This document shows positions 1 to 64,000 of a stretch of DNA of 64,000 bases, piece by piece; within the stretch, counting starts at the first letter, position 1; each line of letters begins with the position of its first letter. The stretch is from an uncultured Rheinheimera sp. (lineage in GTDB: Bacteria > Pseudomonadota > Gammaproteobacteria > Enterobacterales > Alteromonadaceae): contig CAZGHW010000007.1 in the NCBI GenBank assembly GCA_964525695.1, forward strand, positions 56,384-120,383. Reading direction: 5' to 3'. The notes beneath the pieces were generated by a model that was not told the origin of the DNA, searched no databases, and saw nothing but the letters and a program-made list of their open reading frames with translations. The position numbers and the translations under genes are program-made.

Positions 1-285
1 CTGGCTGCCCCAGCCACGAAAGCTGTGACAGTGGCGATGCGCTGCAACGAGCAGTGCGCTGGCGAACTGGATATCAGCAGCACCTTAGCGCAACTGACGC
101 CAGGCCAATGGCAAGACGTACAGATAGACCTGAGCTGTTTCACCCGACAAGGGTTGGAGTTAGCACAAGTGGCAGTACCGCTGGAAATCAGCAGCCAGGG
201 TGCACTGCAGCTGAGTTTCTCTAAATTAAGCTTGTTACCAGCAGCCTCGGCGCAAGCCCTCAGAGTACAGTGCCCACTGCCTTAA
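1..285 (+). CDS. C-terminal fragment of a glycoside hydrolase, probably a GH3 exo-beta-glucosidase with an ExoP-type terminal beta-sandwich domain (5' end outside window)
   Basis: Frame 1 is open from base 1 to TAA at 283-285. The tail ...QIDLSCFTRQGLELAQVAVPLEISSQGALQLSFSKLSLL resembles the terminal domain of ExoP-type GH3 enzymes (recalled from memory). It lies next to a beta-glucoside operon. Only 94 aa are visible. Confidence 0.4.
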   Translation: MAAPATKAVTVAMRCNEQCAGELDISSTLAQLTPGQWQDVQIDLSCFTRQGLELAQVAVPLEISSQGALQLSFSKLSLLPAASAQALRVQCPLP

Positions 286-293
286 CCTGCGCA

Positions 294-327
294 GATCCGG
301 AGGCTGGCTGGTGCAGCCTCCCGGATC
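294..327. terminator. Hairpin between convergent GH fragment and GNAT genes
   Basis: GATCCGGAGGCTG-N7-CAGCCTCCCGGATC, a 13-bp stem with one bulge. No clear U-tract on either strand. Confidence 0.4.
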
Positions 328-337
328 CTACTGTGAG

Positions 338-823
338 CTAGCGCGGCACTGCCGCAGTTAAATCTTTCGACATCAGGGCGACATCGCGCACTCCGAGCGA
401 CTCGACCTTATCTAACACTTGCCAGCCTAGTTTCAGATAAAAATGCTCCGCATTATCTGCAGATAAATACAACCTCTGCACCCCGAGTTCGCGGGCAATC
501 TGTTCCAGTGCGGTGACAATTTGGATACCCAGCCCTTTGCCGCGCTGATCTTCTTTGACATAGATACCCGCCAGCCACGGCGATAAACCAACTCTAGTGC
601 CATCTTCACTGAGTTTAATACTACCGGCACCAACCAACTGGCCATCATCAACCGCCACCAACGTCAGTGGTAAGCTGTCACGCACTGCCCGTTGCTGTAA
701 TGCTGCCGCCAGATCTGCCTGGCTCAGACCAGCCGCCAGATATAAATCCTGCCATTCGGCAAATAATAATTCCGTTAATTCCGGGATCAACTCAGGGTAA
801 GCAGCCAGATAATCGATGTGCAT
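338..823 (-). CDS. GNAT family N-acetyltransferase
   Basis: 161 aa. Acetyl-CoA binding region ...IYVKEDQRGKGLGIQIVTALEQIARELG... is typical of the GNAT fold. Confidence 0.8.
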   Translation of the reverse strand: MHIDYLAAYPELIPELTELLFAEWQDLYLAAGLSQADLAAALQQRAVRDSLPLTLVAVDDGQLVGAGSIKLSEDGTRVGLSPWLAGIYVKEDQRGKGLGIQIVTALEQIARELGVQRLYLSADNAEHFYLKLGWQVLDKVESLGVRDVALMSKDLTAAVPR

Positions 824-953
824 GGCAAATCCTTTTGATACCGCAGTTTAAACTGCGGCTTGATGCTGATATCAATGAAATATTTTTATCAAGATAAAAC
901 AAGCGAGACTTGTTGTCAGCACAGCGGTCGCAGAAAAACAGACATTCAGCCGA

Positions 954-986
954 AACGACAAGGCCGGAAGTTCCAGCCTTGTCGTT
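954..986 (-). terminator. Intrinsic-type terminator after the LacI-family gene
   Basis: AACGACAAGGC-N11-GCCTTGTCGTT, an 11-bp stem beginning 3 nt after the stop at 990-992. On the minus strand it is followed by TTTCGG. Confidence 0.55.
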
Positions 987-989
987 GCT

Positions 990-2003
990 TCAGCCTAAAG
1001 TTATAGCGGACTCGCGTACGACGAGTTCAGGCGCAAAAATATTGGCCACCGCAATCTGATCATTTTTATAGATATGTCGCAATAACCACAAAGCCGCCAT
1101 TTTGCCCATTTCATGAATGGGGTTATTGACGGTGGTCAGCTTGGGTGAAATGTAGCGGGCAAATGGAATATTATCGTAGCCGACAAAAGATAAATCTTGT
1201 GGTACCCGGATCCCCTGCTCCAGACAGACTGAAATAGCGCCGGACACCATTTGATCATTGGCACATACCACGGCGGTAAATTTTTCGCCGGATCGTAGCA
1301 ATTGCTGCATTGCCAGCACGCCACCATCCTCTTTGTAGTCCCCTTCTACCAAGAGTGCTGGCTGCCAGGCCACGCCAAATTCAGCCAGCGCTTTTTTATG
1401 CCCTTCCAGTCGCTCGTTGGCATCATGCTTACGTTTTGGTCCCGACACATAAGCAATTTGCCGGTGGCCCAACTCCAGTACATGCCGGGTCGCCAGATAA
1501 CCGCCCAACTCGTTGTTCAGATAAATACAACGTTCACTGATAGCCTCAATGTAGCGGTTAATCAACACAATAGGCGTAGAACCCTGACTGAGTTCAATCA
1601 GGTATTGATCTGACACCGCTTCCACATCCAGGATCAGTGCATCACAACCGCGCCCCAGCAAAAACTCAACACTGTCTTTTTCCTGCGCCGCATCACTATG
1701 ACCCACAGCAATAATCACGTGTTTATTGGCAGCCCGCAGCGAAGATTCAATTTCCGCCATCATAGGCCCATAATAAGGACCATCCAGCTGCGACACCAGA
1801 ACACCCACACTGTTGGAACTGTTCGAGGCCAGTGATTGGGCAAAGGTATTAGGTCTGTAGTCCAATTCAGCCATCGCAGCCAACACTTTTTGTCGGGTCT
1901 TTTCACCGACATTGGTGTTTTTGTTCATCACCCGCGACACAGTCGCCAATGATACGCCAGCCTTTTGGGCAACGTCGTATATAGTAGCCATAAGTCCTTT
2001 CAT
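990..2003 (-). CDS. LacI/GalR family transcriptional repressor
   Basis: 337 aa. N-terminal HTH ATIYDVAQKAGVSLATVSRVMN plus a periplasmic-binding-fold sugar domain. The ATG at 1991 (MATIYDV, preceded by AAAGGA) is the more likely start. Confidence 0.9.
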   Translation of the reverse strand: MKGLMATIYDVAQKAGVSLATVSRVMNKNTNVGEKTRQKVLAAMAELDYRPNTFAQSLASNSSNSVGVLVSQLDGPYYGPMMAEIESSLRAANKHVIIAVGHSDAAQEKDSVEFLLGRGCDALILDVEAVSDQYLIELSQGSTPIVLINRYIEAISERCIYLNNELGGYLATRHVLELGHRQIAYVSGPKRKHDANERLEGHKKALAEFGVAWQPALLVEGDYKEDGGVLAMQQLLRSGEKFTAVVCANDQMVSGAISVCLEQGIRVPQDLSFVGYDNIPFARYISPKLTTVNNPIHEMGKMAALWLLRHIYKNDQIAVANIFAPELVVRESAITLG

Positions 2004-2029
2004 CTGATGTACTTACTCAACGATGACAA

Positions 2030-3373
2030 TTAGCTTATCAGCTTTTCGCTGTCAGCTCTTGCCAAATCCCGGCTAATCACAGCTATTTTTTCATTGGTCA
2101 GAATGTACCAGCGCATCACCAACGCCACCAAAATTGAACCAAAGGCCGGATAAATACTGAAGGATAACAAAATGCCTGTTTTGGCAGTGGCCGTCTGTTC
2201 GACGTCGGCTTGATAACCATAACCTGCTAATAACCAGCCCGCCGCAGCGCCACCAATGGCTAAGCCTAACTTGATAAAAAAGATAATTGAGGAATACACC
2301 ATGCCTGTGGTGCGCACACCGGTTTTCCACTGGCCGTAATCGACGGTGTCGGCCATTTTCGCCCATAACAGGGGGGTGCCAGCATTAAAAAACAGGTTCC
2401 ATAAAATAAACAGGCTAAATGCCAACGTGCTCTGTTCAGCCGCAACAAAATAACTGCCGATACACAGCGCCGCCGCAATCAGTTGAATCGCTATATAAAG
2501 CCGGACCTTACAATATTTTTTCGAAAGTGGCTGCGCAATGATGCAGCCAGCAATACTGCCAAACATGCCAAGAGTGATAAACAAGGTAATACTGTCCGGC
2601 AGTTGCAGATAATATTTCACATAATAGATCGCCAACGTGTTGCGCAGCACAGAACCAGCCAGCAAAAACAAAGCGGCCACAGATAACACCCGCCACTGAT
2701 CATTTTGCCATAACGCCTGAAAATCCTGTTTCAGGCTGCCTTGTGACGCCGCGGGTGGTTGTAATCTTTCTTTGGTGCCAGCAAAACAAAGTAAAAACAT
2801 CACCACACCCAGCACACTCATGGCAGCAATGGTCAACTGATAGCCTTTGGCTTTGTCACCAGCACCAAAATAATCCACCAGCGGTAAGGTACAAGCCGAG
2901 ACCAGCACACCGCCGAGCATCGCAAACACAAAACGGTAAGACTGAATGGACACCCGCTCAGCCGGATCAGCGGTTAACACCCCGCCCAAAGCACAATAGG
3001 GAATATTAATGGCGGTATAGACCAGCATCAACAAGGTATAAGTCGCAAAGGCATACCACATTTTGCCTGTTTCAGAAAAATCCGGCGTCGTAAACGCCAG
3101 CACGCTGATCAGACCAAAAGGCAGCGCAAACCACAACAAATAAGGCCGGAATTTGCCATGCCGACTGACAGTCCGGTCGGCCCAGGCCCCCATTAAGGGA
3201 TCGGTAATGGCATCAATCACCCGCACCGCCAAAAACATGGTGCCAACAAAAGCTGGCGATAAGCCAAAAATATCGGTGTAAAAAAATGTCAAAAACAACA
3301 TCACAGTCTGAAACACAATATTACTGGCCGTATCCCCCAGCCCATAAGCAACTTTCTCTTTGACGCTGACCAT
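2030..3373 (-). CDS. MFS glycoside-pentoside-hexuronide (GPH):cation symporter
   Basis: 447 aa, about 12 predicted TM segments. The N-terminus EKVAYGLGDTASN is typical of MelB/GPH transporters. Confidence 0.85.
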   Translation of the reverse strand: MVSVKEKVAYGLGDTASNIVFQTVMLFLTFFYTDIFGLSPAFVGTMFLAVRVIDAITDPLMGAWADRTVSRHGKFRPYLLWFALPFGLISVLAFTTPDFSETGKMWYAFATYTLLMLVYTAINIPYCALGGVLTADPAERVSIQSYRFVFAMLGGVLVSACTLPLVDYFGAGDKAKGYQLTIAAMSVLGVVMFLLCFAGTKERLQPPAASQGSLKQDFQALWQNDQWRVLSVAALFLLAGSVLRNTLAIYYVKYYLQLPDSITLFITLGMFGSIAGCIIAQPLSKKYCKVRLYIAIQLIAAALCIGSYFVAAEQSTLAFSLFILWNLFFNAGTPLLWAKMADTVDYGQWKTGVRTTGMVYSSIIFFIKLGLAIGGAAAGWLLAGYGYQADVEQTATAKTGILLSFSIYPAFGSILVALVMRWYILTNEKIAVISRDLARADSEKLIS

Positions 3374-3523
3374 CCCTTTCCCCTGTTTTTGTTGGCTTTT
3401 ATTGTTATTGGTTTTTTATAGTGTCTCTAGCATGCATCTGGCAGTGTGCGGCTCGCCAGCAACAACACTGCCGTTGATTAAAGTCCTTAACTGGCGCACC
3501 AGCGGTGGTCGAGCCGTGATACG

Positions 3524-4864
3524 TCAAGCGGCGCCATGGCGGCTTTGCAATAAATCACGGTAGGCCAGACCACTTTGTTTAATCACCCGTTGTTGGCTGG
3601 CATAATCGACATAAACAATCCCAAAGCGTTTTAAATAGCCCTCAGCCCATTCAAAATTATCCATCAGGCTCCAGGCAAAATAACCCTCCACCCGCACGCC
3701 CTGCCGGATCGCCTGATCTAGCGCCAATAAGTGTTGCTGATAATATTGCAGCCGGTCCGGATCTGCCACCACAGCATCAACCAACTTATCATCAACCGCT
3801 GCGCCATTTTCTGTGATGTAAAGCGGCGGCAAACTATATTGCTGATGTAACGAGACCAACAAATCGGTCAGTGCCTGCGGATAAATTTCCCAACCAATAT
3901 CGGTTTTAGGTGCATCCACCATGTCTACCGGCGCAAAACCTTGTTCGGCACAAGCCTGATAGACAGCTCGGGTATAAAAATTCACCCCGAGAAAATCCAG
4001 TGGCGTACTGATAATGTCAAAATCGCCAGCAAGGATCTGCGGTTTGTCCTGTTCCGCCAACAGGGCAAAACTGGCAGGATAACAGCCATCCATCACAGGT
4101 TTAAGGTACCACTGATTAAAATAATCGTCCGCCAGCTGGGCGGCGGCAACATCGGCCGGATCATCCGTTTGCGGATAACAAGGGGTAAAGTTCAGCACCA
4201 GACCATTTTGACTGTGCGGACTATTTTGCTGCAACACCCGAAGTGCCAACCCATGCGCCAGTAACAGATGATGCGCCGCCTGCCGGCCCCAGGCTTTACT
4301 GCGATAGCCAGGCGCATGAATGCCTGCCTCATAGCCCAGATAAGAGCTGCAAAATGGCTCATTCAGCGTGGCATAGGAATAGACCCGATCGCCAAATGCC
4401 CGGCTGATTTTATCAGCATAATCGGCAAATAAATAAGCGGTCTGACGATTGAGCCAACCGCCCTGATCTTCCAGATGCTGCGGCAAATCCCAATGATATA
4501 AAGTGACAAAAGCTTTGATACCGCGCGCTTTTAATTCATCCAGCAACTGAATATAAAAATCTACCCCCTGCGGGTTTAGACTGCCGTCTTGCTGCATCAC
4601 TCTTGGCCAGGAAATGGAAAAACGATATGCATCCACCCCCAGTGATTGGATCAACGCCAGATCCTCCCGCCATAACCGTAAATGATCACAGGCGATCATG
4701 CCATTAGAGCCATCGCGGATATTGCCTGGCTTGGCGCAAAATGTATCCCAGATACAAGCTAACCTACTGTCAGCGCCACCTTCAATCTGAAAGGAGGCGG
4801 TGGCCACGCCAAACATAAAGTCGCTGGACATAAGGGTTGAATCCTGCGGTAACTCTATCTTCAT
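3524..4864 (-). CDS. GH1 beta-glucosidase
   Basis: 446 aa. GH1 catalytic motifs TLNEPF (acid/base Glu) and YITENGAA (nucleophile Glu). N-terminal FMFGVATASFQIEGG. Confidence 0.95.
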   Translation of the reverse strand: MKIELPQDSTLMSSDFMFGVATASFQIEGGADSRLACIWDTFCAKPGNIRDGSNGMIACDHLRLWREDLALIQSLGVDAYRFSISWPRVMQQDGSLNPQGVDFYIQLLDELKARGIKAFVTLYHWDLPQHLEDQGGWLNRQTAYLFADYADKISRAFGDRVYSYATLNEPFCSSYLGYEAGIHAPGYRSKAWGRQAAHHLLLAHGLALRVLQQNSPHSQNGLVLNFTPCYPQTDDPADVAAAQLADDYFNQWYLKPVMDGCYPASFALLAEQDKPQILAGDFDIISTPLDFLGVNFYTRAVYQACAEQGFAPVDMVDAPKTDIGWEIYPQALTDLLVSLHQQYSLPPLYITENGAAVDDKLVDAVVADPDRLQYYQQHLLALDQAIRQGVRVEGYFAWSLMDNFEWAEGYLKRFGIVYVDYASQQRVIKQSGLAYRDLLQSRHGAA

Positions 4865-4968
4865 AACTGTATTTCACTCTTGTTCACGGCTGTTAGTGGC
4901 TGGATGATCCGGCGATCTTGTTGGATCTGCTCAGATCTGGCCGGCTTTCATTACAGTAGCCACGCCAC

Positions 4969-4982
4969 TGTAAGCGCTTTCA
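4969..4982. promoter_or_regulatory. LacI-family operator upstream of the GH1-MFS-LacI operon
   Basis: TGTAAGCGCTTTCA fits TGNAANCGNTTNCA with one mismatch from perfect dyad symmetry. It lies about 105 bp upstream of the GH1 ATG. Confidence 0.6.
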
Positions 4983-5045
4983 ATTCACATTCAAAGCCTA
5001 GCTTGCTTTCTCATTTAGGTCAATCTGCCAGCAGGGTCCGCTGCT

Positions 5046-5804
5046 TCAATAATCTGATGATACGGCTTCGAAATTCAAAAACATATTGGCGGTCAATCGC
5101 CCGATGGCAGGATCGGCCGATAGATCGGTTGCGGTTTGCACCAAACTGGAATGCAATAAATTACCCGGATAAATCAATAAGCGGTTTTGCTGAAAAGGCA
5201 GTTGCTGGTACAGCTCAAATTGTTGGTCCGAAGCCACCTGATAACGTTGGGGGGGCGCGCCATGTTGATCAAAAAAGCGCTGTGCCGCCTGAAAATACTC
5301 CGTTTGTCGCTGTGGCATGATGCGCTCAAAACCGGTTGGCTTATGGCGGAAAAAACCAGTACCGCCATGAGAACCAGCCGATAAATAATGCAACACCGCA
5401 AAAAAATACGGTTGGGCGGAATCAAAATGTGGCAGGCACTGCATCGGCTGCAACTGGGCTTCCGGCATCGTTAATAAGGAAAAATAACCTTCTTTGGGCC
5501 TTAATTTCAGCGTCGGCGGAATTTGATACACCCGATACATCAGTGGATACAACGCCTCTAACAGCGCCAACATATAAGCGCGCGGTAATGGTGCGCGTAA
5601 TCCCGGATACATCGAACTGCCATCCGTTGCATAACTGGCTGCACAAGCTTGTTGTCGCAATATCGACAGATCCGACAGCACATGGTCAATCAGCACGAGT
5701 GGCGTTTGTTGCTGCCCCAGGCTGAGCAACTTAACCTGCGCTGTACTTGCCAGTTGATATGGATCCACCGTGATGTCCTGCTGCCAGTCTTGGCTCATCA
5801 TCAT
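5046..5804 (-). CDS. Uncharacterised protein with an HxD...H pattern (possibly DUF6445 / Fe(II)-2OG-oxygenase-like)
   Basis: ORF 5046-5831. The likely start is one of three ATGs at 5804-5798, after AAGGCGG. Contains LPHFDS (HxD) and a distal ...YPGNLLHSSLV. No signal peptide. The family name is recalled, not searched. Confidence 0.5.
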   Translation of the reverse strand: MMMSQDWQQDITVDPYQLASTAQVKLLSLGQQQTPLVLIDHVLSDLSILRQQACAASYATDGSSMYPGLRAPLPRAYMLALLEALYPLMYRVYQIPPTLKLRPKEGYFSLLTMPEAQLQPMQCLPHFDSAQPYFFAVLHYLSAGSHGGTGFFRHKPTGFERIMPQRQTEYFQAAQRFFDQHGAPPQRYQVASDQQFELYQQLPFQQNRLLIYPGNLLHSSLVQTATDLSADPAIGRLTANMFLNFEAVSSDY

Positions 5805-5809
5805 CCGCC

Positions 5810-7363
5810 TTAGCCTCGCGTCGCCGGACAATAATATTGAATAAAATCCTGGGTCGGCGGATATTGCTGCACAGTTTTTTTCACTCCAGTGGCAATAGTC
5901 GCCAGAAAATCAGCCAGTTCGCTTTCGGACATGGTATCCACAATCGGATGGTATTGCGCTGGGAACAACCCCTGCCCCAGCATCACCTGGATCCAGGAGC
6001 TTTCGCCAAACAATTCCTGAGCAAATTTATACACCTTGCCCGACTGGCGGAATAACGCCATCCGGTGCGCCAAAGATTCCGGCACCGCCATATCACGGCA
6101 ATAACGCCAGAACTGACTATCCTGCCTTGCCGTCGCTTTGTAATGCAAGATGATAAAGTCGCGGATATTAAGCATTTCAGTGCGGGTTTGTTGGTTAAAT
6201 TCCGCCACGTCGGCCGGACAGATCCCCTGTGATGGAAACATCTGTAATAACCGGATAATACTGCGCTGGATCAGATGAATACTGGTCGATTCCAGTGGTT
6301 CCAGAAAACCACTGGATAAGCCAATGGCGATACAGTTTTTCTGCCAATGCTGCAACCGGCTGCCGGTGCGGAATTTAATCTTCCTGGGTTCGGTCAGCCG
6401 CTCGCCCTGAATTTGACTCAGCAATAACGCTTGCGCTGCTTCATCGCTTAAAAATTTACTGCAATACACCAAGCCATTACCAACCCGGCTTTGTAGCGGA
6501 ATTTGCCATTGCCAGCCTGCCTGATGCGCAATGGCTCTGGTGTAATTCAGCGCTGGGGCTATGCTTTTGGTTTGCACCGCAATGGCACTGTCACAGGGCA
6601 AATAATGACTCCAGTCTTCATAACCGACGTTTAACGTCTGCTCAATTAATAAAGCACGAAAGCCAGTACAGTCGATAAACAAATCGCCTGTGATAAGCTC
6701 ACCAGAATCCAATTGCAGCGCGCTGATATCGCCATTGTCGGCTTGTGCTACGCTGGTTATTTTCCCTTCCCGCCGCTGCACGCCATGCTGCTGCGCCAGC
6801 TCGCGCAGATAACGGCCATATAAAGTCGCATCCAAATGATAAGCGTGATTTAAATCTTGTTGCGCTAACACGGCAAAGCGATGTTGGCGCGCCGCTAAAT
6901 GCTCGACACAATAATCGCCAATGTCCAGGGCCAGCCCGAGTTGGCGGCCTTTGCGCCAGAAATGTTGAAAACCGCAGGCCCAACAATCTTTGCCCAAAAA
7001 GCCAAATGAATGCAGGTAGTTTTGCCCTTGCTGGTACCAATTCTCAAACGAAATGCCCAGTTTAAAAGTGGCGTTGGTGGCCGCCATCACCTCCTGTTCA
7101 TTCAACCCGAGCAGACGATGGAAAATATGCAAGGTCGGAATGGTGGCTTCGCCCACGCCGACAGTGCCGATCTCATCGGATTCAACCAGCACAATCTGCA
7201 AATTTTTGCCAAGTAATTTACCAAGCGCGGCCGCTGTCATCCAACCGGCAGTCCCGCCACCAGCGATCACCACTTTACGGACAGCAGGAGCGCTGGCAGC
7301 GCCCTGCGGGTGATGCCTGGACTGAGCATCAACAGGCTGGGTTGTGGCGGAATGTTCAGACAT
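5810..7363 (-). CDS. Flavin-dependent halogenase family protein ('tryptophan halogenase'-like), copy 1
   Basis: 517 aa. FAD motif VVIAGGGTAGW, GVGEATIP, halogenase signature GWQWQIPL (WxWxIP), ATFKLGISF Lys motif and GFLEPLESTSI. Confidence 0.85.
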   Translation of the reverse strand: MSEHSATTQPVDAQSRHHPQGAASAPAVRKVVIAGGGTAGWMTAAALGKLLGKNLQIVLVESDEIGTVGVGEATIPTLHIFHRLLGLNEQEVMAATNATFKLGISFENWYQQGQNYLHSFGFLGKDCWACGFQHFWRKGRQLGLALDIGDYCVEHLAARQHRFAVLAQQDLNHAYHLDATLYGRYLRELAQQHGVQRREGKITSVAQADNGDISALQLDSGELITGDLFIDCTGFRALLIEQTLNVGYEDWSHYLPCDSAIAVQTKSIAPALNYTRAIAHQAGWQWQIPLQSRVGNGLVYCSKFLSDEAAQALLLSQIQGERLTEPRKIKFRTGSRLQHWQKNCIAIGLSSGFLEPLESTSIHLIQRSIIRLLQMFPSQGICPADVAEFNQQTRTEMLNIRDFIILHYKATARQDSQFWRYCRDMAVPESLAHRMALFRQSGKVYKFAQELFGESSWIQVMLGQGLFPAQYHPIVDTMSESELADFLATIATGVKKTVQQYPPTQDFIQYYCPATRG

Positions 7364-7431
7364 CGGATCACCTTTTTGTTATGCCAGATTAGTGACAGCA
7401 ACAACCCGCAAGCACAGTGGCGGCAAGTTGC

Positions 7432-8511
7432 TTAACGTTTTAATTTATTTTGCAATAATGCCCTGAGCTGACGGGCCTGCAACTCCGGCAGCGGTTGTTG
7501 CAACATGCCGCTGGCTGCAGGCGGCAAGTCAGCTACAGCCGCCTGTTCATGCTGAAAAATGTAATAGTCAAACCAAGCCTGCCAGGCCTGGCGTTGCGCT
7601 TTGGGTAAGCTGCGCAAACTGAGCATGGCATGCAATAACGCATTGTTTGGTCGCCCTAAATAAGCTGGGGTATCGCGCCACCAATGGGTGATCAGGCCAT
7701 TTAACCGCTGATGGCCCTGCACATGGTGCCACCACATCGATGGGATAAATAACAGATCGCCAGGCTCTAGCTCGGCGATCAAAGCCGCTTGCTGTGCTTG
7801 GGCAAACATTGGAAACCGCTGTAAATCAACAGCACTAAAATCCACCAGACTGATCTCCTGGCCACCCGGGGCAAATTCGAGCGGCCCTGGATATAAATGC
7901 TGGATCTGTTCAGGGGCAAATAAGGTAAAAGTACGCTTGCCAAGCACGTTACAAGCCAGGTTATGTGGAAAATCGACATGGGCGGCCACCCGCACCGCAT
8001 GCCCCAGCCATAAACTGGTCAGGGCGGACCAGGCCGGCCCTCGTACGCTATTAGCCGTCTCCAAACCGGGAAAAAAATGCGTTATGTCGGTCGAAGCCAT
8101 ATACAACAGTGCTGCATCTGTTGATGGCTGCATAGCCAATTGCTGTAACAACTGGCTAAAGCTTGCTTTGCCAGCCTGATAATTAAAGCCACTGTAATCA
8201 GCATTATAAAACACCCGGCCCTGGGTTTCGGCCGCCAGCACCGCCACATTCACCGGCTGGCCAGCGTCAAATTGTTGCAGATAAGCCAAAGCCGCGGCGT
8301 CAGACACTAACCCAGCCTGCACCAGTGGCCAGTGCCGGCAGTAGCCTTTGAGCAACAACGGCGTGTCCCGCTCTTGCAACAAGGCCAGCAACTCAGTGTC
8401 ATCAGTTGGTGCGCCATCTGCCACGCCGGTTTGCGCGGGTGATGCCAGCGTCAGTTGCTCAACCCGGCGCGCATGTTGCTGCCACTTTGCCAGTGGCTGC
8501 TGGCCCGACAT
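7432..8511 (-). CDS. Cupin_8 / JmjC-type cupin (putative Fe(II)/2OG hydroxylase)
   Basis: 359 aa. AAHVDFPHN (HxD) and distal ...IPSMWWHHV in a double-stranded beta-helix context. Its start overlaps the SapC stop (TGATG). Confidence 0.7.
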   Translation of the reverse strand: MSGQQPLAKWQQHARRVEQLTLASPAQTGVADGAPTDDTELLALLQERDTPLLLKGYCRHWPLVQAGLVSDAAALAYLQQFDAGQPVNVAVLAAETQGRVFYNADYSGFNYQAGKASFSQLLQQLAMQPSTDAALLYMASTDITHFFPGLETANSVRGPAWSALTSLWLGHAVRVAAHVDFPHNLACNVLGKRTFTLFAPEQIQHLYPGPLEFAPGGQEISLVDFSAVDLQRFPMFAQAQQAALIAELEPGDLLFIPSMWWHHVQGHQRLNGLITHWWRDTPAYLGRPNNALLHAMLSLRSLPKAQRQAWQAWFDYYIFQHEQAAVADLPPAASGMLQQPLPELQARQLRALLQNKLKR

Positions 8512-9248
8512 CAGTCGCGCCCGGCTTTTTGCAACTGATTTTTCAATTGCAATAACTGACGAATGCGCGATTGCGAGGCAATTTGCAGATAAATAGCCTG
8601 CAAATAACCGCGTTGATGCAACAGCGCTAACGCCGATGCATCCAGTTGCTGTAACACAGTTTCGGCGATGGTATAAAAACCAACCATCTGATGTTTACTG
8701 CCATCGTCTAACTGCACATCCAGCGTAAAAGACTCCAGCAAATTGAGTTCCAGCAATAATTCGACAAATAACTGACCGTCCTGTAAACCCAGGTGCAAGG
8801 TTTCCAGTAAGCCAGCCATTTGCTCCAGATAAGGACTATTACCGCCATAAGCTAAAAACAAGGCTTCGCCCTCAGTTTCACTTAAGCGCGGACTCTGAGT
8901 GTCAAGATGCAGCACCCGCTGCAGCTGCTCTACGCCGTGCTCACGGCTCAGTTGCTGACCAATTAAAAAGGGCTGCCGGAGCACCGACAGTGGGATGTAA
9001 CTGTGCTGCCAATTATTGTGTTGCAAAAACAAATTCTCTTGCTGCTGGAAGCCAAACAAGGCCACTGGCAGCAGTCGGCCAGTAGCCGCTTCTTTGACAA
9101 AAAAAATCGGGTATTGCGCCTGGACACTGCGAAACTCCAGTGGAAAAGTCGGGCTAAACCATAGATTGTCGCCATACTGAGCACCGCGTTCAGTAATGAC
9201 CCGTAAATGCTGGTGGTCGACACTATTGAGTAACACATGTTGCGTCAT
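8511..9248 (-). CDS. SapC family protein
   Basis: 245 aa. N-terminal ...LNSVDHQHLRV... and ...PIFF.. regions are typical of SapC. It occupies the position seen in TBDR/halogenase clusters. Confidence 0.7.
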   Translation of the reverse strand: MTQHVLLNSVDHQHLRVITERGAQYGDNLWFSPTFPLEFRSVQAQYPIFFVKEAATGRLLPVALFGFQQQENLFLQHNNWQHSYIPLSVLRQPFLIGQQLSREHGVEQLQRVLHLDTQSPRLSETEGEALFLAYGGNSPYLEQMAGLLETLHLGLQDGQLFVELLLELNLLESFTLDVQLDDGSKHQMVGFYTIAETVLQQLDASALALLHQRGYLQAIYLQIASQSRIRQLLQLKNQLQKAGRD

Positions 9249-9311
9249 AAAATCCCCTGTCTGACTGCGGTATCTGGTCAGATTACAGCTGCACTCGCTG
9301 TCAGCTAACCG

Positions 9312-10901
9312 CTAAATTTTACTAAACCCATAACGCGCGACTTTTTCCAGTAACACCCGGTTGCTGTCCAGTGCCGCCACCAGTTGCTGGCATTTCTGCT
9401 GATTTTGCGCGAATAATTGCTGCGCCTGGCGTTGGGCCGACGGTTTGCCAGCCCGATACTCAGTTTGAAAGCCCATTCCCAACAACACATACAAATAGCT
9501 GGCAGCTGGGAACAAAGGATCACTGTAGCCAAAATCGGCGGCACTGGGTGGCTGATAATGCCAGTAAGCCAGTTGCTCAGTCAGATCAGCCGGTATCGTG
9601 CTGGCGAGGCGGTGATCGCGCCAATAGGGATCGGCAGTTTTTTCACTCAACACATAATGCAGTTTCAAAAAACTGATGATTTGCTGCCAGTGCTGACGAA
9701 AACGTTGATTCATTCTGGCGGCGGTCGCCGCCATTTGACTATGCCGTGCTGGCAACTGACTGGCAATAAATTGAGCGCTCCATTCAATCAGCGCCAGGGC
9801 TGACGCCTCTAACGGCTCAATAAAACCTGCGGCCATGCCGACGGCGACACAATTGCCTTGCCAGCAGCGTTGGTAATAGCCAGGCGTAAACCGAAGCGGC
9901 CGCAACTGGGCCTGACTGGCAGCGACAGCACCAAATTCAGCCTGCAGATACTGCTCGAGCTGTTGGGCGGCCTGTTCATCCGTTTGGTGGGCAGAGGAAT
10001 AAACATGCCCGACGCCACGCCGACTGGCCAGAGCAATATCCCAGATCCAACCAGCGGGCTTTGCACTGGACAAGGTACAGGACGCTATCGGACTGTCTGG
10101 TGCCGGATACGGCATTTGTACTGCCAGCGCCCTGTCATTAAACAACTGCTGGCTGGAACTGACAAAAGGCACTGCTAACTGCTGACCTAACAACAACGAG
10201 CGACTACCACTACAATCGATAAATAAATCCGCGCGAATATCGCCATGCTCGGCGGTAGTGAGGCGGTCGATCTCGCCATCCACCCGTTGATGAACCTCTA
10301 CAACATGATCCCTAAGGTAAGTCACGCCTAACTTGGTGCTGATATGTTGTTGCAATAACTCGCTGAATTTGTGGGCGTTGAGATGATAGCCATAGTTATT
10401 GATAAAACTGTATTCGGCGGTGCTGATTTGTTTCGGTGCCAGATGTAACTGACATAAACGAAATTGCTGGCATACCGCATCGGCATAAGCCACTTCTGCG
10501 CGAAACGGCTGCCAGTAACGGCATAACTGCAATTGCTGCCAGCCCTCTGGCAAACTAAAAGGATGTAAATAGCTGTCACTGTGACCATGGGCTGACAGCG
10601 TTTCTGCATCACTACGCCAGCCATGAAAGTAAGAGCCTTGTTTAAAGCTGGCTTCACAACAACGTAAAAAATCGGTTTCACTGAGGCCTATTTTTTCCAG
10701 TGTCAGCCGTAACGACGGCCAACTACCTTCGCCGACGCCAATAATGGCAACCTCAGGCGACTCCAGCAACGTAATGTGCAGCGGAGGCTCCGGCAAGAGC
10801 TTGCCTTGATCGGCATTATGTTCAGCCGCTAATAATCCGGCGGTGATCCAGCCTGCGGCACCGCCGCCGACAATCACAATAGTCCTTAACATTCTATCCA
10901 T
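9312..10901 (-). CDS. Flavin-dependent halogenase family protein, copy 2
   Basis: FAD motif IVIVGGGAAGW directly after M at 10901/10892 (the ORF-track start 10979 adds 26 non-homologous aa). Also GVGEGSWPSL, ASFKQGSYF, GWIWDIAL (WxWxI-A variant) and GFIEPLEASAL. Confidence 0.85.
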   Translation of the reverse strand: MDRMLRTIVIVGGGAAGWITAGLLAAEHNADQGKLLPEPPLHITLLESPEVAIIGVGEGSWPSLRLTLEKIGLSETDFLRCCEASFKQGSYFHGWRSDAETLSAHGHSDSYLHPFSLPEGWQQLQLCRYWQPFRAEVAYADAVCQQFRLCQLHLAPKQISTAEYSFINNYGYHLNAHKFSELLQQHISTKLGVTYLRDHVVEVHQRVDGEIDRLTTAEHGDIRADLFIDCSGSRSLLLGQQLAVPFVSSSQQLFNDRALAVQMPYPAPDSPIASCTLSSAKPAGWIWDIALASRRGVGHVYSSAHQTDEQAAQQLEQYLQAEFGAVAASQAQLRPLRFTPGYYQRCWQGNCVAVGMAAGFIEPLEASALALIEWSAQFIASQLPARHSQMAATAARMNQRFRQHWQQIISFLKLHYVLSEKTADPYWRDHRLASTIPADLTEQLAYWHYQPPSAADFGYSDPLFPAASYLYVLLGMGFQTEYRAGKPSAQRQAQQLFAQNQQKCQQLVAALDSNRVLLEKVARYGFSKI

Positions 10902-11024
10902 TGTTCTTACCCACAACTGGCAACGACCTGGCATCACAACCGCATTGGCTGGATCGGTCACCATGGCAATCCTGTTCAAACTTTAATCTAGCGCATCTGG
11001 CACTGACTTGTCTGCCTGTGGCAG

Positions 11025-11060
11025 AAAAAACACAGGCACTGCCGGGGAACAGCGCCTGTG
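11025..11060 (-). terminator. Intrinsic terminator/attenuator just after the TonB-dependent receptor gene
   Basis: Minus strand reads CACAGGC-N16-GCCTGTG followed by TTTTTT, 11 nt after the stop at 11071-11073. Confidence 0.6.
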
Positions 11061-11070
11061 TGCTTCGTGG

Positions 11071-14043
11071 TTAGAAGCTGTAACGCGCACCCACACTATA
11101 GCGGGAGCCGGTTTCAACCAGGCTTAACACCTGCTCTTTGGCCCGACCATGGACCCGGCTGTACTCATCCGTCAGATTCAAGGCTTCAACATAAAGCGTT
11201 AAGCCCTGTACCATCGGCAATTCATAGCTGACGGACAAATCAACCTGCGAATAAGCTTCGGTATATTTCGGATTGGCACCGGTATCTTGCCCGCGGGAGT
11301 TAAGGAACTCATCCCGCCAGTTATAAGCAATCCGGGCCTGAAAACCATAATTTTCATAAAACAGGATGGCATTGGCAGTATCACTGAGGCCAACCAGCGC
11401 TGGCTGATCCCGCAGCAGGAAATTGTCATACTCAGTGTCACTGTCGACCAGGGTGTAATTGCCAATCACGCCAAAACCAGTGTCACCAAAAGCGTGCTGC
11501 ACCGTCAGTTCCCAGCCGGAAATGGTTTTGCTGCCAGGTTCATTGGTCGGCGTATCAATTTTGAATACCATCAGCTTATCTTGCGCGGCATTACCAATAA
11601 TGGCCTTGCCAGCAACATCAACAAAGGGATCGTTCGGATAGTTTTCAAAGATCCATTTACGAATTGCGCCTGCATCAGCCCCAACTGCTGCCAGCGCCTG
11701 GTTATAACGCTGACCATCGGCAGGGTTATAAATACCGGCAATGGTAGTATCCACTTTTTGCGCACTGATAAAATTGGTCGTTTCTTTGCGGAAATACCCA
11801 ACGGACGTATAACTCGAAGGGGCGTAATACCATTCGGCCGAAAAATCATAATTTTTTGATTCCAATGGCAATAATGACGGCACCCCGATAGTGCCACCAC
11901 CACCGGCTCTATTGGCAATAGTGCCAAGCACCCGTCCACCCTGAATCGAAACATAATCAGGCCGGCCAATGGTCTCACTGTAAGCGGCCCGCAGCATCAC
12001 ATCATCCACCACTTCAATATTAAAATTGAAGTTTGGTAGCACATAATCATAATCGCCTTGCTGAGTTTGATACTCGCGCTTACCAGTCGCAATTAATGGG
12101 ATCTCAGTATCCGCGGTCCATTTAGCCCCGTTATAAGAGGCAACCGCAGAAGTCGAAGTGACATCGGTCGATTCATAACGAATCCCTAAATGCACATCAT
12201 AAGGTCTGCCATTCCAGTCAGCTGCATAGTTGTATTGCAAATACGCTGCTTGGGATTCTTCTAATGTATAACGGTCAATATCGCGGGCATAATCGGTACT
12301 TGGGCAAAAATCGGTGCCACAATCGCCATTGCCTTTATAGCCGGCTGGGGTATAGAGTTGCTCAGCCCTATCGCGGATGCCGTAGAAATCCCAGAAAAAT
12401 ATTTTATTCAGTAGCTCATAGTTTTTGCCACTGGCGGCAGAGAAATCACCTTTTGACGCCGAAAATTTGTCATGAATGGTTTCCACCGGAAATAAACCAG
12501 CATCGAAGTCACCGGCTTTACCGACGCCACCCCAATCATTACGCTGCACATTGACCGATTTGGAATGATTATCCACATCTGTCATCGCCAGACCAAAATC
12601 GATGCTGCTTTGTTCGGTCAACTCATAACTGCCTTTGAGTTGATATTGGTCGATCACCGAGCGATTTTCTGAATTGGTAAAGTTGCTGCCGGTCACCCGC
12701 ATATCGGCCGGCGTCATAGTGTTGCCGCCCCCCACCGCTAAGGCTGGCAAATCACCACTAAAATCAGTGGCGGCATACATCCGGACAAAAGCCGCCATAC
12801 TCAGACCATTATTCGAACCCAAGGCATGATTCGGTGTATTTTCAGCATCAGAATGATGCGCATCAAAGGTCAGTTTCAATTTATCTGTCGCTTCCCACTC
12901 CAGATTAAAACCGGCTGAACCACTTTCATTACGCACACCATAATCACCGGCGCCCATCGATAGATCCTGCGGCGTGGCGTAGTTCTCAGCATAAATCAGC
13001 GGTGAGGCTACCGGACCATCAGTCCAGACGTTTTGGGAAGGCGCAAAGGTAAACCAAGCCGAGATATCGTTGTATTGAGTGTCGATATCATTGCGCATGT
13101 AGGTGTAGTCTAAAGTCGCTTTGACACTGTCAACCGGACTATATTGCAACACCAATTGCCCATTGGTCCTGACCCGCTGCTGCTCTTCAAACTTATAAAT
13201 GGTGGTTTGCGGCACTGAATAGACATCGGTCGGACCTGGTCTGTTGACCTGACCTGTTTGTGGCACGCCGCCCCACTCGCCGGTACCGGCATCATAATTA
13301 TCATCGGCCTTACCGGAAAAACTGCGCCAACCAGTGCCGACATTGGCTTGTTGATTGCCACTTTCGCGCTCCTGATAGCTGCCCGATAACATCACGCCAA
13401 ACTGATTATCAGCAAAGGTGTTGGAATATAAGGCTGAAAACTCAGGCGTCATATCGCCTTTATCACTGGATTGATCGTCCACCATGGAAAAATTGGCGGT
13501 GGCTTTCATGCCTGGCGAATTTAACGGCCGCAGGGTTTCAACATTAATGGTTGAACCTATACCACCAGTCGGGTTAGCGGCATAAGCCGTTTTATGCACC
13601 TGCACCCCACTGATGGAATCTGAAGCAATATTGGCAAAATCAAAGGAACGTGAGCCTGTGGTGACCGGCATTTGGCGGCCATTTAACGTTACCAGGTTAA
13701 AATCCGGACCAAAGCCGCGAACACTGACGCGGCTGCCTTCACCATTGACCCGATCAATGGACACGCCGGATATCCGTTGTAAAGATTCGGCCAGATTGGT
13801 ATCGGGGAATTTACCGATATCTTCTGCTGAAATGGCATCCACAATGCCGTCAGACGAACGTTTGGTATCCATCGCTTTGATCAGACTGCCGCGAATACCG
13901 CTGACGGCGATGACTTCGATCGGTTGTTGTTCAGCAGTAGTTTGCTGAGCGAATGCCGGTAAGCCAAGGCCGATACCACCAAAACCCAGCACCATAGATA
14001 AACTACTGGCGATCCTGCTTTTGGTAAATTTCTTTGCTTTCAT
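11071..14043 (-). CDS. TonB-dependent outer-membrane receptor (glycan-type, about 990 aa)
   Basis: Signal peptide ...GLGLPAFAQQ, plug domain (DAISAEDIGKFPDTNLAESLQRISGVSI), long beta-barrel and a terminal aromatic residue (...RYSF). Confidence 0.95.
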   Translation of the reverse strand: MKAKKFTKSRIASSLSMVLGFGGIGLGLPAFAQQTTAEQQPIEVIAVSGIRGSLIKAMDTKRSSDGIVDAISAEDIGKFPDTNLAESLQRISGVSIDRVNGEGSRVSVRGFGPDFNLVTLNGRQMPVTTGSRSFDFANIASDSISGVQVHKTAYAANPTGGIGSTINVETLRPLNSPGMKATANFSMVDDQSSDKGDMTPEFSALYSNTFADNQFGVMLSGSYQERESGNQQANVGTGWRSFSGKADDNYDAGTGEWGGVPQTGQVNRPGPTDVYSVPQTTIYKFEEQQRVRTNGQLVLQYSPVDSVKATLDYTYMRNDIDTQYNDISAWFTFAPSQNVWTDGPVASPLIYAENYATPQDLSMGAGDYGVRNESGSAGFNLEWEATDKLKLTFDAHHSDAENTPNHALGSNNGLSMAAFVRMYAATDFSGDLPALAVGGGNTMTPADMRVTGSNFTNSENRSVIDQYQLKGSYELTEQSSIDFGLAMTDVDNHSKSVNVQRNDWGGVGKAGDFDAGLFPVETIHDKFSASKGDFSAASGKNYELLNKIFFWDFYGIRDRAEQLYTPAGYKGNGDCGTDFCPSTDYARDIDRYTLEESQAAYLQYNYAADWNGRPYDVHLGIRYESTDVTSTSAVASYNGAKWTADTEIPLIATGKREYQTQQGDYDYVLPNFNFNIEVVDDVMLRAAYSETIGRPDYVSIQGGRVLGTIANRAGGGGTIGVPSLLPLESKNYDFSAEWYYAPSSYTSVGYFRKETTNFISAQKVDTTIAGIYNPADGQRYNQALAAVGADAGAIRKWIFENYPNDPFVDVAGKAIIGNAAQDKLMVFKIDTPTNEPGSKTISGWELTVQHAFGDTGFGVIGNYTLVDSDTEYDNFLLRDQPALVGLSDTANAILFYENYGFQARIAYNWRDEFLNSRGQDTGANPKYTEAYSQVDLSVSYELPMVQGLTLYVEALNLTDEYSRVHGRAKEQVLSLVETGSRYSVGARYSF

Positions 14044-14140
14044 GATGTTATCCCTGTCGACTGTTTTTTTGCCGCTGCTATTTCACATAGCTTTTTCTCA
14101 GTTGGCGCTCAGTCGGGGGCTAATACCATGGAACCACCAT

Positions 14141-14156
14141 TTGTAAGCGCTTACAA
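14141..14156. promoter_or_regulatory. LacI-family operator upstream of the TonB-dependent receptor
   Basis: TTGTAAGCGCTTACAA is a perfect 16-bp palindrome whose core TGTAAGCGCTTACA fits TGNAANCGNTTNCA. It lies about 98 bp upstream of the TBDR ATG. Confidence 0.65.
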
Positions 14157-14456
14157 AACGTAGGTGATATTTCTGCAATCGTCAAATCGAAAAATCTCAA
14201 GTCTGTATCGAAATATCAGACCAACAGCGGTCAAAAATCAAGCAAACTTAAACAATACAGTTGCAGCAATCACAAGCCTTAGCTGCTGGCCGAAAACCGC
14301 TAAAAAACGGCCTATTTACAGCTAAAAAAATATTTTATTGGCCCAGCAACGACCCATTACAACAAAAAAACTTTGACCGAGACTGCTCCAACCAGCTTTT
14401 GCCTTCGTATACTGGCGGGACTGCAGACGGCAGTCTTTGACAAGGGACAGATTTAC

Positions 14457-14828
14457 ATGCTTAGTTACGCAACTATCGGGGTCAATGATTTGACCAAAGC
14501 CCGCGCTTTTTATACTGAATTATTGGCCGATCTCGGTGCCAAACCGCTGCTGGAGATGGATAGAATCATCTTTTTTGGCAAAAACATGACCAAACCTATG
14601 TTGGCTATTTGTATCCCTTTTAACAAAGAGCCAGCCCAGCCAGGCAATGGCACTATGGTAGCCATCAGTCCAGGCAATAAAGCCGCTGTCGATGAGCTGT
14701 ACCACAAAGCAATCAGTCTGGGAGCCAGCTGTGACGGCGCGCCAGGCCAACGTATTCCGGATATGTTTTATGGTGCTTATATCCGCGATTTAGATGGCAA
14801 CAAAATTGCCTTTACTCATTTTGGCTAA
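14457..14828 (+). CDS. VOC (glyoxalase/bleomycin-resistance/dioxygenase) family protein
   Basis: Starts MLSYATIGVNDLTKARAFYTELL (typical VOC N-terminus) at ATG 14457. The ORF-track start 14373 is a non-ATG extension. Confidence 0.75.
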   Translation: MLSYATIGVNDLTKARAFYTELLADLGAKPLLEMDRIIFFGKNMTKPMLAICIPFNKEPAQPGNGTMVAISPGNKAAVDELYHKAISLGASCDGAPGQRIPDMFYGAYIRDLDGNKIAFTHFG

Positions 14829-14831
14829 TAG

Positions 14832-15533
14832 ATGCAGTTACATAGTGATTTACGCCAACGTATTGTGCTGACCCCGGAGCAACATCAGTGGGTCGATTCA
14901 CCAATGGCTGGCGTAAGCCGGATGATGCTGGAGCGGGCCGGTGCTGAAACCGCCCGCGCCACCAGTCTGGTCCGTTATGCCCCAGGTGCCGGTTATCACG
15001 CCCATACCCATGGCGGCGGGGAAGAAATTCTGGTGCTGTCTGGTGTTTTCTCTGACGAGCATGGCGACTATCCGGCTGGCACATATTTGCGTAACCCTCC
15101 AGGCAGCAGCCATACCCCTTTTTCTGTACCTGGTTGTGAGTTGTTGGTGAAACTTTGGCAGTTCCAGGCCAACGATCAACAAACACTGGTACTGGACACC
15201 AACAGCAGTAGTTTTGTCGCCGGACTGGTGCCGGGTTTAACAGTCTTACCTTTGCATCAGCATGATGGTGTGCAGACGGCACTGGTGCGGTGGGCACCGC
15301 ACACGCGGTTTAATCGCCATGTGCATGTTGGCGGCGAAGAAATATTGGTGTTGCAGGGGTTGTTCTGCGACGAGTATGGCGAATATCCGGCCCAGAGCTG
15401 GATCCGCAGCCCTGCCTACAGTCAGCATCAGCCCTATACCCGTGATGCAGGAGCGCTGATTTATGTCAAAACTGGTTTTGTCGGCGCTGGTTTACTCGGT
15501 GATGACTGGTTACAAGCAACAAGCGCCAGTTAA
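14832..15533 (+). CDS. ChrR-like double cupin protein (no anti-sigma zinc-binding domain)
   Basis: 233 aa. Two repeats of H.H.GGEEILVL.G.F.DE.G.YP (HAHTHGGGEEILVLSG and RHVHVGGEEILVLQG). Confidence 0.7.
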   Translation: MQLHSDLRQRIVLTPEQHQWVDSPMAGVSRMMLERAGAETARATSLVRYAPGAGYHAHTHGGGEEILVLSGVFSDEHGDYPAGTYLRNPPGSSHTPFSVPGCELLVKLWQFQANDQQTLVLDTNSSSFVAGLVPGLTVLPLHQHDGVQTALVRWAPHTRFNRHVHVGGEEILVLQGLFCDEYGEYPAQSWIRSPAYSQHQPYTRDAGALIYVKTGFVGAGLLGDDWLQATSAS

Positions 15534-15602
15534 AAGCACTGGCCGGTCGTGATCGCAGCGGCTACACTGCCAGCCAATTTATTTTCAGTCGGCGGCCAGT
15601 CC

Positions 15603-17087
15603 ATGCAAACTCAACACAGTTACCAACAATTACCGGCAGAATTTTTTCAGCTGTGTGCCCCCACACCTGTGGCTGCACCACAGTGGTTGGCCTTTAATAC
15701 TGAACTGGCGGCTGAACTGAATTTTCCAGCTGAACTGGCGGGCACTGAGGCCGGACTACAACTGCTGGCAGGCAATCAATTAGCAGCCTGGGCCAGCCCA
15801 CTGGCGCAAGCTTATAGCGGTCATCAATTTGGCCATTTGTCACCCAGGTTGGGCGATGGTAGAGCGTTATTGCTGGCAGAGATTATTGATCGGCGAGGCC
15901 ATATTGTCGATTTGCAGCTCAAAGGCGCAGGTCCGACCCCCTTTTCGCGCCGTGGCGATGGCCGCTCCGCCTTGGGTCCGGTGATCCGTGAATACTTAGT
16001 TAGTGAAGCCATGCATGCGCTTGGCGTACCGACCAGCCGGGCGCTGGCGGCGGTGATCAGTGGTGAGCCTGTGGTGCGGGAGCGCTTACAGCCTGGCGGT
16101 ATTTTAAGCCGGGTTGCCAGCAGTCATCTGCGCATCGGTACTTTTCAATATGTGGCGATGCTCAATGACAACGCCAAATTGAGCCAGTTACTGGAGTATG
16201 CACTGACACGGCATTATCCGGCGGCACTGCAGGCTGACAATAAAGCACTAGCGTTATTGCAGCAGGTCAGCCAGGCGCAAGCAGCGCTGGTGGCGCACTG
16301 GATGAGTTTGGGTTTTATCCATGGGGTGATGAATACCGACAATATGTCCATTAGCGGCGAAACCATTGATTATGGTCCCTGTGCTTTTCTGGACCAATAT
16401 CAACCGGCCACAGTGTTCAGCTCTATTGATCAGCAAGGTCGTTATGCCTATCGCAACCAACCGGCCATTGCGCAGTGGAATCTGGCCCGACTGGCGGAAG
16501 CATTATTGCCGCTACTCGCTGCTGATGAAAAAACCGCCATTGCCGTTGCCACCGCCGAGTTAAATCAGTTTCCGCAGTATTATCAGCAGCAATTTCATCA
16601 GCGGATGGCCGCCAAACTAGGTTTCTCTGCCGCAATGCAAAGCAGTCACAGCGATAGCCTGGCGCAACTGATCCAGCAATGGCTGGATTTATTACAGCAG
16701 CAACAGGCTGATTTTACCGCTTGTCATCGCCAATTAGCGGCTGCACTTGCCGATCCCGCCCATCCGGCAGGCCCGACCCAGCTCTATAGTGCAACTGCCG
16801 ACTGGTTGGCTTTTTATCAGCAATGGCAGCACTTACGTGCGCAGGATAGTCAGCAGCAAGCCAGCAGTTGTCAGCAACAAATGCTGGCCGTCAATCCGGC
16901 GTTTATTCCGCGTAATCATCAAATTGAACAAATTATCGACCAGGTGACAACGCAGCAGGAGCTCGGATTATTTCAGCAGTTTGCCCGTGATTTAACGACG
17001 CCTTTTGCCCTTGGCGCTGATGCAAGCCGCTGGGCGGCAGTGCCAGAGCCTACAACTACGCCTTATCGCACTTTTTGTGGTACTTAA
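15603..17087 (+). CDS. selO: Protein adenylyltransferase SelO (YdiU)
   Basis: Motifs YSGHQFGHLSPRLGDGRALLL, LQLKGAGPTPFSRRGDGR and GFIHGVMNTDNMSI. ATG at 15603. Confidence 0.9.
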   Translation: MQTQHSYQQLPAEFFQLCAPTPVAAPQWLAFNTELAAELNFPAELAGTEAGLQLLAGNQLAAWASPLAQAYSGHQFGHLSPRLGDGRALLLAEIIDRRGHIVDLQLKGAGPTPFSRRGDGRSALGPVIREYLVSEAMHALGVPTSRALAAVISGEPVVRERLQPGGILSRVASSHLRIGTFQYVAMLNDNAKLSQLLEYALTRHYPAALQADNKALALLQQVSQAQAALVAHWMSLGFIHGVMNTDNMSISGETIDYGPCAFLDQYQPATVFSSIDQQGRYAYRNQPAIAQWNLARLAEALLPLLAADEKTAIAVATAELNQFPQYYQQQFHQRMAAKLGFSAAMQSSHSDSLAQLIQQWLDLLQQQQADFTACHRQLAAALADPAHPAGPTQLYSATADWLAFYQQWQHLRAQDSQQQASSCQQQMLAVNPAFIPRNHQIEQIIDQVTTQQELGLFQQFARDLTTPFALGADASRWAAVPEPTTTPYRTFCGT

Positions 17088-17537
17088 CAAAACAAAACCC
17101 TGTTGCAGACATCTCCCTGACAGAGTGCAACAGGGTGAACGCAGCCCCGAAAAGGCTTGATACCACTCGTTTTTCGGCATCACAACAGCGCAAAACAGCC
17201 GCTGTTGTTGCTGAACTTGCCCTTAGCATAACCACTGGCTGCAAGCTGTTCGCGAAGGACAATCTGCATCGCACAACCAAAGCAGAAGCAGCTTTGTTAG
17301 ATACGAAGAATTTGACCATCCAACAACAATTTTGTGCAACATTGGCAACGGAAAAGTTCGAAGCTATTGTAAAGTTTTACGGACTGAGCCGCGCCAGCCT
17401 ATTCAGCACCACAGCTCCGTCTTTTTCTGCGCCCGCCTTACAGTAAAGCCTATAAATGCGTTCCTAACAAAACTATTTATATAAACTTTTAGTAAACAAG
17501 CAAAGCAGTCCTGACTGCAGCCATCACCTGAATGGAG

Positions 17538-18437
17538 TTACCATTTCATCTCGCCGGTATTGACCTTCGCGCTGATTGCCAGCGAATCTTCCCCTGCTAA
17601 AGCCGGATATTGTTGCTTTAAAGCCTTGATCACCGCAGCCGATCCTTGCTGACTGGCCAAGGCAACTTCAAATGCTTGCAGATACTGTTTGGTAAAAGTA
17701 ACAGCCGCCAGCCCGGTCGGTTCAGCACCATGGAAGTGTCCAGGGATCACCCGCGCTGGCTGCAAAGCACTGATTTGATTAAGTGCTTGTAACCAGCTGG
17801 CTCTGGCTGCTTTGCTCTGGGTATCGGCAGTCCAAACATGAGTACCGGCATAGACCGCCACCCCACCAAATACGGTTTTGCTGGCTGGTGCCCACAGATA
17901 GGCCTGGTGGCTATTGATATTTTTCACTTCGATCTGCTCGCCATCCAGCTGGAAAACTTGTTGATCTGACACTACTGGCACCACCAGTTCAGTCGGTGCA
18001 TTAGCGGCCAGAATTGGCCCCCAATAAGCTAACTTGGCGGCTTTGGTCTGCTCGATATGCGCAACGACACTGCGACTAGCCACTATTTTTACCTTGGGAA
18101 AAGCCTGGCGGATGGCCGATAAACCAAAATAAAAATCCGGATCGCCGCTGCTGATATAGACCAGACTCAGTTGTTTGCCACTTTGTTTAATCATCTCGAC
18201 CAGCTTGGCCGCGTCTTTGACGCCAAACTGCGCATCCACCAGCATGGCGGACTTCGGGCCTGTCACCAGCGTCGCTGCCACCGGAAATATGCCCTGACTG
18301 CCAGGGTTATACACCTGAAACTGCAGCGCAGCCTGACTGGCGGTGCTGTATAAGGCACTACTAGTCAACAGTACAAGGCTGCTGACCAATTTCAGCCGAC
18401 GGATATGGTTCACAAAGGTATTGCGGATATTGTTCAT
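17538..18437 (-). CDS. Secreted MBL-fold protein with a degenerate metal-binding motif
   Basis: Signal peptide ...LLTSSALYSTASQA. MBL-like layout, but the HxHxDH position reads ISSGDPDFYFG. A distal ...VIPGHFHG is present. Start ATG 18437 is preceded by GAGAG. Confidence 0.55.
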   Translation of the reverse strand: MNNIRNTFVNHIRRLKLVSSLVLLTSSALYSTASQAALQFQVYNPGSQGIFPVAATLVTGPKSAMLVDAQFGVKDAAKLVEMIKQSGKQLSLVYISSGDPDFYFGLSAIRQAFPKVKIVASRSVVAHIEQTKAAKLAYWGPILAANAPTELVVPVVSDQQVFQLDGEQIEVKNINSHQAYLWAPASKTVFGGVAVYAGTHVWTADTQSKAARASWLQALNQISALQPARVIPGHFHGAEPTGLAAVTFTKQYLQAFEVALASQQGSAAVIKALKQQYPALAGEDSLAISAKVNTGEMKW

Positions 18438-18491
18438 CTTGCTCTCACTTTCATGGTTGTGGTTCATTCATCACAGATTGCTGACGACTGT

Positions 18492-19151
18492 TCAGGGTGC
18501 GGATTGCGAAAGTCGTTGACGTAATGCCTCGCCAAATTCGGCTGGCTGCCGGTAATACCGGCTTAGTGCCAGTGTTTGCCATTCACCTTTTGCCGTTTCC
18601 AGCGCTGCCGAAGGATAGCCCTGGCCGCCTATCCGCTGTAATAGTTGCCGGCTGTGCTGTAGATGGGCGCTGACCTGCTCAGGGGCAAGCTGCAGATAAG
18701 CTTGCTGAAAATCAGCTGCAACCAATCCGGCCTGCGCAGCCACTGCAACCAGTACTGCAGTTTCGGTGATATTGCGGCCGCCTTGGTAATAGTGTTGCTG
18801 CATCAATTCGAGTAACAACACGGTATCCGCGCCCAGTTGCTGACCTGCCAGCAGCGCCCGGATCGGCGGTAATGAATCCAGCACCATCTCACCACTGCCG
18901 AGCAAGTTGTCGCTGTAAGCTGCAGTAAATGGCTGCCCTGTTAACGCTTCGATTTGGCGGTCAAAATGTAACAGTTGCTGTCGCAAACTGGCGTCGACCC
19001 TTTTGCGCTGAGCACCGCTAAACAAGCCACCGGCATGCACCGCCAACTGTAAGCCTGGTTGCGCCATGGCCTGGCGAAACAGCGGCGCGGCAGCGTAAGT
19101 CCAGCCACAAAGCGGATCAATCAACAGATGTAAGGTTGCTGGTTTTGACAT
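18492..19151 (-). CDS. DsbA/thioredoxin-fold family protein with a single active-site Cys (CGWT)
   Basis: N-terminus MSKPATLHLLIDPLCGWTYAA resembles the DPxCxWC DsbA-like family, but the second Cys is replaced. No signal peptide. Confidence 0.55.
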   Translation of the reverse strand: MSKPATLHLLIDPLCGWTYAAAPLFRQAMAQPGLQLAVHAGGLFSGAQRKRVDASLRQQLLHFDRQIEALTGQPFTAAYSDNLLGSGEMVLDSLPPIRALLAGQQLGADTVLLLELMQQHYYQGGRNITETAVLVAVAAQAGLVAADFQQAYLQLAPEQVSAHLQHSRQLLQRIGGQGYPSAALETAKGEWQTLALSRYYRQPAEFGEALRQRLSQSAP

Positions 19152-19339
19152 AAAACTTTCTCCATTGGTCGGCAATTTGTGTCAGTGCGGCTATTATAAA
19201 TTGCACAAAACAGAATAAAATCCGCAAAACAGGCAATAGATTGTTGCATAATTCGATTCAATAACAGCGGTTGCCTGTTCGTTTTAGCTTGGACAGCATA
19301 ATTCTAGTAACGGTAAAACATGACCTATACAGGAGAAAT

Positions 19340-20233
19340 ATGGATCGGATGACAGCGGCACTGGTATTTAGCACCATAGCGCAGCAAGGCAGCATGGCAG
19401 GCGCAGCCAGGGCTCTTGGTATGTCCAGCGCTATGGTCAGCCGGTATTTACAAGCAATGGAAAACTGGTCGGGGAACAGGCTACTGCACCGTTCCACCCG
19501 TAAACTCAGTTTGACCGCCGCCGGTGAAAGTGCCTTAATCCAGGCCAATGCCTTACTGCGCATTGCCGAAGACATCAGCCAGCCAGCCTTGGAACCACAC
19601 AACTCGCCCAGCGGCAATATTCGTATTTCCTGTGCACAGTTCACCGCACGGTATTTATTGTTGCCCTTTATTCAGCAATTTTTAGCCGAGTTTCCGCGCA
19701 CCAGCATTGATTTGCATATCAGTAATCAAGCGGTGGATTTAGTCGAAGAGCGGATAGATTTAGCGGTCCGGATCACCAACGAGCTGGATCCAAACGTGAT
19801 TGCCAGGCCGCTGGGTCAGTGTGTTTCGGTGTTATGCGCCAGTCCGGCATATCTGGCGCGCGCGGGCACCCCAACCGAACTACAACAGCTAAGCGGTCAT
19901 AACTGTCTGATTTATTCTAATTTCGGGAAAAGTTTCTGGCATTTTCGCGAGGCTGGCGAACCGGTGGCAGTGGAAGTACATGGCAATCTTTCCGCCAATG
20001 AATCGTCATTATTACTGGACGCAACACTGGCCGGTGTTGGCATCAGTATTCAACCACAACAAGCGGCAGCGCCTTATCTAGCCAGCGGCTTGTTGCAACA
20101 ATTATTACCACAAGCAGAGCCCAAACAGCTGGGTATTTTCGGGATTTATCGCTCCAGAAAGCATCAGTCCAGTGCTTTTCAGGTGTTTTTACAGCAGTTA
20201 GTCGCTAATATTGCAGCCAGATCAGGTGACTGA
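19340..20233 (+). CDS. LysR family transcriptional regulator
   Basis: ATG 19340 follows AGGAG. HTH region ...FSTIAQQGSMAGAARALGMSSAMVSRYLQAME. It is divergent from the DsbA-like/MBL pair. Confidence 0.9.
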   Translation: MDRMTAALVFSTIAQQGSMAGAARALGMSSAMVSRYLQAMENWSGNRLLHRSTRKLSLTAAGESALIQANALLRIAEDISQPALEPHNSPSGNIRISCAQFTARYLLLPFIQQFLAEFPRTSIDLHISNQAVDLVEERIDLAVRITNELDPNVIARPLGQCVSVLCASPAYLARAGTPTELQQLSGHNCLIYSNFGKSFWHFREAGEPVAVEVHGNLSANESSLLLDATLAGVGISIQPQQAAAPYLASGLLQQLLPQAEPKQLGIFGIYRSRKHQSSAFQVFLQQLVANIAARSGD

Positions 20234-20250
20234 TCTGGCGTCGCCAGTGA

Positions 20251-20685
20251 TTAGCGGTGATAAGCCCCGCTGCGCTCTGGTTGATACAGGATCTCTAATA
20301 CGCGGATCCACTGCTGGCTTTGATCTGGCATTGGCCACAGGATACGTTCGCCCTGGCGTAAGCCGAGCAGGGCCATGCCAACAGGAGCCAATACTGACAC
20401 TGCTTCTGCCGTGGTTTGTTGCGCCAGATCTTTTGGATAACACAGGGTAAATTGCCGTTCTTCACCACTGGCTTCCAGTAATAACCGTACCGTTGAATTC
20501 ATCGTCACCACATCAAATGGCATTTCCGCAGGTTCCAGCAAATTGGCGCGGTCCAGCTCTTGCTGCAGCAACTGTCGACTAGGGTGTTGCAGCGGTAAGC
20601 GACTTAATAACTGTTCGAGTCTGTCATAATCCAGCGTGGAAATATGCAGCTCAGGCCAAGCCTCTGACATCAAAGTTGCTGTCAT
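20251..20685 (-). CDS. Rnk-type regulator (GreA/GreB C-terminal domain family), paralogue 1
   Basis: ATG 20685 follows AGGAGG. C-terminal ...VSVLAPVGMALLGLRQGERILW is typical of the GreA/B-C domain. Confidence 0.75.
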   Translation of the reverse strand: MTATLMSEAWPELHISTLDYDRLEQLLSRLPLQHPSRQLLQQELDRANLLEPAEMPFDVVTMNSTVRLLLEASGEERQFTLCYPKDLAQQTTAEAVSVLAPVGMALLGLRQGERILWPMPDQSQQWIRVLEILYQPERSGAYHR

Positions 20686-20779
20686 CAATGTTCCTCCTTT
20701 TATTGGCAATCTGCCGGTTAAACCAAACCAGCACTGTTTTACTGTCAGGCTGAATTCTGCCTGCTTGCTCAGTCATCGC

Positions 20780-21190
20780 TTAGCGCCGGGCTGACGCCGG
20801 TCGACACTGGACTCTGAGCACATCAAGCACCTGAAATTGCAATTTGCTGCGACATAACTGCAATTCAATCCGATCGCCACTTTGTTTGCCCAGTAGCGCA
20901 GCCCCGAGTGGCGAAAACACCGAAATCAGTCCTTGCTCCGGTTGTTCAGTTTGCGCTGGGCTGAGCAAGGTTAACCACTGACTTTGTTGCAGCGTCAGAT
21001 CAAGTAAAAAGACCGAACAGCCGGGGGCAATGCCCGACTGGCTCAGTTTGCTGCGTGATCGTTGCTCTGCCAGCTGCGCCAGCACATCGGCTAGCCGCCA
21101 CGGCGGCAGTGGTTGAATTTGTTGGCGAGCCAAAGCTGAAATAACCTGGGCACCAGCGGCGGCCAGGGTTCGATAAGTTCGGAGTGTCAT
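20780..21190 (-). CDS. Rnk-type regulator (GreA/GreB C-terminal domain family), paralogue 2
   Basis: C-terminal ...ISVFSPLGAALLGKQSGDRIELQL. The N-terminal half is divergent. Confidence 0.6.
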   Translation of the reverse strand: MTLRTYRTLAAAGAQVISALARQQIQPLPPWRLADVLAQLAEQRSRSKLSQSGIAPGCSVFLLDLTLQQSQWLTLLSPAQTEQPEQGLISVFSPLGAALLGKQSGDRIELQLCRSKLQFQVLDVLRVQCRPASARR

Positions 21191-21380
21191 CACTTTTCCT
21201 GCTGAAGATTAAAGCTAAAAAAACAACAAGCAAAACAGCCGGCCCTGAATAACTCAGAGCCGGCTTAGTGATGGAAGACGGTAATGGAATGCCACAGTGG
21301 AAGGGCAAGATGTAACACGATGAACCTCCCATGTTGATTAAATTTGGATAAGAGCTGCACCATACCCGATTTAACCACAG

Positions 21381-21416
21381 AGTTCAAACCTGCTGCGGTT
21401 AATGACCGACAGCAGG
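21381..21416 (-). terminator. Intrinsic terminator after the siderophore receptor gene
   Basis: CCTGCTG-N14-CAGCAGG, followed on the minus strand by TTTGAACT. It lies 24 nt after the stop at 21440. Confidence 0.55.
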
Positions 21417-21439
21417 CGTTCACCCCAGTAAGCGACTGG

Positions 21440-23641
21440 TTAATATTGCCAACTCAGGCTTAGCGACACATTACGCGGTTCGCCATAGTTGGCATAATCA
21501 ATATTGGCCCAATACAGCTTATCCAGCGCATTACTGATACTCAACCGGCTTTGCAATTGTTCGTTAATTTGCCAACTGGCAAACAGATTCAGCAAGGTAT
21601 AAGACGACTGTCGGAACGTCGCGCCTTGTTTCAGTAGCGGGTGCGACACCCCATAACCGACAGTCTCACTTTGCCAATTAATGCCAGCGCCAAGGGTCAC
21701 GCCAGGCAGCAGCGGTGACACATCGTAGTGACCAGAGAATTGCAGCGTATGTTTGGGTAAATTGGTCCAGATCCGCTCATTGGCAGGCCGGCTGGTATCG
21801 ACATAACTGTAACCGGCATTAAGCAGCAATTGATCCGCCAGCTTGCCGCTTAAACTCAACTCAACGCCCTGGCTTTCAGTGCCATTCACCGCCAGATAAG
21901 CCGAACTGCCATCCGGCAGTGAATTCTCTGGCTGCGATAGATCCCGCACGGCAAAATTGTCTTGTCGGGTTTTAAACAGCGCCACAGTCGCGAATAATTG
22001 CTGCTCCAGCAGCTGCGCCTTGATGCCGATTTCGGCATTAGAGCCGACCAATGGCGCTAACAAATTGTTGTCTTTATCTTTGTAATTCTGCGGGTTAAAA
22101 ATATCTGTGTAGCTGGCATATAGCGAATAATCGGCATTCAGCTCGTACACCAGTCCGGCATAAGGTGTCACTTCATTGTTCACTTCATAACTGCCGGTGG
22201 TGTTGACATAAACACCGCTGGTATTGAAATTGTCAGTGCCGGTTTGCCAGGAACTGAGCCGGGCACCAGTGATCAGCGACCAGCCTTCCGTCAACCGGAA
22301 ACGATTCACTGCATACACACCGTGCTGCTCGGTGGTCGCCAGCCGGTTGGCGCCGGTTTTGCGATAGACAGGTTTAGGCGCAGTGCCATCATAAGCCCGG
22401 GCGTCCGGCACCTGATAAGACCAACCCGCCACCGAAGACATCAGCAGGGTGTCTGCTTCGGTTTTGGCGATATTGGCTCCGACAATCAGATCATGTTCAA
22501 GCTCAAAAGCGCTATAACTGCCGGTGAGATAGAGATCCAGACCAGTGCGGATATCTTCACCAGCGCCAACCCCAGCCAGTAAAGTTAAGCCTTTGCCGCT
22601 GTTTCGATCGGCAAAACCTGTGGCATAAACCCGCAGACTCTCCACTTCGCCTTGGGTTCGGTTCAGCGCCGCTGTCAATTGCCAACGTTCATTCAACCGA
22701 TGTTTCACATCAGCAAATAAGGTGCTGCTCTCGCGCTGCCATTTGGTCCAATTCGGCGCAAAACTACTGGATACCGGAAAGTCAGCCAGACTGCCGTCGG
22801 CATGATAGAGCGGAATAGTGCCCCAGATAGTCCCGGTCGGGTTATTGTCTTGCAACTGCAAACCAAAGGCGGCTGTGGTATCAGCGGTTAAATCCGCTTC
22901 CACGATCGCAAGCGCCGCCGTTTTATCTTCTGTATAACGGTCGCGAAAACTATCAGCATCCTGTGATGCCACCACCAACCGGCTTCGCACAGTGCCATCG
23001 CTATTCAGTGGCGAACTGACATCAAGTTCAGCCCGGCGCAAATTCCAGGAGCCGATCCGGCCTGTCAGGTTCAGCGCAAATTCTTTGCCAGGTCTTTTGC
23101 GGATCAGATTGACGGTGGCTGAAGGCGCCCCAGGCCCGGTAAATAGCCCATTGGCGCCACGGATCACTTCCACTCTGTCATATAAGGCGGTGTCATATTC
23201 CTGATTGGTCGAGCCGCTATAAGTTGGAATGCCGTCAACCTGAAAATCCGTGATCTGAAAACCACGGGCAAAATACACTGGCCGCTGTGTGTCATACAGG
23301 CTGACATTGACGCCAGGCACATTCATCATCACATCGTTGATATCTGTCATACTGGCAGCCGCCATCAATTCAGCTGAAATCGCACTGATCGACTGCGGAA
23401 TTTCTTTGATGGTCAGCGGCATCCGGGTTGGCGTTGCTACGTCAGTTGATTTGGCATGAACCGTTATTTTTTCGATATCATCTTCTGCCGGCGTGTTCTG
23501 GTTGGAAGCGACTGTGGCCGCCATCACCTGACCATGACACAACAGACCCAGCGCAATTGCACTGGCTAAATAACCTAATGGCATCCTGCCGCTGATTCCA
23601 TGTTTTGCACAGTGATCGATATGTTTTTCCAGACGATTCAT
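21440..23641 (-). CDS. TonB-dependent siderophore receptor
   Basis: Start ATG 23641 (MNRLEKH..) follows GGGGAG. Signal peptide ...LLCHGQVMAATV, plug (...IPQSISAISAELM...), barrel and a terminal ...LSWQY. The ORF-track start 23794 would place the Fur box inside the gene. Confidence 0.9.
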   Translation of the reverse strand: MNRLEKHIDHCAKHGISGRMPLGYLASAIALGLLCHGQVMAATVASNQNTPAEDDIEKITVHAKSTDVATPTRMPLTIKEIPQSISAISAELMAAASMTDINDVMMNVPGVNVSLYDTQRPVYFARGFQITDFQVDGIPTYSGSTNQEYDTALYDRVEVIRGANGLFTGPGAPSATVNLIRKRPGKEFALNLTGRIGSWNLRRAELDVSSPLNSDGTVRSRLVVASQDADSFRDRYTEDKTAALAIVEADLTADTTAAFGLQLQDNNPTGTIWGTIPLYHADGSLADFPVSSSFAPNWTKWQRESSTLFADVKHRLNERWQLTAALNRTQGEVESLRVYATGFADRNSGKGLTLLAGVGAGEDIRTGLDLYLTGSYSAFELEHDLIVGANIAKTEADTLLMSSVAGWSYQVPDARAYDGTAPKPVYRKTGANRLATTEQHGVYAVNRFRLTEGWSLITGARLSSWQTGTDNFNTSGVYVNTTGSYEVNNEVTPYAGLVYELNADYSLYASYTDIFNPQNYKDKDNNLLAPLVGSNAEIGIKAQLLEQQLFATVALFKTRQDNFAVRDLSQPENSLPDGSSAYLAVNGTESQGVELSLSGKLADQLLLNAGYSYVDTSRPANERIWTNLPKHTLQFSGHYDVSPLLPGVTLGAGINWQSETVGYGVSHPLLKQGATFRQSSYTLLNLFASWQINEQLQSRLSISNALDKLYWANIDYANYGEPRNVSLSLSWQY

Positions 23642-23679
23642 CTTAAAACTCCCCATAACAGCGCCACAACGGCCGAAGA

Positions 23680-23698
23680 TCAAATGATAATGATTTGC
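23680..23698. promoter_or_regulatory. Fur box upstream of the siderophore receptor
   Basis: TCAAATGATAATGATTTGC matches GATAATGATAATCATTATC at 13/19 positions (contiguous AATGATAAT core). It lies 39-57 nt upstream of the ATG at 23641. Confidence 0.6.
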
Positions 23699-23938
23699 AT
23701 TAGCGGCGCGGAGTTTATAAGTTGTCGCGCTGGGGAACAAGCATTTTTTTAGCCAATTGGCATTTTCGCCAGCCAGAAACCCTCCGCAAGACATTTGAAT
23801 TTTTCAGCGCAACCCAACGTAAATAATGATTAAGTTGTTGCTTTTATAAAACAATTGTCTGCTAATCTAATACCTGAACTAAGTAAATCCGGCGGCTTGT
23901 ATGACAAGCAGTAACCTGCAGGTCGCAGGCAGTGAAAG

Positions 23939-24679
23939 GTGAGTCTGATGCAACAATGGCTGTATATTGGAATGCTCTGTATCACCTGGTTGGCGCTACC
24001 GCTTAAGGCACAGCAGTTACAGCTGTTGGTGGGGGTGGAAAAGCCACCTTATATTAAAATGGCAAGTCAAAGCGGTTACGAGCTGGAATTGCTCCGCACT
24101 GTAGTAAAACGGATGGGCTTTGATAGCCAGTTTATTCATGTGCCCAACGGCAGGCTGCTGGATATGTTTACTGCAGGTCAAGCTGATTTAGTGTCATTAC
24201 AACAAGGTGCACCCGCGGGTTTATACCCGACAGAGCCATATATCAGTTATCAGAATATTTTGATTGTGCGACAGGATTTACCTAAACCTATTCGGAGCCT
24301 CAGCGACCTGGCCGGACTGCGGGTGATGGCTTTTCAAAACGCACGTCAGTTTTTACCAGCCGACTATGCCGCAGCCATCAAACACAGCAGTAGTTATCTG
24401 GAAGTGGTCGACCAACAGCAGCTGCCAGCCTTGTTACTAAAAAACCGGGTTGATGTGCTGGTGATGGACCGCAATATCTTTTGGCATTATTACCGCCAGA
24501 CAGCGCCAACCGATACCAGTCTGCAAGTGCTTAATTTTTTCAAACCCAATCAATACCATATGCTGGCCCGCACACCAGAAGCCGCCGCCCGTTTTAATAA
24601 AGCACTGGCCGAAGTCAAACAGTCGGCATTGTTTGCCAGCTTGCAAATGCAGTATTTTGCCGAGTTAAATCAGCTTTGA
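23939..24679 (+). CDS. Periplasmic solute-binding protein, family 3 type (orphan, no permease or ATPase nearby)
   Basis: 246 aa. Signal peptide ...LALPLKAQQ. Two-lobe SBP_bac_3-like layout (PPYI..., ...DLV..., ...VDVLVMD). Alternative ATG at 23948. Confidence 0.6.
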   Translation: MSLMQQWLYIGMLCITWLALPLKAQQLQLLVGVEKPPYIKMASQSGYELELLRTVVKRMGFDSQFIHVPNGRLLDMFTAGQADLVSLQQGAPAGLYPTEPYISYQNILIVRQDLPKPIRSLSDLAGLRVMAFQNARQFLPADYAAAIKHSSSYLEVVDQQQLPALLLKNRVDVLVMDRNIFWHYYRQTAPTDTSLQVLNFFKPNQYHMLARTPEAAARFNKALAEVKQSALFASLQMQYFAELNQL

Positions 24680-24784
24680 TAAAGCGTTGCGGCGCAGGCA
24701 CTGGTTTTTAATTGCGCTGCTGCATATAAAATAATCCGAATCACGATCCAGATTATTTTCTTTTCAAAAGAAGGGATTAGATAG

Positions 24785-25258
24785 TTAAGGAGAGAGTTGC
24801 GCGTCCGTGGCAGCTTTTAAAAGAGCATCCCAATCATCCGGGGGATTGCCTGACTTTAGCATCTTTGCAAACACTTTGTAAGCATCCGACTTACTGTCGT
24901 AGGCTCGTTTGCTGTCTTCATCATTGACCCAAGCATAAACAATAATTTTCGATTCAAGATGATAACGAAAGAATAGCCGATATTGCTGAAAAAATTTGGC
25001 ACGAAACCAATGTTTATTGTGGTCACCTAAAGTCGTCACTTGGCGATAGTCTGGCAACGTTGGATCTTGAGGAATAATCTCAAAAGCCAGCTTATAGATT
25101 GCTGCTAACCGCTTCGTGTCGTTTTTCTTCATGTACCCTGCTGGATCTTTTGCTTTTAATGCCTCTACTTTGTCTTTCAACGTTTGGTACTGCTGTGCAA
25201 AAAGAGGATGGGTAAATAGCGTCCAACCATTGACCACCATCGGAACATTGTCTGGCAA
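24785..25258 (-). CDS. yhaV: Type II toxin YhaV (ribonuclease toxin)
   Basis: 157 aa, colinear with E. coli YhaV as recalled: VNGWTLFTHPLF, LKAKDP, YRLFFRY, VYAWVNDE, DAYKVFAKMLKSGNPPDDW. Confidence 0.85.
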   Translation of the reverse strand: MPDNVPMVVNGWTLFTHPLFAQQYQTLKDKVEALKAKDPAGYMKKNDTKRLAAIYKLAFEIIPQDPTLPDYRQVTTLGDHNKHWFRAKFFQQYRLFFRYHLESKIIVYAWVNDEDSKRAYDSKSDAYKVFAKMLKSGNPPDDWDALLKAATDAQLSP

Positions 25259-25260
25259 AG

Positions 25261-25593
25261 TTATTCATCCTCATCAGACAATGCTGCATCCAAATCCACT
25301 TCTACCCCAGTGACCAGCGATGCCACGCATCGACGCATACTCGCTGATAATGGTTGTAACTTTTCAGGATGCTTTTGCATATCAACAGCCAAAAAGGATA
25401 AAAACTGGTCCAGCACAGGATCAGTTGCCGCCGTCTCAGCTCGTTGCATCAGCACGCTGCCATCGGATTGGATGATGTATTTAATCTTGTCTTTCTTATC
25501 CAGATGCAATGCCTGACGCACAGGACTTGGCACTGTTGTCTGGAAACGATCTGTCAATGTTGATTCTGCTTCCAAAGCCATTTGTACAAACAT
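25261..25593 (-). CDS. prlF: Type II antitoxin PrlF (SohA), AbrB/SpoVT-type
   Basis: ATG 25593 follows GGAG. ESTLTDRFQTTVPSPVRQALHL (SpoVT/AbrB swapped-hairpin) and an acidic tail ...DLDAALSDEDE. It ends 2 nt before yhaV. Confidence 0.8.
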   Translation of the reverse strand: MFVQMALEAESTLTDRFQTTVPSPVRQALHLDKKDKIKYIIQSDGSVLMQRAETAATDPVLDQFLSFLAVDMQKHPEKLQPLSASMRRCVASLVTGVEVDLDAALSDEDE

Positions 25594-25693
25594 GATGTTC
25601 TCCGCAGGTTGAAGCTGGCTAATAACGGCTAGTTTAGTCGCAAAGGGGGGGTAATGCAAATGCATTACCTTGGTGCAAATAGTAAAAAGGGGT

Positions 25694-25764
25694 GCATGTT
25701 TCGGATGAATCCGAACACTCATTTCGGTCCAATTCGATCACCCATTTCGGTTTTATCCGATCAC
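25694..25764. repeat. Three to four tandem 23-24-bp iterons in the prlF/transposase divergent region
   Basis: CATGTTTCGGATGAATCCGAACAC / TCATTTCGGTCCAATTCGATCAC / CCATTTCGGTTTTATCCGATCAC, then a degenerate CCATTTTCCGAAATCG. Confidence 0.6.
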
Positions 25765-25877
25765 TTTTAGCCATTTTCCGAAATCGCCCGCGCGAATCCT
25801 GGACACCCAAACACCCTCAAAATAAACTTTAAACTAACTAAATTTAAAACTTCTATTTTTGCCGTCAGGATGACACC

Positions 25878-26849
25878 ATGCCCAAACCACGCCATCAACA
25901 AATCAGTGTGAGTGAAACACCTTATTATCACTTGGTCAGCCGTTGTGTTCGCCGCGCATTTTTATGTGGCGTGACAGAAACTTATAACTTTGAGCATCGC
26001 CGAGGCTGGATACTGGAGCGTTTGGCACTGCTCAGTCAAATGTTCGCCATCGATATTGCTGCTTTTGCGCTGATGTCGAACCATTACCATTTAGTCGTGC
26101 GGGTTGATGCGGCCAAAGCAGCCGCCTGGAGCGCTCAGGAGATTGCGAAGCGCTGGCAGCTGTTATTTTGTTTGCCGGTGTTGGTTGAGCGTTATCTGAG
26201 TGGAGGCTCTAGTGGTGAAGTCGAAAACCAAGTGACTGCAGCTATTCTGGAAAAATGGCGTACCAGACTTTGTGACATTAGCTGGTTTATGCGCTGTCTG
26301 AACGAACATATCGCGAGGCTGGCCAACCTTGAAGACCACTGCACAGGCCGCTTTTGGGAAGGAAGGTTTAAATCGCAGGCGCTGCTGGATGAAAAAGCTC
26401 TGCTGACCGCCATGGCCTATGTTGATTTAAATCCTATCCGCGCGCAGATGGCACAGACGCCAGAAACGTCTGACTACACCAGCATCCAGCAACGGCTTGG
26501 CAAGGCCATCCACTCTGTCTTTCATGGACCGTTGTTGCCATTTGCCGGCAATAGCCAGCAACAGAATGCACAGCAGCATATTCCGTATCATTTTATTGAT
26601 TATGTTGAACTTGTTGAATGGACAGGCCGACAGTTGCGCGATGGCAAACGCGGTTTGATTGACCAGAATCAACCTCCCATCCTGGCTCGCCTTGGTATCT
26701 CAGAGGCTTGTTGGCTACAAAACTGCCAGCAGCTTGAAATCGATTTTTATCAAGTGATTGGCCCTATCAGTTCACTGAAACAATTCTGCCAGAAACTAGG
26801 ACTACGCTGGTTGCATGGTCAAACTGCCTGCCGACGAAGTTTTGGCTAA
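25878..26849 (+). CDS. HUH / Y1 (IS200-like, REP-associated-type) transposase family protein
   Basis: 323 aa. N-terminal YYHLVSRCVRRAFL, HUH motif SNHYHLVVRV, catalytic-Tyr region AMAYVDLNPIRA. No recognisable IS ends or second copy in the window. Confidence 0.7.
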   Translation: MPKPRHQQISVSETPYYHLVSRCVRRAFLCGVTETYNFEHRRGWILERLALLSQMFAIDIAAFALMSNHYHLVVRVDAAKAAAWSAQEIAKRWQLLFCLPVLVERYLSGGSSGEVENQVTAAILEKWRTRLCDISWFMRCLNEHIARLANLEDHCTGRFWEGRFKSQALLDEKALLTAMAYVDLNPIRAQMAQTPETSDYTSIQQRLGKAIHSVFHGPLLPFAGNSQQQNAQQHIPYHFIDYVELVEWTGRQLRDGKRGLIDQNQPPILARLGISEACWLQNCQQLEIDFYQVIGPISSLKQFCQKLGLRWLHGQTACRRSFG

Positions 26850-27173
26850 GTCCGAAATTTTCCACCGCAAAATTGATAAGAAACCGCAGCAGCGGCAATA
26901 ACGGCTGCCTAAAAATTAGTTTCCCCCGCCAAGTGCACTTTTTTGCTGCAATTTAAAGCCTTCAAATCCACATCGATAAGCTTGAATTTAAAATATCGTG
27001 ACTAAAGAAACCATATTTTAGAAACAGCTGATTGCACTGTTTCCAAAAAGTGGGTGGCTTGTTTTGCTTAATTGTAGGCGCTGCAGCAAATTGATAGCCC
27101 TGCTGGTCAACACTGATCACTGCTACTGGAAATCACTGATCGGGCTGCTGGGGATTTTGCGCGGTTTGGGGAT

Positions 27174-27204
27174 AAAAAAGGACACCGGTTTATGGGTGTC
27201 CTTT
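27174..27204 (-). terminator. Intrinsic terminator after the ankyrin gene
   Basis: Minus strand reads AAGGACACC-N8-GGTGTCCTT followed by TTTTTAT. Confidence 0.7.
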
Positions 27205-27315
27205 GAATCACTGAATTGTCTGCATGGATAAATATCTCTTTTATCGGGACATCTATAACCGATTGCCAAAACGTGGCTGTCCTGAATTGTGCTGGTATAA
27301 GGCAAAAAATTTATC

Positions 27316-27804
27316 TCAAGTTTCGTGCTTTTTTAAATTACGAATGTGAGCGAGATAATTTTTCATTTTTTCCCATTTAATTCCTGAAGGATAATCGTCT
27401 CCTGGTAATAACCCGTCATTATTTAATATATTGGGGTTAGCTCCTTTCGAAATTAAAAATTTAATCACCCCTAAGTATTCCGCTGCATGTAAAGGTGTTG
27501 AACCATTCCAATTTACATAGTTAACATCGGCACCATACGATACAAGTAATTTTATAAAGCTAAGTTTGCTATGACTATGCAGCGTTGATGTCTGCAAAAT
27601 ATCACTGCTAGTCTTGGCTCCGCACTTAAGGCACTCTTCGAGAATCCTAATATCATCGCAACTATACACGTATGGAGAAATACCTTTACACAGTTCATCA
27701 CCACGCCATCCTTGTTCAAGGTACACCATCGCTTCATCATATGTGTCACAATAATGCAGCGGGGTTGCTTCAATAGCTGAACCATAATAGTTTAATGGTT
27801 TCAT
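27316..27804 (-). CDS. Ankyrin-repeat protein, putative immunity protein for the upstream toxin tip
   Basis: 162 aa. Ankyrin consensus ...NGSTPLHAAEYLGVIKFLISKGANPNILNNDGLLPGD. Starts 10 nt after the toxin ORF stop. AT-rich codon usage. Confidence 0.7.
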   Translation of the reverse strand: MKPLNYYGSAIEATPLHYCDTYDEAMVYLEQGWRGDELCKGISPYVYSCDDIRILEECLKCGAKTSSDILQTSTLHSHSKLSFIKLLVSYGADVNYVNWNGSTPLHAAEYLGVIKFLISKGANPNILNNDGLLPGDDYPSGIKWEKMKNYLAHIRNLKKHET

Positions 27805-27813
27805 ATTTCGTCC

Positions 27814-28452
27814 TTAGCACTTCACTTCGCATGTTCCGTTTTTACTCACTTTAACAACGTCGGGAAAGTTTTTCTTTACCACATTCGCTTCTTGTGTTGT
27901 AAGTTTTTCTGGAACATACCCATGGTATTCATTACTTGGTGTTCCGTTATTCTTGAGAATAACAACTTCTTTATTGTTGACATCGACGCCTACACGAGCA
28001 TCGGTATTTTTTCCAAGCGGAACAGAATTATCTAGGGCAGTTTGACCATCAGTTGGTTTAGGGGAGATAACTTCACCCGAAGATTTTTTCGGTGAGTTGC
28101 CGTGCTTTTTATACCCAGAATCATTGTAAATTAACTTATCTGTAACATCGACATATCTCTGAGCCGCATTATTAATTGGTGAGCCTTTTTCTGTAACCGC
28201 AACAATTCCACGAGCAATTAGGTTGCCTGTGGCAATCCCGCTCTTGTCACCTTTATACTTTGCTTCACCCGTTGGGTCAGTGTACTTATAGGGATTATTT
28301 GCAACATACGAGTAGCGGTTAAATGTATCAGGCTCGCCCGTAAACCCAACCGGATCATTCGAGTAAAACCGAGCTATGATTGGGTCATAATACCGCTGCT
28401 GCATATAAATAAAACCCAGCGCAATATATCTACCCCATCGAAAGAACGGCAA
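27814..28452 (-). CDS. Orphan RHS/YD-repeat C-terminal tip: end of the RHS core plus an unclassified toxin domain of about 150 aa
   Basis: YMQQRYYDPIIARFYSNDPVGFTGEPDTFNRYSYVANNPYKYTDPTGE is the RHS-core terminal motif (RYYDP..GRF.S.DP....NP....DP.G). Only about 20 aa of core precede it and no YD-repeat shell gene is nearby. The region is AT-rich. Confidence 0.7.
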   Translation of the reverse strand: MPFFRWGRYIALGFIYMQQRYYDPIIARFYSNDPVGFTGEPDTFNRYSYVANNPYKYTDPTGEAKYKGDKSGIATGNLIARGIVAVTEKGSPINNAAQRYVDVTDKLIYNDSGYKKHGNSPKKSSGEVISPKPTDGQTALDNSVPLGKNTDARVGVDVNNKEVVILKNNGTPSNEYHGYVPEKLTTQEANVVKKNFPDVVKVSKNGTCEVKC

Positions 28453-28503
28453 ACCAAATCAAGGCTTTGCTATCGGCAGGCAAGCAGCAGGGATAGCGCC
28501 AGC

Positions 28504-28920
28504 TCAGCCGCGTCGTTGCAACTGCAACAATTGCATGGCAATTTCGTCGGCTTGTTGTTGTTCCTGCCGCTGTTGGCGTTGTTGTTGAATACTATCGCGT
28601 TTTGCCAGCACTGTGGCAATGCCTTTGCTGTAGGCGGCTTGTTTTTGGCAGACCTGCTGCTGTTGCAGTAGCTCAGCACTGGCAGCAGTGGTTTTTTGTT
28701 GCTGCTGTTGCTGCATCTGGCTCAGCACCCCTTTCATCGCCGCCAGATTTTGCAAACCCAGCGCCGATTTCATCATCGGCGGAGCTTCCAATAAGCCGAG
28801 GTGTTCCGTCAGCAACTGCAGGCGGCGCTGTTCCTGTTGGGTCTGTTGCTGCAGCTGTTGTTGGCGCTGGCTCATTTGCAGCAACCGATCTTGTTGTAAT
28901 TGCAGATACTGTTTTAACAT
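28504..28920 (-). CDS. fliJ: Flagellar export protein FliJ (lateral-type cluster)
   Basis: 139-aa Gln-rich coiled coil directly downstream of fliI. ATG 28920 follows GAGGAGG; the ORF-track start 28980 was rejected. Confidence 0.7.
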   Translation of the reverse strand: MLKQYLQLQQDRLLQMSQRQQQLQQQTQQEQRRLQLLTEHLGLLEAPPMMKSALGLQNLAAMKGVLSQMQQQQQQKTTAASAELLQQQQVCQKQAAYSKGIATVLAKRDSIQQQRQQRQEQQQADEIAMQLLQLQRRG

Positions 28921-28990
28921 CGCCCCTCCTCGCCTCTCCTCGCCTGGCCTCAGCTTGATAAACTGGGTTGCTGGCAGCAACAGTGCCGCA

Positions 28991-30313
28991 TTAGCTCAGC
29001 AGCCTTGCCAATTCCTGTTGTGAGCTCTCAACACCAAAAGATTGCTGCAAGCCCTGACATAAAAACTGCTCTATGGCTGGATACAGCCGGACGGCTTTGT
29101 CCAGTTCAGCATCTTTGCCGACCTGATAAGCACCAAGCGGGATCAGCTCCTGCACCTGTAAATACCTGCTGTATAACCGTTTTAACAAATAAGCTTGCCG
29201 CAGTTGACTGTCGGGCACTATCTGCGGCATCACCCGGCTAATGGACGCACCGACATCAATGGCCGGATAATGACCTTTTTCTGCCAGTTGCCGGCTTAGA
29301 ACGATATGACCGTCCAGAATGGCGCGGGCGGCATCCGCAATCGGATCCTGCTGATCATCCCCTTCTGCCAGCACCGTATAAATGGCGGTCATGGTGCCAG
29401 TGCTATCGGCGCTATTACCGGCTTTTTCCACCAGTTGCGTCAGTTTGCTAAAGACCGACGGCGGATAGCCCTTGGTCGCTGGCGGTTCACCTACAGATAA
29501 AGCAATTTCACGCTGCGCCTGGGCATAACGGGTTAAAGAATCCATCAGCAGCAATACATTCAAACCCAAGTCACGATAATAAGCGGCCAGCCGATGACTA
29601 AGCTCGGCAGCGCGTAACCTCAGCAACGGCGATTGATCGGCAGGCGCCGCTATCACTATGGCTTTTTGCAGTCCGGCCGGGCCCAGGCTGTGTTCGATAA
29701 AATCTTTCACTTCCCAGCCGCGCTCGCCAATTAATGCCACTATCACCACATCGGCCTGGGTAAAGCGGGTCATCATGCCGAGCAATTTACTTTTGCCCAC
29801 CCCGGAGCCAGCAAACAGGCCCAGTCGCTGACCACGGCCAACGGTAAACAGGCTGTTGACGGCGCGAATGCCGACATCAAGCGGCTCCGACACGACTTTT
29901 TTTTGTAAGGGATTCACCGCCGCCAAGCCAGCACTGATCCAATCGCCTGATGTCAGCGGCGGCAAACTATCCAGCGGCTGCATCAGCCCATCCAGTACCC
30001 TGCCCTGTAAAGCGCGGGACACCAATAACTGACTGGCCTGCGGCGCGGCCCGCACTCTGGCACCGGCCTTTAAACCGGCCACCTGACACAGCGGCATTAA
30101 AAAAGCCTGCGCCGGTTCAAAGCCAACCACTTCAGTGTCAAACCACTGGCCCGCCTCGCCTTCCACCTGATAACGCTGGCCCAGCGTAAAATCACAACCG
30201 GCAGCAGTTAAAATCATGCCGCTGACCCTAAGCAAACGACCATAACGCCAGAAGCTTTCAACAGGGACAGCTTGTTGCCTGGCGGCAGCTAAACGAGCGC
30301 TAAAATTAGTCAT
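28991..30313 (-). CDS. fliI: Flagellum-specific ATPase FliI
   Basis: 440 aa. Walker A GSGVGKSKLLGMM, Walker B VLLLMDSLTR. T3SS/F1 ATPase layout. Confidence 0.95.
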   Translation of the reverse strand: MTNFSARLAAARQQAVPVESFWRYGRLLRVSGMILTAAGCDFTLGQRYQVEGEAGQWFDTEVVGFEPAQAFLMPLCQVAGLKAGARVRAAPQASQLLVSRALQGRVLDGLMQPLDSLPPLTSGDWISAGLAAVNPLQKKVVSEPLDVGIRAVNSLFTVGRGQRLGLFAGSGVGKSKLLGMMTRFTQADVVIVALIGERGWEVKDFIEHSLGPAGLQKAIVIAAPADQSPLLRLRAAELSHRLAAYYRDLGLNVLLLMDSLTRYAQAQREIALSVGEPPATKGYPPSVFSKLTQLVEKAGNSADSTGTMTAIYTVLAEGDDQQDPIADAARAILDGHIVLSRQLAEKGHYPAIDVGASISRVMPQIVPDSQLRQAYLLKRLYSRYLQVQELIPLGAYQVGKDAELDKAVRLYPAIEQFLCQGLQQSFGVESSQQELARLLS

Positions 30314-30959
30314 CCGTTGCGGTCGCTACAGCAGGGCACAGCTGTTGACGCAGCGGTTGCAGCGCCTGTTGCAGTCGTTGGGGGAAATCCAACTGATACA
30401 GCTGCTGTTGACCATTCAGCTGCACCACACCGGCAGGCAAATGGGCATCGGTCAGCAGCGGGATTTGCTCAAGCTGGCTGATCCCGGCAAACAGCGCGGC
30501 ATCTTGCGCCGAAACAGTAATAGATTGCAGCGTATCGGTCCGCGCCAGCTCTGGCACTAACGCCGCCACCGCCTGTTGCAACAGTGTCGGTTGCAGCTGT
30601 AGTTCAGCCGCCAGCACAGTTGTTGCCAGTTGTTCCACCAGCAGATAAATTTCTTGCGCCAGTTGCGCATCCCGCCATTGCAGTTGCTGGTTAAACTGCG
30701 ACGTTAACAGCGTTAGGGCTTGCGCTTGCCGGGTGGCGGCCTGCTCAGCCGCGAGCTGCAACTGCTGCGCCATTAAGGCTTCAGCCGCTTGCTGCCCGGC
30801 CTGCAAACCTAGTTCATAAGCCTGCTGCTGAGCTTTGGCAATCCCCGCCAGATAACCCTGCTGATAGAAATGTTCATTCGGTTGCTGCACTTCAGCCTGA
30901 CCATGCTGGCGCTGCAGCAGCGGAAAACGAAAACTCAGATCAACGGCACTCTGTTGCAT
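30306..30959 (-). CDS. fliH: Flagellar assembly protein FliH
   Basis: 217 aa, Gln/Ala-rich coiled coil plus a C-terminal domain. Located between fliG and fliI, with an 8-nt overlap with fliI. Confidence 0.65.
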   Translation of the reverse strand: MQQSAVDLSFRFPLLQRQHGQAEVQQPNEHFYQQGYLAGIAKAQQQAYELGLQAGQQAAEALMAQQLQLAAEQAATRQAQALTLLTSQFNQQLQWRDAQLAQEIYLLVEQLATTVLAAELQLQPTLLQQAVAALVPELARTDTLQSITVSAQDAALFAGISQLEQIPLLTDAHLPAGVVQLNGQQQLYQLDFPQRLQQALQPLRQQLCPAVATATDD

Positions 30960-30960
30960 G

Positions 30961-31980
30961 TTAACCTACCGTTTCTTCCGGATATAACCGGTATTCATTC
31001 CAACCGCTGGCGATCATTTTTTTCACCATTGCCATAATTTGTGCCCGCGCCGCTTCCACTTTACGCACCGGTTGCGGTTTCATGCTGTCAATTTGCTGCC
31101 GGTACACCTGGGCTAACCGCTTGGGCAATACGCCCAGTAAGTTGTCGGTTAATTGCTGATCGGCGCCTTTGAGCGCAGTGACCCAAAGTTCATCCGGAAT
31201 ATCGGTCAGTAACTTGCTCAGCACTTCCTCGCTTTGCTGGCTTAAACTGAAGAAGTCATACATTTTGTCTTCAATGGCTTCTGCCATCTGGGTATCATGC
31301 ATTTTTAACAGCTCCATCACTTCCGCTTTATTGCCGCTGTATCTGTTCATAATGTCGGCCACTTGTTGCACGCCGTTGACCCGGGCGCCAACCTGCTCAC
31401 CGACATACTCAATACAACGCTCCAGCGTAAAACGCAGATCTTCAATCACATGCTCACTGACTTCGCGCATATTAGCTATTCGGAACAGAATTTCATCATG
31501 CTTTTGCGCCGGGAATAACGTCAGCACAGCACTGGCCTGATCGGCGGGCAAAAATGCCAGGATCAGCGCCTGCATCTGAATATGTTCCTGCTCCATAAAA
31601 CGCACCAATAACTCAGCCGGCACCCATTCTAGTCGCCGGATATCGTCGGCTAAGGCGCCACCATAAATGTCATCGAGCATACCGCGCGCCAGCTTGCGAC
31701 CAACGGCTTTGTCCAGCGCCCGCTCCAGATAAAGCCTGGACGCGCCACTGACCCCACTTTCGTTGCGGTAACAGTCAAAAAAATCATTCAAAATTTGCGC
31801 GACATGGTCCTGGCTAAAATTGGCAATCTTCGCCATCCGCTCCGACAAAGCCCGCACTTCATTACGACTGAGTTTTTTGATAATACCGGCGGCATTTTCC
31901 TCGCCCATACTCAGCAATAAAATAGCAGCCCGATCTAAGTCAGAAATCTGTTTCGGCGTATCAGCTCTTAACGGATTCAA
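30961..31980 (-). CDS. fliG: Flagellar motor switch protein FliG
   Basis: 339 aa. EHIQ (EHPQ-motif variant) and a charged C-terminal torque-helix region. Located between fliF and fliH. Confidence 0.9.
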   Translation of the reverse strand: MNPLRADTPKQISDLDRAAILLLSMGEENAAGIIKKLSRNEVRALSERMAKIANFSQDHVAQILNDFFDCYRNESGVSGASRLYLERALDKAVGRKLARGMLDDIYGGALADDIRRLEWVPAELLVRFMEQEHIQMQALILAFLPADQASAVLTLFPAQKHDEILFRIANMREVSEHVIEDLRFTLERCIEYVGEQVGARVNGVQQVADIMNRYSGNKAEVMELLKMHDTQMAEAIEDKMYDFFSLSQQSEEVLSKLLTDIPDELWVTALKGADQQLTDNLLGVLPKRLAQVYRQQIDSMKPQPVRKVEAARAQIMAMVKKMIASGWNEYRLYPEETVG

Positions 31981-33742
31981 TGGACACTCCTCGTTCGATC
32001 CAGAATTTAATTACCGCCGTCACCCGGTCAGACTCACGGTTGGCGAGTAAATGTAAATGATTGATTTGTTCAGCAAATTCAGAGCCAACCTGGGGTAAAT
32101 CCAGCGCCGGTTGCAAGCCTGCCTGATTTGCACTCTGGCTTGTTGCCGCCGTTGTGGCGACACTGCCATCGAGCAGCGCTGGCGCGGCACCTGCCAGCGC
32201 CTGACGCTCTGCCGTTGACGAACTCAGATGGTCAGCTGTGTTGGTGTCAAAGCGACGGCTTGGGTTTAACTCTTTGTTTTTGCGGCTCACCAGATGGTTC
32301 ACCAGCGGCCGTACCCCAAAAATCACCAAAGACAGGCCAATCAAGGCGCCAATCAAATAACGGGAATATTCTTTCACTTCCGGCAACCGCCACCAGGCCA
32401 TGCCTTCCAGCTCAGCGGCGGCATCAGGCCGGACAAAAGCAAAACTACTGATATGGAATTGATCGCCGCGCTCGGCCTGAAAACCGGTGGCGGTTTTTAC
32501 CATCTCGCCCAGTTTCGCCAGTTGCTCTGGTGTCCAGCTTTTCACTGTGCTGCTGCCATCTGCCGCAATCACTTCAACTTCATTGATCAGCACCGACACA
32601 CTCTGACTGCGAATACGGCCAATTTCATAGCGGGTATGGGTGACGGCTTTACCGGTGGCAAACTGCCGGTTCATTTCATTGCGCTGTGAAGTACGCTGAT
32701 TTTCATCAAGCGGCTGCGCTGGCGCGCCCTGCTGCTGTTGCACTGGAGGCTGATTAGCCAAGGAGCCCGGAATGCCCATCGCCAGTTGATCTGACATGGC
32801 ATCGGTTTTACTGGTTTCGCGCGTTAGCACCCCTTCTTTATCCAGCGCTTCGCGGGTTTCTTCCACCACATTAAAATCAACATCGGCCGACACCTGAATG
32901 CGATAATTGCCATCGCCAACAATCGGCAGCAACATAATGGCGGCGCGCTCTTCAATGTTGCGCTGTAGCTTGTCAATAAAAGCGAGTTTTTTATCAGTTT
33001 CTTTACCGACAGGGGTGGCATCAAACAAATCACCACTGACCAGCTTGCCACGTTGATCCACCACTGAGACCTGCCGGCTGTCCAGCCCCGGAATACTGCC
33101 CGCCACTAAGCTGACAATAGCCTCGACCTGCTCAGGTTTAAGCTGATAACCAGGGGCTAAATCCACCATCACCGAGGCGGCGGATTTCTCTTCCTGCCGA
33201 CCGACAAATAAATTGCGTTTGGGGATGGCCAGATGGACCCGGGCATTGCGCACGCCATCCATGGTGATGATAGTGCGGGCTAATTCGCCCTCCAGCGCAT
33301 GCTGATACTGCATTGACTCCATAAACTGACTGGTGCCCATGCTGACTTTGCCTTGCATCGCCGCTAAGCCTTCAGGCATCGCCGCTTTAATACCCCGGGC
33401 TGCCAGTGTGATGCGGGCATCCGCCAGTCTATCTTGTGGCACCATAATATTGCCGCTGTCGGTATCAATCCGAAACGGAAACTGCTCTTTGTCCAGCACC
33501 TCAACAATACCGGCTTTGTCATAATGTTCCTGACTGCCATACAAGGGCACATAGTTTTTGGCCGAGGTCCACAAAATCACCACTATAGTGGCCGCCACCA
33601 GCGTTGCCAGCAGCGCAATCGAGGCCAGGCTTTTATCTCCTTGTGGCAAGAAATTGATTTTATTTGACATATTGATTACGCGTTCACGAATGCGCTGATC
33701 GGCCGTCACGGGCACTGCTTTAGCAAGTTCTGTTTTCATCAC
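31961..33742 (-). CDS. fliF: Flagellar MS-ring protein FliF
   Basis: 593 aa. Two TM segments flank a large periplasmic ring-building domain. Overlaps fliG by 20 nt. Confidence 0.9.
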   Translation of the reverse strand: MMKTELAKAVPVTADQRIRERVINMSNKINFLPQGDKSLASIALLATLVAATIVVILWTSAKNYVPLYGSQEHYDKAGIVEVLDKEQFPFRIDTDSGNIMVPQDRLADARITLAARGIKAAMPEGLAAMQGKVSMGTSQFMESMQYQHALEGELARTIITMDGVRNARVHLAIPKRNLFVGRQEEKSAASVMVDLAPGYQLKPEQVEAIVSLVAGSIPGLDSRQVSVVDQRGKLVSGDLFDATPVGKETDKKLAFIDKLQRNIEERAAIMLLPIVGDGNYRIQVSADVDFNVVEETREALDKEGVLTRETSKTDAMSDQLAMGIPGSLANQPPVQQQQGAPAQPLDENQRTSQRNEMNRQFATGKAVTHTRYEIGRIRSQSVSVLINEVEVIAADGSSTVKSWTPEQLAKLGEMVKTATGFQAERGDQFHISSFAFVRPDAAAELEGMAWWRLPEVKEYSRYLIGALIGLSLVIFGVRPLVNHLVSRKNKELNPSRRFDTNTADHLSSSTAERQALAGAAPALLDGSVATTAATSQSANQAGLQPALDLPQVGSEFAEQINHLHLLANRESDRVTAVIKFWIERGVSIESVKS

Positions 33743-33748
33743 TCAGCC

Positions 33749-34090
33749 TTATAACGACATACGCATGATGTCATCGACACCATTCATCACTTTGTTGCGA
33801 ATTTGCAGCAACATGGAAAAACTCAAATCAGCTTTTTGGCTGGCGACCATAGCGCCAACCACGTCATCACTGCGGCCAGCATCGACGGCTGCCATCAGGT
33901 TGGCTGCCACATTCTGCTCCTGATTCACCGCTCTGATCACCTGGCTAAAATCAGTGGCAACGCCACTGTCCTGCGGCGCCGGATCCAGGCTCAGTGACTC
34001 ATTGCTGGCGATCTGCTGCAATCTGGAAAATTCGGTCAATAAAGATTGCTGGGTCAGACCCGGGGTAGAAATAGTAGTGATTGGCGTCAT
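33749..34090 (-). CDS. fliE: Flagellar hook-basal body protein FliE
   Basis: 113 aa. C-terminal ...ASQKADLSFSMLLQIRNKVMNGVDDIMRMSL is typical of FliE. Confidence 0.85.
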   Translation of the reverse strand: MTPITTISTPGLTQQSLLTEFSRLQQIASNESLSLDPAPQDSGVATDFSQVIRAVNQEQNVAANLMAAVDAGRSDDVVGAMVASQKADLSFSMLLQIRNKVMNGVDDIMRMSL

Positions 34091-34111
34091 GGTCGGATTT
34101 CCTTAACAGAC

Positions 34112-35422
34112 TCAGGCAACTGCATCAATATCAACGCCATGCTCACGCATAGCAGCCAGTTTGTAACGCAGCGCCCGGGTGCTGACCCCAAGCGCTTGCG
34201 CCGCCTTGGTGCGATGGCCATTAAATTGGTTCAGCACACCCAGGATATAATCAAATTCGGCAGTTTTTTTGTTGTGTTTCAGTGCATGAACCGGCACGGC
34301 TGTCGCAGCCTGCACCGCGACAGGTAAGTTTAAATCAACCGCCTGCACTTCCATGCCACGCGCCATCACCAGCGCGCGTTGCACCACGTTTTCCAGCTCA
34401 CGGACATTACCCGGCCAACTATATTGCGTCAGCATCTGCCGGGCTTCTGCACTGAGTAAAAACTTACCTGCACCATACTTTTGTAAAAAAAACTCAGCCA
34501 GCGGCAAAATATCGTCCCGGCGTTCCCGCAAGGCCGGCCAGCTGAGTGGCAGCACATCAAGTCGGTAAAATAGGTCCTGCCGGAACTGGCCTTTGTCGAC
34601 CAACTGGCGTAAATCTTTGTTACTGGCAGCAATAATCCGCACATCAAGTTTAATTTTGCAGTGACTGCCCAGCCGCTCCACCTCGCGTTCCTGCAGTACC
34701 CGCAATAATTTGGCCTGTAAGGCATAAGGCAACTCAGAAATCTCATCGAGCAATAAGGTGCCACCATTGGCAGCTTCAAATTTTCCGATTTGCTGGCTGA
34801 CTGCGCCGGTAAAAGCGCCTTTGTTGTAGCCAAATAAGATGGCTTCCAGCATATTTTCCGGAATGGCTGCACAGTTCACCGCCACATAAGGCTGTTCACG
34901 TCGGCTGGACACATTATGAATATACCGCGCCAACCGTTCTTTGCCGGTACCGGACTCACCATGCAACAATACAGTGGCATCGGTCTGAGCGGCGCGGTTG
35001 GCCAGTTGCAGGACCTGGCGGCTACCGATAGAGACTGCTACCAGATCTTTTAAGCCATAGCTGACCGAAGCGGCATTGCGGATCACATGCTGTAACTGCA
35101 GGCTATTAAAAGGCTGCAACAGATAATCAATGGCACCATACTGCAAGCTTTGTGCGGCCAACTGGTGTTGGTCTTTGGCGACTAACACAATGATCTGACA
35201 AGATGGATGGCGTTTTTTTAATAAGGTCATCAACTCCGTCATCCCAATCTCCGGCAATGGCGCCGCCAGCACCACGATGGCCGGTTCAGCCGCACTGCAA
35301 CAATTGAGCAAAGCGGTCAGATCGGCAGCATGTTGCAGCTGAAAACCTTCAGCTTTGACACAATGCAGCACTTGCGGCGCAGGTTTGCATTGTTCAATCC
35401 AAAGTAAATCTTTCATATTCAT
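34112..35422 (-). CDS. lafK: Sigma-54-dependent activator with a degenerate receiver domain (LafK/FleQ-type)
   Basis: 436 aa. AAA+ domain with Walker A GESGTGKE and the GAFTGA loop, plus a C-terminal Fis-type HTH. The receiver-like N-terminus lacks the acidic pocket, phospho-Asp and Lys (IEQ.., VVLAAPLP, LLQPF). Confidence 0.85.
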   Translation of the reverse strand: MNMKDLLWIEQCKPAPQVLHCVKAEGFQLQHAADLTALLNCCSAAEPAIVVLAAPLPEIGMTELMTLLKKRHPSCQIIVLVAKDQHQLAAQSLQYGAIDYLLQPFNSLQLQHVIRNAASVSYGLKDLVAVSIGSRQVLQLANRAAQTDATVLLHGESGTGKERLARYIHNVSSRREQPYVAVNCAAIPENMLEAILFGYNKGAFTGAVSQQIGKFEAANGGTLLLDEISELPYALQAKLLRVLQEREVERLGSHCKIKLDVRIIAASNKDLRQLVDKGQFRQDLFYRLDVLPLSWPALRERRDDILPLAEFFLQKYGAGKFLLSAEARQMLTQYSWPGNVRELENVVQRALVMARGMEVQAVDLNLPVAVQAATAVPVHALKHNKKTAEFDYILGVLNQFNGHRTKAAQALGVSTRALRYKLAAMREHGVDIDAVA

Positions 35423-35435
35423 CTGCTCTCTATGG

Positions 35436-36299
35436 TTAAGCCGGAGTCCGGATCAAACGGATCACAACCCGCCGATTAGATTTGGTTGCTGGTAAAGGCT
35501 GGACCTGTGGGTATCTGTTGCCATGGGCGCGGATTTCAATTTTTGCCTTGGGTACGCCAAGCTCAATCAGCCGGGAGGCAATATCATCCGCCCTTTGTTC
35601 CGATAACAGCCGATTCGCTAAGCTGCTGGCAGCATCATCACTGTGGCCGTCGAGCAGAATTTTGCGGATCTTGCGGTCTTGTTTGATATAACTGGCTAAC
35701 TGACTGAGCCAGGCCAGCGCATGGCTATCAGGTAAGGTTGCCCCTTTGGCAAACAAAATTTCAGCATCCCGCGCCTGCTCCCAGCGCATCGGTAGCAACT
35801 TGCTGATACAGAGCTGAAACTGTTGCATGGCCTGCTCAAACTGCAGATTAGGCACTTGCAGTTGTAAGGTCTGACCCGGCATATCCAGCGTCAGCTGCAA
35901 CCAAAAGCCTTGCTGTAATTGCTGCAGCAACACGGGCACCTGCGCGTCAAAGCTGGCATGTTTGGGATAAATCTCAGAGGGTGAAAAGCGCAGCGCCGGC
36001 GCTAAGGTATCAGGTTGCCAGCCGGCAGCCACCACCTGGCCTTGCACATCCTGTAACTCCAGATGAGCGGCATCCAGCTGTAATAACAGCTGAATTTGGC
36101 CACCAGGCTGTTGCTGAAAATTTAAGGTCGCAATATTCCCCAGCGACTGGGACATCCGACAGCGGAACTGATCACCGCTGATCTGCCATTGTGCCTGATC
36201 AACAGCTGGCAGATAGTGCTGATCAACGGCGCTGATTGCCGGCGTCAGCCAAAGATGTAACAGGAGCTCAACCACGTTTATGTATCCTTTTAACCACAT
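35436..36299 (-). CDS. motY: MotY-like stator-associated protein with an OmpA-C peptidoglycan-binding domain
   Basis: C-terminal OmpA-like motif LDGHSDDAAS...NRLLSEQRADDIASRL...NRRVVIRLIR. Likely start M at 36299 (MWLKGYINVVELLLHLWLTPAISA signal). Its position just upstream of lafK matches V. parahaemolyticus motY(L). Confidence 0.6.
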   Translation of the reverse strand: MWLKGYINVVELLLHLWLTPAISAVDQHYLPAVDQAQWQISGDQFRCRMSQSLGNIATLNFQQQPGGQIQLLLQLDAAHLELQDVQGQVVAAGWQPDTLAPALRFSPSEIYPKHASFDAQVPVLLQQLQQGFWLQLTLDMPGQTLQLQVPNLQFEQAMQQFQLCISKLLPMRWEQARDAEILFAKGATLPDSHALAWLSQLASYIKQDRKIRKILLDGHSDDAASSLANRLLSEQRADDIASRLIELGVPKAKIEIRAHGNRYPQVQPLPATKSNRRVVIRLIRTPA

Positions 36300-36854
36300 G
36301 ATCCAGTCAGTAAAAACCGACCATCCATCTTGTTTTAAAAGGCAACGCATAGACCAAGGCGACAGACAGTGAGTACACTCTCTGAGCGCTTGCAGTGACC
36401 CATCGGCATTCAAATTGGCATGGTTTGCCAGAATGCAGACGTTGGTGTCGCTTGTTCATGCAACCCCGCTATCAATGGGATCCGAAGATCCGGTAGACCG
36501 GAGGCTTTGCGTCCTGACTTTTCAGTACAGTTTGCCTTTTAATTCCTAAGCTCTGTGTGCATCAGCCGGTCGCAGTAAGCGCCGGGCTGAAGTGACTCAA
36601 CATCACTAATAAACATACCGCAATCAGCACCAACTATGGCTGGCACTGCTGGCCCCGAAAGGTCCAACCAGTTGCGGTAACAGCAGTTGGAAGTTGCTGT
36701 TTACAAAGCATAAACTGAGTCAGCTTGGTAAACAGCTTCGCAATATACCATGTTCATATTACGAATCACTACGTTTATTTCACCACATTTTCGTGCCAAC
36801 ATCGCGACTGCGCGACGCATCTATAGGTTGCAATTTAATTTGTTGTGTTGGGTT

Positions 36855-38927
36855 CTAGCCTAAAGTTCCCACAATATTTACTCTGATTTGTTCCGGAATT
36901 TCGTTATAAGACAGCACCACCAAATTGCCCTGGGTAAAGCTTCTGGCATAACGTGCCAGTAATGGCCTTAACTGTGGTAACACCACCAGCACCGGCGTAT
37001 GTCCAAGCCGTTGCAACTGGGCACTGACCTGCGGCATCGCTTGCTGGAACTGACTTAATAAATTCGGTGCCACCGGAAAACTGTCCAGTGCCACTTTGCC
37101 TGCTTGCATGGCTTGATTCAGCGCACTTTGTAAAGTTTGTTCCAGCTTCTCATCCAGGCTATAGGCCGCCAGTTCATCGTTGTCGCCGAGCAATTGCCGT
37201 ACCAGTGCCCGCTGTAGCGCACAACGCACATCAGACACCAGTAAAATGGGATCCTTGGTCACTTCAGCACTGTCGAGCAGCGCTGTCGCGATGGTGACCA
37301 CATCGGCCAAACTGACCTGCTCGGTTAGCAACAGCCGATAGACCTTCAGCTGGACATTGGCGGTCAGCGCCTTTTCCAGGTTTTCAGCCAGGGTTGGTGC
37401 CACTTGCGCTAATCGTTTATTGAGCTGACGCACATCTTCAAACAGGAATAAATCGGCCAACTGGGCTTTCACCACTTTGCCGACATGGGTGGCAATCACA
37501 GTGGCAGTATCCACCACTGAATACCCCAGATTCAGTGCTTTAGCTTTGTCTTCCGGCTCAATCCAAACCGCTTCCAGACCGTAGGCGGGATCAGTCGCCA
37601 CTTCACCATCCATCTGGCCATAGGTTTCGCCGGTATTGAGTGCCAGTAATTTCTGTGGTCTTAACTTACCGCTGGCCACAGCCACCCCGGCCAGTTTGAT
37701 TTGATATTCTTGTGGATTGAGCTTCAGGCTGTCGCGCACCCGCACTTCCGGCAATAAAAAACCTGCCAGTTCTGACAGCGTTTTGCGCACACCACGCAAG
37801 GTTTGTAATAAACTTTCGCCTTGCGCCTGGTCGGCCAGATAGACCAGCCTGAAGCCAAGCTCCACCGACAAACGGTCAACTTGCGGAATATCGTCCCAAC
37901 TCAGTGTTGGCGCTTGCTGGCTGATTTTTTCCGTCAGCGCTTCCACCTCTGAATAACTGCTGCCAGCTTGTTTTTTCTGCATCTGCCAGGCAGCAAACAA
38001 TAATGGCGCCGCAAACAATAAAAATGCTGCCGTTGGCATGCCAGGCACTAACCCAAGCACTGTCATCACTAAACCGGCGGTCAGCAGCACCCTGGGGGCA
38101 GCCAGTAACTGCCGGCCGACTTCGTCCGACATCTCGCCTTCGTCGTTCATCCTGGTGACAATAATGGCCGCCGCCACCGACATCAGCAGAGAAGGCACCT
38201 GCGCCACCAGACCATCACCGATCGTCAGCAATGCATAACGGGAAAAAGACTCGCCCAGACTTAGGCTATGCATAAAGACGCCGATGGCGATACCACCGAG
38301 CAGGTTAATGATCAGGATGATGAGGCCTGCAATGGCATCGCCGCGGACAAATTTGGAAGCACCATCCATCGAACCGTAAAAATCAGCTTCACTGGCGATC
38401 TGCTGCCGCCGCTGCTTGGCTTGTTCTGGTCCAATTAAACCGGCATTTAAATCGGCATCAATCGCCATCTGTTTGCCCGGCATGGCATCCAGCGTAAAAC
38501 GGGCCGCCACTTCGGAAATCCGTTCGCCGCCTTTGGTGATCACCACAAAGTTGACCACCATCAGGATGACAAACACCACCATACCGACCACATAGTTGCC
38601 GCCGATCACCACTTCACCAAAGGCCTGGATCACCCGGCCAGCGACATCAGTGCCTTCATGGCCGTGTAGCAATACCACCCGGGTTGAGGCCACGTTCAGC
38701 GTCAGGCGCAATAAAGTAGCCACCAACAACACGGTTGGAAACACGGAAAAATCCAGTGGTTTTTTACTGGACACCGCCACCAGCAACACGATAATCGACA
38801 GCACAATGTTGAAGGTAAACAACATATCCAGCAGCCAGCCTGGCAGCGGCAGGATCACCATCGCCAGAATGGCCAATAACAACACCGGAATAGCGGTGTA
38901 AGGTTGAGTCAGGGTACGCCAGTTCAA
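36855..38927 (-). CDS. flhA: Flagellar export gate protein FlhA
   Basis: 690 aa. The N-terminal TM domain has the conserved FHIPEP-type region (...VIGGNYVVGMVVF.., ..RFTLDAMPGKQMAIDADL..) and a large cytoplasmic domain. Confidence 0.95.
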   Translation of the reverse strand: MNWRTLTQPYTAIPVLLLAILAMVILPLPGWLLDMLFTFNIVLSIIVLLVAVSSKKPLDFSVFPTVLLVATLLRLTLNVASTRVVLLHGHEGTDVAGRVIQAFGEVVIGGNYVVGMVVFVILMVVNFVVITKGGERISEVAARFTLDAMPGKQMAIDADLNAGLIGPEQAKQRRQQIASEADFYGSMDGASKFVRGDAIAGLIILIINLLGGIAIGVFMHSLSLGESFSRYALLTIGDGLVAQVPSLLMSVAAAIIVTRMNDEGEMSDEVGRQLLAAPRVLLTAGLVMTVLGLVPGMPTAAFLLFAAPLLFAAWQMQKKQAGSSYSEVEALTEKISQQAPTLSWDDIPQVDRLSVELGFRLVYLADQAQGESLLQTLRGVRKTLSELAGFLLPEVRVRDSLKLNPQEYQIKLAGVAVASGKLRPQKLLALNTGETYGQMDGEVATDPAYGLEAVWIEPEDKAKALNLGYSVVDTATVIATHVGKVVKAQLADLFLFEDVRQLNKRLAQVAPTLAENLEKALTANVQLKVYRLLLTEQVSLADVVTIATALLDSAEVTKDPILLVSDVRCALQRALVRQLLGDNDELAAYSLDEKLEQTLQSALNQAMQAGKVALDSFPVAPNLLSQFQQAMPQVSAQLQRLGHTPVLVVLPQLRPLLARYARSFTQGNLVVLSYNEIPEQIRVNIVGTLG

Positions 38928-40078
38928 TTCAAACTTCCTTCAGTGCGCGGCTGCTGCTGCAAACCGGCGGGTATAGTTAATACTGGCAAAGGTGCGGGTT
39001 CACGGCCGCGCCCTTGCTTATAGGCTTTCAGTTGCATCACATAAGTCAGCACATAAGCCACCGCGGTATAGAGCCCCTTTGGCACTTCCTGATCGACCCG
39101 GGTGGAAAAATAAATCGCCCGCGCCAGCGGCGGTAACTCTAAAATTTCCAACTGATGCCGTGCTGCCACTTCGCGGATCCGCAGCGCCATCTGATCAACG
39201 CCTTTGGCCACGACATAAGGCGCTTTGGCTTTTTTCTCCGAATATTTCAACGCCACCGCATAATGGGTCGGGTTGACAATAATCACGTCCGCAGTTGGCA
39301 CTTTGTCATCAATACGGCGGTTGGCAATTTGAAACTGAATTTGCCGGATCCGCCCTTTGATCTCCGGATTGCCGTCCACCGATTTGCGGTCATCTTTGAC
39401 TTCCTGCTTGGTCATTTTTAATTTGCTGCTGACCTTAAACTGCTGATAAGGCACATCAATCACCGCCACCAATAACAGTACCAGCGCCAGCATCATCAGG
39501 CTGAACGACACCAGTTGCAGCCCTTCGCGGGCGGCGGTGGCTAAATCCATCCGCTGTAAAAACAACAAACGGCTGGTCAGATGGCTGAGTAAACCCCAAA
39601 GGGCCCCCCCCAATAAGGTCACTTTGACGATAGACTTCACCAGCTCCACCCAGCTTTCACTGCCAAACATCCGGCCAAAACCAGCAATAGGGTTCATATT
39701 GCTCATTTTGGGCCCCAGCAATTTGCCGGAAAAAATCATGCCGCCCGGCAACATGCCTGCCAGCCAACTGCCGATAAATAAGGTCAGCAAATAGGGCAAG
39801 CTAGCGCCCAGCATCTGCAACAAGGCTTCGCCCAAGGCTGAGGTCATCAGGTCATCGCGTTTTAACGCGTCTTTATCTAACTGCCAGCTGCTTTGCAGCA
39901 GATTGACAAAAAGCGCCATCAGCATGTCGGCAAACCACAACAAGGCTGAACTGCCGAGTAACAACAATAACGCCGTGTTTAGCTCTTTCGAACGAGCCAC
40001 CTGGCCATCGGCTTTGGCTTTACGCAGCCGCTGCTCGGTGGGTTGTTCGGTTTTATCCTGACTGCTGTGTTCACTCAT
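38924..40078 (-). CDS. flhB: Flagellar export switch protein FlhB
   Basis: 384 aa. Four TM segments and the NPTH autocleavage site (VNPTHYAVALKY). Confidence 0.95.
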   Translation of the reverse strand: MSEHSSQDKTEQPTEQRLRKAKADGQVARSKELNTALLLLLGSSALLWFADMLMALFVNLLQSSWQLDKDALKRDDLMTSALGEALLQMLGASLPYLLTLFIGSWLAGMLPGGMIFSGKLLGPKMSNMNPIAGFGRMFGSESWVELVKSIVKVTLLGGALWGLLSHLTSRLLFLQRMDLATAAREGLQLVSFSLMMLALVLLLVAVIDVPYQQFKVSSKLKMTKQEVKDDRKSVDGNPEIKGRIRQIQFQIANRRIDDKVPTADVIIVNPTHYAVALKYSEKKAKAPYVVAKGVDQMALRIREVAARHQLEILELPPLARAIYFSTRVDQEVPKGLYTAVAYVLTYVMQLKAYKQGRGREPAPLPVLTIPAGLQQQPRTEGSLN

Positions 40079-40089
40079 GGCGCAAACCG

Positions 40090-40866
40090 CTACTGCATCG
40101 CTTGTTGCATCTGCAACAAGACGTACTCAGACAAGGTAAAAAAATGCTCACCCATCTGGCCTAAGGTCAACAGCACACAAACAAACCCTAATAACAACGT
40201 CATCGGAAAACCTAACGAAAACAAATTCATACTGGGTGCCGACCGACTGGCCACGCCAAAAGTTAAATTGACCAACAGCATCGCAATCACCGCAGGCAAC
40301 GCCACCAGCAAGGCAGCGCCAAACATCCAGCCAAATAATTTCAGCAATAGCGTCAAATCCAACTGATACAAGCTGCTGCCAACTGGCCAGAGCACAAAAC
40401 TGTCCACCAGCAGGTGCAAACTGATCAAATGGCCATCCAGCGCAAAAAACAGCAAAGCCGTCATGATCCAGAACAGTTGACTGAGCACCGACACCTGATC
40501 ACCACTGCCCGGATCCATCATCATCGCCATCGACAGACCCATCTGCATTGAAATCATCAGCCCGACCAGCGCCAGCACTTCAAACAACATCCGCACAGCA
40601 CAGGCCATAATCACGGCAAACAGGATTTGCTCCAGCGTGACAATGGCGCCTTGCACTGAAAACGGATCCACTGCCGGCACTTCAAGGCCTGCTGACAGCA
40701 AAAAACTTAAAAACAGCGCCAACACAATCCGGGCTCTGGGCGTCACCGCCGGATTGTCATACACCGGCAAGGCCCAAAAAAACGCACTCAGCCGGATAAA
40801 AGGCCACCAGATGGTGCCAAACCACAGCATCAGTTGCTCCACACTCAAATTGAGTAATGCACTCAA
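40090..40866 (-). CDS. fliR: Flagellar export protein FliR
   Basis: 258 aa polytopic membrane protein in the fliPQR-flhB order. Confidence 0.9.
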   Translation of the reverse strand: MSALLNLSVEQLMLWFGTIWWPFIRLSAFFWALPVYDNPAVTPRARIVLALFLSFLLSAGLEVPAVDPFSVQGAIVTLEQILFAVIMACAVRMLFEVLALVGLMISMQMGLSMAMMMDPGSGDQVSVLSQLFWIMTALLFFALDGHLISLHLLVDSFVLWPVGSSLYQLDLTLLLKLFGWMFGAALLVALPAVIAMLLVNLTFGVASRSAPSMNLFSLGFPMTLLLGFVCVLLTLGQMGEHFFTLSEYVLLQMQQAMQ

Positions 40867-41132
40867 CCAATGGCTCCCGGGATCAAACGACTAAGCTCAG
40901 CAAAATAATCCAGCAATTTTTGGATCATCCAGTGCCCGGCAAATACCACCATCAATAACGTCAGCAGCATTCTGGGTAAAAATGTCAGCGTTTGTTCCTG
41001 AATAGAGGTCGCAGCCTGAAACACCGCCACCACAATCCCCAGTAATAAACCCGGCACAATCAGCACCAGCAACATTTCGATGATGGTGAAAATGGCATGA
41101 CTTATCAGCTCAGTCGCCATGCCTGGATTCAT
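40863..41132 (-). CDS. fliQ: Flagellar export protein FliQ
   Basis: 89 aa, two TM segments. Overlaps fliR and fliP by 4 nt each. Confidence 0.9.
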   Translation of the reverse strand: MNPGMATELISHAIFTIIEMLLVLIVPGLLLGIVVAVFQAATSIQEQTLTFLPRMLLTLLMVVFAGHWMIQKLLDYFAELSRLIPGAIG

Positions 41133-41890
41133 GGTGCGGCTCCAAACGTTGCCGCCAGCGTGCCCGCCACCATCGACCAGCCATCGGCCAGCACAAAAAT
41201 CATCAGCTTAAATGGCAGGCTGATAATCAGCGGCGATAACATCATCATGCCCATCGACATCAAGACACTAGCTACCACTAAGTCGATGATCAAAAACGGA
41301 ATAAACAACATAAAGCCAATCTGAAACGCCGTGGTGAGTTCACTAAGCACAAAGGCCGGTAACAACACCTCAAAAGGCACCTCAGCCGCTGCCATGGTGG
41401 TCGGTTCATTGGCGATGCGTAGCACCTGCTGCAATTCATTTTCGCGAATTTGCGCCAGCATAAACTGCCGCACCGGCACTTCAGCCCGCGCTATGGCCTG
41501 CTCCAGCGTCAGAGTTTCGGCCTGGTAGGGTTTAACCGCGTTTTGATACACGTCCTGCCAGACTGGTCGCATGATCAGCAGACTTAACATCAGCGCAATA
41601 CCAATTAAAATCCGGTTGGGTGGGCTTTGCGCCAGCCCAAGGGCCTGACGTAAAATTGCCAGCACAATAATGATGCGGGTAAAAGACGTCATCATCAGTA
41701 CAATGCCAGGCAACAGGCTCAGCACTGTCATCAGCAACACAATTTGCAGTTTGACGCTGTAATCCTGCCCGGCCGCCGTGTCATTGACCGACAGCAAGGT
41801 CAGCTCCTGCGCTGAACCGGCCAGCGGTAACAATAACAGCAGCAGCGCCAGCAGCTTTGGCAGCGCCGCCAGCAGCCATGACACGAACAT
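41129..41890 (-). CDS. fliP: Flagellar export protein FliP
   Basis: Signal-like MFVSWLLAALPKLLALLLLLLPLAGSAQE from M at 41890. Conserved ...MTSFTRIIIVLAILRQALG... The ORF-track start 41965 overlaps fliN by 65 nt and was rejected. Confidence 0.9.
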   Translation of the reverse strand: MFVSWLLAALPKLLALLLLLLPLAGSAQELTLLSVNDTAAGQDYSVKLQIVLLMTVLSLLPGIVLMMTSFTRIIIVLAILRQALGLAQSPPNRILIGIALMLSLLIMRPVWQDVYQNAVKPYQAETLTLEQAIARAEVPVRQFMLAQIRENELQQVLRIANEPTTMAAAEVPFEVLLPAFVLSELTTAFQIGFMLFIPFLIIDLVVASVLMSMGMMMLSPLIISLPFKLMIFVLADGWSMVAGTLAATFGAAP

Positions 41891-41900
41891 TTGCCCACAC

Positions 41901-42293
41901 TTAGCCATCAACGGGCTCACCTGCCACTGACTGTCCAGATGTATCGGTTTGACCTGTGCTGACAAACTTCAGACCATAGTTGCCATTGACCATCACCACT
42001 TCGGCTTTGGCGAATAACACACCGTTGACCTTGACATCCAGCGCCTCGCCGACCGCTTTATCCAGCGCTAACACATCACCGGCGCGGGCATTGGCTAATT
42101 CACCCAGCGTCACTTCAGCACTGGCGACTTCCAGCGTCACCGTCAAAGGCACATCCATAAATTTGGCCATGCCAGCAGTACGGCCGCTCGCGACCTGGCT
42201 AACTTCCGCCGCGCCGGTGGCAAATAAATCTTCCATCTCCAGCAGATCCAGATCGCCTAAACCGCCCTGAGTGTTTTGTCCGTCGTTTATCAT
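41901..42293 (-). CDS. fliN: Flagellar motor switch protein FliN
   Basis: 130 aa. C-terminal SpoA domain ...LGELANARAGDVLALDKAVGEALDVKVNGVLFAKAEVVMVNGNYGLKF. Confidence 0.85.
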   Translation of the reverse strand: MINDGQNTQGGLGDLDLLEMEDLFATGAAEVSQVASGRTAGMAKFMDVPLTVTLEVASAEVTLGELANARAGDVLALDKAVGEALDVKVNGVLFAKAEVVMVNGNYGLKFVSTGQTDTSGQSVAGEPVDG

Positions 42294-43171
42294 GAGTTCT
42301 CTGCCAATTTACTGATTTGAAACATTAATTTGTGACCTTCTTCGGCGATATTGCCATAACAGAGCAGTTGCTGACCGAGCCGCAGCGGCATCTGGCTAAA
42401 CAGCTCTAATGGCAACACCTGGCCTTGCAACCAAGCTTCAAGTTGCTGCACTGTCACTTGTTTGCGCGCCATTTCAACCTGCGCCCGGACCGGTAAACTT
42501 TGCCAATCCTGTAATAACAATGGCTGCTCAACCGCAGTCAAAGCTGGTTCAGAGGCATCGGACTGTAACAAAGCCACGGGGACCCACAGGTACCAACTGA
42601 CCACCACTTTATCTAACACAAACCGCACCTTAAGGGGCAGATAACGGTACAAATCCAGCGTCAGAGCTTGCTTCCACACCTGCGCAGTCAAAGGTAAATG
42701 CTGGTTAAACAGCAGCTGCAGCAGCACTTGCGCCTGTTTTTGCAATAAACGACAACTGATGCGCTGCTCTGAACTACTGAGTTCAGTTTTTTCCAGGTAC
42801 TGATGGCTATCCGTCAACTGGCCGCCGAGAAACAAATCGGCTATCTGATGCACCGCCTGCTGATCTATCGCCATAAAAGATTGCAGTTCCTGCGCTTGCA
42901 GCAGATTGACCGCCAGCAGTAAAGTGCCGGTTTCTGCCAACCAGGCTTCCAGCCCAACGCCACTACATAAACTGACATCGAGCATGAATTCGACATCGGG
43001 CAGCATCCGACCCAGTTCCAGCTGTAATGCTTTGCCATAATCCGCCAGCCGGTTTTGCAACAGCAAACTGGCAGCGGCAACATGGCGTTGCTGCCGGGTC
43101 AGTGCAAAAGCCGGTAAGGCCGCAGCACTTGCTGCCTTGATCAACTTTTGCGGTGGTTTTTTCTTCTTCAT
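42290..43171 (-). CDS. fliM: Flagellar motor switch protein FliM, short lateral-type form
   Basis: 293 aa. Middle-domain ...IADLFLGGQL (GGxG region) and a C-terminal SpoA-like segment. The N-terminus MKKKKPPQKL... lacks an LSQxEIDxLL-type CheY-P binding peptide. Confidence 0.75.
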   Translation of the reverse strand: MKKKKPPQKLIKAASAAALPAFALTRQQRHVAAASLLLQNRLADYGKALQLELGRMLPDVEFMLDVSLCSGVGLEAWLAETGTLLLAVNLLQAQELQSFMAIDQQAVHQIADLFLGGQLTDSHQYLEKTELSSSEQRISCRLLQKQAQVLLQLLFNQHLPLTAQVWKQALTLDLYRYLPLKVRFVLDKVVVSWYLWVPVALLQSDASEPALTAVEQPLLLQDWQSLPVRAQVEMARKQVTVQQLEAWLQGQVLPLELFSQMPLRLGQQLLCYGNIAEEGHKLMFQISKLAENS

Positions 43172-43188
43172 CCAGTTTCACACTCAGC

Positions 43189-43620
43189 TTAAAATTGTGG
43201 TTTCACAGCAATGCCAGCAGGGCGCAGCCGAAAATGATGTTGCTGCAAAATAAAGGCTCTTTTTCTGAGCTTTCTTAGCAAATTCAACCGCACGGCTCTG
43301 TCTCTGCCCATCCACTCCAGGCCGAGAAACTCCAGTTTGTCATTGACCTTTTTCCGGTATCGCACCAAGGCCCGTACTTTGACGTCTTTGTCATATTGCA
43401 CCCAGCATTGCTTGGGGATCCGATCATGACTCGACACCAGAATGCCGCAGCCGCCCATACTCATATCTTTCACCACGGCAAACCCCAGTTCACCGCCAAA
43501 CCAGGAATCACGAAGCAGGGTCACTGGGATGCCCTTGGTCTGGCTGTCCAGTGGCTGCGCTGGGTCATAAAAGTACCAACGATAAAACTGACGACCGGCA
43601 GTGTGTCGGATCAACGGCAT
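43189..43620 (-). CDS. Stand-alone PilZ-domain protein (MotL-like c-di-GMP receptor)
   Basis: 143 aa. RxxxR (RQFYR, residues 10-14) and DxSxxG (DMSMGG) motifs. Wedged between motB (8-nt gap) and fliM (17-nt gap). Confidence 0.7.
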   Translation of the reverse strand: MPLIRHTAGRQFYRWYFYDPAQPLDSQTKGIPVTLLRDSWFGGELGFAVVKDMSMGGCGILVSSHDRIPKQCWVQYDKDVKVRALVRYRKKVNDKLEFLGLEWMGRDRAVRLNLLRKLRKRAFILQQHHFRLRPAGIAVKPQF

Positions 43621-43628
43621 ATCACATC

Positions 43629-44633
43629 CTAAGATTGAGTTCTAAGTACGGGCGCATTCTGCCGGGCCGCTTCAGCCGCTTTTTTCAGCGCATTGTTGCT
43701 ATTTTCCGGCGCAAACATCTCCCGCAGTTGCTGCTCGGCTTTGCCAGTCAGAATAAGGATTTCAATCCTTCTGTTGTCACTGGCGCCGGGTTGGACCGGA
43801 TTAAGCAGCATGGTTTCAGCAAAAGCGCTGACTTGCGCGACCCGGGCCTCGGGCATACCACCGGCCGCCAATACCTGTCTGGCCTGCAAAGCTCTATCGC
43901 CGGATAACTCCCAATTGCTGTACTGACTGCTATTAAAGGCAGTGCCATCGGTGTGGCCGGAGAGCAGCAATTTGTTATGAATTTTGCCGAATACCGGTGC
44001 CAGCTTCAGCAGTAAGTCTTCAAAATAAGGGGTCATCGCCACCTGACCCCGCACAAACATCTGCCGGTTTTCACTGTCGCGGATAATCACGCGCAAGCCG
44101 GCCGGAATTTGCTCCACCACCAGGTTGGCTTCGGCCTGATTTAATTCAGCAAATTGGCTGATAGCCTGCGCCAACAAACTTAAATCCGGTGGCGAGTCAT
44201 ACTGACCGCTGATCAAGGAATTGAGCTTGTCACCGACCCCGGCTGAGGGTTCTCTTTTCCCTTCAGGAATTTGCAAATGCGCCGACATGCCAGCGACAAA
44301 GCTCTGCTGCGGTTCATGGGTCGATACCGCCATCTCGACCGGCGACGGCGAGCCGCCTAAATCGACCGGATAAGGACTATTCATTGCATCAAACGGATGG
44401 CTGTTGCCGCCCAAAATTGACTGGGTGCGCATATAAGACGCCACTTCAGTGCGCTCTTTCACAGTGGAGACTTCCAAAATCCACAGCACCATAAAAAATG
44501 CCATCATCGCCAGGGTGAAATCGGCAAAGGCAACTTTCCAGGCACCGCTGCTTTTTTTACCCGCTTTACCAGCACTGGCGCGGCGTCGCACCAGCACAGC
44601 CGCAGGCTTTTGCTCAGAACCAAAATTCATCAT
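43629..44633 (-). CDS. motB: Flagellar stator protein MotB (LafU-type)
   Basis: 334 aa. Single TM with the conserved Asp (AFADFTLAMMAFF) and a C-terminal OmpA-like domain (LSGHTDG...NWELSGDRA...NRRIEILIL). Confidence 0.85.
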   Translation of the reverse strand: MMNFGSEQKPAAVLVRRRASAGKAGKKSSGAWKVAFADFTLAMMAFFMVLWILEVSTVKERTEVASYMRTQSILGGNSHPFDAMNSPYPVDLGGSPSPVEMAVSTHEPQQSFVAGMSAHLQIPEGKREPSAGVGDKLNSLISGQYDSPPDLSLLAQAISQFAELNQAEANLVVEQIPAGLRVIIRDSENRQMFVRGQVAMTPYFEDLLLKLAPVFGKIHNKLLLSGHTDGTAFNSSQYSNWELSGDRALQARQVLAAGGMPEARVAQVSAFAETMLLNPVQPGASDNRRIEILILTGKAEQQLREMFAPENSNNALKKAAEAARQNAPVLRTQS

Positions 44634-45487
44634 GCCGCCTTTTGATTAATCCAGCTTTCCAGATCGGTAAAAGACGGTTTCAGCTCTGCGCTAATCAGTT
44701 TACGACCTGAATCGGTTGCGACCACAGCGACATGACCTTTCAGATGGGCCACCAGCACAGCCCGCACGCATTCAAGTAAGGCGGTTTGCTTTTTGACATA
44801 AGCTTCCATCGCACTGCTGAGCGGTTCGAGCAAACAGTAACAACCAAAAATACCAAGGAAAGTTCCGACCAAGGCCGCCGCCACGTGATAACCGATGTTA
44901 CTGAGCGGCCCGTCCAGATGTTGCATGGTGATAATAATGCCGCCGACCGCCGCCAGAATGCCAAAGCCAGGCATAGCCTCAGCGACAGTGTGGGTGGCGG
45001 CAGAGGGTTTTAATTTTTGCTGCTCAATGGTCAAAATTTCCTGTTCCAGCACCGCATCCAGGTCATAAGCGCTGCCTTTGGTCATACTCATTAACCGGAT
45101 GTTGTCACAGACAAAGGACACCAGTTCAGGCTGCGCCAGCACCGCCGGGTAGGAAATAAAAATCGAGCTGGTGGCCGGATTCTCCACATGCTCTTCCAGA
45201 CCCCGAAAGCCCTTGCTACGAATGGTTTCCAGCAACTGATACATCAATAACAACAACTCTTTATACAGCAGGCTCTGATCCGGTTGTTTGACAAACTGGG
45301 CCTTGAGTTGACTGAGCAATTCTTTCAGCACATAACTGCTGTTGCCAACGATTAATGAACCAATAGCGGCACCAAAAATAATGACAAATTCAGCAGGTTG
45401 CCACAGCATGGCCACATTACCGCCAGCAATCATAAAACCACCGATCACCGCCGCCAGTACCACGATAAACCCTAATATTCTTTGCAT
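44630..45487 (-). CDS. motA: Flagellar stator protein MotA (LafT-type)
   Basis: Starts MQRILGFIVVLAAVIGG at 45487. Four TM segments. 4-nt overlap with motB. The ORF-track start 45538 overlaps fliA. Confidence 0.85.
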   Translation of the reverse strand: MQRILGFIVVLAAVIGGFMIAGGNVAMLWQPAEFVIIFGAAIGSLIVGNSSYVLKELLSQLKAQFVKQPDQSLLYKELLLLMYQLLETIRSKGFRGLEEHVENPATSSIFISYPAVLAQPELVSFVCDNIRLMSMTKGSAYDLDAVLEQEILTIEQQKLKPSAATHTVAEAMPGFGILAAVGGIIITMQHLDGPLSNIGYHVAAALVGTFLGIFGCYCLLEPLSSAMEAYVKKQTALLECVRAVLVAHLKGHVAVVATDSGRKLISAELKPSFTDLESWINQKAA

Positions 45488-45503
45488 AGCCAATCCTGCC
45501 CTG

Positions 45504-46220
45504 TTACCACTGCGACAATTTTTTATTAAGTAATTCAATTGATTGCTTATGCAACTGACAAACTCTTGATTCGGTCAGCTCCAGCACCAACGCAATTTCT
45601 TTCATATTCAGTTCATGGCTGTAATACAGTTGCAGCAACAATCTATTGCGCTCTGGCAACCCGGCCATGGCTTTTTGCAACGACAATTTCAGTTCCAACG
45701 GCGATAACGAGGTTTCACCCAATTCCGGATGCAGTTGTTGCTCCAGCATGGCATCTAGGCTTTCCATCGCTTCCGCCTGATCCAGATACATCAGCTCGCT
45801 CAGTTGCTGGCTGTCGATGCCCAGATGCTGACTCAGTTCTTCCTGCGTTGGCACCCGGCCTATCTGGCGTGTCAGCGCCCGACTGGCATCCCGAAACTGA
45901 TGGGCTTGCTGGCGCAACTGGCGTGGCCGCCAATCGGTACGGCGAAATTCATCCAGCATGGCGCCGCGAATGCGTTTAAAGGCATAGGCCGCAAACAGCT
46001 CATCCGGCGCTTTGCCATAACGGCGAATGGCCGACAGCAAACCGAGTAAGCCAATTTGCAACAAGTCATCATTATCGACCACAGGTCCAATCAGACTGCG
46101 CAAATGGGCCGCCGCTCTTTTCACCAACATGCTGTATTGCGTCAGTAAACTGCCTTCATTCGCCACCGCTTGCTCAGCCTGAGGTTGCGTCGCTTCTGAC
46201 CAGAGGTTTTCTGCCAGCAT
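45504..46220 (-). CDS. fliA: Flagellar sigma-28 factor FliA (LafS-type)
   Basis: 238 aa. Sigma-70 regions 2, 3 and 4 (..DDLLQIGLLGLLSAIRRY.., ..LNMKEIALVLELTESRVCQLHKQSI..). Confidence 0.9.
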   Translation of the reverse strand: MLAENLWSEATQPQAEQAVANEGSLLTQYSMLVKRAAAHLRSLIGPVVDNDDLLQIGLLGLLSAIRRYGKAPDELFAAYAFKRIRGAMLDEFRRTDWRPRQLRQQAHQFRDASRALTRQIGRVPTQEELSQHLGIDSQQLSELMYLDQAEAMESLDAMLEQQLHPELGETSLSPLELKLSLQKAMAGLPERNRLLLQLYYSHELNMKEIALVLELTESRVCQLHKQSIELLNKKLSQW

Positions 46221-46228
46221 CTGGATAC

Positions 46229-46657
46229 CTACTGAATAAAAATATTGGTGATCAAAACTTTATCTAACTGATAGTCAAACTTATTCTCAGTCAGGCTTTG
46301 ATTAAAGGTACTCAGTAACTGTTGCTGCACCTGATCGATCTGCTGCATCGCCACTTTGACTTCCAAATGACTGCTGCTGGCAAAATGTGCCACCAGCGCA
46401 TTGCGCAACAGCGGCGTCACTTCTTTTAACGCCGCAATGGTGCTGGCTTTATGACTGACCAGTGTCAGTTCCAGCACCAAATATCTGGAGGTTGGATCGC
46501 CCGCCACGCTCATCACAAATTTATCCATCGGATAAAACAGCGGCTTTTCACTAAGCGCCTCCACTTCGGGCGCACTGAAATACTGAGTAAAACCAACATA
46601 ACCAGCAGCTGCGCCGCCTATCAGTAAGGCAATCAAGCCAAGCACTAATTTATTCAT
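46229..46657 (-). CDS. fliL: Flagellar basal-body-associated protein FliL
   Basis: 142 aa. N-terminal TM, then ...FYPMDKFVMSV......YLVLELTLV... typical of FliL. Confidence 0.8.
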   Translation of the reverse strand: MNKLVLGLIALLIGGAAAGYVGFTQYFSAPEVEALSEKPLFYPMDKFVMSVAGDPTSRYLVLELTLVSHKASTIAALKEVTPLLRNALVAHFASSSHLEVKVAMQQIDQVQQQLLSTFNQSLTENKFDYQLDKVLITNIFIQ

Positions 46658-46696
46658 CGCGTTATATTCCTTGTCTCTGCACGGCCATTGCCATGA

Positions 46697-47974
46697 TTAA
46701 ACTAATTGATTCAGATAGTTATGACGTTCAAGCACAGCAGTTTGCCTTTGTACTACCGGCTCGGCCTCAGCACCATTGCTGCTGATCTGCGTTGCAAGCC
46801 AGGTCGGATGAGCCTGCTGCGGTAACTGACCATCGGCACTGAGCTGCAAGTCAATCTGCAGTTCGCTACCCAGTTTTTGTTGCAGGCTGGCGCGCAATTG
46901 CTCCAGCCCCTGCCCCATCGCTTCTCTGAGCTGGGCATTGCTGCTGTGTAGCTGCACCTGCAACTTGTCGCCGTCCAGTTGCACGGATAGTTCAACACTG
47001 CCCAAACTGGGCGGATCCAGCCGGATCAAGGCTTTATTCAGGCCCAGCCCCAGTTGCAAATCGACCTTGTCCTGCAGCAGTTGCAACAGACGCTGGCCAA
47101 AACGGGCCGGATCTGTCGGCAAAGGTTCACTTTGCCACTGTGCCAACGCACTGGCCGTGGTCGTCACCTGTGCCACCAGCGGATTGGCTGCGCTGGCGTC
47201 GTTGCTGGTGAACGACGCCGTATTGGCCGTGACCATGTTGAACTGCCGGTTGAGCAGGCTGGTCAGCGCCAGAGCTGGCGGCAAACTGCTGTGCTGCAAT
47301 GTGCTGTGCGCTGCGACCGTCTGGCTGGCAAGCACCGGGCTGAGCGCGAGTTCAGCGGTACTGGTTTGGTTAGCGTTGCCAGCTGTTGGCAAAAACGCCT
47401 GCACGCCGCTCACAGCAGCTTGATGATAAAGGGCTGGCTGCTGCCGCTCTGTCAACACTGGATCCGCCAGAGTTTGAGCAGGCGGCAAAGTGACCGGCGC
47501 TAAGCTGGCAGCTCCCAGACTTCCAACCGCAGCCGATTGCGGCAGCAAGTCTGGCATTGCTGCAGCTGTGGCCGCCTGATGACTGGTCGCTGGCAATAAT
47601 TGGCTCAAGCCGGCCCCAAGCAGGGGTTGCCGGTACAATAACGCCAGTTCTTCTGCTGACAGGGGTTGCGACAGCTCGGACCATTCGGCGGCTGGGTCAG
47701 CACTGGCTGGGTCAGCACTTGCTGGCTCCTGTACTTCCGTTAACTGCGCAGTGGCAGCCTGCTGCTGACGCAATGCTTGCTCGTCGGCGTAGGCTGTGAC
47801 GGCTGTTTGCCCCTGCTCAGGTGACTCGCCGTTTTGAACCAAACTGTTTTGAGCCACACTTGGCCCGGCACTGTGCTCAGTTTTTTGCAGCCCAGAACTG
47901 GCCGCGCTGGCACTGCGCACCGTCGCGGCGGCAGGGGCTGTTTTCACTGCCGTGCTGGCTGCTAACGACTGCAT
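46697..47974 (-). CDS. fliK: Hook-length control protein FliK (LafE-type)
   Basis: 425 aa. Low-complexity Ala/Gln/Ser-rich N-terminus and a C-terminal Flg_hook domain ...LIRLDPPSLGSVELSVQLDGDKLQVQLHSSNAQLREAM. Confidence 0.75.
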   Translation of the reverse strand: MQSLAASTAVKTAPAAATVRSASAASSGLQKTEHSAGPSVAQNSLVQNGESPEQGQTAVTAYADEQALRQQQAATAQLTEVQEPASADPASADPAAEWSELSQPLSAEELALLYRQPLLGAGLSQLLPATSHQAATAAAMPDLLPQSAAVGSLGAASLAPVTLPPAQTLADPVLTERQQPALYHQAAVSGVQAFLPTAGNANQTSTAELALSPVLASQTVAAHSTLQHSSLPPALALTSLLNRQFNMVTANTASFTSNDASAANPLVAQVTTTASALAQWQSEPLPTDPARFGQRLLQLLQDKVDLQLGLGLNKALIRLDPPSLGSVELSVQLDGDKLQVQLHSSNAQLREAMGQGLEQLRASLQQKLGSELQIDLQLSADGQLPQQAHPTWLATQISSNGAEAEPVVQRQTAVLERHNYLNQLV

Positions 47975-48297
47975 CAGCGCATACTCTCATCAGTTTGCTG
48001 ATAGGCCAGCACTCCGGCTTTGTTGTGCTGGAATTCTTTCATTTTTTGCTCCAGCGCCAGTTGCTGTCGTTTTGCTTGCTGAATAATCTGCTGGTAACGC
48101 TGGGTCAGTAGTTGGAAATCATAAAGCGGTTGCACCGCAGCGCCGGTTTGGCGAAACTGCTGCAAAGTCTCAACCAAAGACAGGATCTGCCGGTCCAGTG
48201 CCTGCACTTGCAGCCACTTGCCAGCCAGCACGGCTTGTTGCAGTTGCAATAACAACTGCTGAATTTGTTTTAACTGCGCTTCTGCTGAACCCTGCAT
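47974..48297 (-). CDS. FliT-like small helical protein (LafD/LafX position)
   Basis: 107 aa, helical and Gln-rich. Located between fliS and fliK as in laf clusters. ATGA overlap with fliK. Assigned mainly by position. Confidence 0.45.
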   Translation of the reverse strand: MQGSAEAQLKQIQQLLLQLQQAVLAGKWLQVQALDRQILSLVETLQQFRQTGAAVQPLYDFQLLTQRYQQIIQQAKRQQLALEQKMKEFQHNKAGVLAYQQTDESMR

Positions 48298-48335
48298 CTG
48301 GATGCTCTTACTTTAACTCTGCTAAACAGGACTAA

Positions 48336-48351
48336 AGCAAGAAACAAGCCA
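48336..48351 (-). promoter_or_regulatory. Sigma-54 promoter for fliT-fliK-fliL-fliA...
   Basis: Minus strand TGGCTT-GTTTC-TTGCT, with GG and GC at the canonical GG-N10-GC spacing and a -12 TTGCT. It ends about 38 nt upstream of the fliT ATG. Confidence 0.55.
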
Positions 48352-48401
48352 ACACTCAAGTTAATGATTTTAAAGTGTTTTAATAACAAAAACTGATGGG
48401 T

Positions 48402-48448
48402 GCGGAAGTTATACTTCCGCCTTGGCGGAAGTGCTGGTCGTAACTTCC
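48402..48448. promoter_or_regulatory. Candidate enhancer (UAS) for the sigma-54 activator, site A
   Basis: GCGGAAG-TTATA-CTTCCGC (perfect 7-N5-7 palindrome, 48402-48420), then GCGGAAGT-N10-ACTTCC (48425-48448). Its centre is about 90-95 nt upstream of the predicted start site. Confidence 0.4.
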
Positions 48449-48628
48449 TTTCCGTGCGGATGACTGCTTGCAGCAGTTGTCAGCGCTAGATTGGCATCGT
48501 AGAAAAAAGCTCGGCACATCTTTGATACGACAAAGAGTGCCGACCTTGTAAGCGAAAAACTGCAGGAAACAGTTGGCGGCATCGAGTGGTAGCGGGCCAA
48601 AGTCCAATAACAGGCCAGGCCTTGGCTG

Positions 48629-49024
48629 CTAGCCAGCTTGCCGGCTTAATAAGCCCTGCCAGCCTTGTTGGAGATCCGTCATGACAGTGCGGATCTGCGC
48701 CAGCTCGTTTAAATCATTTTTTAAACTGGCCTTGAGCAGGTTGTGGCCGCAGAATTCGTACAGCCGGTGCATATTCAGCGCCACTTCACCGCCTTTTTCC
48801 AGGTCCAGCGAAGCATCCAGTCCGCCGAGAATTTTCAGCAGTTTTTCCATGCCGATGGCTTTTTTATCAAAACGTTTGGCCTGCATATGACCTTCGACTC
48901 TGGCCAGTTCATCTAGGAAACCATCAAACAACATCTGCACCAGACTGTGAATATCGGCGCCTGAAGCTTTCACGTTCACGCTGGTATGTTGGTAGGCCTG
49001 ATAACCTTGTGCAAAATCTAACAT
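48629..49024 (-). CDS. fliS: Flagellin chaperone FliS
   Basis: ATG 49024 follows AAGAGG. ...YQHTSVNVKASGADIHSLVQMLFDGFLDEL... matches the FliS core. Confidence 0.85.
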   Translation of the reverse strand: MLDFAQGYQAYQHTSVNVKASGADIHSLVQMLFDGFLDELARVEGHMQAKRFDKKAIGMEKLLKILGGLDASLDLEKGGEVALNMHRLYEFCGHNLLKASLKNDLNELAQIRTVMTDLQQGWQGLLSRQAG

Positions 49025-49058
49025 CTGTACCTCTTTATCTAACTGGCGGAAAGAGCCA

Positions 49059-50351
49059 CTAAGAACCAAACTGCGACATTGAGCCTTCCAGCTGCGCTAT
49101 GGTGACCTGCATCTGGGTAAACTGTGCCAGATACCGCTTGTACACCAGATCCATCGAATACTCATGGCGCTTTTGTTTGGTCGTCACCATATCCAGGCTG
49201 CCCTGTAAACTTTGTTGTTTGTCTTTGAGCAAACCAAATTTTTTGGTGTAAGGCTCCAGCACCTGTTTTAAACCGCTGAATAAGCTGTTGTCAGTCACCA
49301 ACATCTGCTCCAGTCGGGCCGGATTATCTGCCAGCGCTTTTTCCAGCTTGGTTTTATTCAGCGACAACACACCGTTGCGATCAAACTCCAGACCGATAGC
49401 GGTCAGTGTGCTGCCCTGATAGCTTTTCTGAAAACCTTGCCGCAACTGGTTACCAACTGCCCGCGCCATACTATCGGAGTTGAGTGTGGCATCACTATTC
49501 ATTTGTTTCATCAGCGCATTGTAGCTGTCGACAAACTTTTTCAGCTTTTCTTCCACTGCCGCCGGATCTTGTTTCACTGTGACCTTAACCGGGGTATCAG
49601 CACCGGCCTGAACTTTTTTCAGCTCCAGTGTGACGCCAGTAATCACATCCGTCAGTTCGTTTTTATCAGACGTCACGGTAATGGGGTTTTGTGCACCCAC
49701 TTTGACGATGGCATCCTGCGCCGCTTTGAGTTCAGTCGCCCCGGCCACAGCTGCAGTCAGATTGGCACCGGACGTATCAGCGCCTGGCACAAAATTGAGG
49801 CTAACGGCTTTGGCAGCACCTGAGTCCTTGCTGGTAAGTACCAAAAAAGACTGACTGCCGCTTCGCATCACAGTGGCTTGCACGCCACTGTTATCGGCTT
49901 TTTTATTAATGGCATCTGCCAGCGCACTGATGCCGGAACCGGCAGGCAGACTAGACAGATCAACGGCAAATTCCTTGCCTGCCACCGTCAGTTCCAACTG
50001 GCCATCGGCAGGCAACAGGTCAGTGCTTTGAAATGTCAAAGATAACTGATGACGCTGCGCTAATTGCTGCACGAAAATTTCATAATCACCGGCCACTGCT
50101 TTACCGGAGGTTTTAATTGCCAACACCTCTTCATGGCTGCTTTTGCCGGTATTGCTCAGCAAATCTTGCTCAGTGGTAAATTTTTTCAGCATATCCTGCA
50201 TACTACCAAGACTGGTTTCGAGCTTTTTAAACGACGAAATCAGGCCGCTGAAACGATCCTGCTGGGTTTTTAACACTTTATCTTTACCAGCCCGTTCAAT
50301 CTGGGTGTACTGCTTGGCCAAGTAGGCCGGATCTATACTGGAAAACGCCAT
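49059..50351 (-). CDS. fliD: Filament cap protein FliD (LafB-type)
   Basis: 430 aa. N-terminal IDPAYLAKQYTQIE... and C-terminal ...YLAQFTQMQVTIAQLEGSMSQF heptad regions are typical of FliD. Confidence 0.85.
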   Translation of the reverse strand: MAFSSIDPAYLAKQYTQIERAGKDKVLKTQQDRFSGLISSFKKLETSLGSMQDMLKKFTTEQDLLSNTGKSSHEEVLAIKTSGKAVAGDYEIFVQQLAQRHQLSLTFQSTDLLPADGQLELTVAGKEFAVDLSSLPAGSGISALADAINKKADNSGVQATVMRSGSQSFLVLTSKDSGAAKAVSLNFVPGADTSGANLTAAVAGATELKAAQDAIVKVGAQNPITVTSDKNELTDVITGVTLELKKVQAGADTPVKVTVKQDPAAVEEKLKKFVDSYNALMKQMNSDATLNSDSMARAVGNQLRQGFQKSYQGSTLTAIGLEFDRNGVLSLNKTKLEKALADNPARLEQMLVTDNSLFSGLKQVLEPYTKKFGLLKDKQQSLQGSLDMVTTKQKRHEYSMDLVYKRYLAQFTQMQVTIAQLEGSMSQFGS

Positions 50352-50420
50352 CGTCTGGTCCTGCTACTGAAAGGGGGGTATAAAGCCTTAATCGCCGCAC
50401 TTGCCGCAGCGACTAAGGCT

Positions 50421-50446
50421 AAAAACCCCGGCGCTAGTGCGCCGGG
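50421..50446 (-). terminator. Intrinsic terminator after the flagellin gene
   Basis: Minus strand CCCGGCGC-ACTA-GCGCCGGG followed by GTTTTT, 27 nt after the stop at 50473. Confidence 0.75.
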
Positions 50447-50472
50447 CATCTTTATGAACCTAACAACTGGGA

Positions 50473-51306
50473 TTAACGTAACAGCTGGCTCACCATCTGG
50501 GTGGTGCTGTTGGCTGTGCTCAGTACCGAAATACCTGAGTTCAGCAACAGTTGCTGTTTGGTCATATTGGAGGTTTCTTTGGCAAAATCAGCATCCATCA
50601 GTTGGCTTTTGGCCGCACCGGTGTTTTCGGTCATATTGCCTAAGTTATTGATAGTGTGATCAAGACGATTCATGCTGGCACCTAGTGCGGAACGAGCAGT
50701 ACCGACGTTTTTTAAGAATGTATCGAGCGAATCAATTTCAGCGTTAGAAAGAGCTTGCGTGGTCAGATCTTTTAAATCAGTAACTTTTATAAGACCTAAC
50801 GATGCTGAAATATCAACTTTCAATACTTCATCTTTTGAAGCGCCAATTTGAAAATCGACGGCTGCGGCAAATTTCCCAGTGGTGGCGTCAAGTAACTTAG
50901 TGCCACTGCCGAATGAAGTATTTCCTAAAATATTGGTTAATTCTGATTTTAACGCTTGATACTCGCCATCAAAAGCTTTGTATTCGTCAGCGGAGTTAGT
51001 ACCGTTGGCCCCCTGAGTTGCCAGTTCTTTCATCCGGTAGACGATATTAGTCATCTCTTCAAAAGCACCTTCAGCCGTCTGTAGCATGGAAATGGCATTG
51101 TTGGAGTTATTGATCGCTGTTTCCTGACCGACCAACTGCGCGCTTAAACGTGAAGCGATTTGTAAACCAGCGGCATCGTCTTTGGCTGAGTTAATACGAA
51201 AACCTGTGCCTAAGCGCTCTAAGGCTACTGATAAACCATCGTTGGTGCGGTTTAATTGATTACGAATGGTGGTCGCTGCTGCGTTTGATTGAATTGATAA
51301 AGCCAT
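50473..51306 (-). CDS. lafA: Lateral-type flagellin (short, 277 aa)
   Basis: N-terminus MALSIQSNAAATTIRNQLNRT...RLGTGFRINSAKDDAAGLQIASRL and C-terminus ...AKSQLMDADFAKETSNMTKQQLLLNSGISVLSTANSTTQMVSQLLR. Confidence 0.95.
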   Translation of the reverse strand: MALSIQSNAAATTIRNQLNRTNDGLSVALERLGTGFRINSAKDDAAGLQIASRLSAQLVGQETAINNSNNAISMLQTAEGAFEEMTNIVYRMKELATQGANGTNSADEYKAFDGEYQALKSELTNILGNTSFGSGTKLLDATTGKFAAAVDFQIGASKDEVLKVDISASLGLIKVTDLKDLTTQALSNAEIDSLDTFLKNVGTARSALGASMNRLDHTINNLGNMTENTGAAKSQLMDADFAKETSNMTKQQLLLNSGISVLSTANSTTQMVSQLLR

Positions 51307-51339
51307 GTTGTTTACTCCTTAATAAAGTTCATAACTTAA

Positions 51340-51366
51340 GAGCGACCCGTACTGATAGAAACTAAA
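51340..51366 (-). promoter_or_regulatory. Sigma-28-like promoter for flagellin with a non-canonical -10
   Basis: Minus strand TTTAGTTT-N11-GGTCGCTC. It has the same architecture as TAAAGTTT-N11-GCCGATAA and the same -10 as the flgM site at 62706-62732. Confidence 0.45.
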
Positions 51367-51434
51367 ATTTTTTTCAGAATTTTTGTCAAATTTTTTGGCA
51401 ATGCACGGCTCAAGCTATGTTGGACGCCAAGCGT

Positions 51435-51526
51435 TGGACGCCAAGCGTTGGACTGCCCGGCAAGCCGGTCGAGTCCAACCTCCCCATGATAGTTGTGATG
51501 CTGAATTTAGCGACAGAGCATGGCAT
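51435..51526. repeat. 92-bp direct repeat, copy 1 (contains a REP-like hairpin)
   Basis: 90/92 identical to 51615-51706 (offset exactly 180 bp). Contains GTTGGACT-GCCCGGCAAGCCGGTCG-AGTCCAAC (51447-51479). Overlaps at its 5' end the second of two tandem 14-mers GTTGGACGCCAAGC (51419-51446). Confidence 0.9.
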
Positions 51527-51542
51527 CTGACTCAGTAGGTAG

Positions 51543-51582
51543 GTCGGACTCGACATGACGCGAAGCGTCAGGGCAGTCCGAC
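51543..51582. repeat. Related REP-like hairpin between the two repeat copies
   Basis: GTCGGACT-...TGACGC-GAA-GCGTCA...-AGTCCGAC. The outer 8-bp stem differs at one position per arm from the stems in the flanking copies. Confidence 0.7.
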
Positions 51583-51614
51583 AGAATCGATGGATAATTT
51601 TTTACAAGTTATGG

Positions 51615-51706
51615 TGGACGCCACGCGTTGGACTGCCCGGCAAGCCGGTCGAGTCCAACCTCCCCATGATAGTTGTGATGCTGAATTTAGCGATAGAGCA
51701 TGGCAT
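51615..51706. repeat. 92-bp direct repeat, copy 2
   Basis: See copy 1. The hairpin is at 51627-51659. Confidence 0.9.
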
Positions 51707-51734
51707 GCAGCCAAGCGTTAGATGCCACACGAGA

Positions 51735-52748
51735 CTAGCGTTGATCCGCCAGCGCAAATTCAACCAGACTGCGGCTGACATTGCCCTGCGCCATAATAGC
51801 CGCCAGCGACGAGGCAGCTCCGGTTTGCATTTGTTGCTTGAGTTCCTGGCTAAGCACTGCAACATCTTCTGCTGTTTGTCGATTGCCGGCCAAACGCAGA
51901 CTATTCAGCTTCGCCAACAGCTCTTGCCGCTCGGCTTGCACCTGACGTAATACCGTCTGTAACTTTTGCTGCACCTGGCTGATTTCAGCCTGATAAGCCT
52001 GCTGATTCTCTAGTTGCAACGCCTGTTCGGCCAGCACCTGCAAAGGCCCACTGACGGGCTGTAACCGCACACTGATTGGATTACCGGCGGCAATCCTGAT
52101 GCCCTCACCCTGCATTTGCCAGGGCTGAGTTAATTTTGCGGCATCTGAGACTTGGGTACTGAATTGCAACTGAGTGCCCTTGGCACTGACCAGGACCCCA
52201 GCGCCAGCAAAAGCTTGTTGCAACTGCGTTAAATTCTGCGCTGCACTTTGCTGCGCCGGCAGTGTTAATTGCACTTGCTGGCCATCCGCCAGCCGGAAAC
52301 TCAGTTGTTCGCTTTGTTTGCGCGGACTCAGTAAATCAATTTGATGGTTCAACCTGGCGCTAACACTGGCTAAAGGTTGCTGACGCAGTTGTAATTCTGG
52401 CCGTACTGCACTGTCTTTGTGCTTCAGCTGACTTTCCAGTTGCAGCAATTGCTCGCGCAGTTGTTGCTGCTGGCCTGGGCTTTGCGGTTGATTTAACTGT
52501 TTTTTCAGTTGCTCCAGTTGCTGATACAACTGGCGCAGTTGCTGTTCTGCCTGCTGATTTTTCGCCAGTTGCCGTGATACATCCGCGCTTAAGCTCCATT
52601 GACTGAGACTATCCAACTGTTGTTGCAAATGGCTGCCAGCGCTTTGTCGGCCACTAACCCCGGTTGCGACTGTCTGAGCGGCGCGGCCAGCTTGACTGGC
52701 AGCATTGCTGGCGACGGCAGAACTTGATTTCAGACTCTCAATCAGCAT
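51735..52748 (-). CDS. Gln-rich coiled-coil protein in the LafW position (axial-protein-like C-terminus)
   Basis: 337 aa. Follows flgL by 10 nt, as lafW does in Flag-2 clusters. The C-terminus ...LAAIMAQGNVSRSLVEFALADQR resembles flagellar axial-protein termini. No firm family assignment. Confidence 0.4.
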   Translation of the reverse strand: MLIESLKSSSAVASNAASQAGRAAQTVATGVSGRQSAGSHLQQQLDSLSQWSLSADVSRQLAKNQQAEQQLRQLYQQLEQLKKQLNQPQSPGQQQQLREQLLQLESQLKHKDSAVRPELQLRQQPLASVSARLNHQIDLLSPRKQSEQLSFRLADGQQVQLTLPAQQSAAQNLTQLQQAFAGAGVLVSAKGTQLQFSTQVSDAAKLTQPWQMQGEGIRIAAGNPISVRLQPVSGPLQVLAEQALQLENQQAYQAEISQVQQKLQTVLRQVQAERQELLAKLNSLRLAGNRQTAEDVAVLSQELKQQMQTGAASSLAAIMAQGNVSRSLVEFALADQR

Positions 52749-52758
52749 CAGCGCAACC

Positions 52759-53655
52759 TTATAACTGGCGGAATAAACTCAGTTGCGACACTGAGCCATA
52801 GACTTTGAGGGTGGCTTCATAAGAGGCCAGCGCATTATTCATTTCGATATAAGCCGACGGATAATGCACCACTGACAAATCATCGCGTAAGTTCTCAGTA
52901 AATAACGAAATTTCGCTGTTGGTATTTTCCAGCGATTCCAGCGAGCTGACGATACCGCCAATTTTAGTGACGGCATTGCTGACATTGCCCAGCACGCTGC
53001 TAAGTTTATCCAGCATCAAGCGCGACTCGGCACCAGCACCTGTGGCTGGCGGCGCTTGCAGCAAACTGACATAAGCCTGTAAATCATTTAAAAACGCCGC
53101 CCCTGGCACTAAATCGCTGCCAATGATATTGGCATCGACCAGGGTATTTTCCGCCACTGCCACTTTGCGCACTATGGCATCGCCCTGATATTGATACTGA
53201 CCGCTGGCATCCTTGATAAAAGGCGGCTGGTCAATGTCGCTGCCGGCAAACAAATAATTGCCATTGCCATCCCGGGCATTGAGTAAATCGGCAATACCCG
53301 GCATCAGCACAGCCATCTCGTTGGCCATGGCTTGTAACTCAGTCGTGCCATAAGAACCATCAGCGGCGGCCGTAGTCAGTGACTGCACCGATAACAATAA
53401 ATTGTTGATACTGCTCAGTTGCGTTTCTTGCTGGCGCAGCGTGTAAGTCACCAGCCCCATATTTTCGCCATATTGCTCCAGCGACGTCAGCTCGGAATTC
53501 AGTCGTAATACCAGCACGCTGCCCAGCGGATCATCGGAGGGCCGGGTGATTTTTTTATTGCTGGCCAGCTGTACCGACAACTGACTGTATTTTTCACTGC
53601 TTTGCTGAATGTTTCTGATGGTGGTGTCATGAAACTGACTGCTGCTTATCCGCAT
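52759..53655 (-). CDS. flgL: Hook-filament junction protein FlgL
   Basis: 298 aa. N-terminus MRISSSQFHDTTIRNIQQ... and a flagellin-like C-terminus. Confidence 0.85.
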   Translation of the reverse strand: MRISSSQFHDTTIRNIQQSSEKYSQLSVQLASNKKITRPSDDPLGSVLVLRLNSELTSLEQYGENMGLVTYTLRQQETQLSSINNLLLSVQSLTTAAADGSYGTTELQAMANEMAVLMPGIADLLNARDGNGNYLFAGSDIDQPPFIKDASGQYQYQGDAIVRKVAVAENTLVDANIIGSDLVPGAAFLNDLQAYVSLLQAPPATGAGAESRLMLDKLSSVLGNVSNAVTKIGGIVSSLESLENTNSEISLFTENLRDDLSVVHYPSAYIEMNNALASYEATLKVYGSVSQLSLFRQL

Positions 53656-53665
53656 AAAAATATCC

Positions 53666-55000
53666 TCAGAACATGCCCATCAGGGTGTTAAACATCTGAT
53701 CAGCCGTACTGATCACCTTGGCATTGGCTTCATACAGCTGACGGTAATAACTCAAATTAGCCGCTTCTTCATCCAAATTCACGCCGCTGACGCTGGCGCG
53801 GGCCGCCAATGCTTTGTCATTCAGCACCTGGGCGGTTTTCACGCTGGCCTGCACTTGTTTACTCTGAATGGCCACTTTACCAATCAAACCGTCATAGCCA
53901 GCCGCTCCGCCTTTGAGGGCATTAATCACCTGCAGTAAATTGCTGTTGTCACCTTTTCCACCGGCCGGTTGCCAGCCGCCAGCGCCATCGCTGATGCGGC
54001 CGCGAAAGCCCAGTTGGTCCGGGGTCAAGGTTGGATTGATCTGAATACTGCCCAGCGGATCGGCAGCATCAAAGGTAAATAAATGGGCGCCGGCATTGCC
54101 ATTTAAGTCAAAACCTTCCGCCAATTTGCTGTTGACCGAAGTGGCGATATTCTGCACCAGACTGCTGAGGTCTTGCCGGGCAGGCGCGAGCACTTCGGCT
54201 TGTACTTTTAACAAACCGCCTAAGCTACCGCCGGTGGTGGCAGGGACGGCAAACTGCTGGTTATTAAACTGTAAACTGACGCTGGTGCCAGCCACAGTTA
54301 AAGTGGCGGCGCGGTCTGACATCAGCAGCGGCGCACCGTTACTGGTGGCGATCTGAATAGTGCCATCCGCCTGCGGCATCACGTCTAATTGGATAAAACC
54401 GGCCAGTTGCTGCACTGCCCGCTCGCGGTTATCTAACAAAGTCGCAGTATCCTGACCCAGCGCCGTGGCTTTGCTGATACTGCTATTGAGTTCAGCCAGT
54501 TGTTGCAACAAACCATTGCTATTATCAGTGACCGCTTTGATTTCAAAGCCTAATTTTGCCATCTGGCCACTCAAAGCACCGTCCAGTTGTTGTAAATTCT
54601 GCACCATGGCACTGGCAGAGGAAATCACCTGCTGGCGGTAGGCTGGCGACTCAGGTGCCGACAACGAGGCATTAAAAGCTGAATTTAATTTCGCCACTGC
54701 ATCGTTCAGGTTCAGCGAATCTGTACCCAGCACTTGCTCCAGATAACCCAGATAATCCTGATAACTACGGTAATAACCAGTGTCAGACTGCGTGCGCCAG
54801 ATATCTTCGTTCAGGAAGTTATCCACCACCCGCTCGATTTTGTTGATTTTGACGCCATTGAGCGCCCCTTCGCTGGTTTGCAGCACCACCGTCTGACGGC
54901 TATAACCGGCCACTTTGGCGTTGGCGACGTTCTGGCTGACGATATTTAATCCGGCACCGGCGGCATGGAGACCCGAAACCCCGTTTAACAACATGCTCAT
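53666..55000 (-). CDS. flgK: Hook-filament junction protein FlgK
   Basis: 444 aa. N-terminal ...GLNIVSQNVANAKVAGYSRQ and C-terminal ...GVNLDEEAANLSYYRQLYEANAKVISTADQMFNTLMGM. Confidence 0.9.
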   Translation of the reverse strand: MSMLLNGVSGLHAAGAGLNIVSQNVANAKVAGYSRQTVVLQTSEGALNGVKINKIERVVDNFLNEDIWRTQSDTGYYRSYQDYLGYLEQVLGTDSLNLNDAVAKLNSAFNASLSAPESPAYRQQVISSASAMVQNLQQLDGALSGQMAKLGFEIKAVTDNSNGLLQQLAELNSSISKATALGQDTATLLDNRERAVQQLAGFIQLDVMPQADGTIQIATSNGAPLLMSDRAATLTVAGTSVSLQFNNQQFAVPATTGGSLGGLLKVQAEVLAPARQDLSSLVQNIATSVNSKLAEGFDLNGNAGAHLFTFDAADPLGSIQINPTLTPDQLGFRGRISDGAGGWQPAGGKGDNSNLLQVINALKGGAAGYDGLIGKVAIQSKQVQASVKTAQVLNDKALAARASVSGVNLDEEAANLSYYRQLYEANAKVISTADQMFNTLMGMF

Positions 55001-55551
55001 GACATTTTCTCACTATGACGCTGTGGCACCAGCAAAGGCTGACTGAGCGCTCTGCTGCCAAAATCCTGCTGAGCCTCGGCGGGTAATGCTGGCGCAACCG
55101 ATAATTGTGGCGCGACCACAGCTGACTCTGATGGATATAAAGTCACAGCGACAGCTTCGGTTGAAAACTTAAATTGCGCTGCCGAATTATTTTGCAGTTG
55201 ACTACTGGCAGCGGGCGCTTGCTGGTCTGTGGACGCGCTCAATTGCCGGACTATTTGCGCCGCCAGCCCGACCTGGCCCTGACCTGCCATCTGCTGCGCC
55301 AACTGACCGTCGTACATATCACGAAACAGTTGCTGCTCGTTGCTGCTAAACATCCCTTCATCACCGCTGACGGCATCACTGGCAGTGCGCATATTTTTCA
55401 ACACCAGCTGTAAAAACAAGGTTTCAAACTGCTCGGCCGCTTGTTGCAGCGCCTGGGTTTCATTGACATTGGGCGCTACCACTTGCTGTGGATCAAACGC
55501 CAGTTGCTGCTTGCTGCTCATCAGCGCGAGTCCGTCTATGGCTGGCATCAA
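54997..55551 (-). CDS. flgJ: FlgJ, rod-binding domain only (no muramidase domain)
   Basis: 184 aa. Rod-binding motif AAEQFETLFLQLVLKNMR....FRDMYDGQLAQQMAG. The remaining C-terminal ~80 aa, Gln/Ala-rich in part, shows no glycosidase motifs. 4-nt overlaps with flgI and flgK leave no room for a second domain. Confidence 0.7.
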   Translation of the reverse strand: MMPAIDGLALMSSKQQLAFDPQQVVAPNVNETQALQQAAEQFETLFLQLVLKNMRTASDAVSGDEGMFSSNEQQLFRDMYDGQLAQQMAGQGQVGLAAQIVRQLSASTDQQAPAASSQLQNNSAAQFKFSTEAVAVTLYPSESAVVAPQLSVAPALPAEAQQDFGSRALSQPLLVPQRHSEKMS

Positions 55552-56699
55552 ATCACCACCACATCAGCGTCCAGCGCGCCGGCTTTATCCAGTGCCAGTA
55601 AAATCGACATCAGTTCGGTTGGCGTCGCGCCCAGGCTATTGACCGCCTGCACTATGGTATCGAGCGAGGTGCCCTCAGGCCACACCATCATATTGGCGTT
55701 TTGCTGACTGACATCCACCCCGCTGCTCTGGGTTGGCACTGTGCGGCCCTGGCTAAAGGGCAACGGCTGGATAGCCCCTTCCTGCTCGCTGATGGTAATG
55801 GTCAGATTGCCATGACTGACGGCAGCGCGCTTGACCCGCACTTCATCGCTGATCACCACAGTGCCGGTCCGGCTGTTAAACACCACCCGTGGCCGCTGCG
55901 ATCCTTCATCGACCCGGATATCCTGCAACATCGCCATAAAGGTATTGCGACTGTCAGCATCTCGTGGCGCACTGACCACCAGCTTGGCCCAGTTTTCGGC
56001 GCGAGCGACCTTGGGTCCAAACATATCGTTGATGGCTTTCACCACATTGCGGGCGGTTTTGTGATTGGGCTTTTTCAGATTCAGCACCAAATCAGCCTCT
56101 TGTTGCAAAGATTCAACACTGCGCTCAATAATAGCGCCGCCCGGAATAATTCCAGCTGTTGGCACATTGACGGTGACTGACGAGCCATTTTGCCCTTCCG
56201 CTTTAATACCGCCTACCACCAGATTGCCTTGCGCTAGCGCATAAACTTTGCCATCAACACCACGCAGTGGCGTCAGCATCAGACTGCCGCCATGCAAACT
56301 TTTGGCATCGCCCAGCGACATAATGGTGACATCTATCGCTTGCCCCGGACTGCCCATCGGTGGCAAGGTGGCTTGCACTGCCACGGCGGCAACGTTTTTC
56401 GATTTGGGTAAAGTTGTTTCATCCAACTGCACGCCAAACTGTTTCAGCATATTGTTCAGCGACTGGGCGGCAAATTTGACCTGCGCTTTATCGCCAGAAC
56501 CTGGCAAACCAACCACCAGGCCATAACCCACCAGTTGATTATCCCGAATACCCTGAATATCGACGATATCCAGTAAAGGCCGGCTGGCCGCCTGGGCGCC
56601 AGCCAGCACCTGACCGCACAGGCAGCAAAGTGTCAGCAAACTCAAAGCCGCCAGGCGCTGGCCTGTGGCCCAAAGGCGTGTTGTCGCAGATGTCATCAT
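55548..56699 (-). CDS. flgI: P-ring protein FlgI
   Basis: 383 aa. Signal peptide, then ...IQGIRDNQLVGYGLVVGLPGSGD... and ...ALDKAGALDADVVVI. Confidence 0.95.
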   Translation of the reverse strand: MMTSATTRLWATGQRLAALSLLTLCCLCGQVLAGAQAASRPLLDIVDIQGIRDNQLVGYGLVVGLPGSGDKAQVKFAAQSLNNMLKQFGVQLDETTLPKSKNVAAVAVQATLPPMGSPGQAIDVTIMSLGDAKSLHGGSLMLTPLRGVDGKVYALAQGNLVVGGIKAEGQNGSSVTVNVPTAGIIPGGAIIERSVESLQQEADLVLNLKKPNHKTARNVVKAINDMFGPKVARAENWAKLVVSAPRDADSRNTFMAMLQDIRVDEGSQRPRVVFNSRTGTVVISDEVRVKRAAVSHGNLTITISEQEGAIQPLPFSQGRTVPTQSSGVDVSQQNANMMVWPEGTSLDTIVQAVNSLGATPTELMSILLALDKAGALDADVVVI

Positions 56700-56709
56700 T
56701 CGTCGCCTG

Positions 56710-57444
56710 TCAGAAAAAGTTCAAATATGAAGCAAACAATTTGGTCAGCCAGCCCGGCGCTGCACCATCGGCCAGCGTGCCTTTACCGGCATAAGTAATA
56801 CGGGCATCGGCAATCCGCTGGGAAGAAATCCGGTTGGTGACATCAATATCCTCCGGCCTGACCACCCCTTGTAAACGGATATATTCATCGCCCTGATTGA
56901 GCTTGATCCACTTTTCGCCGCGAATGGTTAAAGCGCCATTGCTGGCCACGGCCATCACCCGCACTGTGATAGCACCGCGCAAAAAATTCTGCTGACTGGC
57001 GCTACTTTCACCTTCAAAGTTTTGACCCGCGCCCAGTTGCAAAGCTAAATCCGACACATTGGCGTTGCCTGCCAGCGGCACCGCCATATTGACTTTACTG
57101 CTGCGATCCAGCGCGCTGTCAGCACTTTTGCTCGATTGGGTGCGTTCATCCAGCGACACCGTCAGGATATCGCCGACCCGATAGGCTCTTTTATCAGCGA
57201 ATAAGGTAAACATATAACCATCGTTATACAGACTACCGGCGCTGGCAGGCGGCGCGTCCTGACTGAGCAGTGGTGGCGCGGTACTGTCCCAGTCATCGGC
57301 ATCGGCCAACGGACTGTCCGGCTTGCTGCTGCAAGCCGCCAGCAATAACAAGCTGCAGAGCGCGCCAAACCAGCGGTAGTTTGCTTTGCTGTTGTTGCTG
57401 ACAACATGGCCATCAGCTCTCGCAAAGGGCGATTTTTTCATCAA
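56710..57444 (-). CDS. flgH: L-ring lipoprotein FlgH
   Basis: 244 aa. Lipobox LLAAC. Also ...GDILTVSLDERTQSSK... and ...ISSQRIADARITYAGKG. Confidence 0.9.
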   Translation of the reverse strand: MMKKSPFARADGHVVSNNSKANYRWFGALCSLLLLAACSSKPDSPLADADDWDSTAPPLLSQDAPPASAGSLYNDGYMFTLFADKRAYRVGDILTVSLDERTQSSKSADSALDRSSKVNMAVPLAGNANVSDLALQLGAGQNFEGESSASQQNFLRGAITVRVMAVASNGALTIRGEKWIKLNQGDEYIRLQGVVRPEDIDVTNRISSQRIADARITYAGKGTLADGAAPGWLTKLFASYLNFF

Positions 57445-57463
57445 GGCGTTCCTCGGGCTCGGC

Positions 57464-58249
57464 TTACATGGTCTGGGTGATAAAGTTCAGCATGTCATCC
57501 GCCGCCGATACCACCTTGGCGTTCATTTCATAAGCCCGCTGCACCGCAATCATATTAACCATTTCGTCCACCACACTGACGTTGGAGCCTTCCACTGTGT
57601 ATTGCTGCAACTGACCAAAAGCCTCTTCCCCCGGCACTCCCTCTAATGCTTCGCCTGAGCCAGCGGTGGCGCGGTATAAATTGCCGCCCAGCGCTTCTAA
57701 TCCAGCCGGATTAACGAAGCTCACGGTCAGAATTTGACCTAATTGCAATAATTCATCCTGACCGGCAATTTGCGCCGACACAGTGCCATCAGTGCCGATA
57801 GTGACCTTAGTCGCTTCCGGCGGAATGGTGATATTCTGCGCCAGCGGCAAGCCATTGCCATTGGTCAGCAGACCATCGGCATTGACATGAAACTGGCCGT
57901 TGCGCGAATACAACATCTCGCCATCCGGGCTTTCAATCTGGAAAAAACCCTGCCCGGTAATCGCGACGTCTAGCTGATTATTGGTGGTTTCAAAACTGCC
58001 TTCGGTAAAAACTTTCTGCGTGCCATTGACCCGCACGCCAGTGCCGACCTGGATGCCAGCCGGCACCTGGTTCAGTTCATCGGCCTGGGTGCCAGGCTGA
58101 CGCTGCACCTGATAAAATAAGTCTTCAAACACCACCCGATCTTTTTTAAAACCAACGGTATTGACGTTGGCCAGGTTGTTGGAAATGGTGGTCATCCGCA
58201 TATCCTGCGCCGCCAGACCGGTTTTACTGACCCATAATGCTGAATTCAT
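57464..58249 (-). CDS. flgG: Distal rod protein FlgG
   Basis: 261 aa. MNSALWVSKTGLAAQDMRMTTISNNLANVNTVGFK... and ...NVSVVDEMVNMIAVQRAYEMNAKVV. Confidence 0.95.
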   Translation of the reverse strand: MNSALWVSKTGLAAQDMRMTTISNNLANVNTVGFKKDRVVFEDLFYQVQRQPGTQADELNQVPAGIQVGTGVRVNGTQKVFTEGSFETTNNQLDVAITGQGFFQIESPDGEMLYSRNGQFHVNADGLLTNGNGLPLAQNITIPPEATKVTIGTDGTVSAQIAGQDELLQLGQILTVSFVNPAGLEALGGNLYRATAGSGEALEGVPGEEAFGQLQQYTVEGSNVSVVDEMVNMIAVQRAYEMNAKVVSAADDMLNFITQTM

Positions 58250-58262
58250 TGTCGTGACTCCG

Positions 58263-58991
58263 TTAGCCGCTAATCAGTTTATTGCCGGATACCGCCAGCT
58301 CGTCGGCGGTTTTCATCATCTTGAGGTTTAATTCAAACTGTCGGCTGATATTCATGGTGCTGACCATCTCTTCGACCGCATTGACATTGGAGCCTTCCAG
58401 TACGCCACTGCGCACTGTGACCGCTGGATCTTGCTCCAGCGGATTGCCATCTCTGGCTCTGAGTAAGCCATCATCGCCTTTGACCAAGACCACATCGCGG
58501 GCACTCACCAGCTTGATGCGTTCATCCTGCTCAATCACGCCACCACCGACCGGCAGCAGATTGAGGGTGCCATCGGCGCTGATATCGATATCGCCAAATT
58601 CCGGCAACTGAATATCCCCGCCCAGTCCCTGCACGGCATAACCATGCACCGTCAGCCGGCCATCGGCACCGACCTGTAATTCACCGGCTCTGGTATAAGC
58701 TTCGTTGCCATTGGCATCAGATACGGCAATCAGACCTTGCTCACTGACGGCAATATCTAAATCACGACCGGTTTCCATCACGGCACCGGCGCTTAAATCG
58801 GTCGCCACCGGCTGCAACTGCGCCTGAAAGCGGGTGCGAAAACCTTCGCCTGTCACCTGCAGTGCCCGTGCTTGCTCCATATCGGCTTTAAAACCAACGG
58901 TATTGACATTGGCCAGGTTGTTGGCGGTGATGCGCAGCGCGGTTTGCGCCAGTTCAGCGCCAGAAACGGCAGTATGAATTAACCTTTCCAT
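58263..58991 (-). CDS. flgF: Proximal rod protein FlgF
   Basis: 242 aa with axial-protein N- and C-terminal heptads. Located between flgE and flgG. Confidence 0.9.
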   Translation of the reverse strand: MERLIHTAVSGAELAQTALRITANNLANVNTVGFKADMEQARALQVTGEGFRTRFQAQLQPVATDLSAGAVMETGRDLDIAVSEQGLIAVSDANGNEAYTRAGELQVGADGRLTVHGYAVQGLGGDIQLPEFGDIDISADGTLNLLPVGGGVIEQDERIKLVSARDVVLVKGDDGLLRARDGNPLEQDPAVTVRSGVLEGSNVNAVEEMVSTMNISRQFELNLKMMKTADELAVSGNKLISG

Positions 58992-59000
58992 CTGCTACTC

Positions 59001-60338
59001 CTAAACCGCATTAAACAGGATTTGCATCATTTCATCGGCAGTGCTGATGGTTTTGGCATTGGCCTGATAACTTTGCTGGAACGACATTAAATCCACCAAC
59101 TGACCACTGATATCAACATTGGAGCCCATATAAGAGCCCGCCAGCAGCTTGCCAAAACTGCCCTCGCCCGCAGCGCCGATAATGGCAGCCCCGGACTGTT
59201 CACTGGCATACCACATGGTATTGTTGGCGGACTCTAAGCCCTGTGGATTAGCAAAAGACGCCAGCGCAATCTGGCCTTGTAATTTGGTGGCACCATTAGA
59301 AAAGGTCGCCAGCACCTTGCCATCCTCAGCCACAGAGACGCCGCTAAATTCGCCTGAGGTAAAACCATCGGCCTTGTTTTCATATAAACCAAAGGCACTG
59401 CCAAATTGGGTGGATTTGACTAAGTCCAGTTTGATGGACATATCTGCAGCGCCTGGCGGGGTAAACTTCAAGGTAACTTCGCGCAGGTTGAATGGATCAG
59501 ACACATTGTTATCTGGCCCTGGCTGAGGCACAGGTAAATCACCTATTGGCGCTAGCTGGCCTTTATTATCAAATTTTAATGTCAGCGCAGTAGTGTTCAC
59601 CACATTACCCGCGGCATTTTTTGCTTGTACCGTAGTCGTATTGGCTCCTGCAGGCAGCCCGAGCTTTGTTGTATCCAACGGGGCGCCATCCATGTAATAC
59701 AACACCTGCCACTCATTGTCGGCTTTATGATTAAAATACTGCGTCAGGGTATGGCTATTACCAAGTGAATCAAACACTTCGGTTGATTGAGAGTAGTTAA
59801 AAGCAGTGCCATTGGCCGGATCAAATATTGCTGGTGCGGTCGGCAGTGCGATCTTGCCACTAGCTGAATTTAAATTCAGCGAAAAATTAATATTTTCAGT
59901 GGCTTTGGCCGGAATATTGGCCGCTTCAATTTTTAAATCGGTCAACACGCCCGGGATCAGATTACCTCTTTCATCAATACCAAAACCCTGCAGTTTATTG
60001 CCATTGTTATTAATGATATGACGGTCGGCATCTAAGCCAAACTGTCCGGCCTGGGTAAAGGCCATTCGGCCATTTTCCGAGACCACAAAAAAACCTTTGC
60101 CAGTGATCGCCAAATCCAGATTCTGACCGGTTTTGACCAGGTTACCGGTTTTTTCAAAGTTCTCATTCACTGCCGCCACGTTGACGCCGCTGCGCTGGCC
60201 GCCATTGTAAATGGCAGAAAATTCACTACTGGCGGTTTTATAACCGGCGGTACCGGCGTTGGCGATATTGTTACTGGTGACTTCCAACGCCCGCTGAGTC
60301 GAAGACAAACCACTCAGGCCAATGTTAAACATAGACAT
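59001..60338 (-). CDS. flgE: Hook protein FlgE
   Basis: 445 aa. MSMFNIGLSGLSSTQRALEVTSNNIANAGTAGYK... and ...NVDISGQLVDLMSFQQSYQANAKTISTADEMMQIL. Confidence 0.9.
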   Translation of the reverse strand: MSMFNIGLSGLSSTQRALEVTSNNIANAGTAGYKTASSEFSAIYNGGQRSGVNVAAVNENFEKTGNLVKTGQNLDLAITGKGFFVVSENGRMAFTQAGQFGLDADRHIINNNGNKLQGFGIDERGNLIPGVLTDLKIEAANIPAKATENINFSLNLNSASGKIALPTAPAIFDPANGTAFNYSQSTEVFDSLGNSHTLTQYFNHKADNEWQVLYYMDGAPLDTTKLGLPAGANTTTVQAKNAAGNVVNTTALTLKFDNKGQLAPIGDLPVPQPGPDNNVSDPFNLREVTLKFTPPGAADMSIKLDLVKSTQFGSAFGLYENKADGFTSGEFSGVSVAEDGKVLATFSNGATKLQGQIALASFANPQGLESANNTMWYASEQSGAAIIGAAGEGSFGKLLAGSYMGSNVDISGQLVDLMSFQQSYQANAKTISTADEMMQILFNAV

Positions 60339-60349
60339 AACGACATCCT

Positions 60350-61042
60350 TTAACTTTGTGTTGCCTTCGACAACTGATTGATATCAAACAAGTAGTGATT
60401 ACCGAGGCCATTCACCTGCAAAATGATGTCATCTGGTCCGGCACCCACCGAGACCCGCTCCACCTCATTGGTCAGGTAAGTCGGCACCGCCTGACTGCCC
60501 TGACTGGTGCGCACTTCCGCCTGCACCCGGTAAGCGCCGGCCTCTTGTGGCGGGAACGCAAAACGCACAGTACCAATGGCTGGATTTTCCACCTTCAGCT
60601 GTTCGACCAGCTCGCCTTTAGCGTCATAAAGCCGTAGCGTCAGTTGTTCTGTTTTAGCGCCCAGATTGACAGCACCGGCCACGGCGGCTGTGGTTTCCAG
60701 TGACAGGGTATCGGCTTTGACATCAACTTTTTGTCCGACCAGGCTGGTTGCTTCCATCGCCTGCAAACTTTTCATATAACCCAGCTGCTGCGACGATTGC
60801 AGGCTGATTTTTTCCAGGCTCTCCACACTGCTAAATTCGGCCAATTGGCTGACATATTGGGTGCCATCCATTGGATTAAGCGGATTCTGATGGCTGATTT
60901 GCGCCACCAGCAGCTCCAGAAACATACTGGACATGCCAGCCGCATCCGACTTGCCATTGGCGGCAATCGCCTGACTGGCACCGGCTTGTTGCGCCGCAGT
61001 TTGGGCGCTATTGAGTGGATTAAGCGAATTCATCACAGACAT
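60350..61042 (-). CDS. flgD: Hook cap protein FlgD
   Basis: ATG 61042 follows AAGGAG. ...MFLELLVAQISHQNPLNPMDGTQYVSQLAEFSSVE... is typical of FlgD. Confidence 0.85.
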   Translation of the reverse strand: MSVMNSLNPLNSAQTAAQQAGASQAIAANGKSDAAGMSSMFLELLVAQISHQNPLNPMDGTQYVSQLAEFSSVESLEKISLQSSQQLGYMKSLQAMEATSLVGQKVDVKADTLSLETTAAVAGAVNLGAKTEQLTLRLYDAKGELVEQLKVENPAIGTVRFAFPPQEAGAYRVQAEVRTSQGSQAVPTYLTNEVERVSVGAGPDDIILQVNGLGNHYLFDINQLSKATQS

Positions 61043-61052
61043 CAGGCGCTCC

Positions 61053-61469
61053 TTATTGGCCAAGTTTCAGCAGGCTTTGCTGCATGCTGGACACCCGGTT
61101 CATCACTTCGACCGAGGTTTGAAAAGCGCGGGATGCCGACATCATGTCTGCCATCTCGGCCACCGGATTGACGTTGGAATAAAACACGTAGCCATCGGCA
61201 TTGGCGAGTGGGCTATTGGGTTCATAACGGCTTTCGACAGTGCGGTCCGACTGCACCACACCAAGGGTTTGCACCTGGGCTGATAAACTGGCGTCATCAA
61301 AACTCTGGCTGTACAGCGCCGAAAACACCGGCTTAATTGCCTTGTAGGCTTCAGCTTCGCTGGAGGCGGCGGTATCGGCATTGGCCAGATTGGAAGCCAC
61401 CGTATCCAGCCGCATCACCTGCGCCCGCATGGCGCTACCGCCGATGTCATAAATGGCAGAAAAAGACAT
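61053..61469 (-). CDS. flgC: Proximal rod protein FlgC
   Basis: 138 aa. ...RLDTVASNLANADT... and ...VNPVAEMADMMSASRAFQTSVEVMN. Confidence 0.95.
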   Translation of the reverse strand: MSFSAIYDIGGSAMRAQVMRLDTVASNLANADTAASSEAEAYKAIKPVFSALYSQSFDDASLSAQVQTLGVVQSDRTVESRYEPNSPLANADGYVFYSNVNPVAEMADMMSASRAFQTSVEVMNRVSSMQQSLLKLGQ

Positions 61470-61471
61470 CG

Positions 61472-61855
61472 TTAATCTCCTTTGATGGCTTTATGTAAGC
61501 CACTGATTTTCATGTTTAAAAAGGTCAGACTGGTTTGGAAGTCCATGCTGTTGGCAGCAAAATTAGCCTGTTCCACGCTCAGTTCAGCAGTATTACCATC
61601 CATCGACGGTTGAAACGGGATGCGGTATTTTTGTTCGGCTCTCACATCAGCATCGGTCAGCACCATGCCGTCGCGGCTATCCCGGCTCGTTAAATTGCTT
61701 TCGACTTGCTGCAAAATCCGGCCATAATCCAGATCGCGCGCCAGAAAACCTGGTGTGTCGACATTGGCCAGATTGCCTGAGATAATCTCAGCTCTGTCAA
61801 GCCGCAGTTGTAATGAAAACGGATGCACGCCTAAGGCTTTATCAAACATATCCAT
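61472..61855 (-). CDS. flgB: Proximal rod protein FlgB
   Basis: 127 aa. ...RAEIISGNLANVDTPGF.. First gene of the flg operon. Confidence 0.9.
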   Translation of the reverse strand: MDMFDKALGVHPFSLQLRLDRAEIISGNLANVDTPGFLARDLDYGRILQQVESNLTSRDSRDGMVLTDADVRAEQKYRIPFQPSMDGNTAELSVEQANFAANSMDFQTSLTFLNMKISGLHKAIKGD

Positions 61856-61892
61856 CTTGGTTCCCGCTTCGTCATCGTCAGTAGCTGGGTAC

Positions 61893-61908
61893 TACAAGAA
61901 TAGTGCCA
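61893..61908 (-). promoter_or_regulatory. Sigma-54 promoter for flgBCDEFGHIJKL
   Basis: Minus strand TGGCAC-TATTC-TTGTA. The -24 element is perfect; the -12 reads TTGT instead of TTGC. It ends about 38 nt upstream of the flgB ATG. Confidence 0.5.
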
Positions 61909-61931
61909 TCCATAAAAGGCTTTATTATTGA

Positions 61932-62708
61932 ATGATTTACCTTATATTTAACTTAGCAAAAACCAGCAAAGCGGAAGCTAAACTTCCGCGGCGGAATAGT
62001 GGCAACTTCCGCCATTGGCTGTGGTTATTGTGCTTATTGTCATGGCCTGGAGCGGCCAGTATTGCCGAACAAGTCCGGGCCCATATCAGTGCTGAAATCC
62101 AGCAGTACGGCCAGGGCGCGGGATTTAACGCTGTGCCCAAACAGCAGATTGAAGTCAAACTGCCGGCGGGCCTGAGCGGGAAAAAAAACTGTGGCAAGCT
62201 ACAGATCAGCCGCAGTAACCCACAACAAGCGCCCTGGGGTCGGCTTAGTTATACCTTGCGCTGTCAGGAGGCTGGTCAACACTGGCAAAGCCGTGCCAGT
62301 GCCAAAGTCAGTGTGTGGCTACCCTTAGTTGTCGCCAGCCGCAGTATTGGCAAAGATGAATTGATCAGCCCTGACATGCTAAGTACACGCTTAACTGAAT
62401 TAAGCCACAGCAAACTTGGGCTGACGCTGGATCCAAAGCCGCTAATTGGCATGCAGGCGAAAAAACGCCTGGCGGCTGGCCAACCAATCAGTCGGCAACT
62501 TCTGACGTCCGCCCTGCTGGTCAGTCGCGGTGAGCAGGTGCTGATCACGGTGCAAAGTGGCGGCTTTAGTGCCAGCACCAAGGGGTTGGCACTGGCCGAT
62601 GGTCGTTATGGTGAGCGCATTAAAGTGCAGAATTTAACTTCGGGCACTGTGCTTGAAGCCAAAGTGGTGGCAGAAGCCACAGTACAAACAATTTTAAAAT
62701 CAGATTAA
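61932..62708 (+). CDS. flgA: P-ring assembly chaperone FlgA
   Basis: 258 aa. Signal-like ...WLWLLCLLSWPGAASIA and a C-terminal SAF domain ...GEQVLITVQSGGFSASTKGLALADGRYGERIKVQNLTSG. The start is uncertain because the first 27 codons overlap the candidate enhancer. Confidence 0.8.
   Translation: MIYLIFNLAKTSKAEAKLPRRNSGNFRHWLWLLCLLSWPGAASIAEQVRAHISAEIQQYGQGAGFNAVPKQQIEVKLPAGLSGKKNCGKLQISRSNPQQAPWGRLSYTLRCQEAGQHWQSRASAKVSVWLPLVVASRSIGKDELISPDMLSTRLTELSHSKLGLTLDPKPLIGMQAKKRLAAGQPISRQLLTSALLVSRGEQVLITVQSGGFSASTKGLALADGRYGERIKVQNLTSGTVLEAKVVAEATVQTILKSD
61971..62012. promoter_or_regulatory. Candidate enhancer (UAS) for the sigma-54 activator, site B
   Basis: GCGGAAG-CTAAA-CTTCCGC (perfect 7-N5-7, 61971-61989), then GCGGAA-N8-ACTTCCGC (61991-62012). 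Its centre is about 100 nt upstream of the predicted flgB start site. Confidence 0.4.
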
Positions 62709-62732
62709 AGTTTGTCAGCAAAGCGGTCGCTT
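62706..62732 (+). promoter_or_regulatory. Sigma-28-like promoter for flgMN with a non-canonical -10
   Basis: TAAAGTTT (8/8 to the sigma-28 -35 consensus)-N11-GGTCGCTT, about 80 nt upstream of the flgM ATG. It overlaps the flgA stop codon. Confidence 0.45.
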
Positions 62733-62810
62733 CCTTTTACTAACAGCAGATGCAATTGACAGACAACAGCCCCGCCTTGGACGGGCTAGCAGCAGCGACA
62801 GGACTTTCAG

Positions 62811-63089
62811 ATGGTAAAAATCGAACAGACGCTTCAAATCAGACCGCTGGCCAAAACGGAGCAGCAAACAGCGCCAAACCAGCAATCGCTCACCCGCAGC
62901 CCGGCGTCACAGCCACAATCGGCAATTAGTGGCAGCAGTCAGGCCATTGAACAAGCTTTTGTCGGTTTGGCAGCACAGCCGGAAGTGGATTTGGCCAAAG
63001 TGGCGCAGATTAAACTGGCCTTGGCCAATGGCACTTTTGTGCTGGATGATAGCCAACTGGCGCAAGACATCGTCGACTTTCATAAGTAA
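62811..63089 (+). CDS. flgM: Anti-sigma-28 factor FlgM
   Basis: 92 aa. C-terminal ...EVDLAKVAQIKLALANGTFVLDDSQLAQDIVDF is typical of FlgM. Confidence 0.8.
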   Translation: MVKIEQTLQIRPLAKTEQQTAPNQQSLTRSPASQPQSAISGSSQAIEQAFVGLAAQPEVDLAKVAQIKLALANGTFVLDDSQLAQDIVDFHK

Positions 63090-63138
63090 CAGCTTGCTGG
63101 GATGACAGCACAAATCAGTCATCAGGGTGGAGGCAGCA

Positions 63139-63576
63139 ATGAACCAACAGGCACTGAAACAAATTATCAGCGGTTTAGCCCAGGATAGCGAGCTGCTGGC
63201 GCAACTGGCAACCTTACTGCAACAGCAATATCTGCTGATGAGTCAGCGCAAATCGACTGAGCTGGCACAGCTCAATCAGCAAGCGACAGCTTTGCTGACA
63301 CAGTTGCAACACAATGCCAGTCACCGCACTATCGCGATGCAGCAGCTGCAACAACCGCTGACCGCACAAGGGCTGGACAACCTACTGGCACAATTGCCGG
63401 AACGGATCCGACTGGGCAGTCAGCAACTGCTGCAAAAAGTGCAGCATCACAGCAGTTTATGTCAGCAACTGAATGCCAAAAATGGTGAGTTACTGGCTTA
63501 TCAGCGCCGCTTAATGCAAAAACTACTGGGGTTGCCGGATAAGTCGCAGTATCCGCAATTGCAACTGAGCCGCTAA
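63139..63576 (+). CDS. flgN: FlgK/FlgL chaperone FlgN
   Basis: About 145 aa, helical and Gln-rich, following flgM. ATG 63139; an alternative GTG at 63127. Confidence 0.7.
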   Translation: MNQQALKQIISGLAQDSELLAQLATLLQQQYLLMSQRKSTELAQLNQQATALLTQLQHNASHRTIAMQQLQQPLTAQGLDNLLAQLPERIRLGSQQLLQKVQHHSSLCQQLNAKNGELLAYQRRLMQKLLGLPDKSQYPQLQLSR

Positions 63577-63581
63577 CGGGC

Positions 63582-64000
63582 TCAGTTGCTTATGGCAACA
63601 CTGCTGTGGCTGGCAGCACTGTGCTGCGCCGCCGCGAGCACCAGCATCAATTGCCGGATCTCATCCCTGCGCACCGGTAGTTCAGCTTGACCTTGTAACG
63701 CCTGACAAAATTGCTGATAAAAGCGCTGATAATTACCCGCCTGGGTTGGCAGCCGTTGTGGATCTGCGAAGTGCGCCAGCCACAATTCCCCATCTTGTTC
63801 GGCGCTCGTGACGCCATAGCCTGCTTGACCTGGCCTGAGCCCCGCTTTTAATTGCGGCTCTTGTGGATCCAGGCCAAATTTACGGTAACAGCCCTGATCC
63901 CCCTGCAGCATAAAACGTTGGGTGTCAAAACCATTGACCGGACTGGACGCCAGCACCACTTCAAGCCCGGCGTAATGCAACTGCAGCTGAAAATAATCCG
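63582..64000 (-). CDS. C-terminal part of a Gfo/Idh/MocA-type oxidoreductase (5' end outside window)
   Basis: The reading frame stays open to the window edge. The tail ...GNYQRFYQQFCQALQGQAELPV..DEIRQLMLVLAAAQHSA resembles the C-terminal domain of YdgJ/YhhX-like dehydrogenases (recalled from memory). Confidence 0.45.
   Translation of the reverse strand, partial: DYFQLQLHYAGLEVVLASSPVNGFDTQRFMLQGDQGCYRKFGLDPQEPQLKAGLRPGQAGYGVTSAEQDGELWLAHFADPQRLPTQAGNYQRFYQQFCQALQGQAELPVRRDEIRQLMLVLAAAQHSAASHSSVAISN

Follow-up and report, generated by a model that had tools for sequence, protein, structure and literature searches.

Our analyses indicate that positions 990-14155 of the window (the whole stretch of DNA analysed, 64,000 nucleotides from an uncultured Rheinheimera sp.), which hold a six-gene module together with GH1, GPH and LacI genes, very probably constitute a beta-glucoside/cellodextrin utilisation locus under a BglR-type LacI repressor. 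On sequence grounds, the locus is the Rheinheimera-like counterpart of the Shewanella Bgl regulon, and the five-gene cassette behind its receptor gene is the receptor-linked neighbourhood described by Iyer, Abhiman, de Souza and Aravind in 2010 (PMC2938197), hence no new system. The original prediction of an undescribed system is consequently abandoned, the orthologous Bgl regulon having been published in the same year (Rodionov et al. 2010, PMC2996990). To these accounts we add a terminator behind the receptor gene, a second operator-like site in Shewanella, the invariance of the catalytic residues, and a SapC fold without a PDB match. As an overall explanation we tentatively favour, at somewhat less than even confidence, two tiers in which a regulated uptake locus is joined to a cassette acting on an aromatic target.

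The receptor and the five cassette genes were all called on the minus strand. TBDR (11071-14043, 990 aa) is a predicted TonB-dependent outer-membrane transporter with plug and beta-barrel domains, matching TIGR01782 with 624 bits (curated cutoff 310) over residues 45-990. It is followed by Hal-2 (9312-10901, 529 aa), a flavin-dependent halogenase homologue of the 2PYX type; a SapC-family protein predicted to be soluble (8511-9248, 245 aa); a FIH/JMJD5-like JmjC (Cupin_8) Fe(II)/2-oxoglutarate oxygenase homologue (7432-8511, 359 aa), hereafter the cupin; Hal-1 (5810-7363, 517 aa), a flavin-dependent halogenase homologue of the Xcc4156/BrvH type; and a DUF6445 protein (5046-5804, 252 aa), a putative divergent classical Fe(II)/2-oxoglutarate dioxygenase homologue. 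On the same strand lie genes for a GH1 beta-glucosidase of the BglA-I type (3524-4864; TIGR03356, 598 bits, cutoff 478), a GPH-family glycoside:cation symporter of the BglT type (2030-3373; TIGR00792, 424 bits; PF13347, 5e-98) and a LacI-family repressor of the BglR type (990-2003; LacI HTH and Peripla_BP domains), the presumed binder of both operators described below. ORF calling and profile searches upheld the six open reading frames, coordinates and domain assignments proposed earlier, with PF04820, PF07277, PF13621 and PF20043 all assigned; the longest ORFs of Hal-2 and DUF6445 extend to 10979 and 5831, respectively. The tight packing that had been described was likewise seen: the SapC stop and the cupin start overlap as TGATG at 8511 and the DUF6445 start codon lies 5 nt past the Hal-1 stop, the TBDR-Hal-2 gap being 169 nt and the remaining cassette gaps 5-68 nt. 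Among these six proteins, TBDR alone has a signal-peptide-like N-terminus (...LPAFA/QQ); hydrophobic N-terminal or transmembrane segments are lacking from the five downstream proteins, in agreement with the absence of signal peptides first reported, and the GH1 N-terminus, as read in the sequence, has no signal peptide either.

In Shewanella, the Bgl regulon comprises the LacI-family regulator BglR, the GH1 enzyme BglA, the GPH transporter BglT and the TonB-dependent Omp-Bgl, and BglR sites precede both bglA and omp-Bgl; growth of Shewanella on cellobiose has been published, and BglT and BglA enable cellobiose use by E. coli in complementation (PMC2996990). The window contains the same elements, namely a LacI protein, a cytoplasmic GH1, a GPH symporter and a TonB-dependent transporter, orthologous to those of the Shewanella loci at 60-77% identity, and a common palindrome, identical in type to that of Shewanella, upstream of both GH1 and the receptor. 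TBDR is the orthologue of Omp-Bgl, a predicted sugar transporter; it shares 49-80% identity with the receptor in 76 related loci, and the repressor 52-88% with the regulator in 48. The arrangement differs, in that the window reads receptor-cassette-GH1-GPH-LacI on one strand whereas in Shewanella GH1-GPH-LacI precedes the receptor. Rodionov et al. 2010 (PMC2996990), in which the word 'halogenase' does not occur, is silent on the halogenase, SapC and cupin genes. The CUT loci of Xanthomonas and Caulobacter, as presented in the available text of Blanvillain et al. 2007 (PMC1790865), share the TIGR01782 receptor subfamily and the combination of receptor, inner-membrane transporter, glycoside hydrolase and LacI-type regulator, but in that text the concept does not include a halogenase/SapC/cupin cassette.

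LacI-type operators had been predicted before TBDR and the GH1 unit, and both are present, near-identical and phylogenetically kept. O1 (14142-14155), a perfect palindrome (TGTAAGCGCTTACA), sits 86 nt ahead of the TBDR start codon, and O2 (4969-4982; TGTAAGCGCTTTCA, 1 mismatch) 104 nt ahead of that of GH1; they are the sole matches with at most two mismatches in the 64 kb, where 0.29 are expected. At the same threshold, an O1-like site precedes TBDR in 56 of 66 evaluable loci, being absent precisely from those without GH1/GPH/LacI nearby, and an O2-like site precedes GH1 in all evaluable loci. Operators upstream of receptor and GH1 are kept in Rheinheimera, Alkalimonas, Shewanella, Ferrimonas, Colwellia, Thalassotalea and Paraglaciecola. 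By eye, we infer a sigma-70 promoter ahead of TBDR (14157-14185, minus strand), with a candidate -35 element TTGACG (14185-14180), a 17-nt spacer and a -10 element TACGTT (14162-14157), 2 nt downstream of which O1 begins; the weakness of this -10 element kept the candidate out of the results of a consensus promoter scan.

Nine nucleotides past the TBDR stop codon begins an intrinsic terminator-like hairpin (11024-11061, minus strand), consisting of a perfect 14-bp stem (11061-11030) with a 4-nt loop followed by T6 (dG -24.8 kcal/mol, z -3.6). A hairpin with a T-run occupies the same place in 54 of 76 related loci, with sequences unrelated between genera. Given so strong a terminator behind the receptor gene, a single six-gene transcript cannot be assumed and a simple six-gene operon is doubtful: of the sugar-regulated operon originally proposed, the operator ahead of the receptor stands, but the terminator intervenes between the receptor gene and those of the enzymes. 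Within the window, the stretch from terminator to Hal-2 contains neither an operator nor a convincing promoter, so that the case for cassette co-regulation rests on read-through and on genome comparison. Downstream of the terminator, several Shewanella loci carry a second operator-like site, TGAAAGTGCTTACA (2 mismatches), and Ferrimonas a different 2-mismatch site, TGTAAGCGGTTTCA.

A neighbourhood census was conducted on 66 related genomes or loci with enough flanking sequence. Receptor, SapC and Hal-1 were each present in 66/66, the cupin in 65, DUF6445 in 60 and Hal-2 in 55; gene order was identical throughout and the complete six-gene set was found in 51, which bears out the notion of a conserved module. 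Its recurrence beside glycan-utilisation genes, as stated earlier, was also observed, in Alteromonadales, Sphingomonadales, Caulobacterales and relatives, with glycoside hydrolases, sugar transporters and sugar regulators as neighbours in each locus sampled. In Sphingomonadales, the cassette genes overlap each other and a GH16 gene by 4 nt and form one string with LacI, MFS and GH3.

Both halogenase homologues belong to PF04820 (Hal-1, 7e-186; Hal-2, 6e-109). Hal-1 displays all four halogenase motifs, with no variation in GxGxxG, Lys101, WxWxIP (284-289) or Glu358 among 76 orthologues; Hal-2 displays GxGxxG, the lysine and the glutamate together with WxWxIA, in which alanine replaces proline, and among 64 orthologues shows no variation in GxGxxG, Lys87, WxWxI or Glu365. 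The whole length of Hal-1 can be aligned with Xcc4156 (PDB 6Y1W; E 2e-194, ~64% identity) and BrvH (PDB 6FRL; E 1.5e-138), Hal-1 scoring 650 bits against Xcc4156 versus ~260-290 against true tryptophan halogenases of the PrnA/RebH/PyrH type. Hal-2 aligns end to end with PDB 2PYX (E 2e-202, ~65% identity; 677 bits, versus 160-245 against true tryptophan halogenases), an 'unnamed halogenase' of the Joint Center for Structural Genomics according to the available entry, from which it differs by reading WxWxIA instead of WxWxIP; PDB 2PYX, 9LTB and 9LU2 are structures without attached function or activity. According to the accessible parts of the published work, Xcc4156 and BrvH accept indole derivatives, not free tryptophan, for bromination in vitro and have an open active site with a solvent-exposed catalytic lysine (PMC7336383); the closest characterised relatives are without Trp-binding loops (PMC7336383, PMC8269204), and Xcc4156 and BrvH cluster with the lanthipeptide halogenase MibH (PMC8269204). 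The earlier statement that no halogenating activity had been shown was thus wrong for the closest relatives of Hal-1 (PMC7336383). That no native substrate had been shown agrees with our literature search, and for these halogenases the native substrate is stated as unknown in the accessible part of PMC7336383. Hal-1 keeps all motifs of Xcc4156 and BrvH, with a serine at the second halide-site position as in BrvH; halogenating activity was measured in vitro for them, whereas for Hal-1 it is predicted. Both accounts, in the parts available, take a biocatalyst angle and leave the receptor-linked gene context unmentioned (PMC7336383, PMC8269204).

The catalytic residues are likewise kept in the two remaining enzymes, as assessed by orthologue alignments. 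The cupin (PF13621, 1e-57), whose best solved relatives are FIH, JMJD5, TYW5 and JMJD7, retains His178, Asp180 and His262 in all of 77 orthologues, and in the DUF6445 protein (PF20043, 6e-71) H126-x-D128, H218 and R236-x-T238 are invariant. The AF2 model of the latter (pLDDT 94.5) has 2OG oxygenases as its PDB fold neighbours, including the prolyl hydroxylases P3H1 and Tpa1 and many small-molecule oxygenases, and its best viral matches in BFVD are cyanophage proteins (TM 0.62-0.67); residues and predicted fold together suggest a divergent classical 2OG dioxygenase. SapC (PF07277, 5e-68), modelled with comparable means (AF2, pLDDT 93.2), is unrelated to DUF6445 by hhalign, and a search of the PDB returned no sequence match and a best Foldseek match of E 0.31.

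These features correspond to those given for the neighbourhood in PMC2938197, which joins a TonB receptor, tryptophan halogenase, SapC and JOR-JmjC protein with or without a classical 2OG dioxygenase. The cupin is an FIH/yW-hydroxylase-clade JmjC protein with an HxD...H iron site; two halogenase homologues, within the one to three described, have an intact Rossmann motif and lysine (K101 in Hal-1, K87 in Hal-2); a TonB-class receptor and a SapC gene adjoin in the window as in 66/66 related loci; and the optional second 2OGFeDO dioxygenase (Syn9-gp52-like) has its counterpart, by residues and fold, in the DUF6445 protein, which resembles cyanophage proteins as PMC2938197 described.

In the explanation that we favour, the two near-identical operators would control two units, omp-Bgl on the one hand and the GH1, GPH and repressor genes on the other; TBDR would import beta-glucosides over the outer membrane, and the symporter would take them into the cytoplasm, where GH1 would cleave them. 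The cassette would be expressed via terminator read-through, thus below receptor level, or possibly, in Shewanella, from an operator-controlled promoter of its own. With slightly less confidence than we place in this explanation as a whole, we suggest that four catalytically competent enzymes act sequentially on one electron-rich aromatic group of the indole/Trp type, which the halogenases would halogenate using FADH2, O2 and halide and the two oxygenases would hydroxylate with Fe(II) and 2-oxoglutarate, with SapC, as a non-catalytic or novel-fold partner, perhaps presenting the client.

We consider the target more likely to be a peptide or protein residue than a free metabolite or the glycan itself. 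Several lines of evidence point in this direction: the nearest solved relatives of the cupin include the protein hydroxylases FIH, JMJD5 and JMJD7; P3H1 and Tpa1 are among the fold neighbours of DUF6445; Xcc4156 and BrvH, as far as the available accounts go, refuse free tryptophan, have an open site and group with MibH; in related loci, the cassette is found without NRPS, PKS, ATP-grasp or exporter genes and without any conserved small ORF; and the halogenase is far better kept than the receptor across glycan loci (46% vs 24% in L088, 59% vs 42% in L085). SapC provides a further indication through its occurrence, away from any receptor or halogenase, next to type I secretion genes and a giant secreted protein. 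On a Sulfitobacter plasmid, a SapC gene of the same Pfam family (PF07277), only 27% identical to the window SapC and without receptor, halogenase or cupin, has HlyD, TolC and a 1047-aa secreted-type protein as neighbours. This setting is of the Campylobacter fetus sapCDEF type, in which SapC accompanies type I secretion of a surface protein. Against the proposed mechanism count the demonstrated activity in the Hal-1 clade, which is only on free indoles, the many small-molecule oxygenases among the DUF6445 fold neighbours, and the many loci with receptor and halogenase only, without SapC or cupin, no substrate-encoding gene having been found. To our knowledge, neither halogenation nor hydroxylation has been described for any protein of these bacteria, outer-membrane proteins included, which also counts against a protein target. 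A narrower and distinctly improbable version holds that the client is the TBDR precursor or another envelope-bound protein, which SapC, as a new-fold cytoplasmic adaptor, would present and which would acquire halogenated and hydroxylated residues from the halogenases and both 2OG oxygenases prior to its export; if true, enzymatic halogenation would be seen for the first time in a bacterial outer-membrane protein, where it would tune glycan capture. The cassette does not qualify as a RiPP-type modification cluster, since no small ORF common to genera was found in the receptor-to-Hal-2 spacers.

Less likely, with perhaps one chance in a few, is a free small-molecule route, in which a common indolic or phenolic metabolite of the cytoplasm, for instance indole, would be halogenated and hydroxylated into a product that could be a signal or a niche-protecting antimicrobial, its production simply wired to expression of glycan-uptake receptors. 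The bromination of free indole derivatives by Xcc4156 and BrvH speaks for it, as do the tandem halogenases of Niveispirillum, up to four next to a single receptor and reminiscent of multi-step halogenation, the cyanophage clusters in which halogenases and DUF6445-like dioxygenases occur together without a receptor, and the maintenance of the halogenase whatever the glycan of the locus, as would suit a common substrate. However, an exporter, a scaffold-building enzyme and a flavin reductase are all missing from the cassette; the known substrates of the FIH-type cupin family are proteins and tRNA; the openness of the halogenase active site hints at a larger substrate; and paralogous copies per receptor, with up to 6 halogenase places on a single replicon, would be unexplained.

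We consider it improbable that the role of the enzymes is to tailor or detoxify some aromatic compound entering with beta-glucosides, e.g. the aglycone released by GH1 from an aryl-beta-glucoside in the cytoplasm, as was proposed originally for something imported with beta-glucans. A glucoside-linked substrate is nonetheless possible since, among the sampled loci, the cupin and DUF6445 occur only in those of beta-glucan/beta-glucoside type. The (Hal-2)-SapC-Cupin_8-Hal-1 order is similarly confined, in sampled Gamma- and Alphaproteobacteria, to beta-glucoside/beta-glucan loci; the cytoplasmic GH1 is of cellobiase/aryl-glucosidase type, DUF6445 is additionally seen beside a GH3/MFS/receptor set, and the GH1/GPH linkage outlasts rearrangement, being downstream in Rheinheimera and upstream in Shewanella. 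The proposal is weakened by receptor-halogenase pairs, with or without SapC, in galactoside, agar, fucoside, GH43/GH9, sucrose (GH68) and GH2/GH3 loci, a spread that argues against both a siderophore pathway and a purely beta-glucan-specific chemistry. Moreover, Microbulbifer keeps receptor-SapC-cupin-Hal-1 with GH1/GPH/LacI and operator absent within 10 kb, sphingomonad loci carry GH16/GH3 without GH1, and halogenation is an uncommon detoxification route.

Still less probable are readings without halogenation in vivo, in which the proteins would have another role in glycan use, such as flavin-dependent oxidation, sensing or receptor assembly, or in which the cassette would be a functionally unrelated neighbour transcribed separately. 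They draw on the strong terminator and the 169-nt gap devoid of an operator, on the non-native substrates of the clade's in vitro halogenation in the accessible accounts, and on some loci in which halogenase and receptor genes are arranged divergently or convergently. Opposed to them are the adjacency of receptor and cassette in 66/66 loci and across two proteobacterial classes, the invariance of the halogenase-specific Lys, Glu and WxWxIP, the second Shewanella operator behind the terminator, and a Colwellia module in which one receptor and one halogenase are upregulated together in metatranscriptomes.

Hardly credible, finally, is the halogenated siderophore-like product with a siderophore-type receptor predicted for this neighbourhood in PMC2938197, even though halogenases and oxygenases are typical tailoring enzymes: NRPS/NIS synthetase genes are absent from the window module and 80 related loci, as is an exporter from the cassette, the best Fur box match at TBDR (11/19) equals the shuffle mean, and the receptor, a TIGR01782 orthologue of a predicted sugar transporter, stands among beta-glucoside genes and shares its LacI-type operator with GH1.

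Ten consecutive genes occupy the minus strand between positions 338 and 14043 in the ORF listing. Among them are the six open reading frames named in the original prediction, all recovered at the same coordinates: a TonB-dependent receptor (11071-14043), followed by a cassette of five genes encoding a halogenase homologue (Hal-2, 9312-10901), SapC (8511-9248), a cupin (7432-8511), a further halogenase homologue (Hal-1, 5810-7363) and an HxD..H protein (5046-5804). Pfam and NCBIfam confirmed the domain assignments proposed for all six. The receptor is composed of Plug and barrel domains (TIGR01782, 624 bits against a cutoff of 310), Hal-2 and Hal-1 match PF04820 (6e-109 and 7e-186, respectively) and share a mere 32% identity with each other, SapC matches PF07277 (5e-68), the cupin matches Cupin_8 (PF13621, 1e-57) and the HxD..H protein matches DUF6445 (PF20043, 6e-71). 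The ATG starts chosen for Hal-2 (10901) and DUF6445 (5804) are backed by homologues, though longer reading frames are possible. The TGATG stop/start overlap at 8511 was verified in the sequence, and DUF6445 starts 5 nt behind the Hal-1 stop, in line with the few nucleotides reported. The gaps had been described as short, but not all are: receptor and Hal-2 are separated by a 169-nt spacer carrying an intrinsic terminator. The five downstream proteins were correctly described as devoid of signal peptides, since none has a hydrophobic N-terminus or a transmembrane segment and a signal peptide occurs only in the receptor. Downstream of the cassette lie genes for a GH1 beta-glucosidase (TIGR03356, 598 bits), a GPH-family symporter, a LacI-family regulator and a GNAT protein. 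No second copy of the cassette was found in the window. The nearest named relative is Rheinheimera riviphila, whose SapC is 74% identical to that of the window.

The GH1, GPH, LacI and receptor genes are orthologues of BglA-I, BglT, BglR and Omp-Bgl of the Shewanella Bgl regulon (Rodionov et al. 2010, PMC2996990), in which both bglA-bglT-bglR and omp-Bgl were predicted to be preceded by BglR sites, and whose bglA-bglT pair enabled cellobiose use by E. coli (PMC2996990). All sequence-testable features of a Shewanella-type Bgl regulon were found at the window locus. Indeed, the LacI-type operator predicted before the receptor is a perfect palindrome, TGTAAGCGCTTACA (14142-14155), and the near-identical one predicted before the GH1 unit is a one-mismatch copy at 4969-4982; these two are all that the 64-kb window contains at a tolerance of two mismatches, where 0.29 would be expected. 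At the same stringency, the operator precedes the receptor gene in 56 of 66 evaluable related loci and GH1 in all evaluable loci, and the receptor operator is absent exactly where GH1, GPH and LacI are not found within 10 kb (Microbulbifer and the individual loci L035, L051 and L070). This pattern constitutes a phylogenetic footprint, which makes the predicted control of the receptor by a sugar repressor well supported. Candidate -35 (TTGACG) and -10 (TACGTT) elements were read by eye ahead of the receptor operator, which would cover the transcription start. No Fur box was found for the receptor gene, and no Rfam elements were detected in window positions 1-16000. The linkage to GH1, GPH and LacI is kept with variable position: the three genes follow the cassette in Rheinheimera and precede the receptor in Shewanella and Ferrimonas, and in Colwellia the receptor is preceded by GH1 and GPH, with LacI, in loci where it was seen, about 5 kb past the downstream end of the cassette. 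Altogether, receptor, GH1, GPH and LacI are strongly supported as a system for taking up and cleaving beta-glucosides that is governed by a single repressor.

The conservation of the gene set was assessed through a SapC alignment scan with one genome per species, in which the best 80 of 181 relatives' loci were kept, representing Rheinheimera, Alkalimonas, Shewanella, Ferrimonas, Paraglaciecola, Colwellia, Thalassotalea, Microbulbifer and other genera. Over the 66 loci with sufficient flanking sequence, the genes formed the conserved module that had been proposed: receptor, SapC and Hal-1 were present in 66/66, Cupin_8 in 65, DUF6445 in 60 and Hal-2 in 55, and the full one-strand order receptor, Hal-2, SapC, cupin, Hal-1, DUF6445 was found in 51. 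A locus of Shewanella phaeophyticola (L016), with truncated receptor, GPH and LacI matches and no cupin, looks decayed.

The cassette had been put forward as the window's best candidate for an undescribed system. In fact, the neighbourhood was published by Iyer, Abhiman, de Souza and Aravind in 2010 (PMC2938197) as a JmjC protein with one to three tryptophan halogenases, a TonB-class receptor and SapC, sometimes accompanied by a second classical 2OG dioxygenase akin to gp52 of cyanophage Syn9, and a halogenated, siderophore-like product was predicted for it. All its sequence-testable features are present at the window locus. Our literature search returned no further paper covering halogenase, SapC and receptor jointly and nothing for "SapC family", "DUF6445" or "Pass1-related", and the RB-TnSeq preprint 10.1101/072470 makes no mention of halogenase or SapC. 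The module is known but uncharacterised, and its finding here is not that of a new system. New are the position-conserved terminator between receptor and cassette, the second operator in Shewanella, the translational coupling to GH16 in sphingomonads, the higher conservation of halogenase than receptor, a confident SapC model without a solved relative, and the quantified census.

A wider survey, covering annotated plasmids and chromids with SapC or Hal-1 as starting query, bore out the recurrence of the module beside glycan-utilisation loci: every proteobacterial match opened (at least 33% identity for SapC and at least 36% for Hal-1) adjoined a TonB-dependent receptor in a glycan locus. These loci included a laminarin type with GH16/GH3 in Sphingobium, agarase with beta-galactosidase in Catenovulum, GH3/MFS in Catenovulum and Sphingomonas, alpha- and beta-galactosidase with an SLC5 transporter in Pseudoalteromonas, alpha-L-fucosidase in Croceicoccus, GH43/GH9 with four tandem halogenases in Niveispirillum, GH2/GH3 in Asticcacaulis and a GH68 sucrose type in Hirschia. 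The minimal pair in the survey was receptor plus halogenase, SapC being frequent; in this small sample, all occurrences of cupin and DUF6445 were in loci of the beta-glucan or beta-glucoside type. As many as six halogenase copies were found on one replicon, and across glycan types the halogenase was much better conserved than the receptor (46% vs 24% in the Croceicoccus marinus locus L088, 59% vs 42% in locus L085). Receptor-linked halogenase/SapC/oxygenase cassettes are common in Alteromonadales, Sphingomonadales, Caulobacterales and xanthomonads, groups that recycle algal and plant glycans, and to our knowledge models of glycan utilisation leave these genes out. In the Niveispirillum cyanobacteriorum locus (L087, plasmid NZ_CP025614, 4934-11058), the four tandem halogenase-family genes are divergent from one TonB-dependent receptor and adjoin GH43, GH43 and GH9 genes. 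Word-indexed protein searches returned 3105 and 2184 relatives of SapC and 925 of DUF6445.

The terminator in the receptor/Hal-2 spacer (11024-11061) has a 14-bp perfect stem, a 4-nt loop and a T6 run (dG -24.8 kcal/mol, z -3.6), and of 76 related loci, 54 have a hairpin with a T-run immediately behind the stop codon of the receptor gene. Since the stem sequences differ completely between genera (GAGGTG...CACCTC in Shewanella, AAAGCCGCTGG...CCAGCGGCTTT in Microbulbifer), it is the structure and not the sequence that is maintained. Past the terminator, a second sequence resembling the operator, TGAAAGTGCTTACA, which departs from it at two positions, precedes Hal-2 by about 110-150 nt in six Shewanella loci (L009, L014, L023, L029, L030 and L032). 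The Ferrimonas locus L054 carries a different two-mismatch site, TGTAAGCGGTTTCA, before Hal-2; by our estimate, such a site would be expected by chance at about 1e-3 per spacer. These sites suggest that the Shewanella and Ferrimonas cassettes may have a separate promoter under the same repressor. No second operator was found in the window's receptor/Hal-2 spacer, where the best match has 7 mismatches, so that expression of the cassette there would need read-through of the terminator or a weak, unconfirmed promoter. Nor was a conserved small ORF, as a possible precursor peptide, found between the receptor gene and Hal-2.

In Sphingomonadales, the genes for Hal-2, SapC, cupin, halogenase and GH16 overlap each other by 4 nt and run on into LacI, MFS and GH3, an arrangement that strongly indicates co-transcription with glycan genes in this taxonomic group. 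Furthermore, a stop/start overlap joins the halogenase gene to a following glycoside hydrolase gene, namely alpha-L-fucosidase on Croceicoccus marinus pCME4A9I (L088, position 9401) and GH16 in four Sphingomonadales loci (L081, L092-L094), which implies translational coupling of the halogenase to glycan-degrading enzymes. In a metatranscriptome study of Colwellia, receptor and halogenase of one such module were jointly up-regulated. The locus type is also experimentally tractable, with a defined repressor and operator, cellobiose or another beta-glucoside as the likely inducer, culturable relatives in Shewanella and Rheinheimera, and a cassette that, lying behind a terminator, could be deleted with the receptor left untouched.

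For Hal-1, full-length alignments were obtained with Xcc4156 of Xanthomonas campestris (PDB 6Y1W; E 2e-194, about 64% identity) and BrvH (6FRL); Hal-2 gave an end-to-end alignment with 2PYX (E 2e-202), a structural-genomics entry. Four features are invariant across 64-76 orthologues: the GxGxxG motif, the catalytic lysine (K101 in Hal-1, K87 in Hal-2), the glutamate (E358, E365) and WxWxIP, which takes the form WxWxIA in Hal-2. The original prediction held that no halogenating activity had been shown, which is wrong for this clade: in vitro bromination of indole derivatives, though not of free tryptophan, is described for Xcc4156, BrvH and two further Xanthomonas enzymes (PMC7336383). The same paper describes an open substrate site with a solvent-exposed catalytic lysine and gives the native substrates as not known. 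These enzymes group with the lanthipeptide halogenase MibH, not with true tryptophan halogenases (PMC8269204). The large clade annotated as "tryptophan halogenase" is almost certainly misnamed.

The nearest solved relatives of the cupin are FIH, JMJD5, TYW5 and JMJD7, and its H178, D180 and H262 are invariant. Similarly, H126-x-D128, H218 and R236-x-T238 are invariant in DUF6445, which has no sequence match in the PDB; its confident model (pLDDT 94.5) has 2OG oxygenases as PDB fold neighbours, including the prolyl hydroxylases P3H1 and Tpa1. Its best viral matches by fold are cyanophage proteins (TM 0.62-0.67), in apparent agreement with the "Syn9-gp52-like" label of Iyer et al. The PHROGs label "minor coat protein" was set aside as uninformative. 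In a tblastn search of a phage collection, DUF6445 had a sole match, covering 90% of the protein at 36% identity, at 1201-1875 of MT835646.1, a 23-kb contig from human faeces that is labelled 'Bacteriophage sp.' and carries no annotation. The SapC AlphaFold model (m94a4b7a84ad6) is likewise confident (pLDDT 93.2), and neither a sequence match nor a significant Foldseek match (best E 0.31) was found in the PDB. Below significance, the highest-ranking matches were HutX and ChuX, cytoplasmic proteins that bind haem (E 0.3-0.9, probability about 0.05). The possibility that SapC is an unrecognised cupin or 2OG oxygenase was rejected, as hhalign of SapC against DUF6445 gave a probability of 0.7%. 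The family also has a second, secretion-linked context, in which a distant SapC (27% identity) adjoins a type I secretion system and a giant protein of secreted type, and neither receptor nor halogenase genes are found close by. At this locus (L084, Sulfitobacter sp. OXR-159 plasmid, 5767-10033), the SapC gene sits between the gene for a 1047-aa DUF4214 protein and a DUF6447 gene, with HlyD, TolC and glycosyltransferase genes nearby.

A functional tie between the cassette and the receptor gene, with intact and cytoplasmic enzymes, is strongly supported as a prediction from sequence. The enzymes may act in sequence on one electron-rich aromatic group, which the halogenases would first halogenate and the two Fe/2OG enzymes would hydroxylate afterwards. 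We tentatively favour a peptide- or protein-bound residue as the possible target, because the cupin belongs to a clade of protein hydroxylases, halogenases of this type are related to MibH, have an open site and do not accept free tryptophan, a secreted protein occurs in SapC's other context, the cassette contains no scaffold-building genes, exporter or precursor gene, and the halogenase is highly conserved whatever the glycan type. Against a protein target, we know of no such protein modification, receptors of this subfamily function in the absence of a cassette, SapC and cupin are missing from many loci, and activity has been measured only on free indoles. A free indolic metabolite, the kind of molecule on which that activity was measured, is a somewhat unlikely target. 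An aromatic aglycone entering with beta-glucosides, as one form of the originally predicted compound imported with beta-glucans, fits the neighbours of the window cassette and is less likely again, related halogenases being found beside genes for other glycans. A non-halogenase role, or no functional tie, is improbable given the invariant catalytic residues and the gene order. The siderophore-like compound of Iyer et al. is highly improbable, since the receptor subfamily, the LacI operator, the lack of a Fur box and neighbours that are glycan-related throughout all contradict it. As a whole, the window locus was rejected both as a siderophore cluster and as a RiPP cluster. Identifying the target, be it protein-bound or free, would clarify the role of oxidative and halogenating chemistry in TonB-dependent sugar uptake and provide functions for SapC, DUF6445 and the large clade annotated as tryptophan halogenases.

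Two further features of the window concern TonB-dependent receptors and the surroundings of the locus. A second receptor with Plug and barrel domains (21440-23794, minus strand, 784 aa) shows no sequence relationship to the first and adjoins neither a halogenase nor a SapC gene. Divergent from the receptor promoter, the plus strand (14373-17087) carries in tandem genes for a glyoxalase-fold protein, a ChrR-like Cupin_7 protein and a SelO protein adenylyltransferase, which look stress- or redox-related.

Follow-up and report, generated by a model that had tools for sequence, protein, structure and literature searches.

Two composite palindromic sites found in a Rheinheimera LafK-type ("lateral", Flag-2-like) flagellar cluster are likely to be NtrC-style enhancers (UAS) for the sigma-54 activator that the cluster itself encodes, a LafK orthologue. 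The cluster is that of the window, the whole 64-kb stretch of DNA that was analyzed. One site (site A) precedes orf107, an ORF at the fliT/lafX position, and the other (site B) precedes flgB. That these are the binding sites of the activator had been proposed in the first-pass annotation of this DNA; we infer the binding from the conservation of the sites, from their restriction to LafK-type clusters and from the conserved helix-turn-helix (HTH) of the activator.

Each site consists of a perfect 7-N5-7 palindrome and of a neighbouring, wider dyad on its promoter-distal flank (Table 1), that is, the dyad symmetry of a sigma-54 enhancer. Both the palindromes and the second dyads lie where the first-pass annotation had placed them. 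The geometry of the distal dyad is not the same in the two sites (N14 in site A, N10 in site B), and in site B its centre is 21.5 bp from that of the proximal palindrome. As had also been stated, an exact match search found the 19-mer palindrome in sites A and B only. When up to 2 mismatches were allowed, three matches were obtained in the window, compared with a shuffle expectation of 0.16; apart from sites A and B there is just an unrelated one at 16494, which carries 2 mismatches. Of the three copies of the GGAA-N7-TTCC core in the window, only those of sites A and B have a sigma-54 promoter 45-80 nt away. The half-site GCGGAAG turned out to be more common than the single lone copy previously reported at 42201-42210, since the window has 13 copies of it against an expected 8.7, and 7 of the 13 are solitary.

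The two sigma-54-type promoters that had been noticed before flgB and before the fliT-position ORF were located, both on the minus strand, and are the sole good GG-N10-G matches in the sizeable intergenic gaps of the cluster. The -12 element of promoter B is TTGT, which is atypical with respect to the canonical TTGC. Measured from the expected transcription start, the palindrome centres are at about -85 (A) and -97 (B), in agreement with the 90-100 nt of the first-pass annotation and within the region where enhancers of -24/-12 promoters are found (about 70-150 bp upstream). Promoter A would drive the presumed operon A, whose order is orf107, fliK, fliL, sigma-28, motA, motB, a PilZ-like ORF, fliM, fliN, fliP, fliQ, fliR, flhB and flhA, and hence fliK, fliL, the lateral sigma-28, the stator genes and the export apparatus. 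The name fliT, used earlier for orf107, is positional only, as this ORF matches no family. Promoter B would drive the rod, hook and ring genes from flgB to flgL. In this presumed operon FlgB was identified directly, FlgI via relatives, and the ORF at the flgL position by its flagellin-N domain, while the other genes were named by order and size.

Table 1. Positions of the sites, promoters and genes in the 64-kb window.
Feature	Position	Strand	Remarks
Promoter A	48336..48351	-	TGGCTTGTTTCTTGCT; sigma-54-type -24/-12, TGGCTT-GTTTC-TTGCT; before orf107
IHF-like box	48357..48369	-	AATCATTAACTTG; 1 mismatch to WATCAANNNNTTR; between enhancer and promoter A; putative binding site
Site A proximal palindrome	48402..48420	.	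GCGGAAG-TTATA-CTTCCGC; centre 48411, 61 nt to first G of promoter GG
Site A distal dyad	48425..48448	.	GCGGAAG-N12-ACTTCC (GGAA-N14-TTCC)
Hairpin and T-run 3' of fliS	48503..48542	-	probably terminates the upstream unit; distinct from the enhancer
Promoter B	61893..61908	-	TGGCACTATTCTTGTA; sigma-54-type, TGGCAC-TATTC-TTGTA; before flgB
Site B proximal palindrome	61971..61989	.	GCGGAAG-CTAAA-CTTCCGC; centre 61980, 73 nt to first G of promoter GG
Site B distal dyad	61991..62012	.	GCGGAA-N9-CTTCCGC (GGAA-N10-TTCC)
LafK orthologue	34112..35422	-	receiver-like domain; AAA+ sigma-54 activation domain with GAFTGA; Fis-type HTH, residues 388-424
Presumed operon A	36855..48297	-	largest gap 39 nt; extent estimated from ORF map, gaps and family matches
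Sigma-28 gene of operon A	45504-46220	-	
orf107	47974-48297	-	107-aa ORF
Presumed operon B	51735..61855	-	flgB through flgL, and a 337-aa ORF
flgA	61932..62708	+	divergent from flgB

The sigma-54 activator indicated by the first-pass annotation is a LafK orthologue. It matches the Pfam families Sigma54_activat and HTH_8, and is 60% identical to A. hydrophila LafK over 86% of the length. Its receiver-like domain, inspected against the canonical receiver motif, reads VVLAAPLP at the position of the acceptor Asp and so has no acceptor residue. The gene is adjacent to fliE in the window, as it is in A. hydrophila, V. thalassae, E. coli 042 and, on the basis of blast gene order, V. campbellii. The HTH recognition helix RALRY is invariant in 13 LafK orthologues, from Rheinheimera to E. 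coli 042. The flagellin of the cluster scored 350.5 bits against the LafA_2 model, slightly below the cut-off of 365. The operon that contains lafK (motY-lafK-fliE to fliJ) lacks a LafK box, and a c-di-GMP-I riboswitch lies ahead of it. Since LafK lacks the phospho-acceptor Asp, its control is probably exerted through its amount.

Alignment of orthologous regions, a check that the first-pass annotation had suggested and whose failure would by its own terms have counted against the proposal, clearly showed that both sites are retained in at least six genera (Rheinheimera, Alkalimonas, Bowmanella, Pseudoalteromonas, Aestuariibacter and Shewanella). The comparison included 40 loci for the flgB site and 27 for the orf107 site; the loci are 21 kb long, lafK lying outside them, and FlgA identity goes down to 31-35%. 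In both sets the palindrome arms are nearly invariant, with about 2 bits per position, and the 5-nt spacer carries about zero information. The distance from the centre to the promoter GG is 61 nt in 27/27 orf107 loci and 73 nt at the flgB site throughout, save for three Shewanella loci where it is 72 nt. The promoters are also maintained, as TGGC-N7-TTGCT at the orf107 site and as TGGCA(C/T)-N5-TTGT(A/T) in nearly all related flgB promoters. The distal dyad of the flgB class is kept as GGAA-N10-CTTCCG. In the site A class, a third half-site TTCCG is found 2-4 nt from the palindrome in all relatives and the outer GGAA is variable; this half-site is the promoter-proximal half of the distal dyad, CTTCCGC on the minus strand. 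In a metagenome scan, 18/18 matches having a sigma-54 promoter at 61, 62, 72 or 73 nt had flgA/flgB or fliS/orf107 as their surroundings. Since unrelated hairpin repeats of metagenomes carry the composite motif too, the sequence alone is not diagnostic.

A weaker form, GGAA-N7-TTCC, was observed upstream of sigma-54 promoters in three other LafK-encoding clusters, namely the Flag-2 cluster of Escherichia coli 042 and the lateral clusters of Vibrio campbellii and Aeromonas hydrophila, the last two having the core at flgB_L. The second LafK box is upstream of fliD in E. coli and Vibrio, and between fliS and the fliT-position ORF in the window. The centre-to-GG distances in the three clusters are 49, 49, 50, 60, 62 and 74 nt. 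Together with those reported above, they fall into classes (49-50, 60-62 and 72-74 nt) that are 11-12 bp apart, about one helical turn. As outgroup we used 21 flagellar loci, including 14 with a sigma-54 promoter at flgB: the core was upstream of flgB in 40/40 ingroup regions and in 0/21 outgroup loci, and CGGAA-N7-TTCCG had 59 occurrences in the ingroup loci (844 kb) and none in the outgroup loci (672 kb). The motif is thus restricted to LafK-type clusters and missing at the sigma-54 flgB promoters of other systems. The direct check of lafK together with the motif covered the window and the clusters of A. hydrophila, V. campbellii and E. coli 042; for several species of the related loci lafK was checked only by name among the protein matches.

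We considered whether the palindromes act as something other than a protein-binding DNA element. Each can fold as a 7-bp stem with a 5-nt loop, and a TTT(T) follows the consensus in the direction of transcription, as would suit a terminator or attenuator after fliS (site A) or a structure in flgA mRNA or antisense RNA (site B). We regard this reading as very improbable. The terminator scan lists no intrinsic terminator at either palindrome, and no gene ends upstream of site B on that strand. After fliS, upstream of site A, there is already a separate and stronger hairpin with a T-run (-23.6 kcal/mol, z = -3.9), comparable to hairpins before site A in several relatives; it is unlisted by the simple scan, its T-run being read as 3 nt past the stem where the limit is 0-2 nt. 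Moreover, the stems keep their sequence instead of showing covariation, several natural variants (loci L024, L032 and L035) give A-C mismatches, and RNA folding leaves the invariant distance to the -24/-12 promoter unexplained. Site B, as the first-pass annotation had noted, is inside the 5' end of flgA. Its enhancer occupies codons 14-27, with the palindrome read as GCG GAA Gnn nnn CTT CCG (A-E-x-x-L-P), and from Rheinheimera to Shewanella the palindrome is always in the same flgA frame, 13 codons past the start. Its conservation might then reflect only selection on the N-terminal part of FlgA, where A-E-x-x-L-P-x-R-K precedes the signal-peptide core, the likeness to site A being coincidental or the remnant of a duplication, which we likewise hold to be very improbable. 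In fact, the arms show no variation at synonymous third codon positions, unlike the neighbouring codons, which vary, the dyad of the E. coli flgB site is read in a different frame, and the same motif is conserved in the non-coding site A of 27 loci and also precedes fliD in E. coli and Vibrio. These observations indicate a constraint on the DNA. The flgA coding sequence, together with its start codon and RBS, which lie between the site B enhancer and the flgB promoter, partly explains the fixed spacing and the AT-rich box at this site.

A different question is which protein would bind. The sites could be genuine enhancers or operators of a protein other than LafK, for instance a polar FlrC/FleR-type activator, or a dimeric regulator of unrelated type encoded elsewhere in the genome, of which the window covers only 64 kb; among solved structures, the one nearest to the LafK AAA+ domain is indeed that of V. 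cholerae FlrC (4QHS, E = 3e-86). We consider this unlikely, as the motif follows LafK-type clusters and is missing from the 14 sigma-54 flgB promoters of other systems, retention of the core always goes with an unchanged LafK recognition helix, and the position and helical phasing fit an enhancer of a sigma-54 promoter. The motif also occurs in E. coli 042, where the Flag-2 locus supplies a LafK homologue and where, to our knowledge, the primary flagellum uses no sigma-54 activator.

With LafK as the preferred binder, the following mechanism may be proposed. A LafK dimer would bind the proximal palindrome through its C-terminal Fis-type HTH, the predicted site being CGGAAG-N5-CTTCCG, a 5-N7-5 dyad with half-sites 12 bp apart. 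A second dimer would occupy the distal dyad, a weaker site in which one half-site, CTTCCG, is well conserved and lies 2-4 nt from the palindrome. The two dimers would nucleate the AAA+ ring around -85 at the orf107 promoter and around -97 at the flgB promoter. Bending of the AT-rich spacer, probably by IHF, would bring the ring to the sigma-54 holoenzyme at the -24/-12 promoter, which would then be opened through ATP hydrolysis. A match to WATCAANNNNTTR with 0 or 1 mismatches, in most cases at the same fixed position, was found in 17/27 site A loci (about 4.5 in shuffles) and in 26/40 site B loci (about 5.7 in shuffles), where the box overlaps the flgA start codon and RBS; the window's own site B position is a poor match to this consensus. 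From these matches we infer a possible involvement of IHF at sites A and B.

The proposed arrangement resembles that of NtrC at glnAp2 in enteric bacteria, where dyads with 5-N7-5 (17-bp) geometry and half-site TGCAC are bound by Fis-type HTH dimers, and a strong and a weaker dyad, at about -110 and -140, nucleate the AAA+ oligomer in a face-of-helix dependent manner. Geometry, pairing of strong and weaker dyads and location upstream of a -24/-12 promoter are shared. The LafK half-site is instead CGGAA, the sites are nearer to the promoter (about -73 to -97), the dyad centres at flgB are 21.5 bp apart, and the receiver of LafK is degenerate and probably not phosphorylated. Like FleQ and FlrA, which act in Pseudomonas and in Vibrio polar systems, LafK would be a master sigma-54 flagellar activator with a non-phosphorylated N-terminal domain; the FleQ box, GTCaNTAAATTGAC, is however unrelated in sequence to the LafK site, and GGAA-N7-TTCC is absent from the outgroup sigma-54 flgB upstream regions. 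FlrC is phosphorylated at D54, whereas the LafK of the window has no acceptor Asp. The FlrC sites of V. cholerae class III genes are true enhancers typically placed downstream of the transcription start (PMC6504787), and in terms of position they differ from the LafK sites, which are upstream at fixed phase. Regulator family and target operons (flgB_L and the fliD/fliT-fliK-sigma-28 unit) are shared with the class II promoters that depend on LafK in V. parahaemolyticus and A. hydrophila. For the first of these species, binding of RpoN to the flgB2 promoter has been reported (PMC9817140). In the searchable literature we found neither a published enhancer for these class II promoters nor a published LafK binding motif, and the LafK site seems to be previously undescribed.

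A broader interpretation, which we put forward as a speculation with rather low odds of being right, is that the LafK box may be a general and rigidly phased enhancer code of Flag-2-type systems from Enterobacteriaceae to Alteromonadales, quantised in three positions at about 49, 61 and 73 nt from the GG, and that the flgB copy may in addition let LafK roadblock flgA-flgM-flgN transcription, so that switching on the rod and hook genes would lower the anti-sigma-28 factor FlgM.

The window contains two perfect palindromes, GCGGAAGTTATACTTCCGC (site A, upstream of the promoter of orf107, in the fliT position) and GCGGAAGCTAAACTTCCGC (site B, upstream of the flgB promoter), as the first-pass annotation had described. 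When up to two mismatches were allowed, three matches were found, as compared to 0.16 expected; the third, at position 16494, is a two-mismatch copy in unrelated DNA. The second, wider dyad noticed beside each palindrome is also real, and follows it on the plus strand at both sites. The earlier claim of a single lone half-site elsewhere is wrong, since the heptamer GCGGAAG occurs 13 times in the window (8.7 expected), a point of no importance. The GGAA-N7-TTCC core has three copies where about one would be expected; of these, the two reported ones alone have a promoter at a distance of 45-80 nt. In the direction of transcription the layout is the same at both sites: distal dyad, proximal palindrome, AT-rich spacer and promoter, with the palindrome centre 61 nt (site A) and 73 nt (site B) upstream of the first G of the promoter GG.

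Sigma-54 promoters were scanned requiring both the GG and the -12 G; a looser consensus scan with three mismatches gave chance level (467 matches vs. 474 expected). In the larger intergenic gaps the stricter scan found a pair of sigma-54-type promoters, each on the minus strand, where nearly all flagellar genes of the window lie. The sole further intergenic match within the cluster falls in the 39-nt fliK-fliL gap, with no box near it. No convincing late promoters emerged from a scan for sigma-28 patterns. The presumed operon after site B runs from flgB through flgL and includes a 337-aa ORF; next in order come lafA, fliD and fliS. Downstream of site A lie orf107, fliK, fliL, the sigma-28 gene, motA, motB, a PilZ-like ORF, fliMNPQR, flhB and flhA, then a 441-nt gap, motY, the activator gene and fliE to fliJ. 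Operon extents are deduced from gene spacing, and the cluster is termed lateral by homology only. The match of the PilZ-like ORF (143 aa, between motB and fliM) to the PilZ domain is weak (E = 0.0013, below the Pfam cut-off); this ORF may be a YcgR-like c-di-GMP brake inside the presumed LafK-dependent operon. At the low-coordinate edge of the cluster, a low-GC patch (44-45%) with a PrlF-type antitoxin, a REP-associated tyrosine transposase-related gene, an RHS core fragment and an ankyrin-like ORF resembles an island boundary or toxin cassette.

Coordinates of features in the window and in the compared loci
Feature	Sequence	Position	Strand	Remark
Low-GC patch	window	~24700-28500
Activator gene	window	34112-35422	-	436 aa; receiver-like domain, sigma-54 interaction domain with GAFTGA, HTH_8 (residues 388-424)
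c-di-GMP-I (GEMM-I) aptamer	window	36456-36546	-	61.9 bits (gathering score 35)
PilZ-like ORF	window	43189-43620	-
fliK-fliL promoter match	window	46678-46693
Second-promoter region	window	48298-48628
Site A promoter	window	48336-48351	-	TGGCTTGTTTCTTGCT
Site A palindrome	window	48402-48420
Site A wider dyad	window	48425-48448		GGAA-N14-TTCC
fliS hairpin and T-run	window	48503-48542
Site B promoter	window	61893-61908	-	TGGCACTATTCTTGTA
flgN-flgM-flgA	window	61932-63576	+	divergent from flgB
Site B palindrome	window	61971-61989
Site B wider dyad	window	61991-62012		GGAA-N10-TTCC
c-di-GMP-I aptamer	L081 (A. hydrophila)	9775-9862	+	80.9 bits
motY_L box-like element	L082 (V. thalassae)	9259-9285
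Third box	L084 (E. coli 042)	11976-11994		NC_017626.1 ~301976
Second-promoter region	L084 (E. coli 042)	26837-27040
Second-promoter region	L085 (V. campbellii)	~9590-9800
motY_L box-like element	L085 (V. campbellii)	19198-19224

With FlgI as probe, 80 loci were fetched from species-representative genomes. The window is of Rheinheimera origin, and its best FlgI match has 92% identity; the related loci are 21 kb each, and lafK lies outside them. The palindrome proved to be conserved in relatives with the same cluster: it is found in every syntenic locus that reaches the region, that is 40 flgB regions (the window included) and 27 fliS-orf107 regions, from Rheinheimera, Alkalimonas, Bowmanella, Pseudoalteromonas, Aestuariibacter, Shewanella and further relatives. 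Each arm position carries close to 2 bits of information, and the five spacer bases almost none. The distance between the centre and the GG does not vary even though the spacer sequence diverges: every orf107 site has 61 nt, and every flgB site 73 nt except in three Shewanella, which have 72. A third half-site, CTTCCG, always lies 2-4 nt promoter-distal of the palindrome; at flgB sites a further GGAA, 10 nt past it, completes a second dyad, its centre 21.5 bp from that of the palindrome. The consensus is aGGAAaa..a.ccgCTTCCGc.GCGGAAGta.tgCTTCCGCttTt at flgB and TTCcG....GCGGAAGt...aCTTCCGCttt at orf107. The conserved box is sGGAAr-N5-yTTCCs with an extra promoter-distal TTCCG at fixed helical phasing.

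The core together with a sigma-54 promoter is present in 40 of 40 flgB upstream regions of the ingroup, the loci with LafK-type clusters. In the 21 outgroup flagellar loci (Ideonella, Aquabacterium, Paludibacterium, Cellvibrionaceae, Halomonas and others), 14 of which have sigma-54 flgB promoters, the core was found neither within 260 nt upstream nor from -400 to +200. Likewise, 59 copies of CGGAA-N7-TTCCG were counted over 844 kb of ingroup loci and 0 over 672 kb of outgroup loci. The pattern TTCCG-N1-4-GCGGAAG-N5-CTTCCGC matched at least 120 metagenome stretches. Among the matches listed, a sigma-54-like promoter at 61, 62, 72 or 73 nt accompanies 18, every one of them at flgA/flgB or fliS/orf107; the others lack such a promoter. 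About 100 of the 120 listed are unrelated, mostly GC-rich hairpin repeats, and none gave evidence of non-flagellar LafK targets. Multi-copy hairpin repeats with GCGGAAG...CTTCCGC arms and no flagellar genes were seen on metagenome contigs (L095, L131, L136, L138, L157, L158, L193, L194; L096, L129, L135, L148, L161). One such family recurs on large JGI12316J15310 contigs, where CGGCACTCGAAATGCT often stands at a distance of 51 nt. These repeats are unrelated families with a common arm sequence.

Boxes were also found beyond the clade. The A. hydrophila flgB_L box, inside flgA, reads CGGGAAA-CAGTG-CTTCCCC, is preceded by CTTCC and lies 74 nt from TGGCATGAGTCTTGAT. The E. coli 042 Flag-2 locus has three boxes, upstream of lfgB (60 nt, TGGCACAGCGATTGCT), upstream of fliD (49 nt, CGGAAAcgtcaTTTCCG) and upstream of a hypothetical-protein and glycosyltransferase operon located between fliJ and flgN (49 nt, GCGGAAAcggatTTTCCGC). 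The last is a perfect GCGGAAA-N5-TTTCCGC, 49 nt upstream of CGGCACGCTTATTGCA; its position before these genes suggests that LafK also drives this probable flagellin-modification operon. On V. campbellii chromosome 2, boxes precede flgB_L (50 nt) and fliD_L (62 nt). The distances group at 49-50, 60-62 and 72-74 nt, in steps of about one helical turn, which would fit a need for a single helix face. The second box lies in the gap between fliS and the fliT-position ORF from Rheinheimera to Shewanella, whereas in E. coli 042 and V. campbellii it is upstream of fliD, so that class II architecture differs between lineages. The flgB -12 element is TTGT(A/T), not TTGC, in nearly all related loci and V. 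campbellii, TTGA in A. hydrophila and in sequences L016 and L184, and canonical TTGC in E. coli 042 only; this maintained departure from the sigma-54 consensus may reflect stronger activator dependence. In V. campbellii and V. thalassae, a conserved box-like element (GGGAAGTTTTAyTTCC plus CGGAAC) in the 5' coding part of motY_L points towards fliM_L, with no usable -24/-12 promoter recognisable within 110 nt.

Site B lies within flgA, as first annotated, and covers codons 14-27. Across the clade, flgA always has the palindrome in the frame GCG GAA Gnn nnn CTT CCG (A-E-x-x-L-P), 13 codons past a conserved start. A pure coding constraint is excluded, considering that the arm third codon positions are invariant while neighbouring codons vary, that the E. 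coli flgB-site dyad is in a different reading frame, and that the site A motif is conserved in non-coding DNA; the constraint acts on the DNA. Between the enhancer candidate and the flgB promoter come the start codon and RBS of flgA, and their presence accounts in part for the constant spacing and the conserved AT-rich box at site B. Site B is a clear case of a predicted enhancer within the coding sequence of a neighbouring gene.

In V. parahaemolyticus and Aeromonas, LafK acts as the master switch of lateral (swarming) flagella, and in E. coli as that of Flag-2; it has also been linked to type III secretion. The activator encoded in the window shares 60% identity with LafK of A. hydrophila, and several of its close matches are named LafK at NCBI; its closest solved relative is V. 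cholerae FlrC. By inspection, VVLAAPLP stands at the expected position of the phospho-acceptor Asp. The recognition helix RALRY is invariant in all 13 orthologues aligned, a set that runs from Rheinheimera to E. coli 042 with its truncated protein; this matches the conserved GGAA core. The lafK operon of the window has no box. The 441-nt gap upstream of motY-lafK-fliE to fliJ holds a c-di-GMP-I riboswitch aptamer, and a stronger one lies upstream of lafK in A. hydrophila; the Vibrio and E. coli 042 loci yielded none. Our literature search found no paper linking a riboswitch to lafK. Such a riboswitch would make expression of the lateral master regulator respond directly to c-di-GMP.

We propose that LafK dimers on the strong proximal and weaker distal dyads would nucleate an AAA+ ring, which would contact the sigma-54 holoenzyme over a bent spacer and open the promoter. 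An IHF-like box (WATCAANNNNTTR, at most one mismatch) stands at a fixed position in 17 of 27 A-type and 26 of 40 B-type sites (about 5 expected). Likely, c-di-GMP sets the LafK amount, LafK the two box-bearing operons (sigma-28 included), and these the late genes. Binding of a different protein would fit the motif distribution less well. That the palindromes act instead as an RNA hairpin or terminator is unlikely, since on that strand no gene terminates upstream of site B, fliS has its own hairpin and T-run, the stems lack covariation, and some natural variants break the pairing.

No published LafK DNA site was found in the searchable literature or is known to us; searches with the motif letters returned primer sequences only, and the papers found deal with the genetics of LafK, the binding of RpoN at flgB2 and further regulators of lafK. 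The element is of a conventional kind, and its regulator family is known; against that literature, the novelty lies in the motif, in how widely it occurs, in its rigid phasing and in its placement within flgA. The conserved box would offer a precise target for footprinting, ChIP and reporter work, and would allow sequence-based prediction of LafK regulons, such as the E. coli 042 glycosyltransferase operon.
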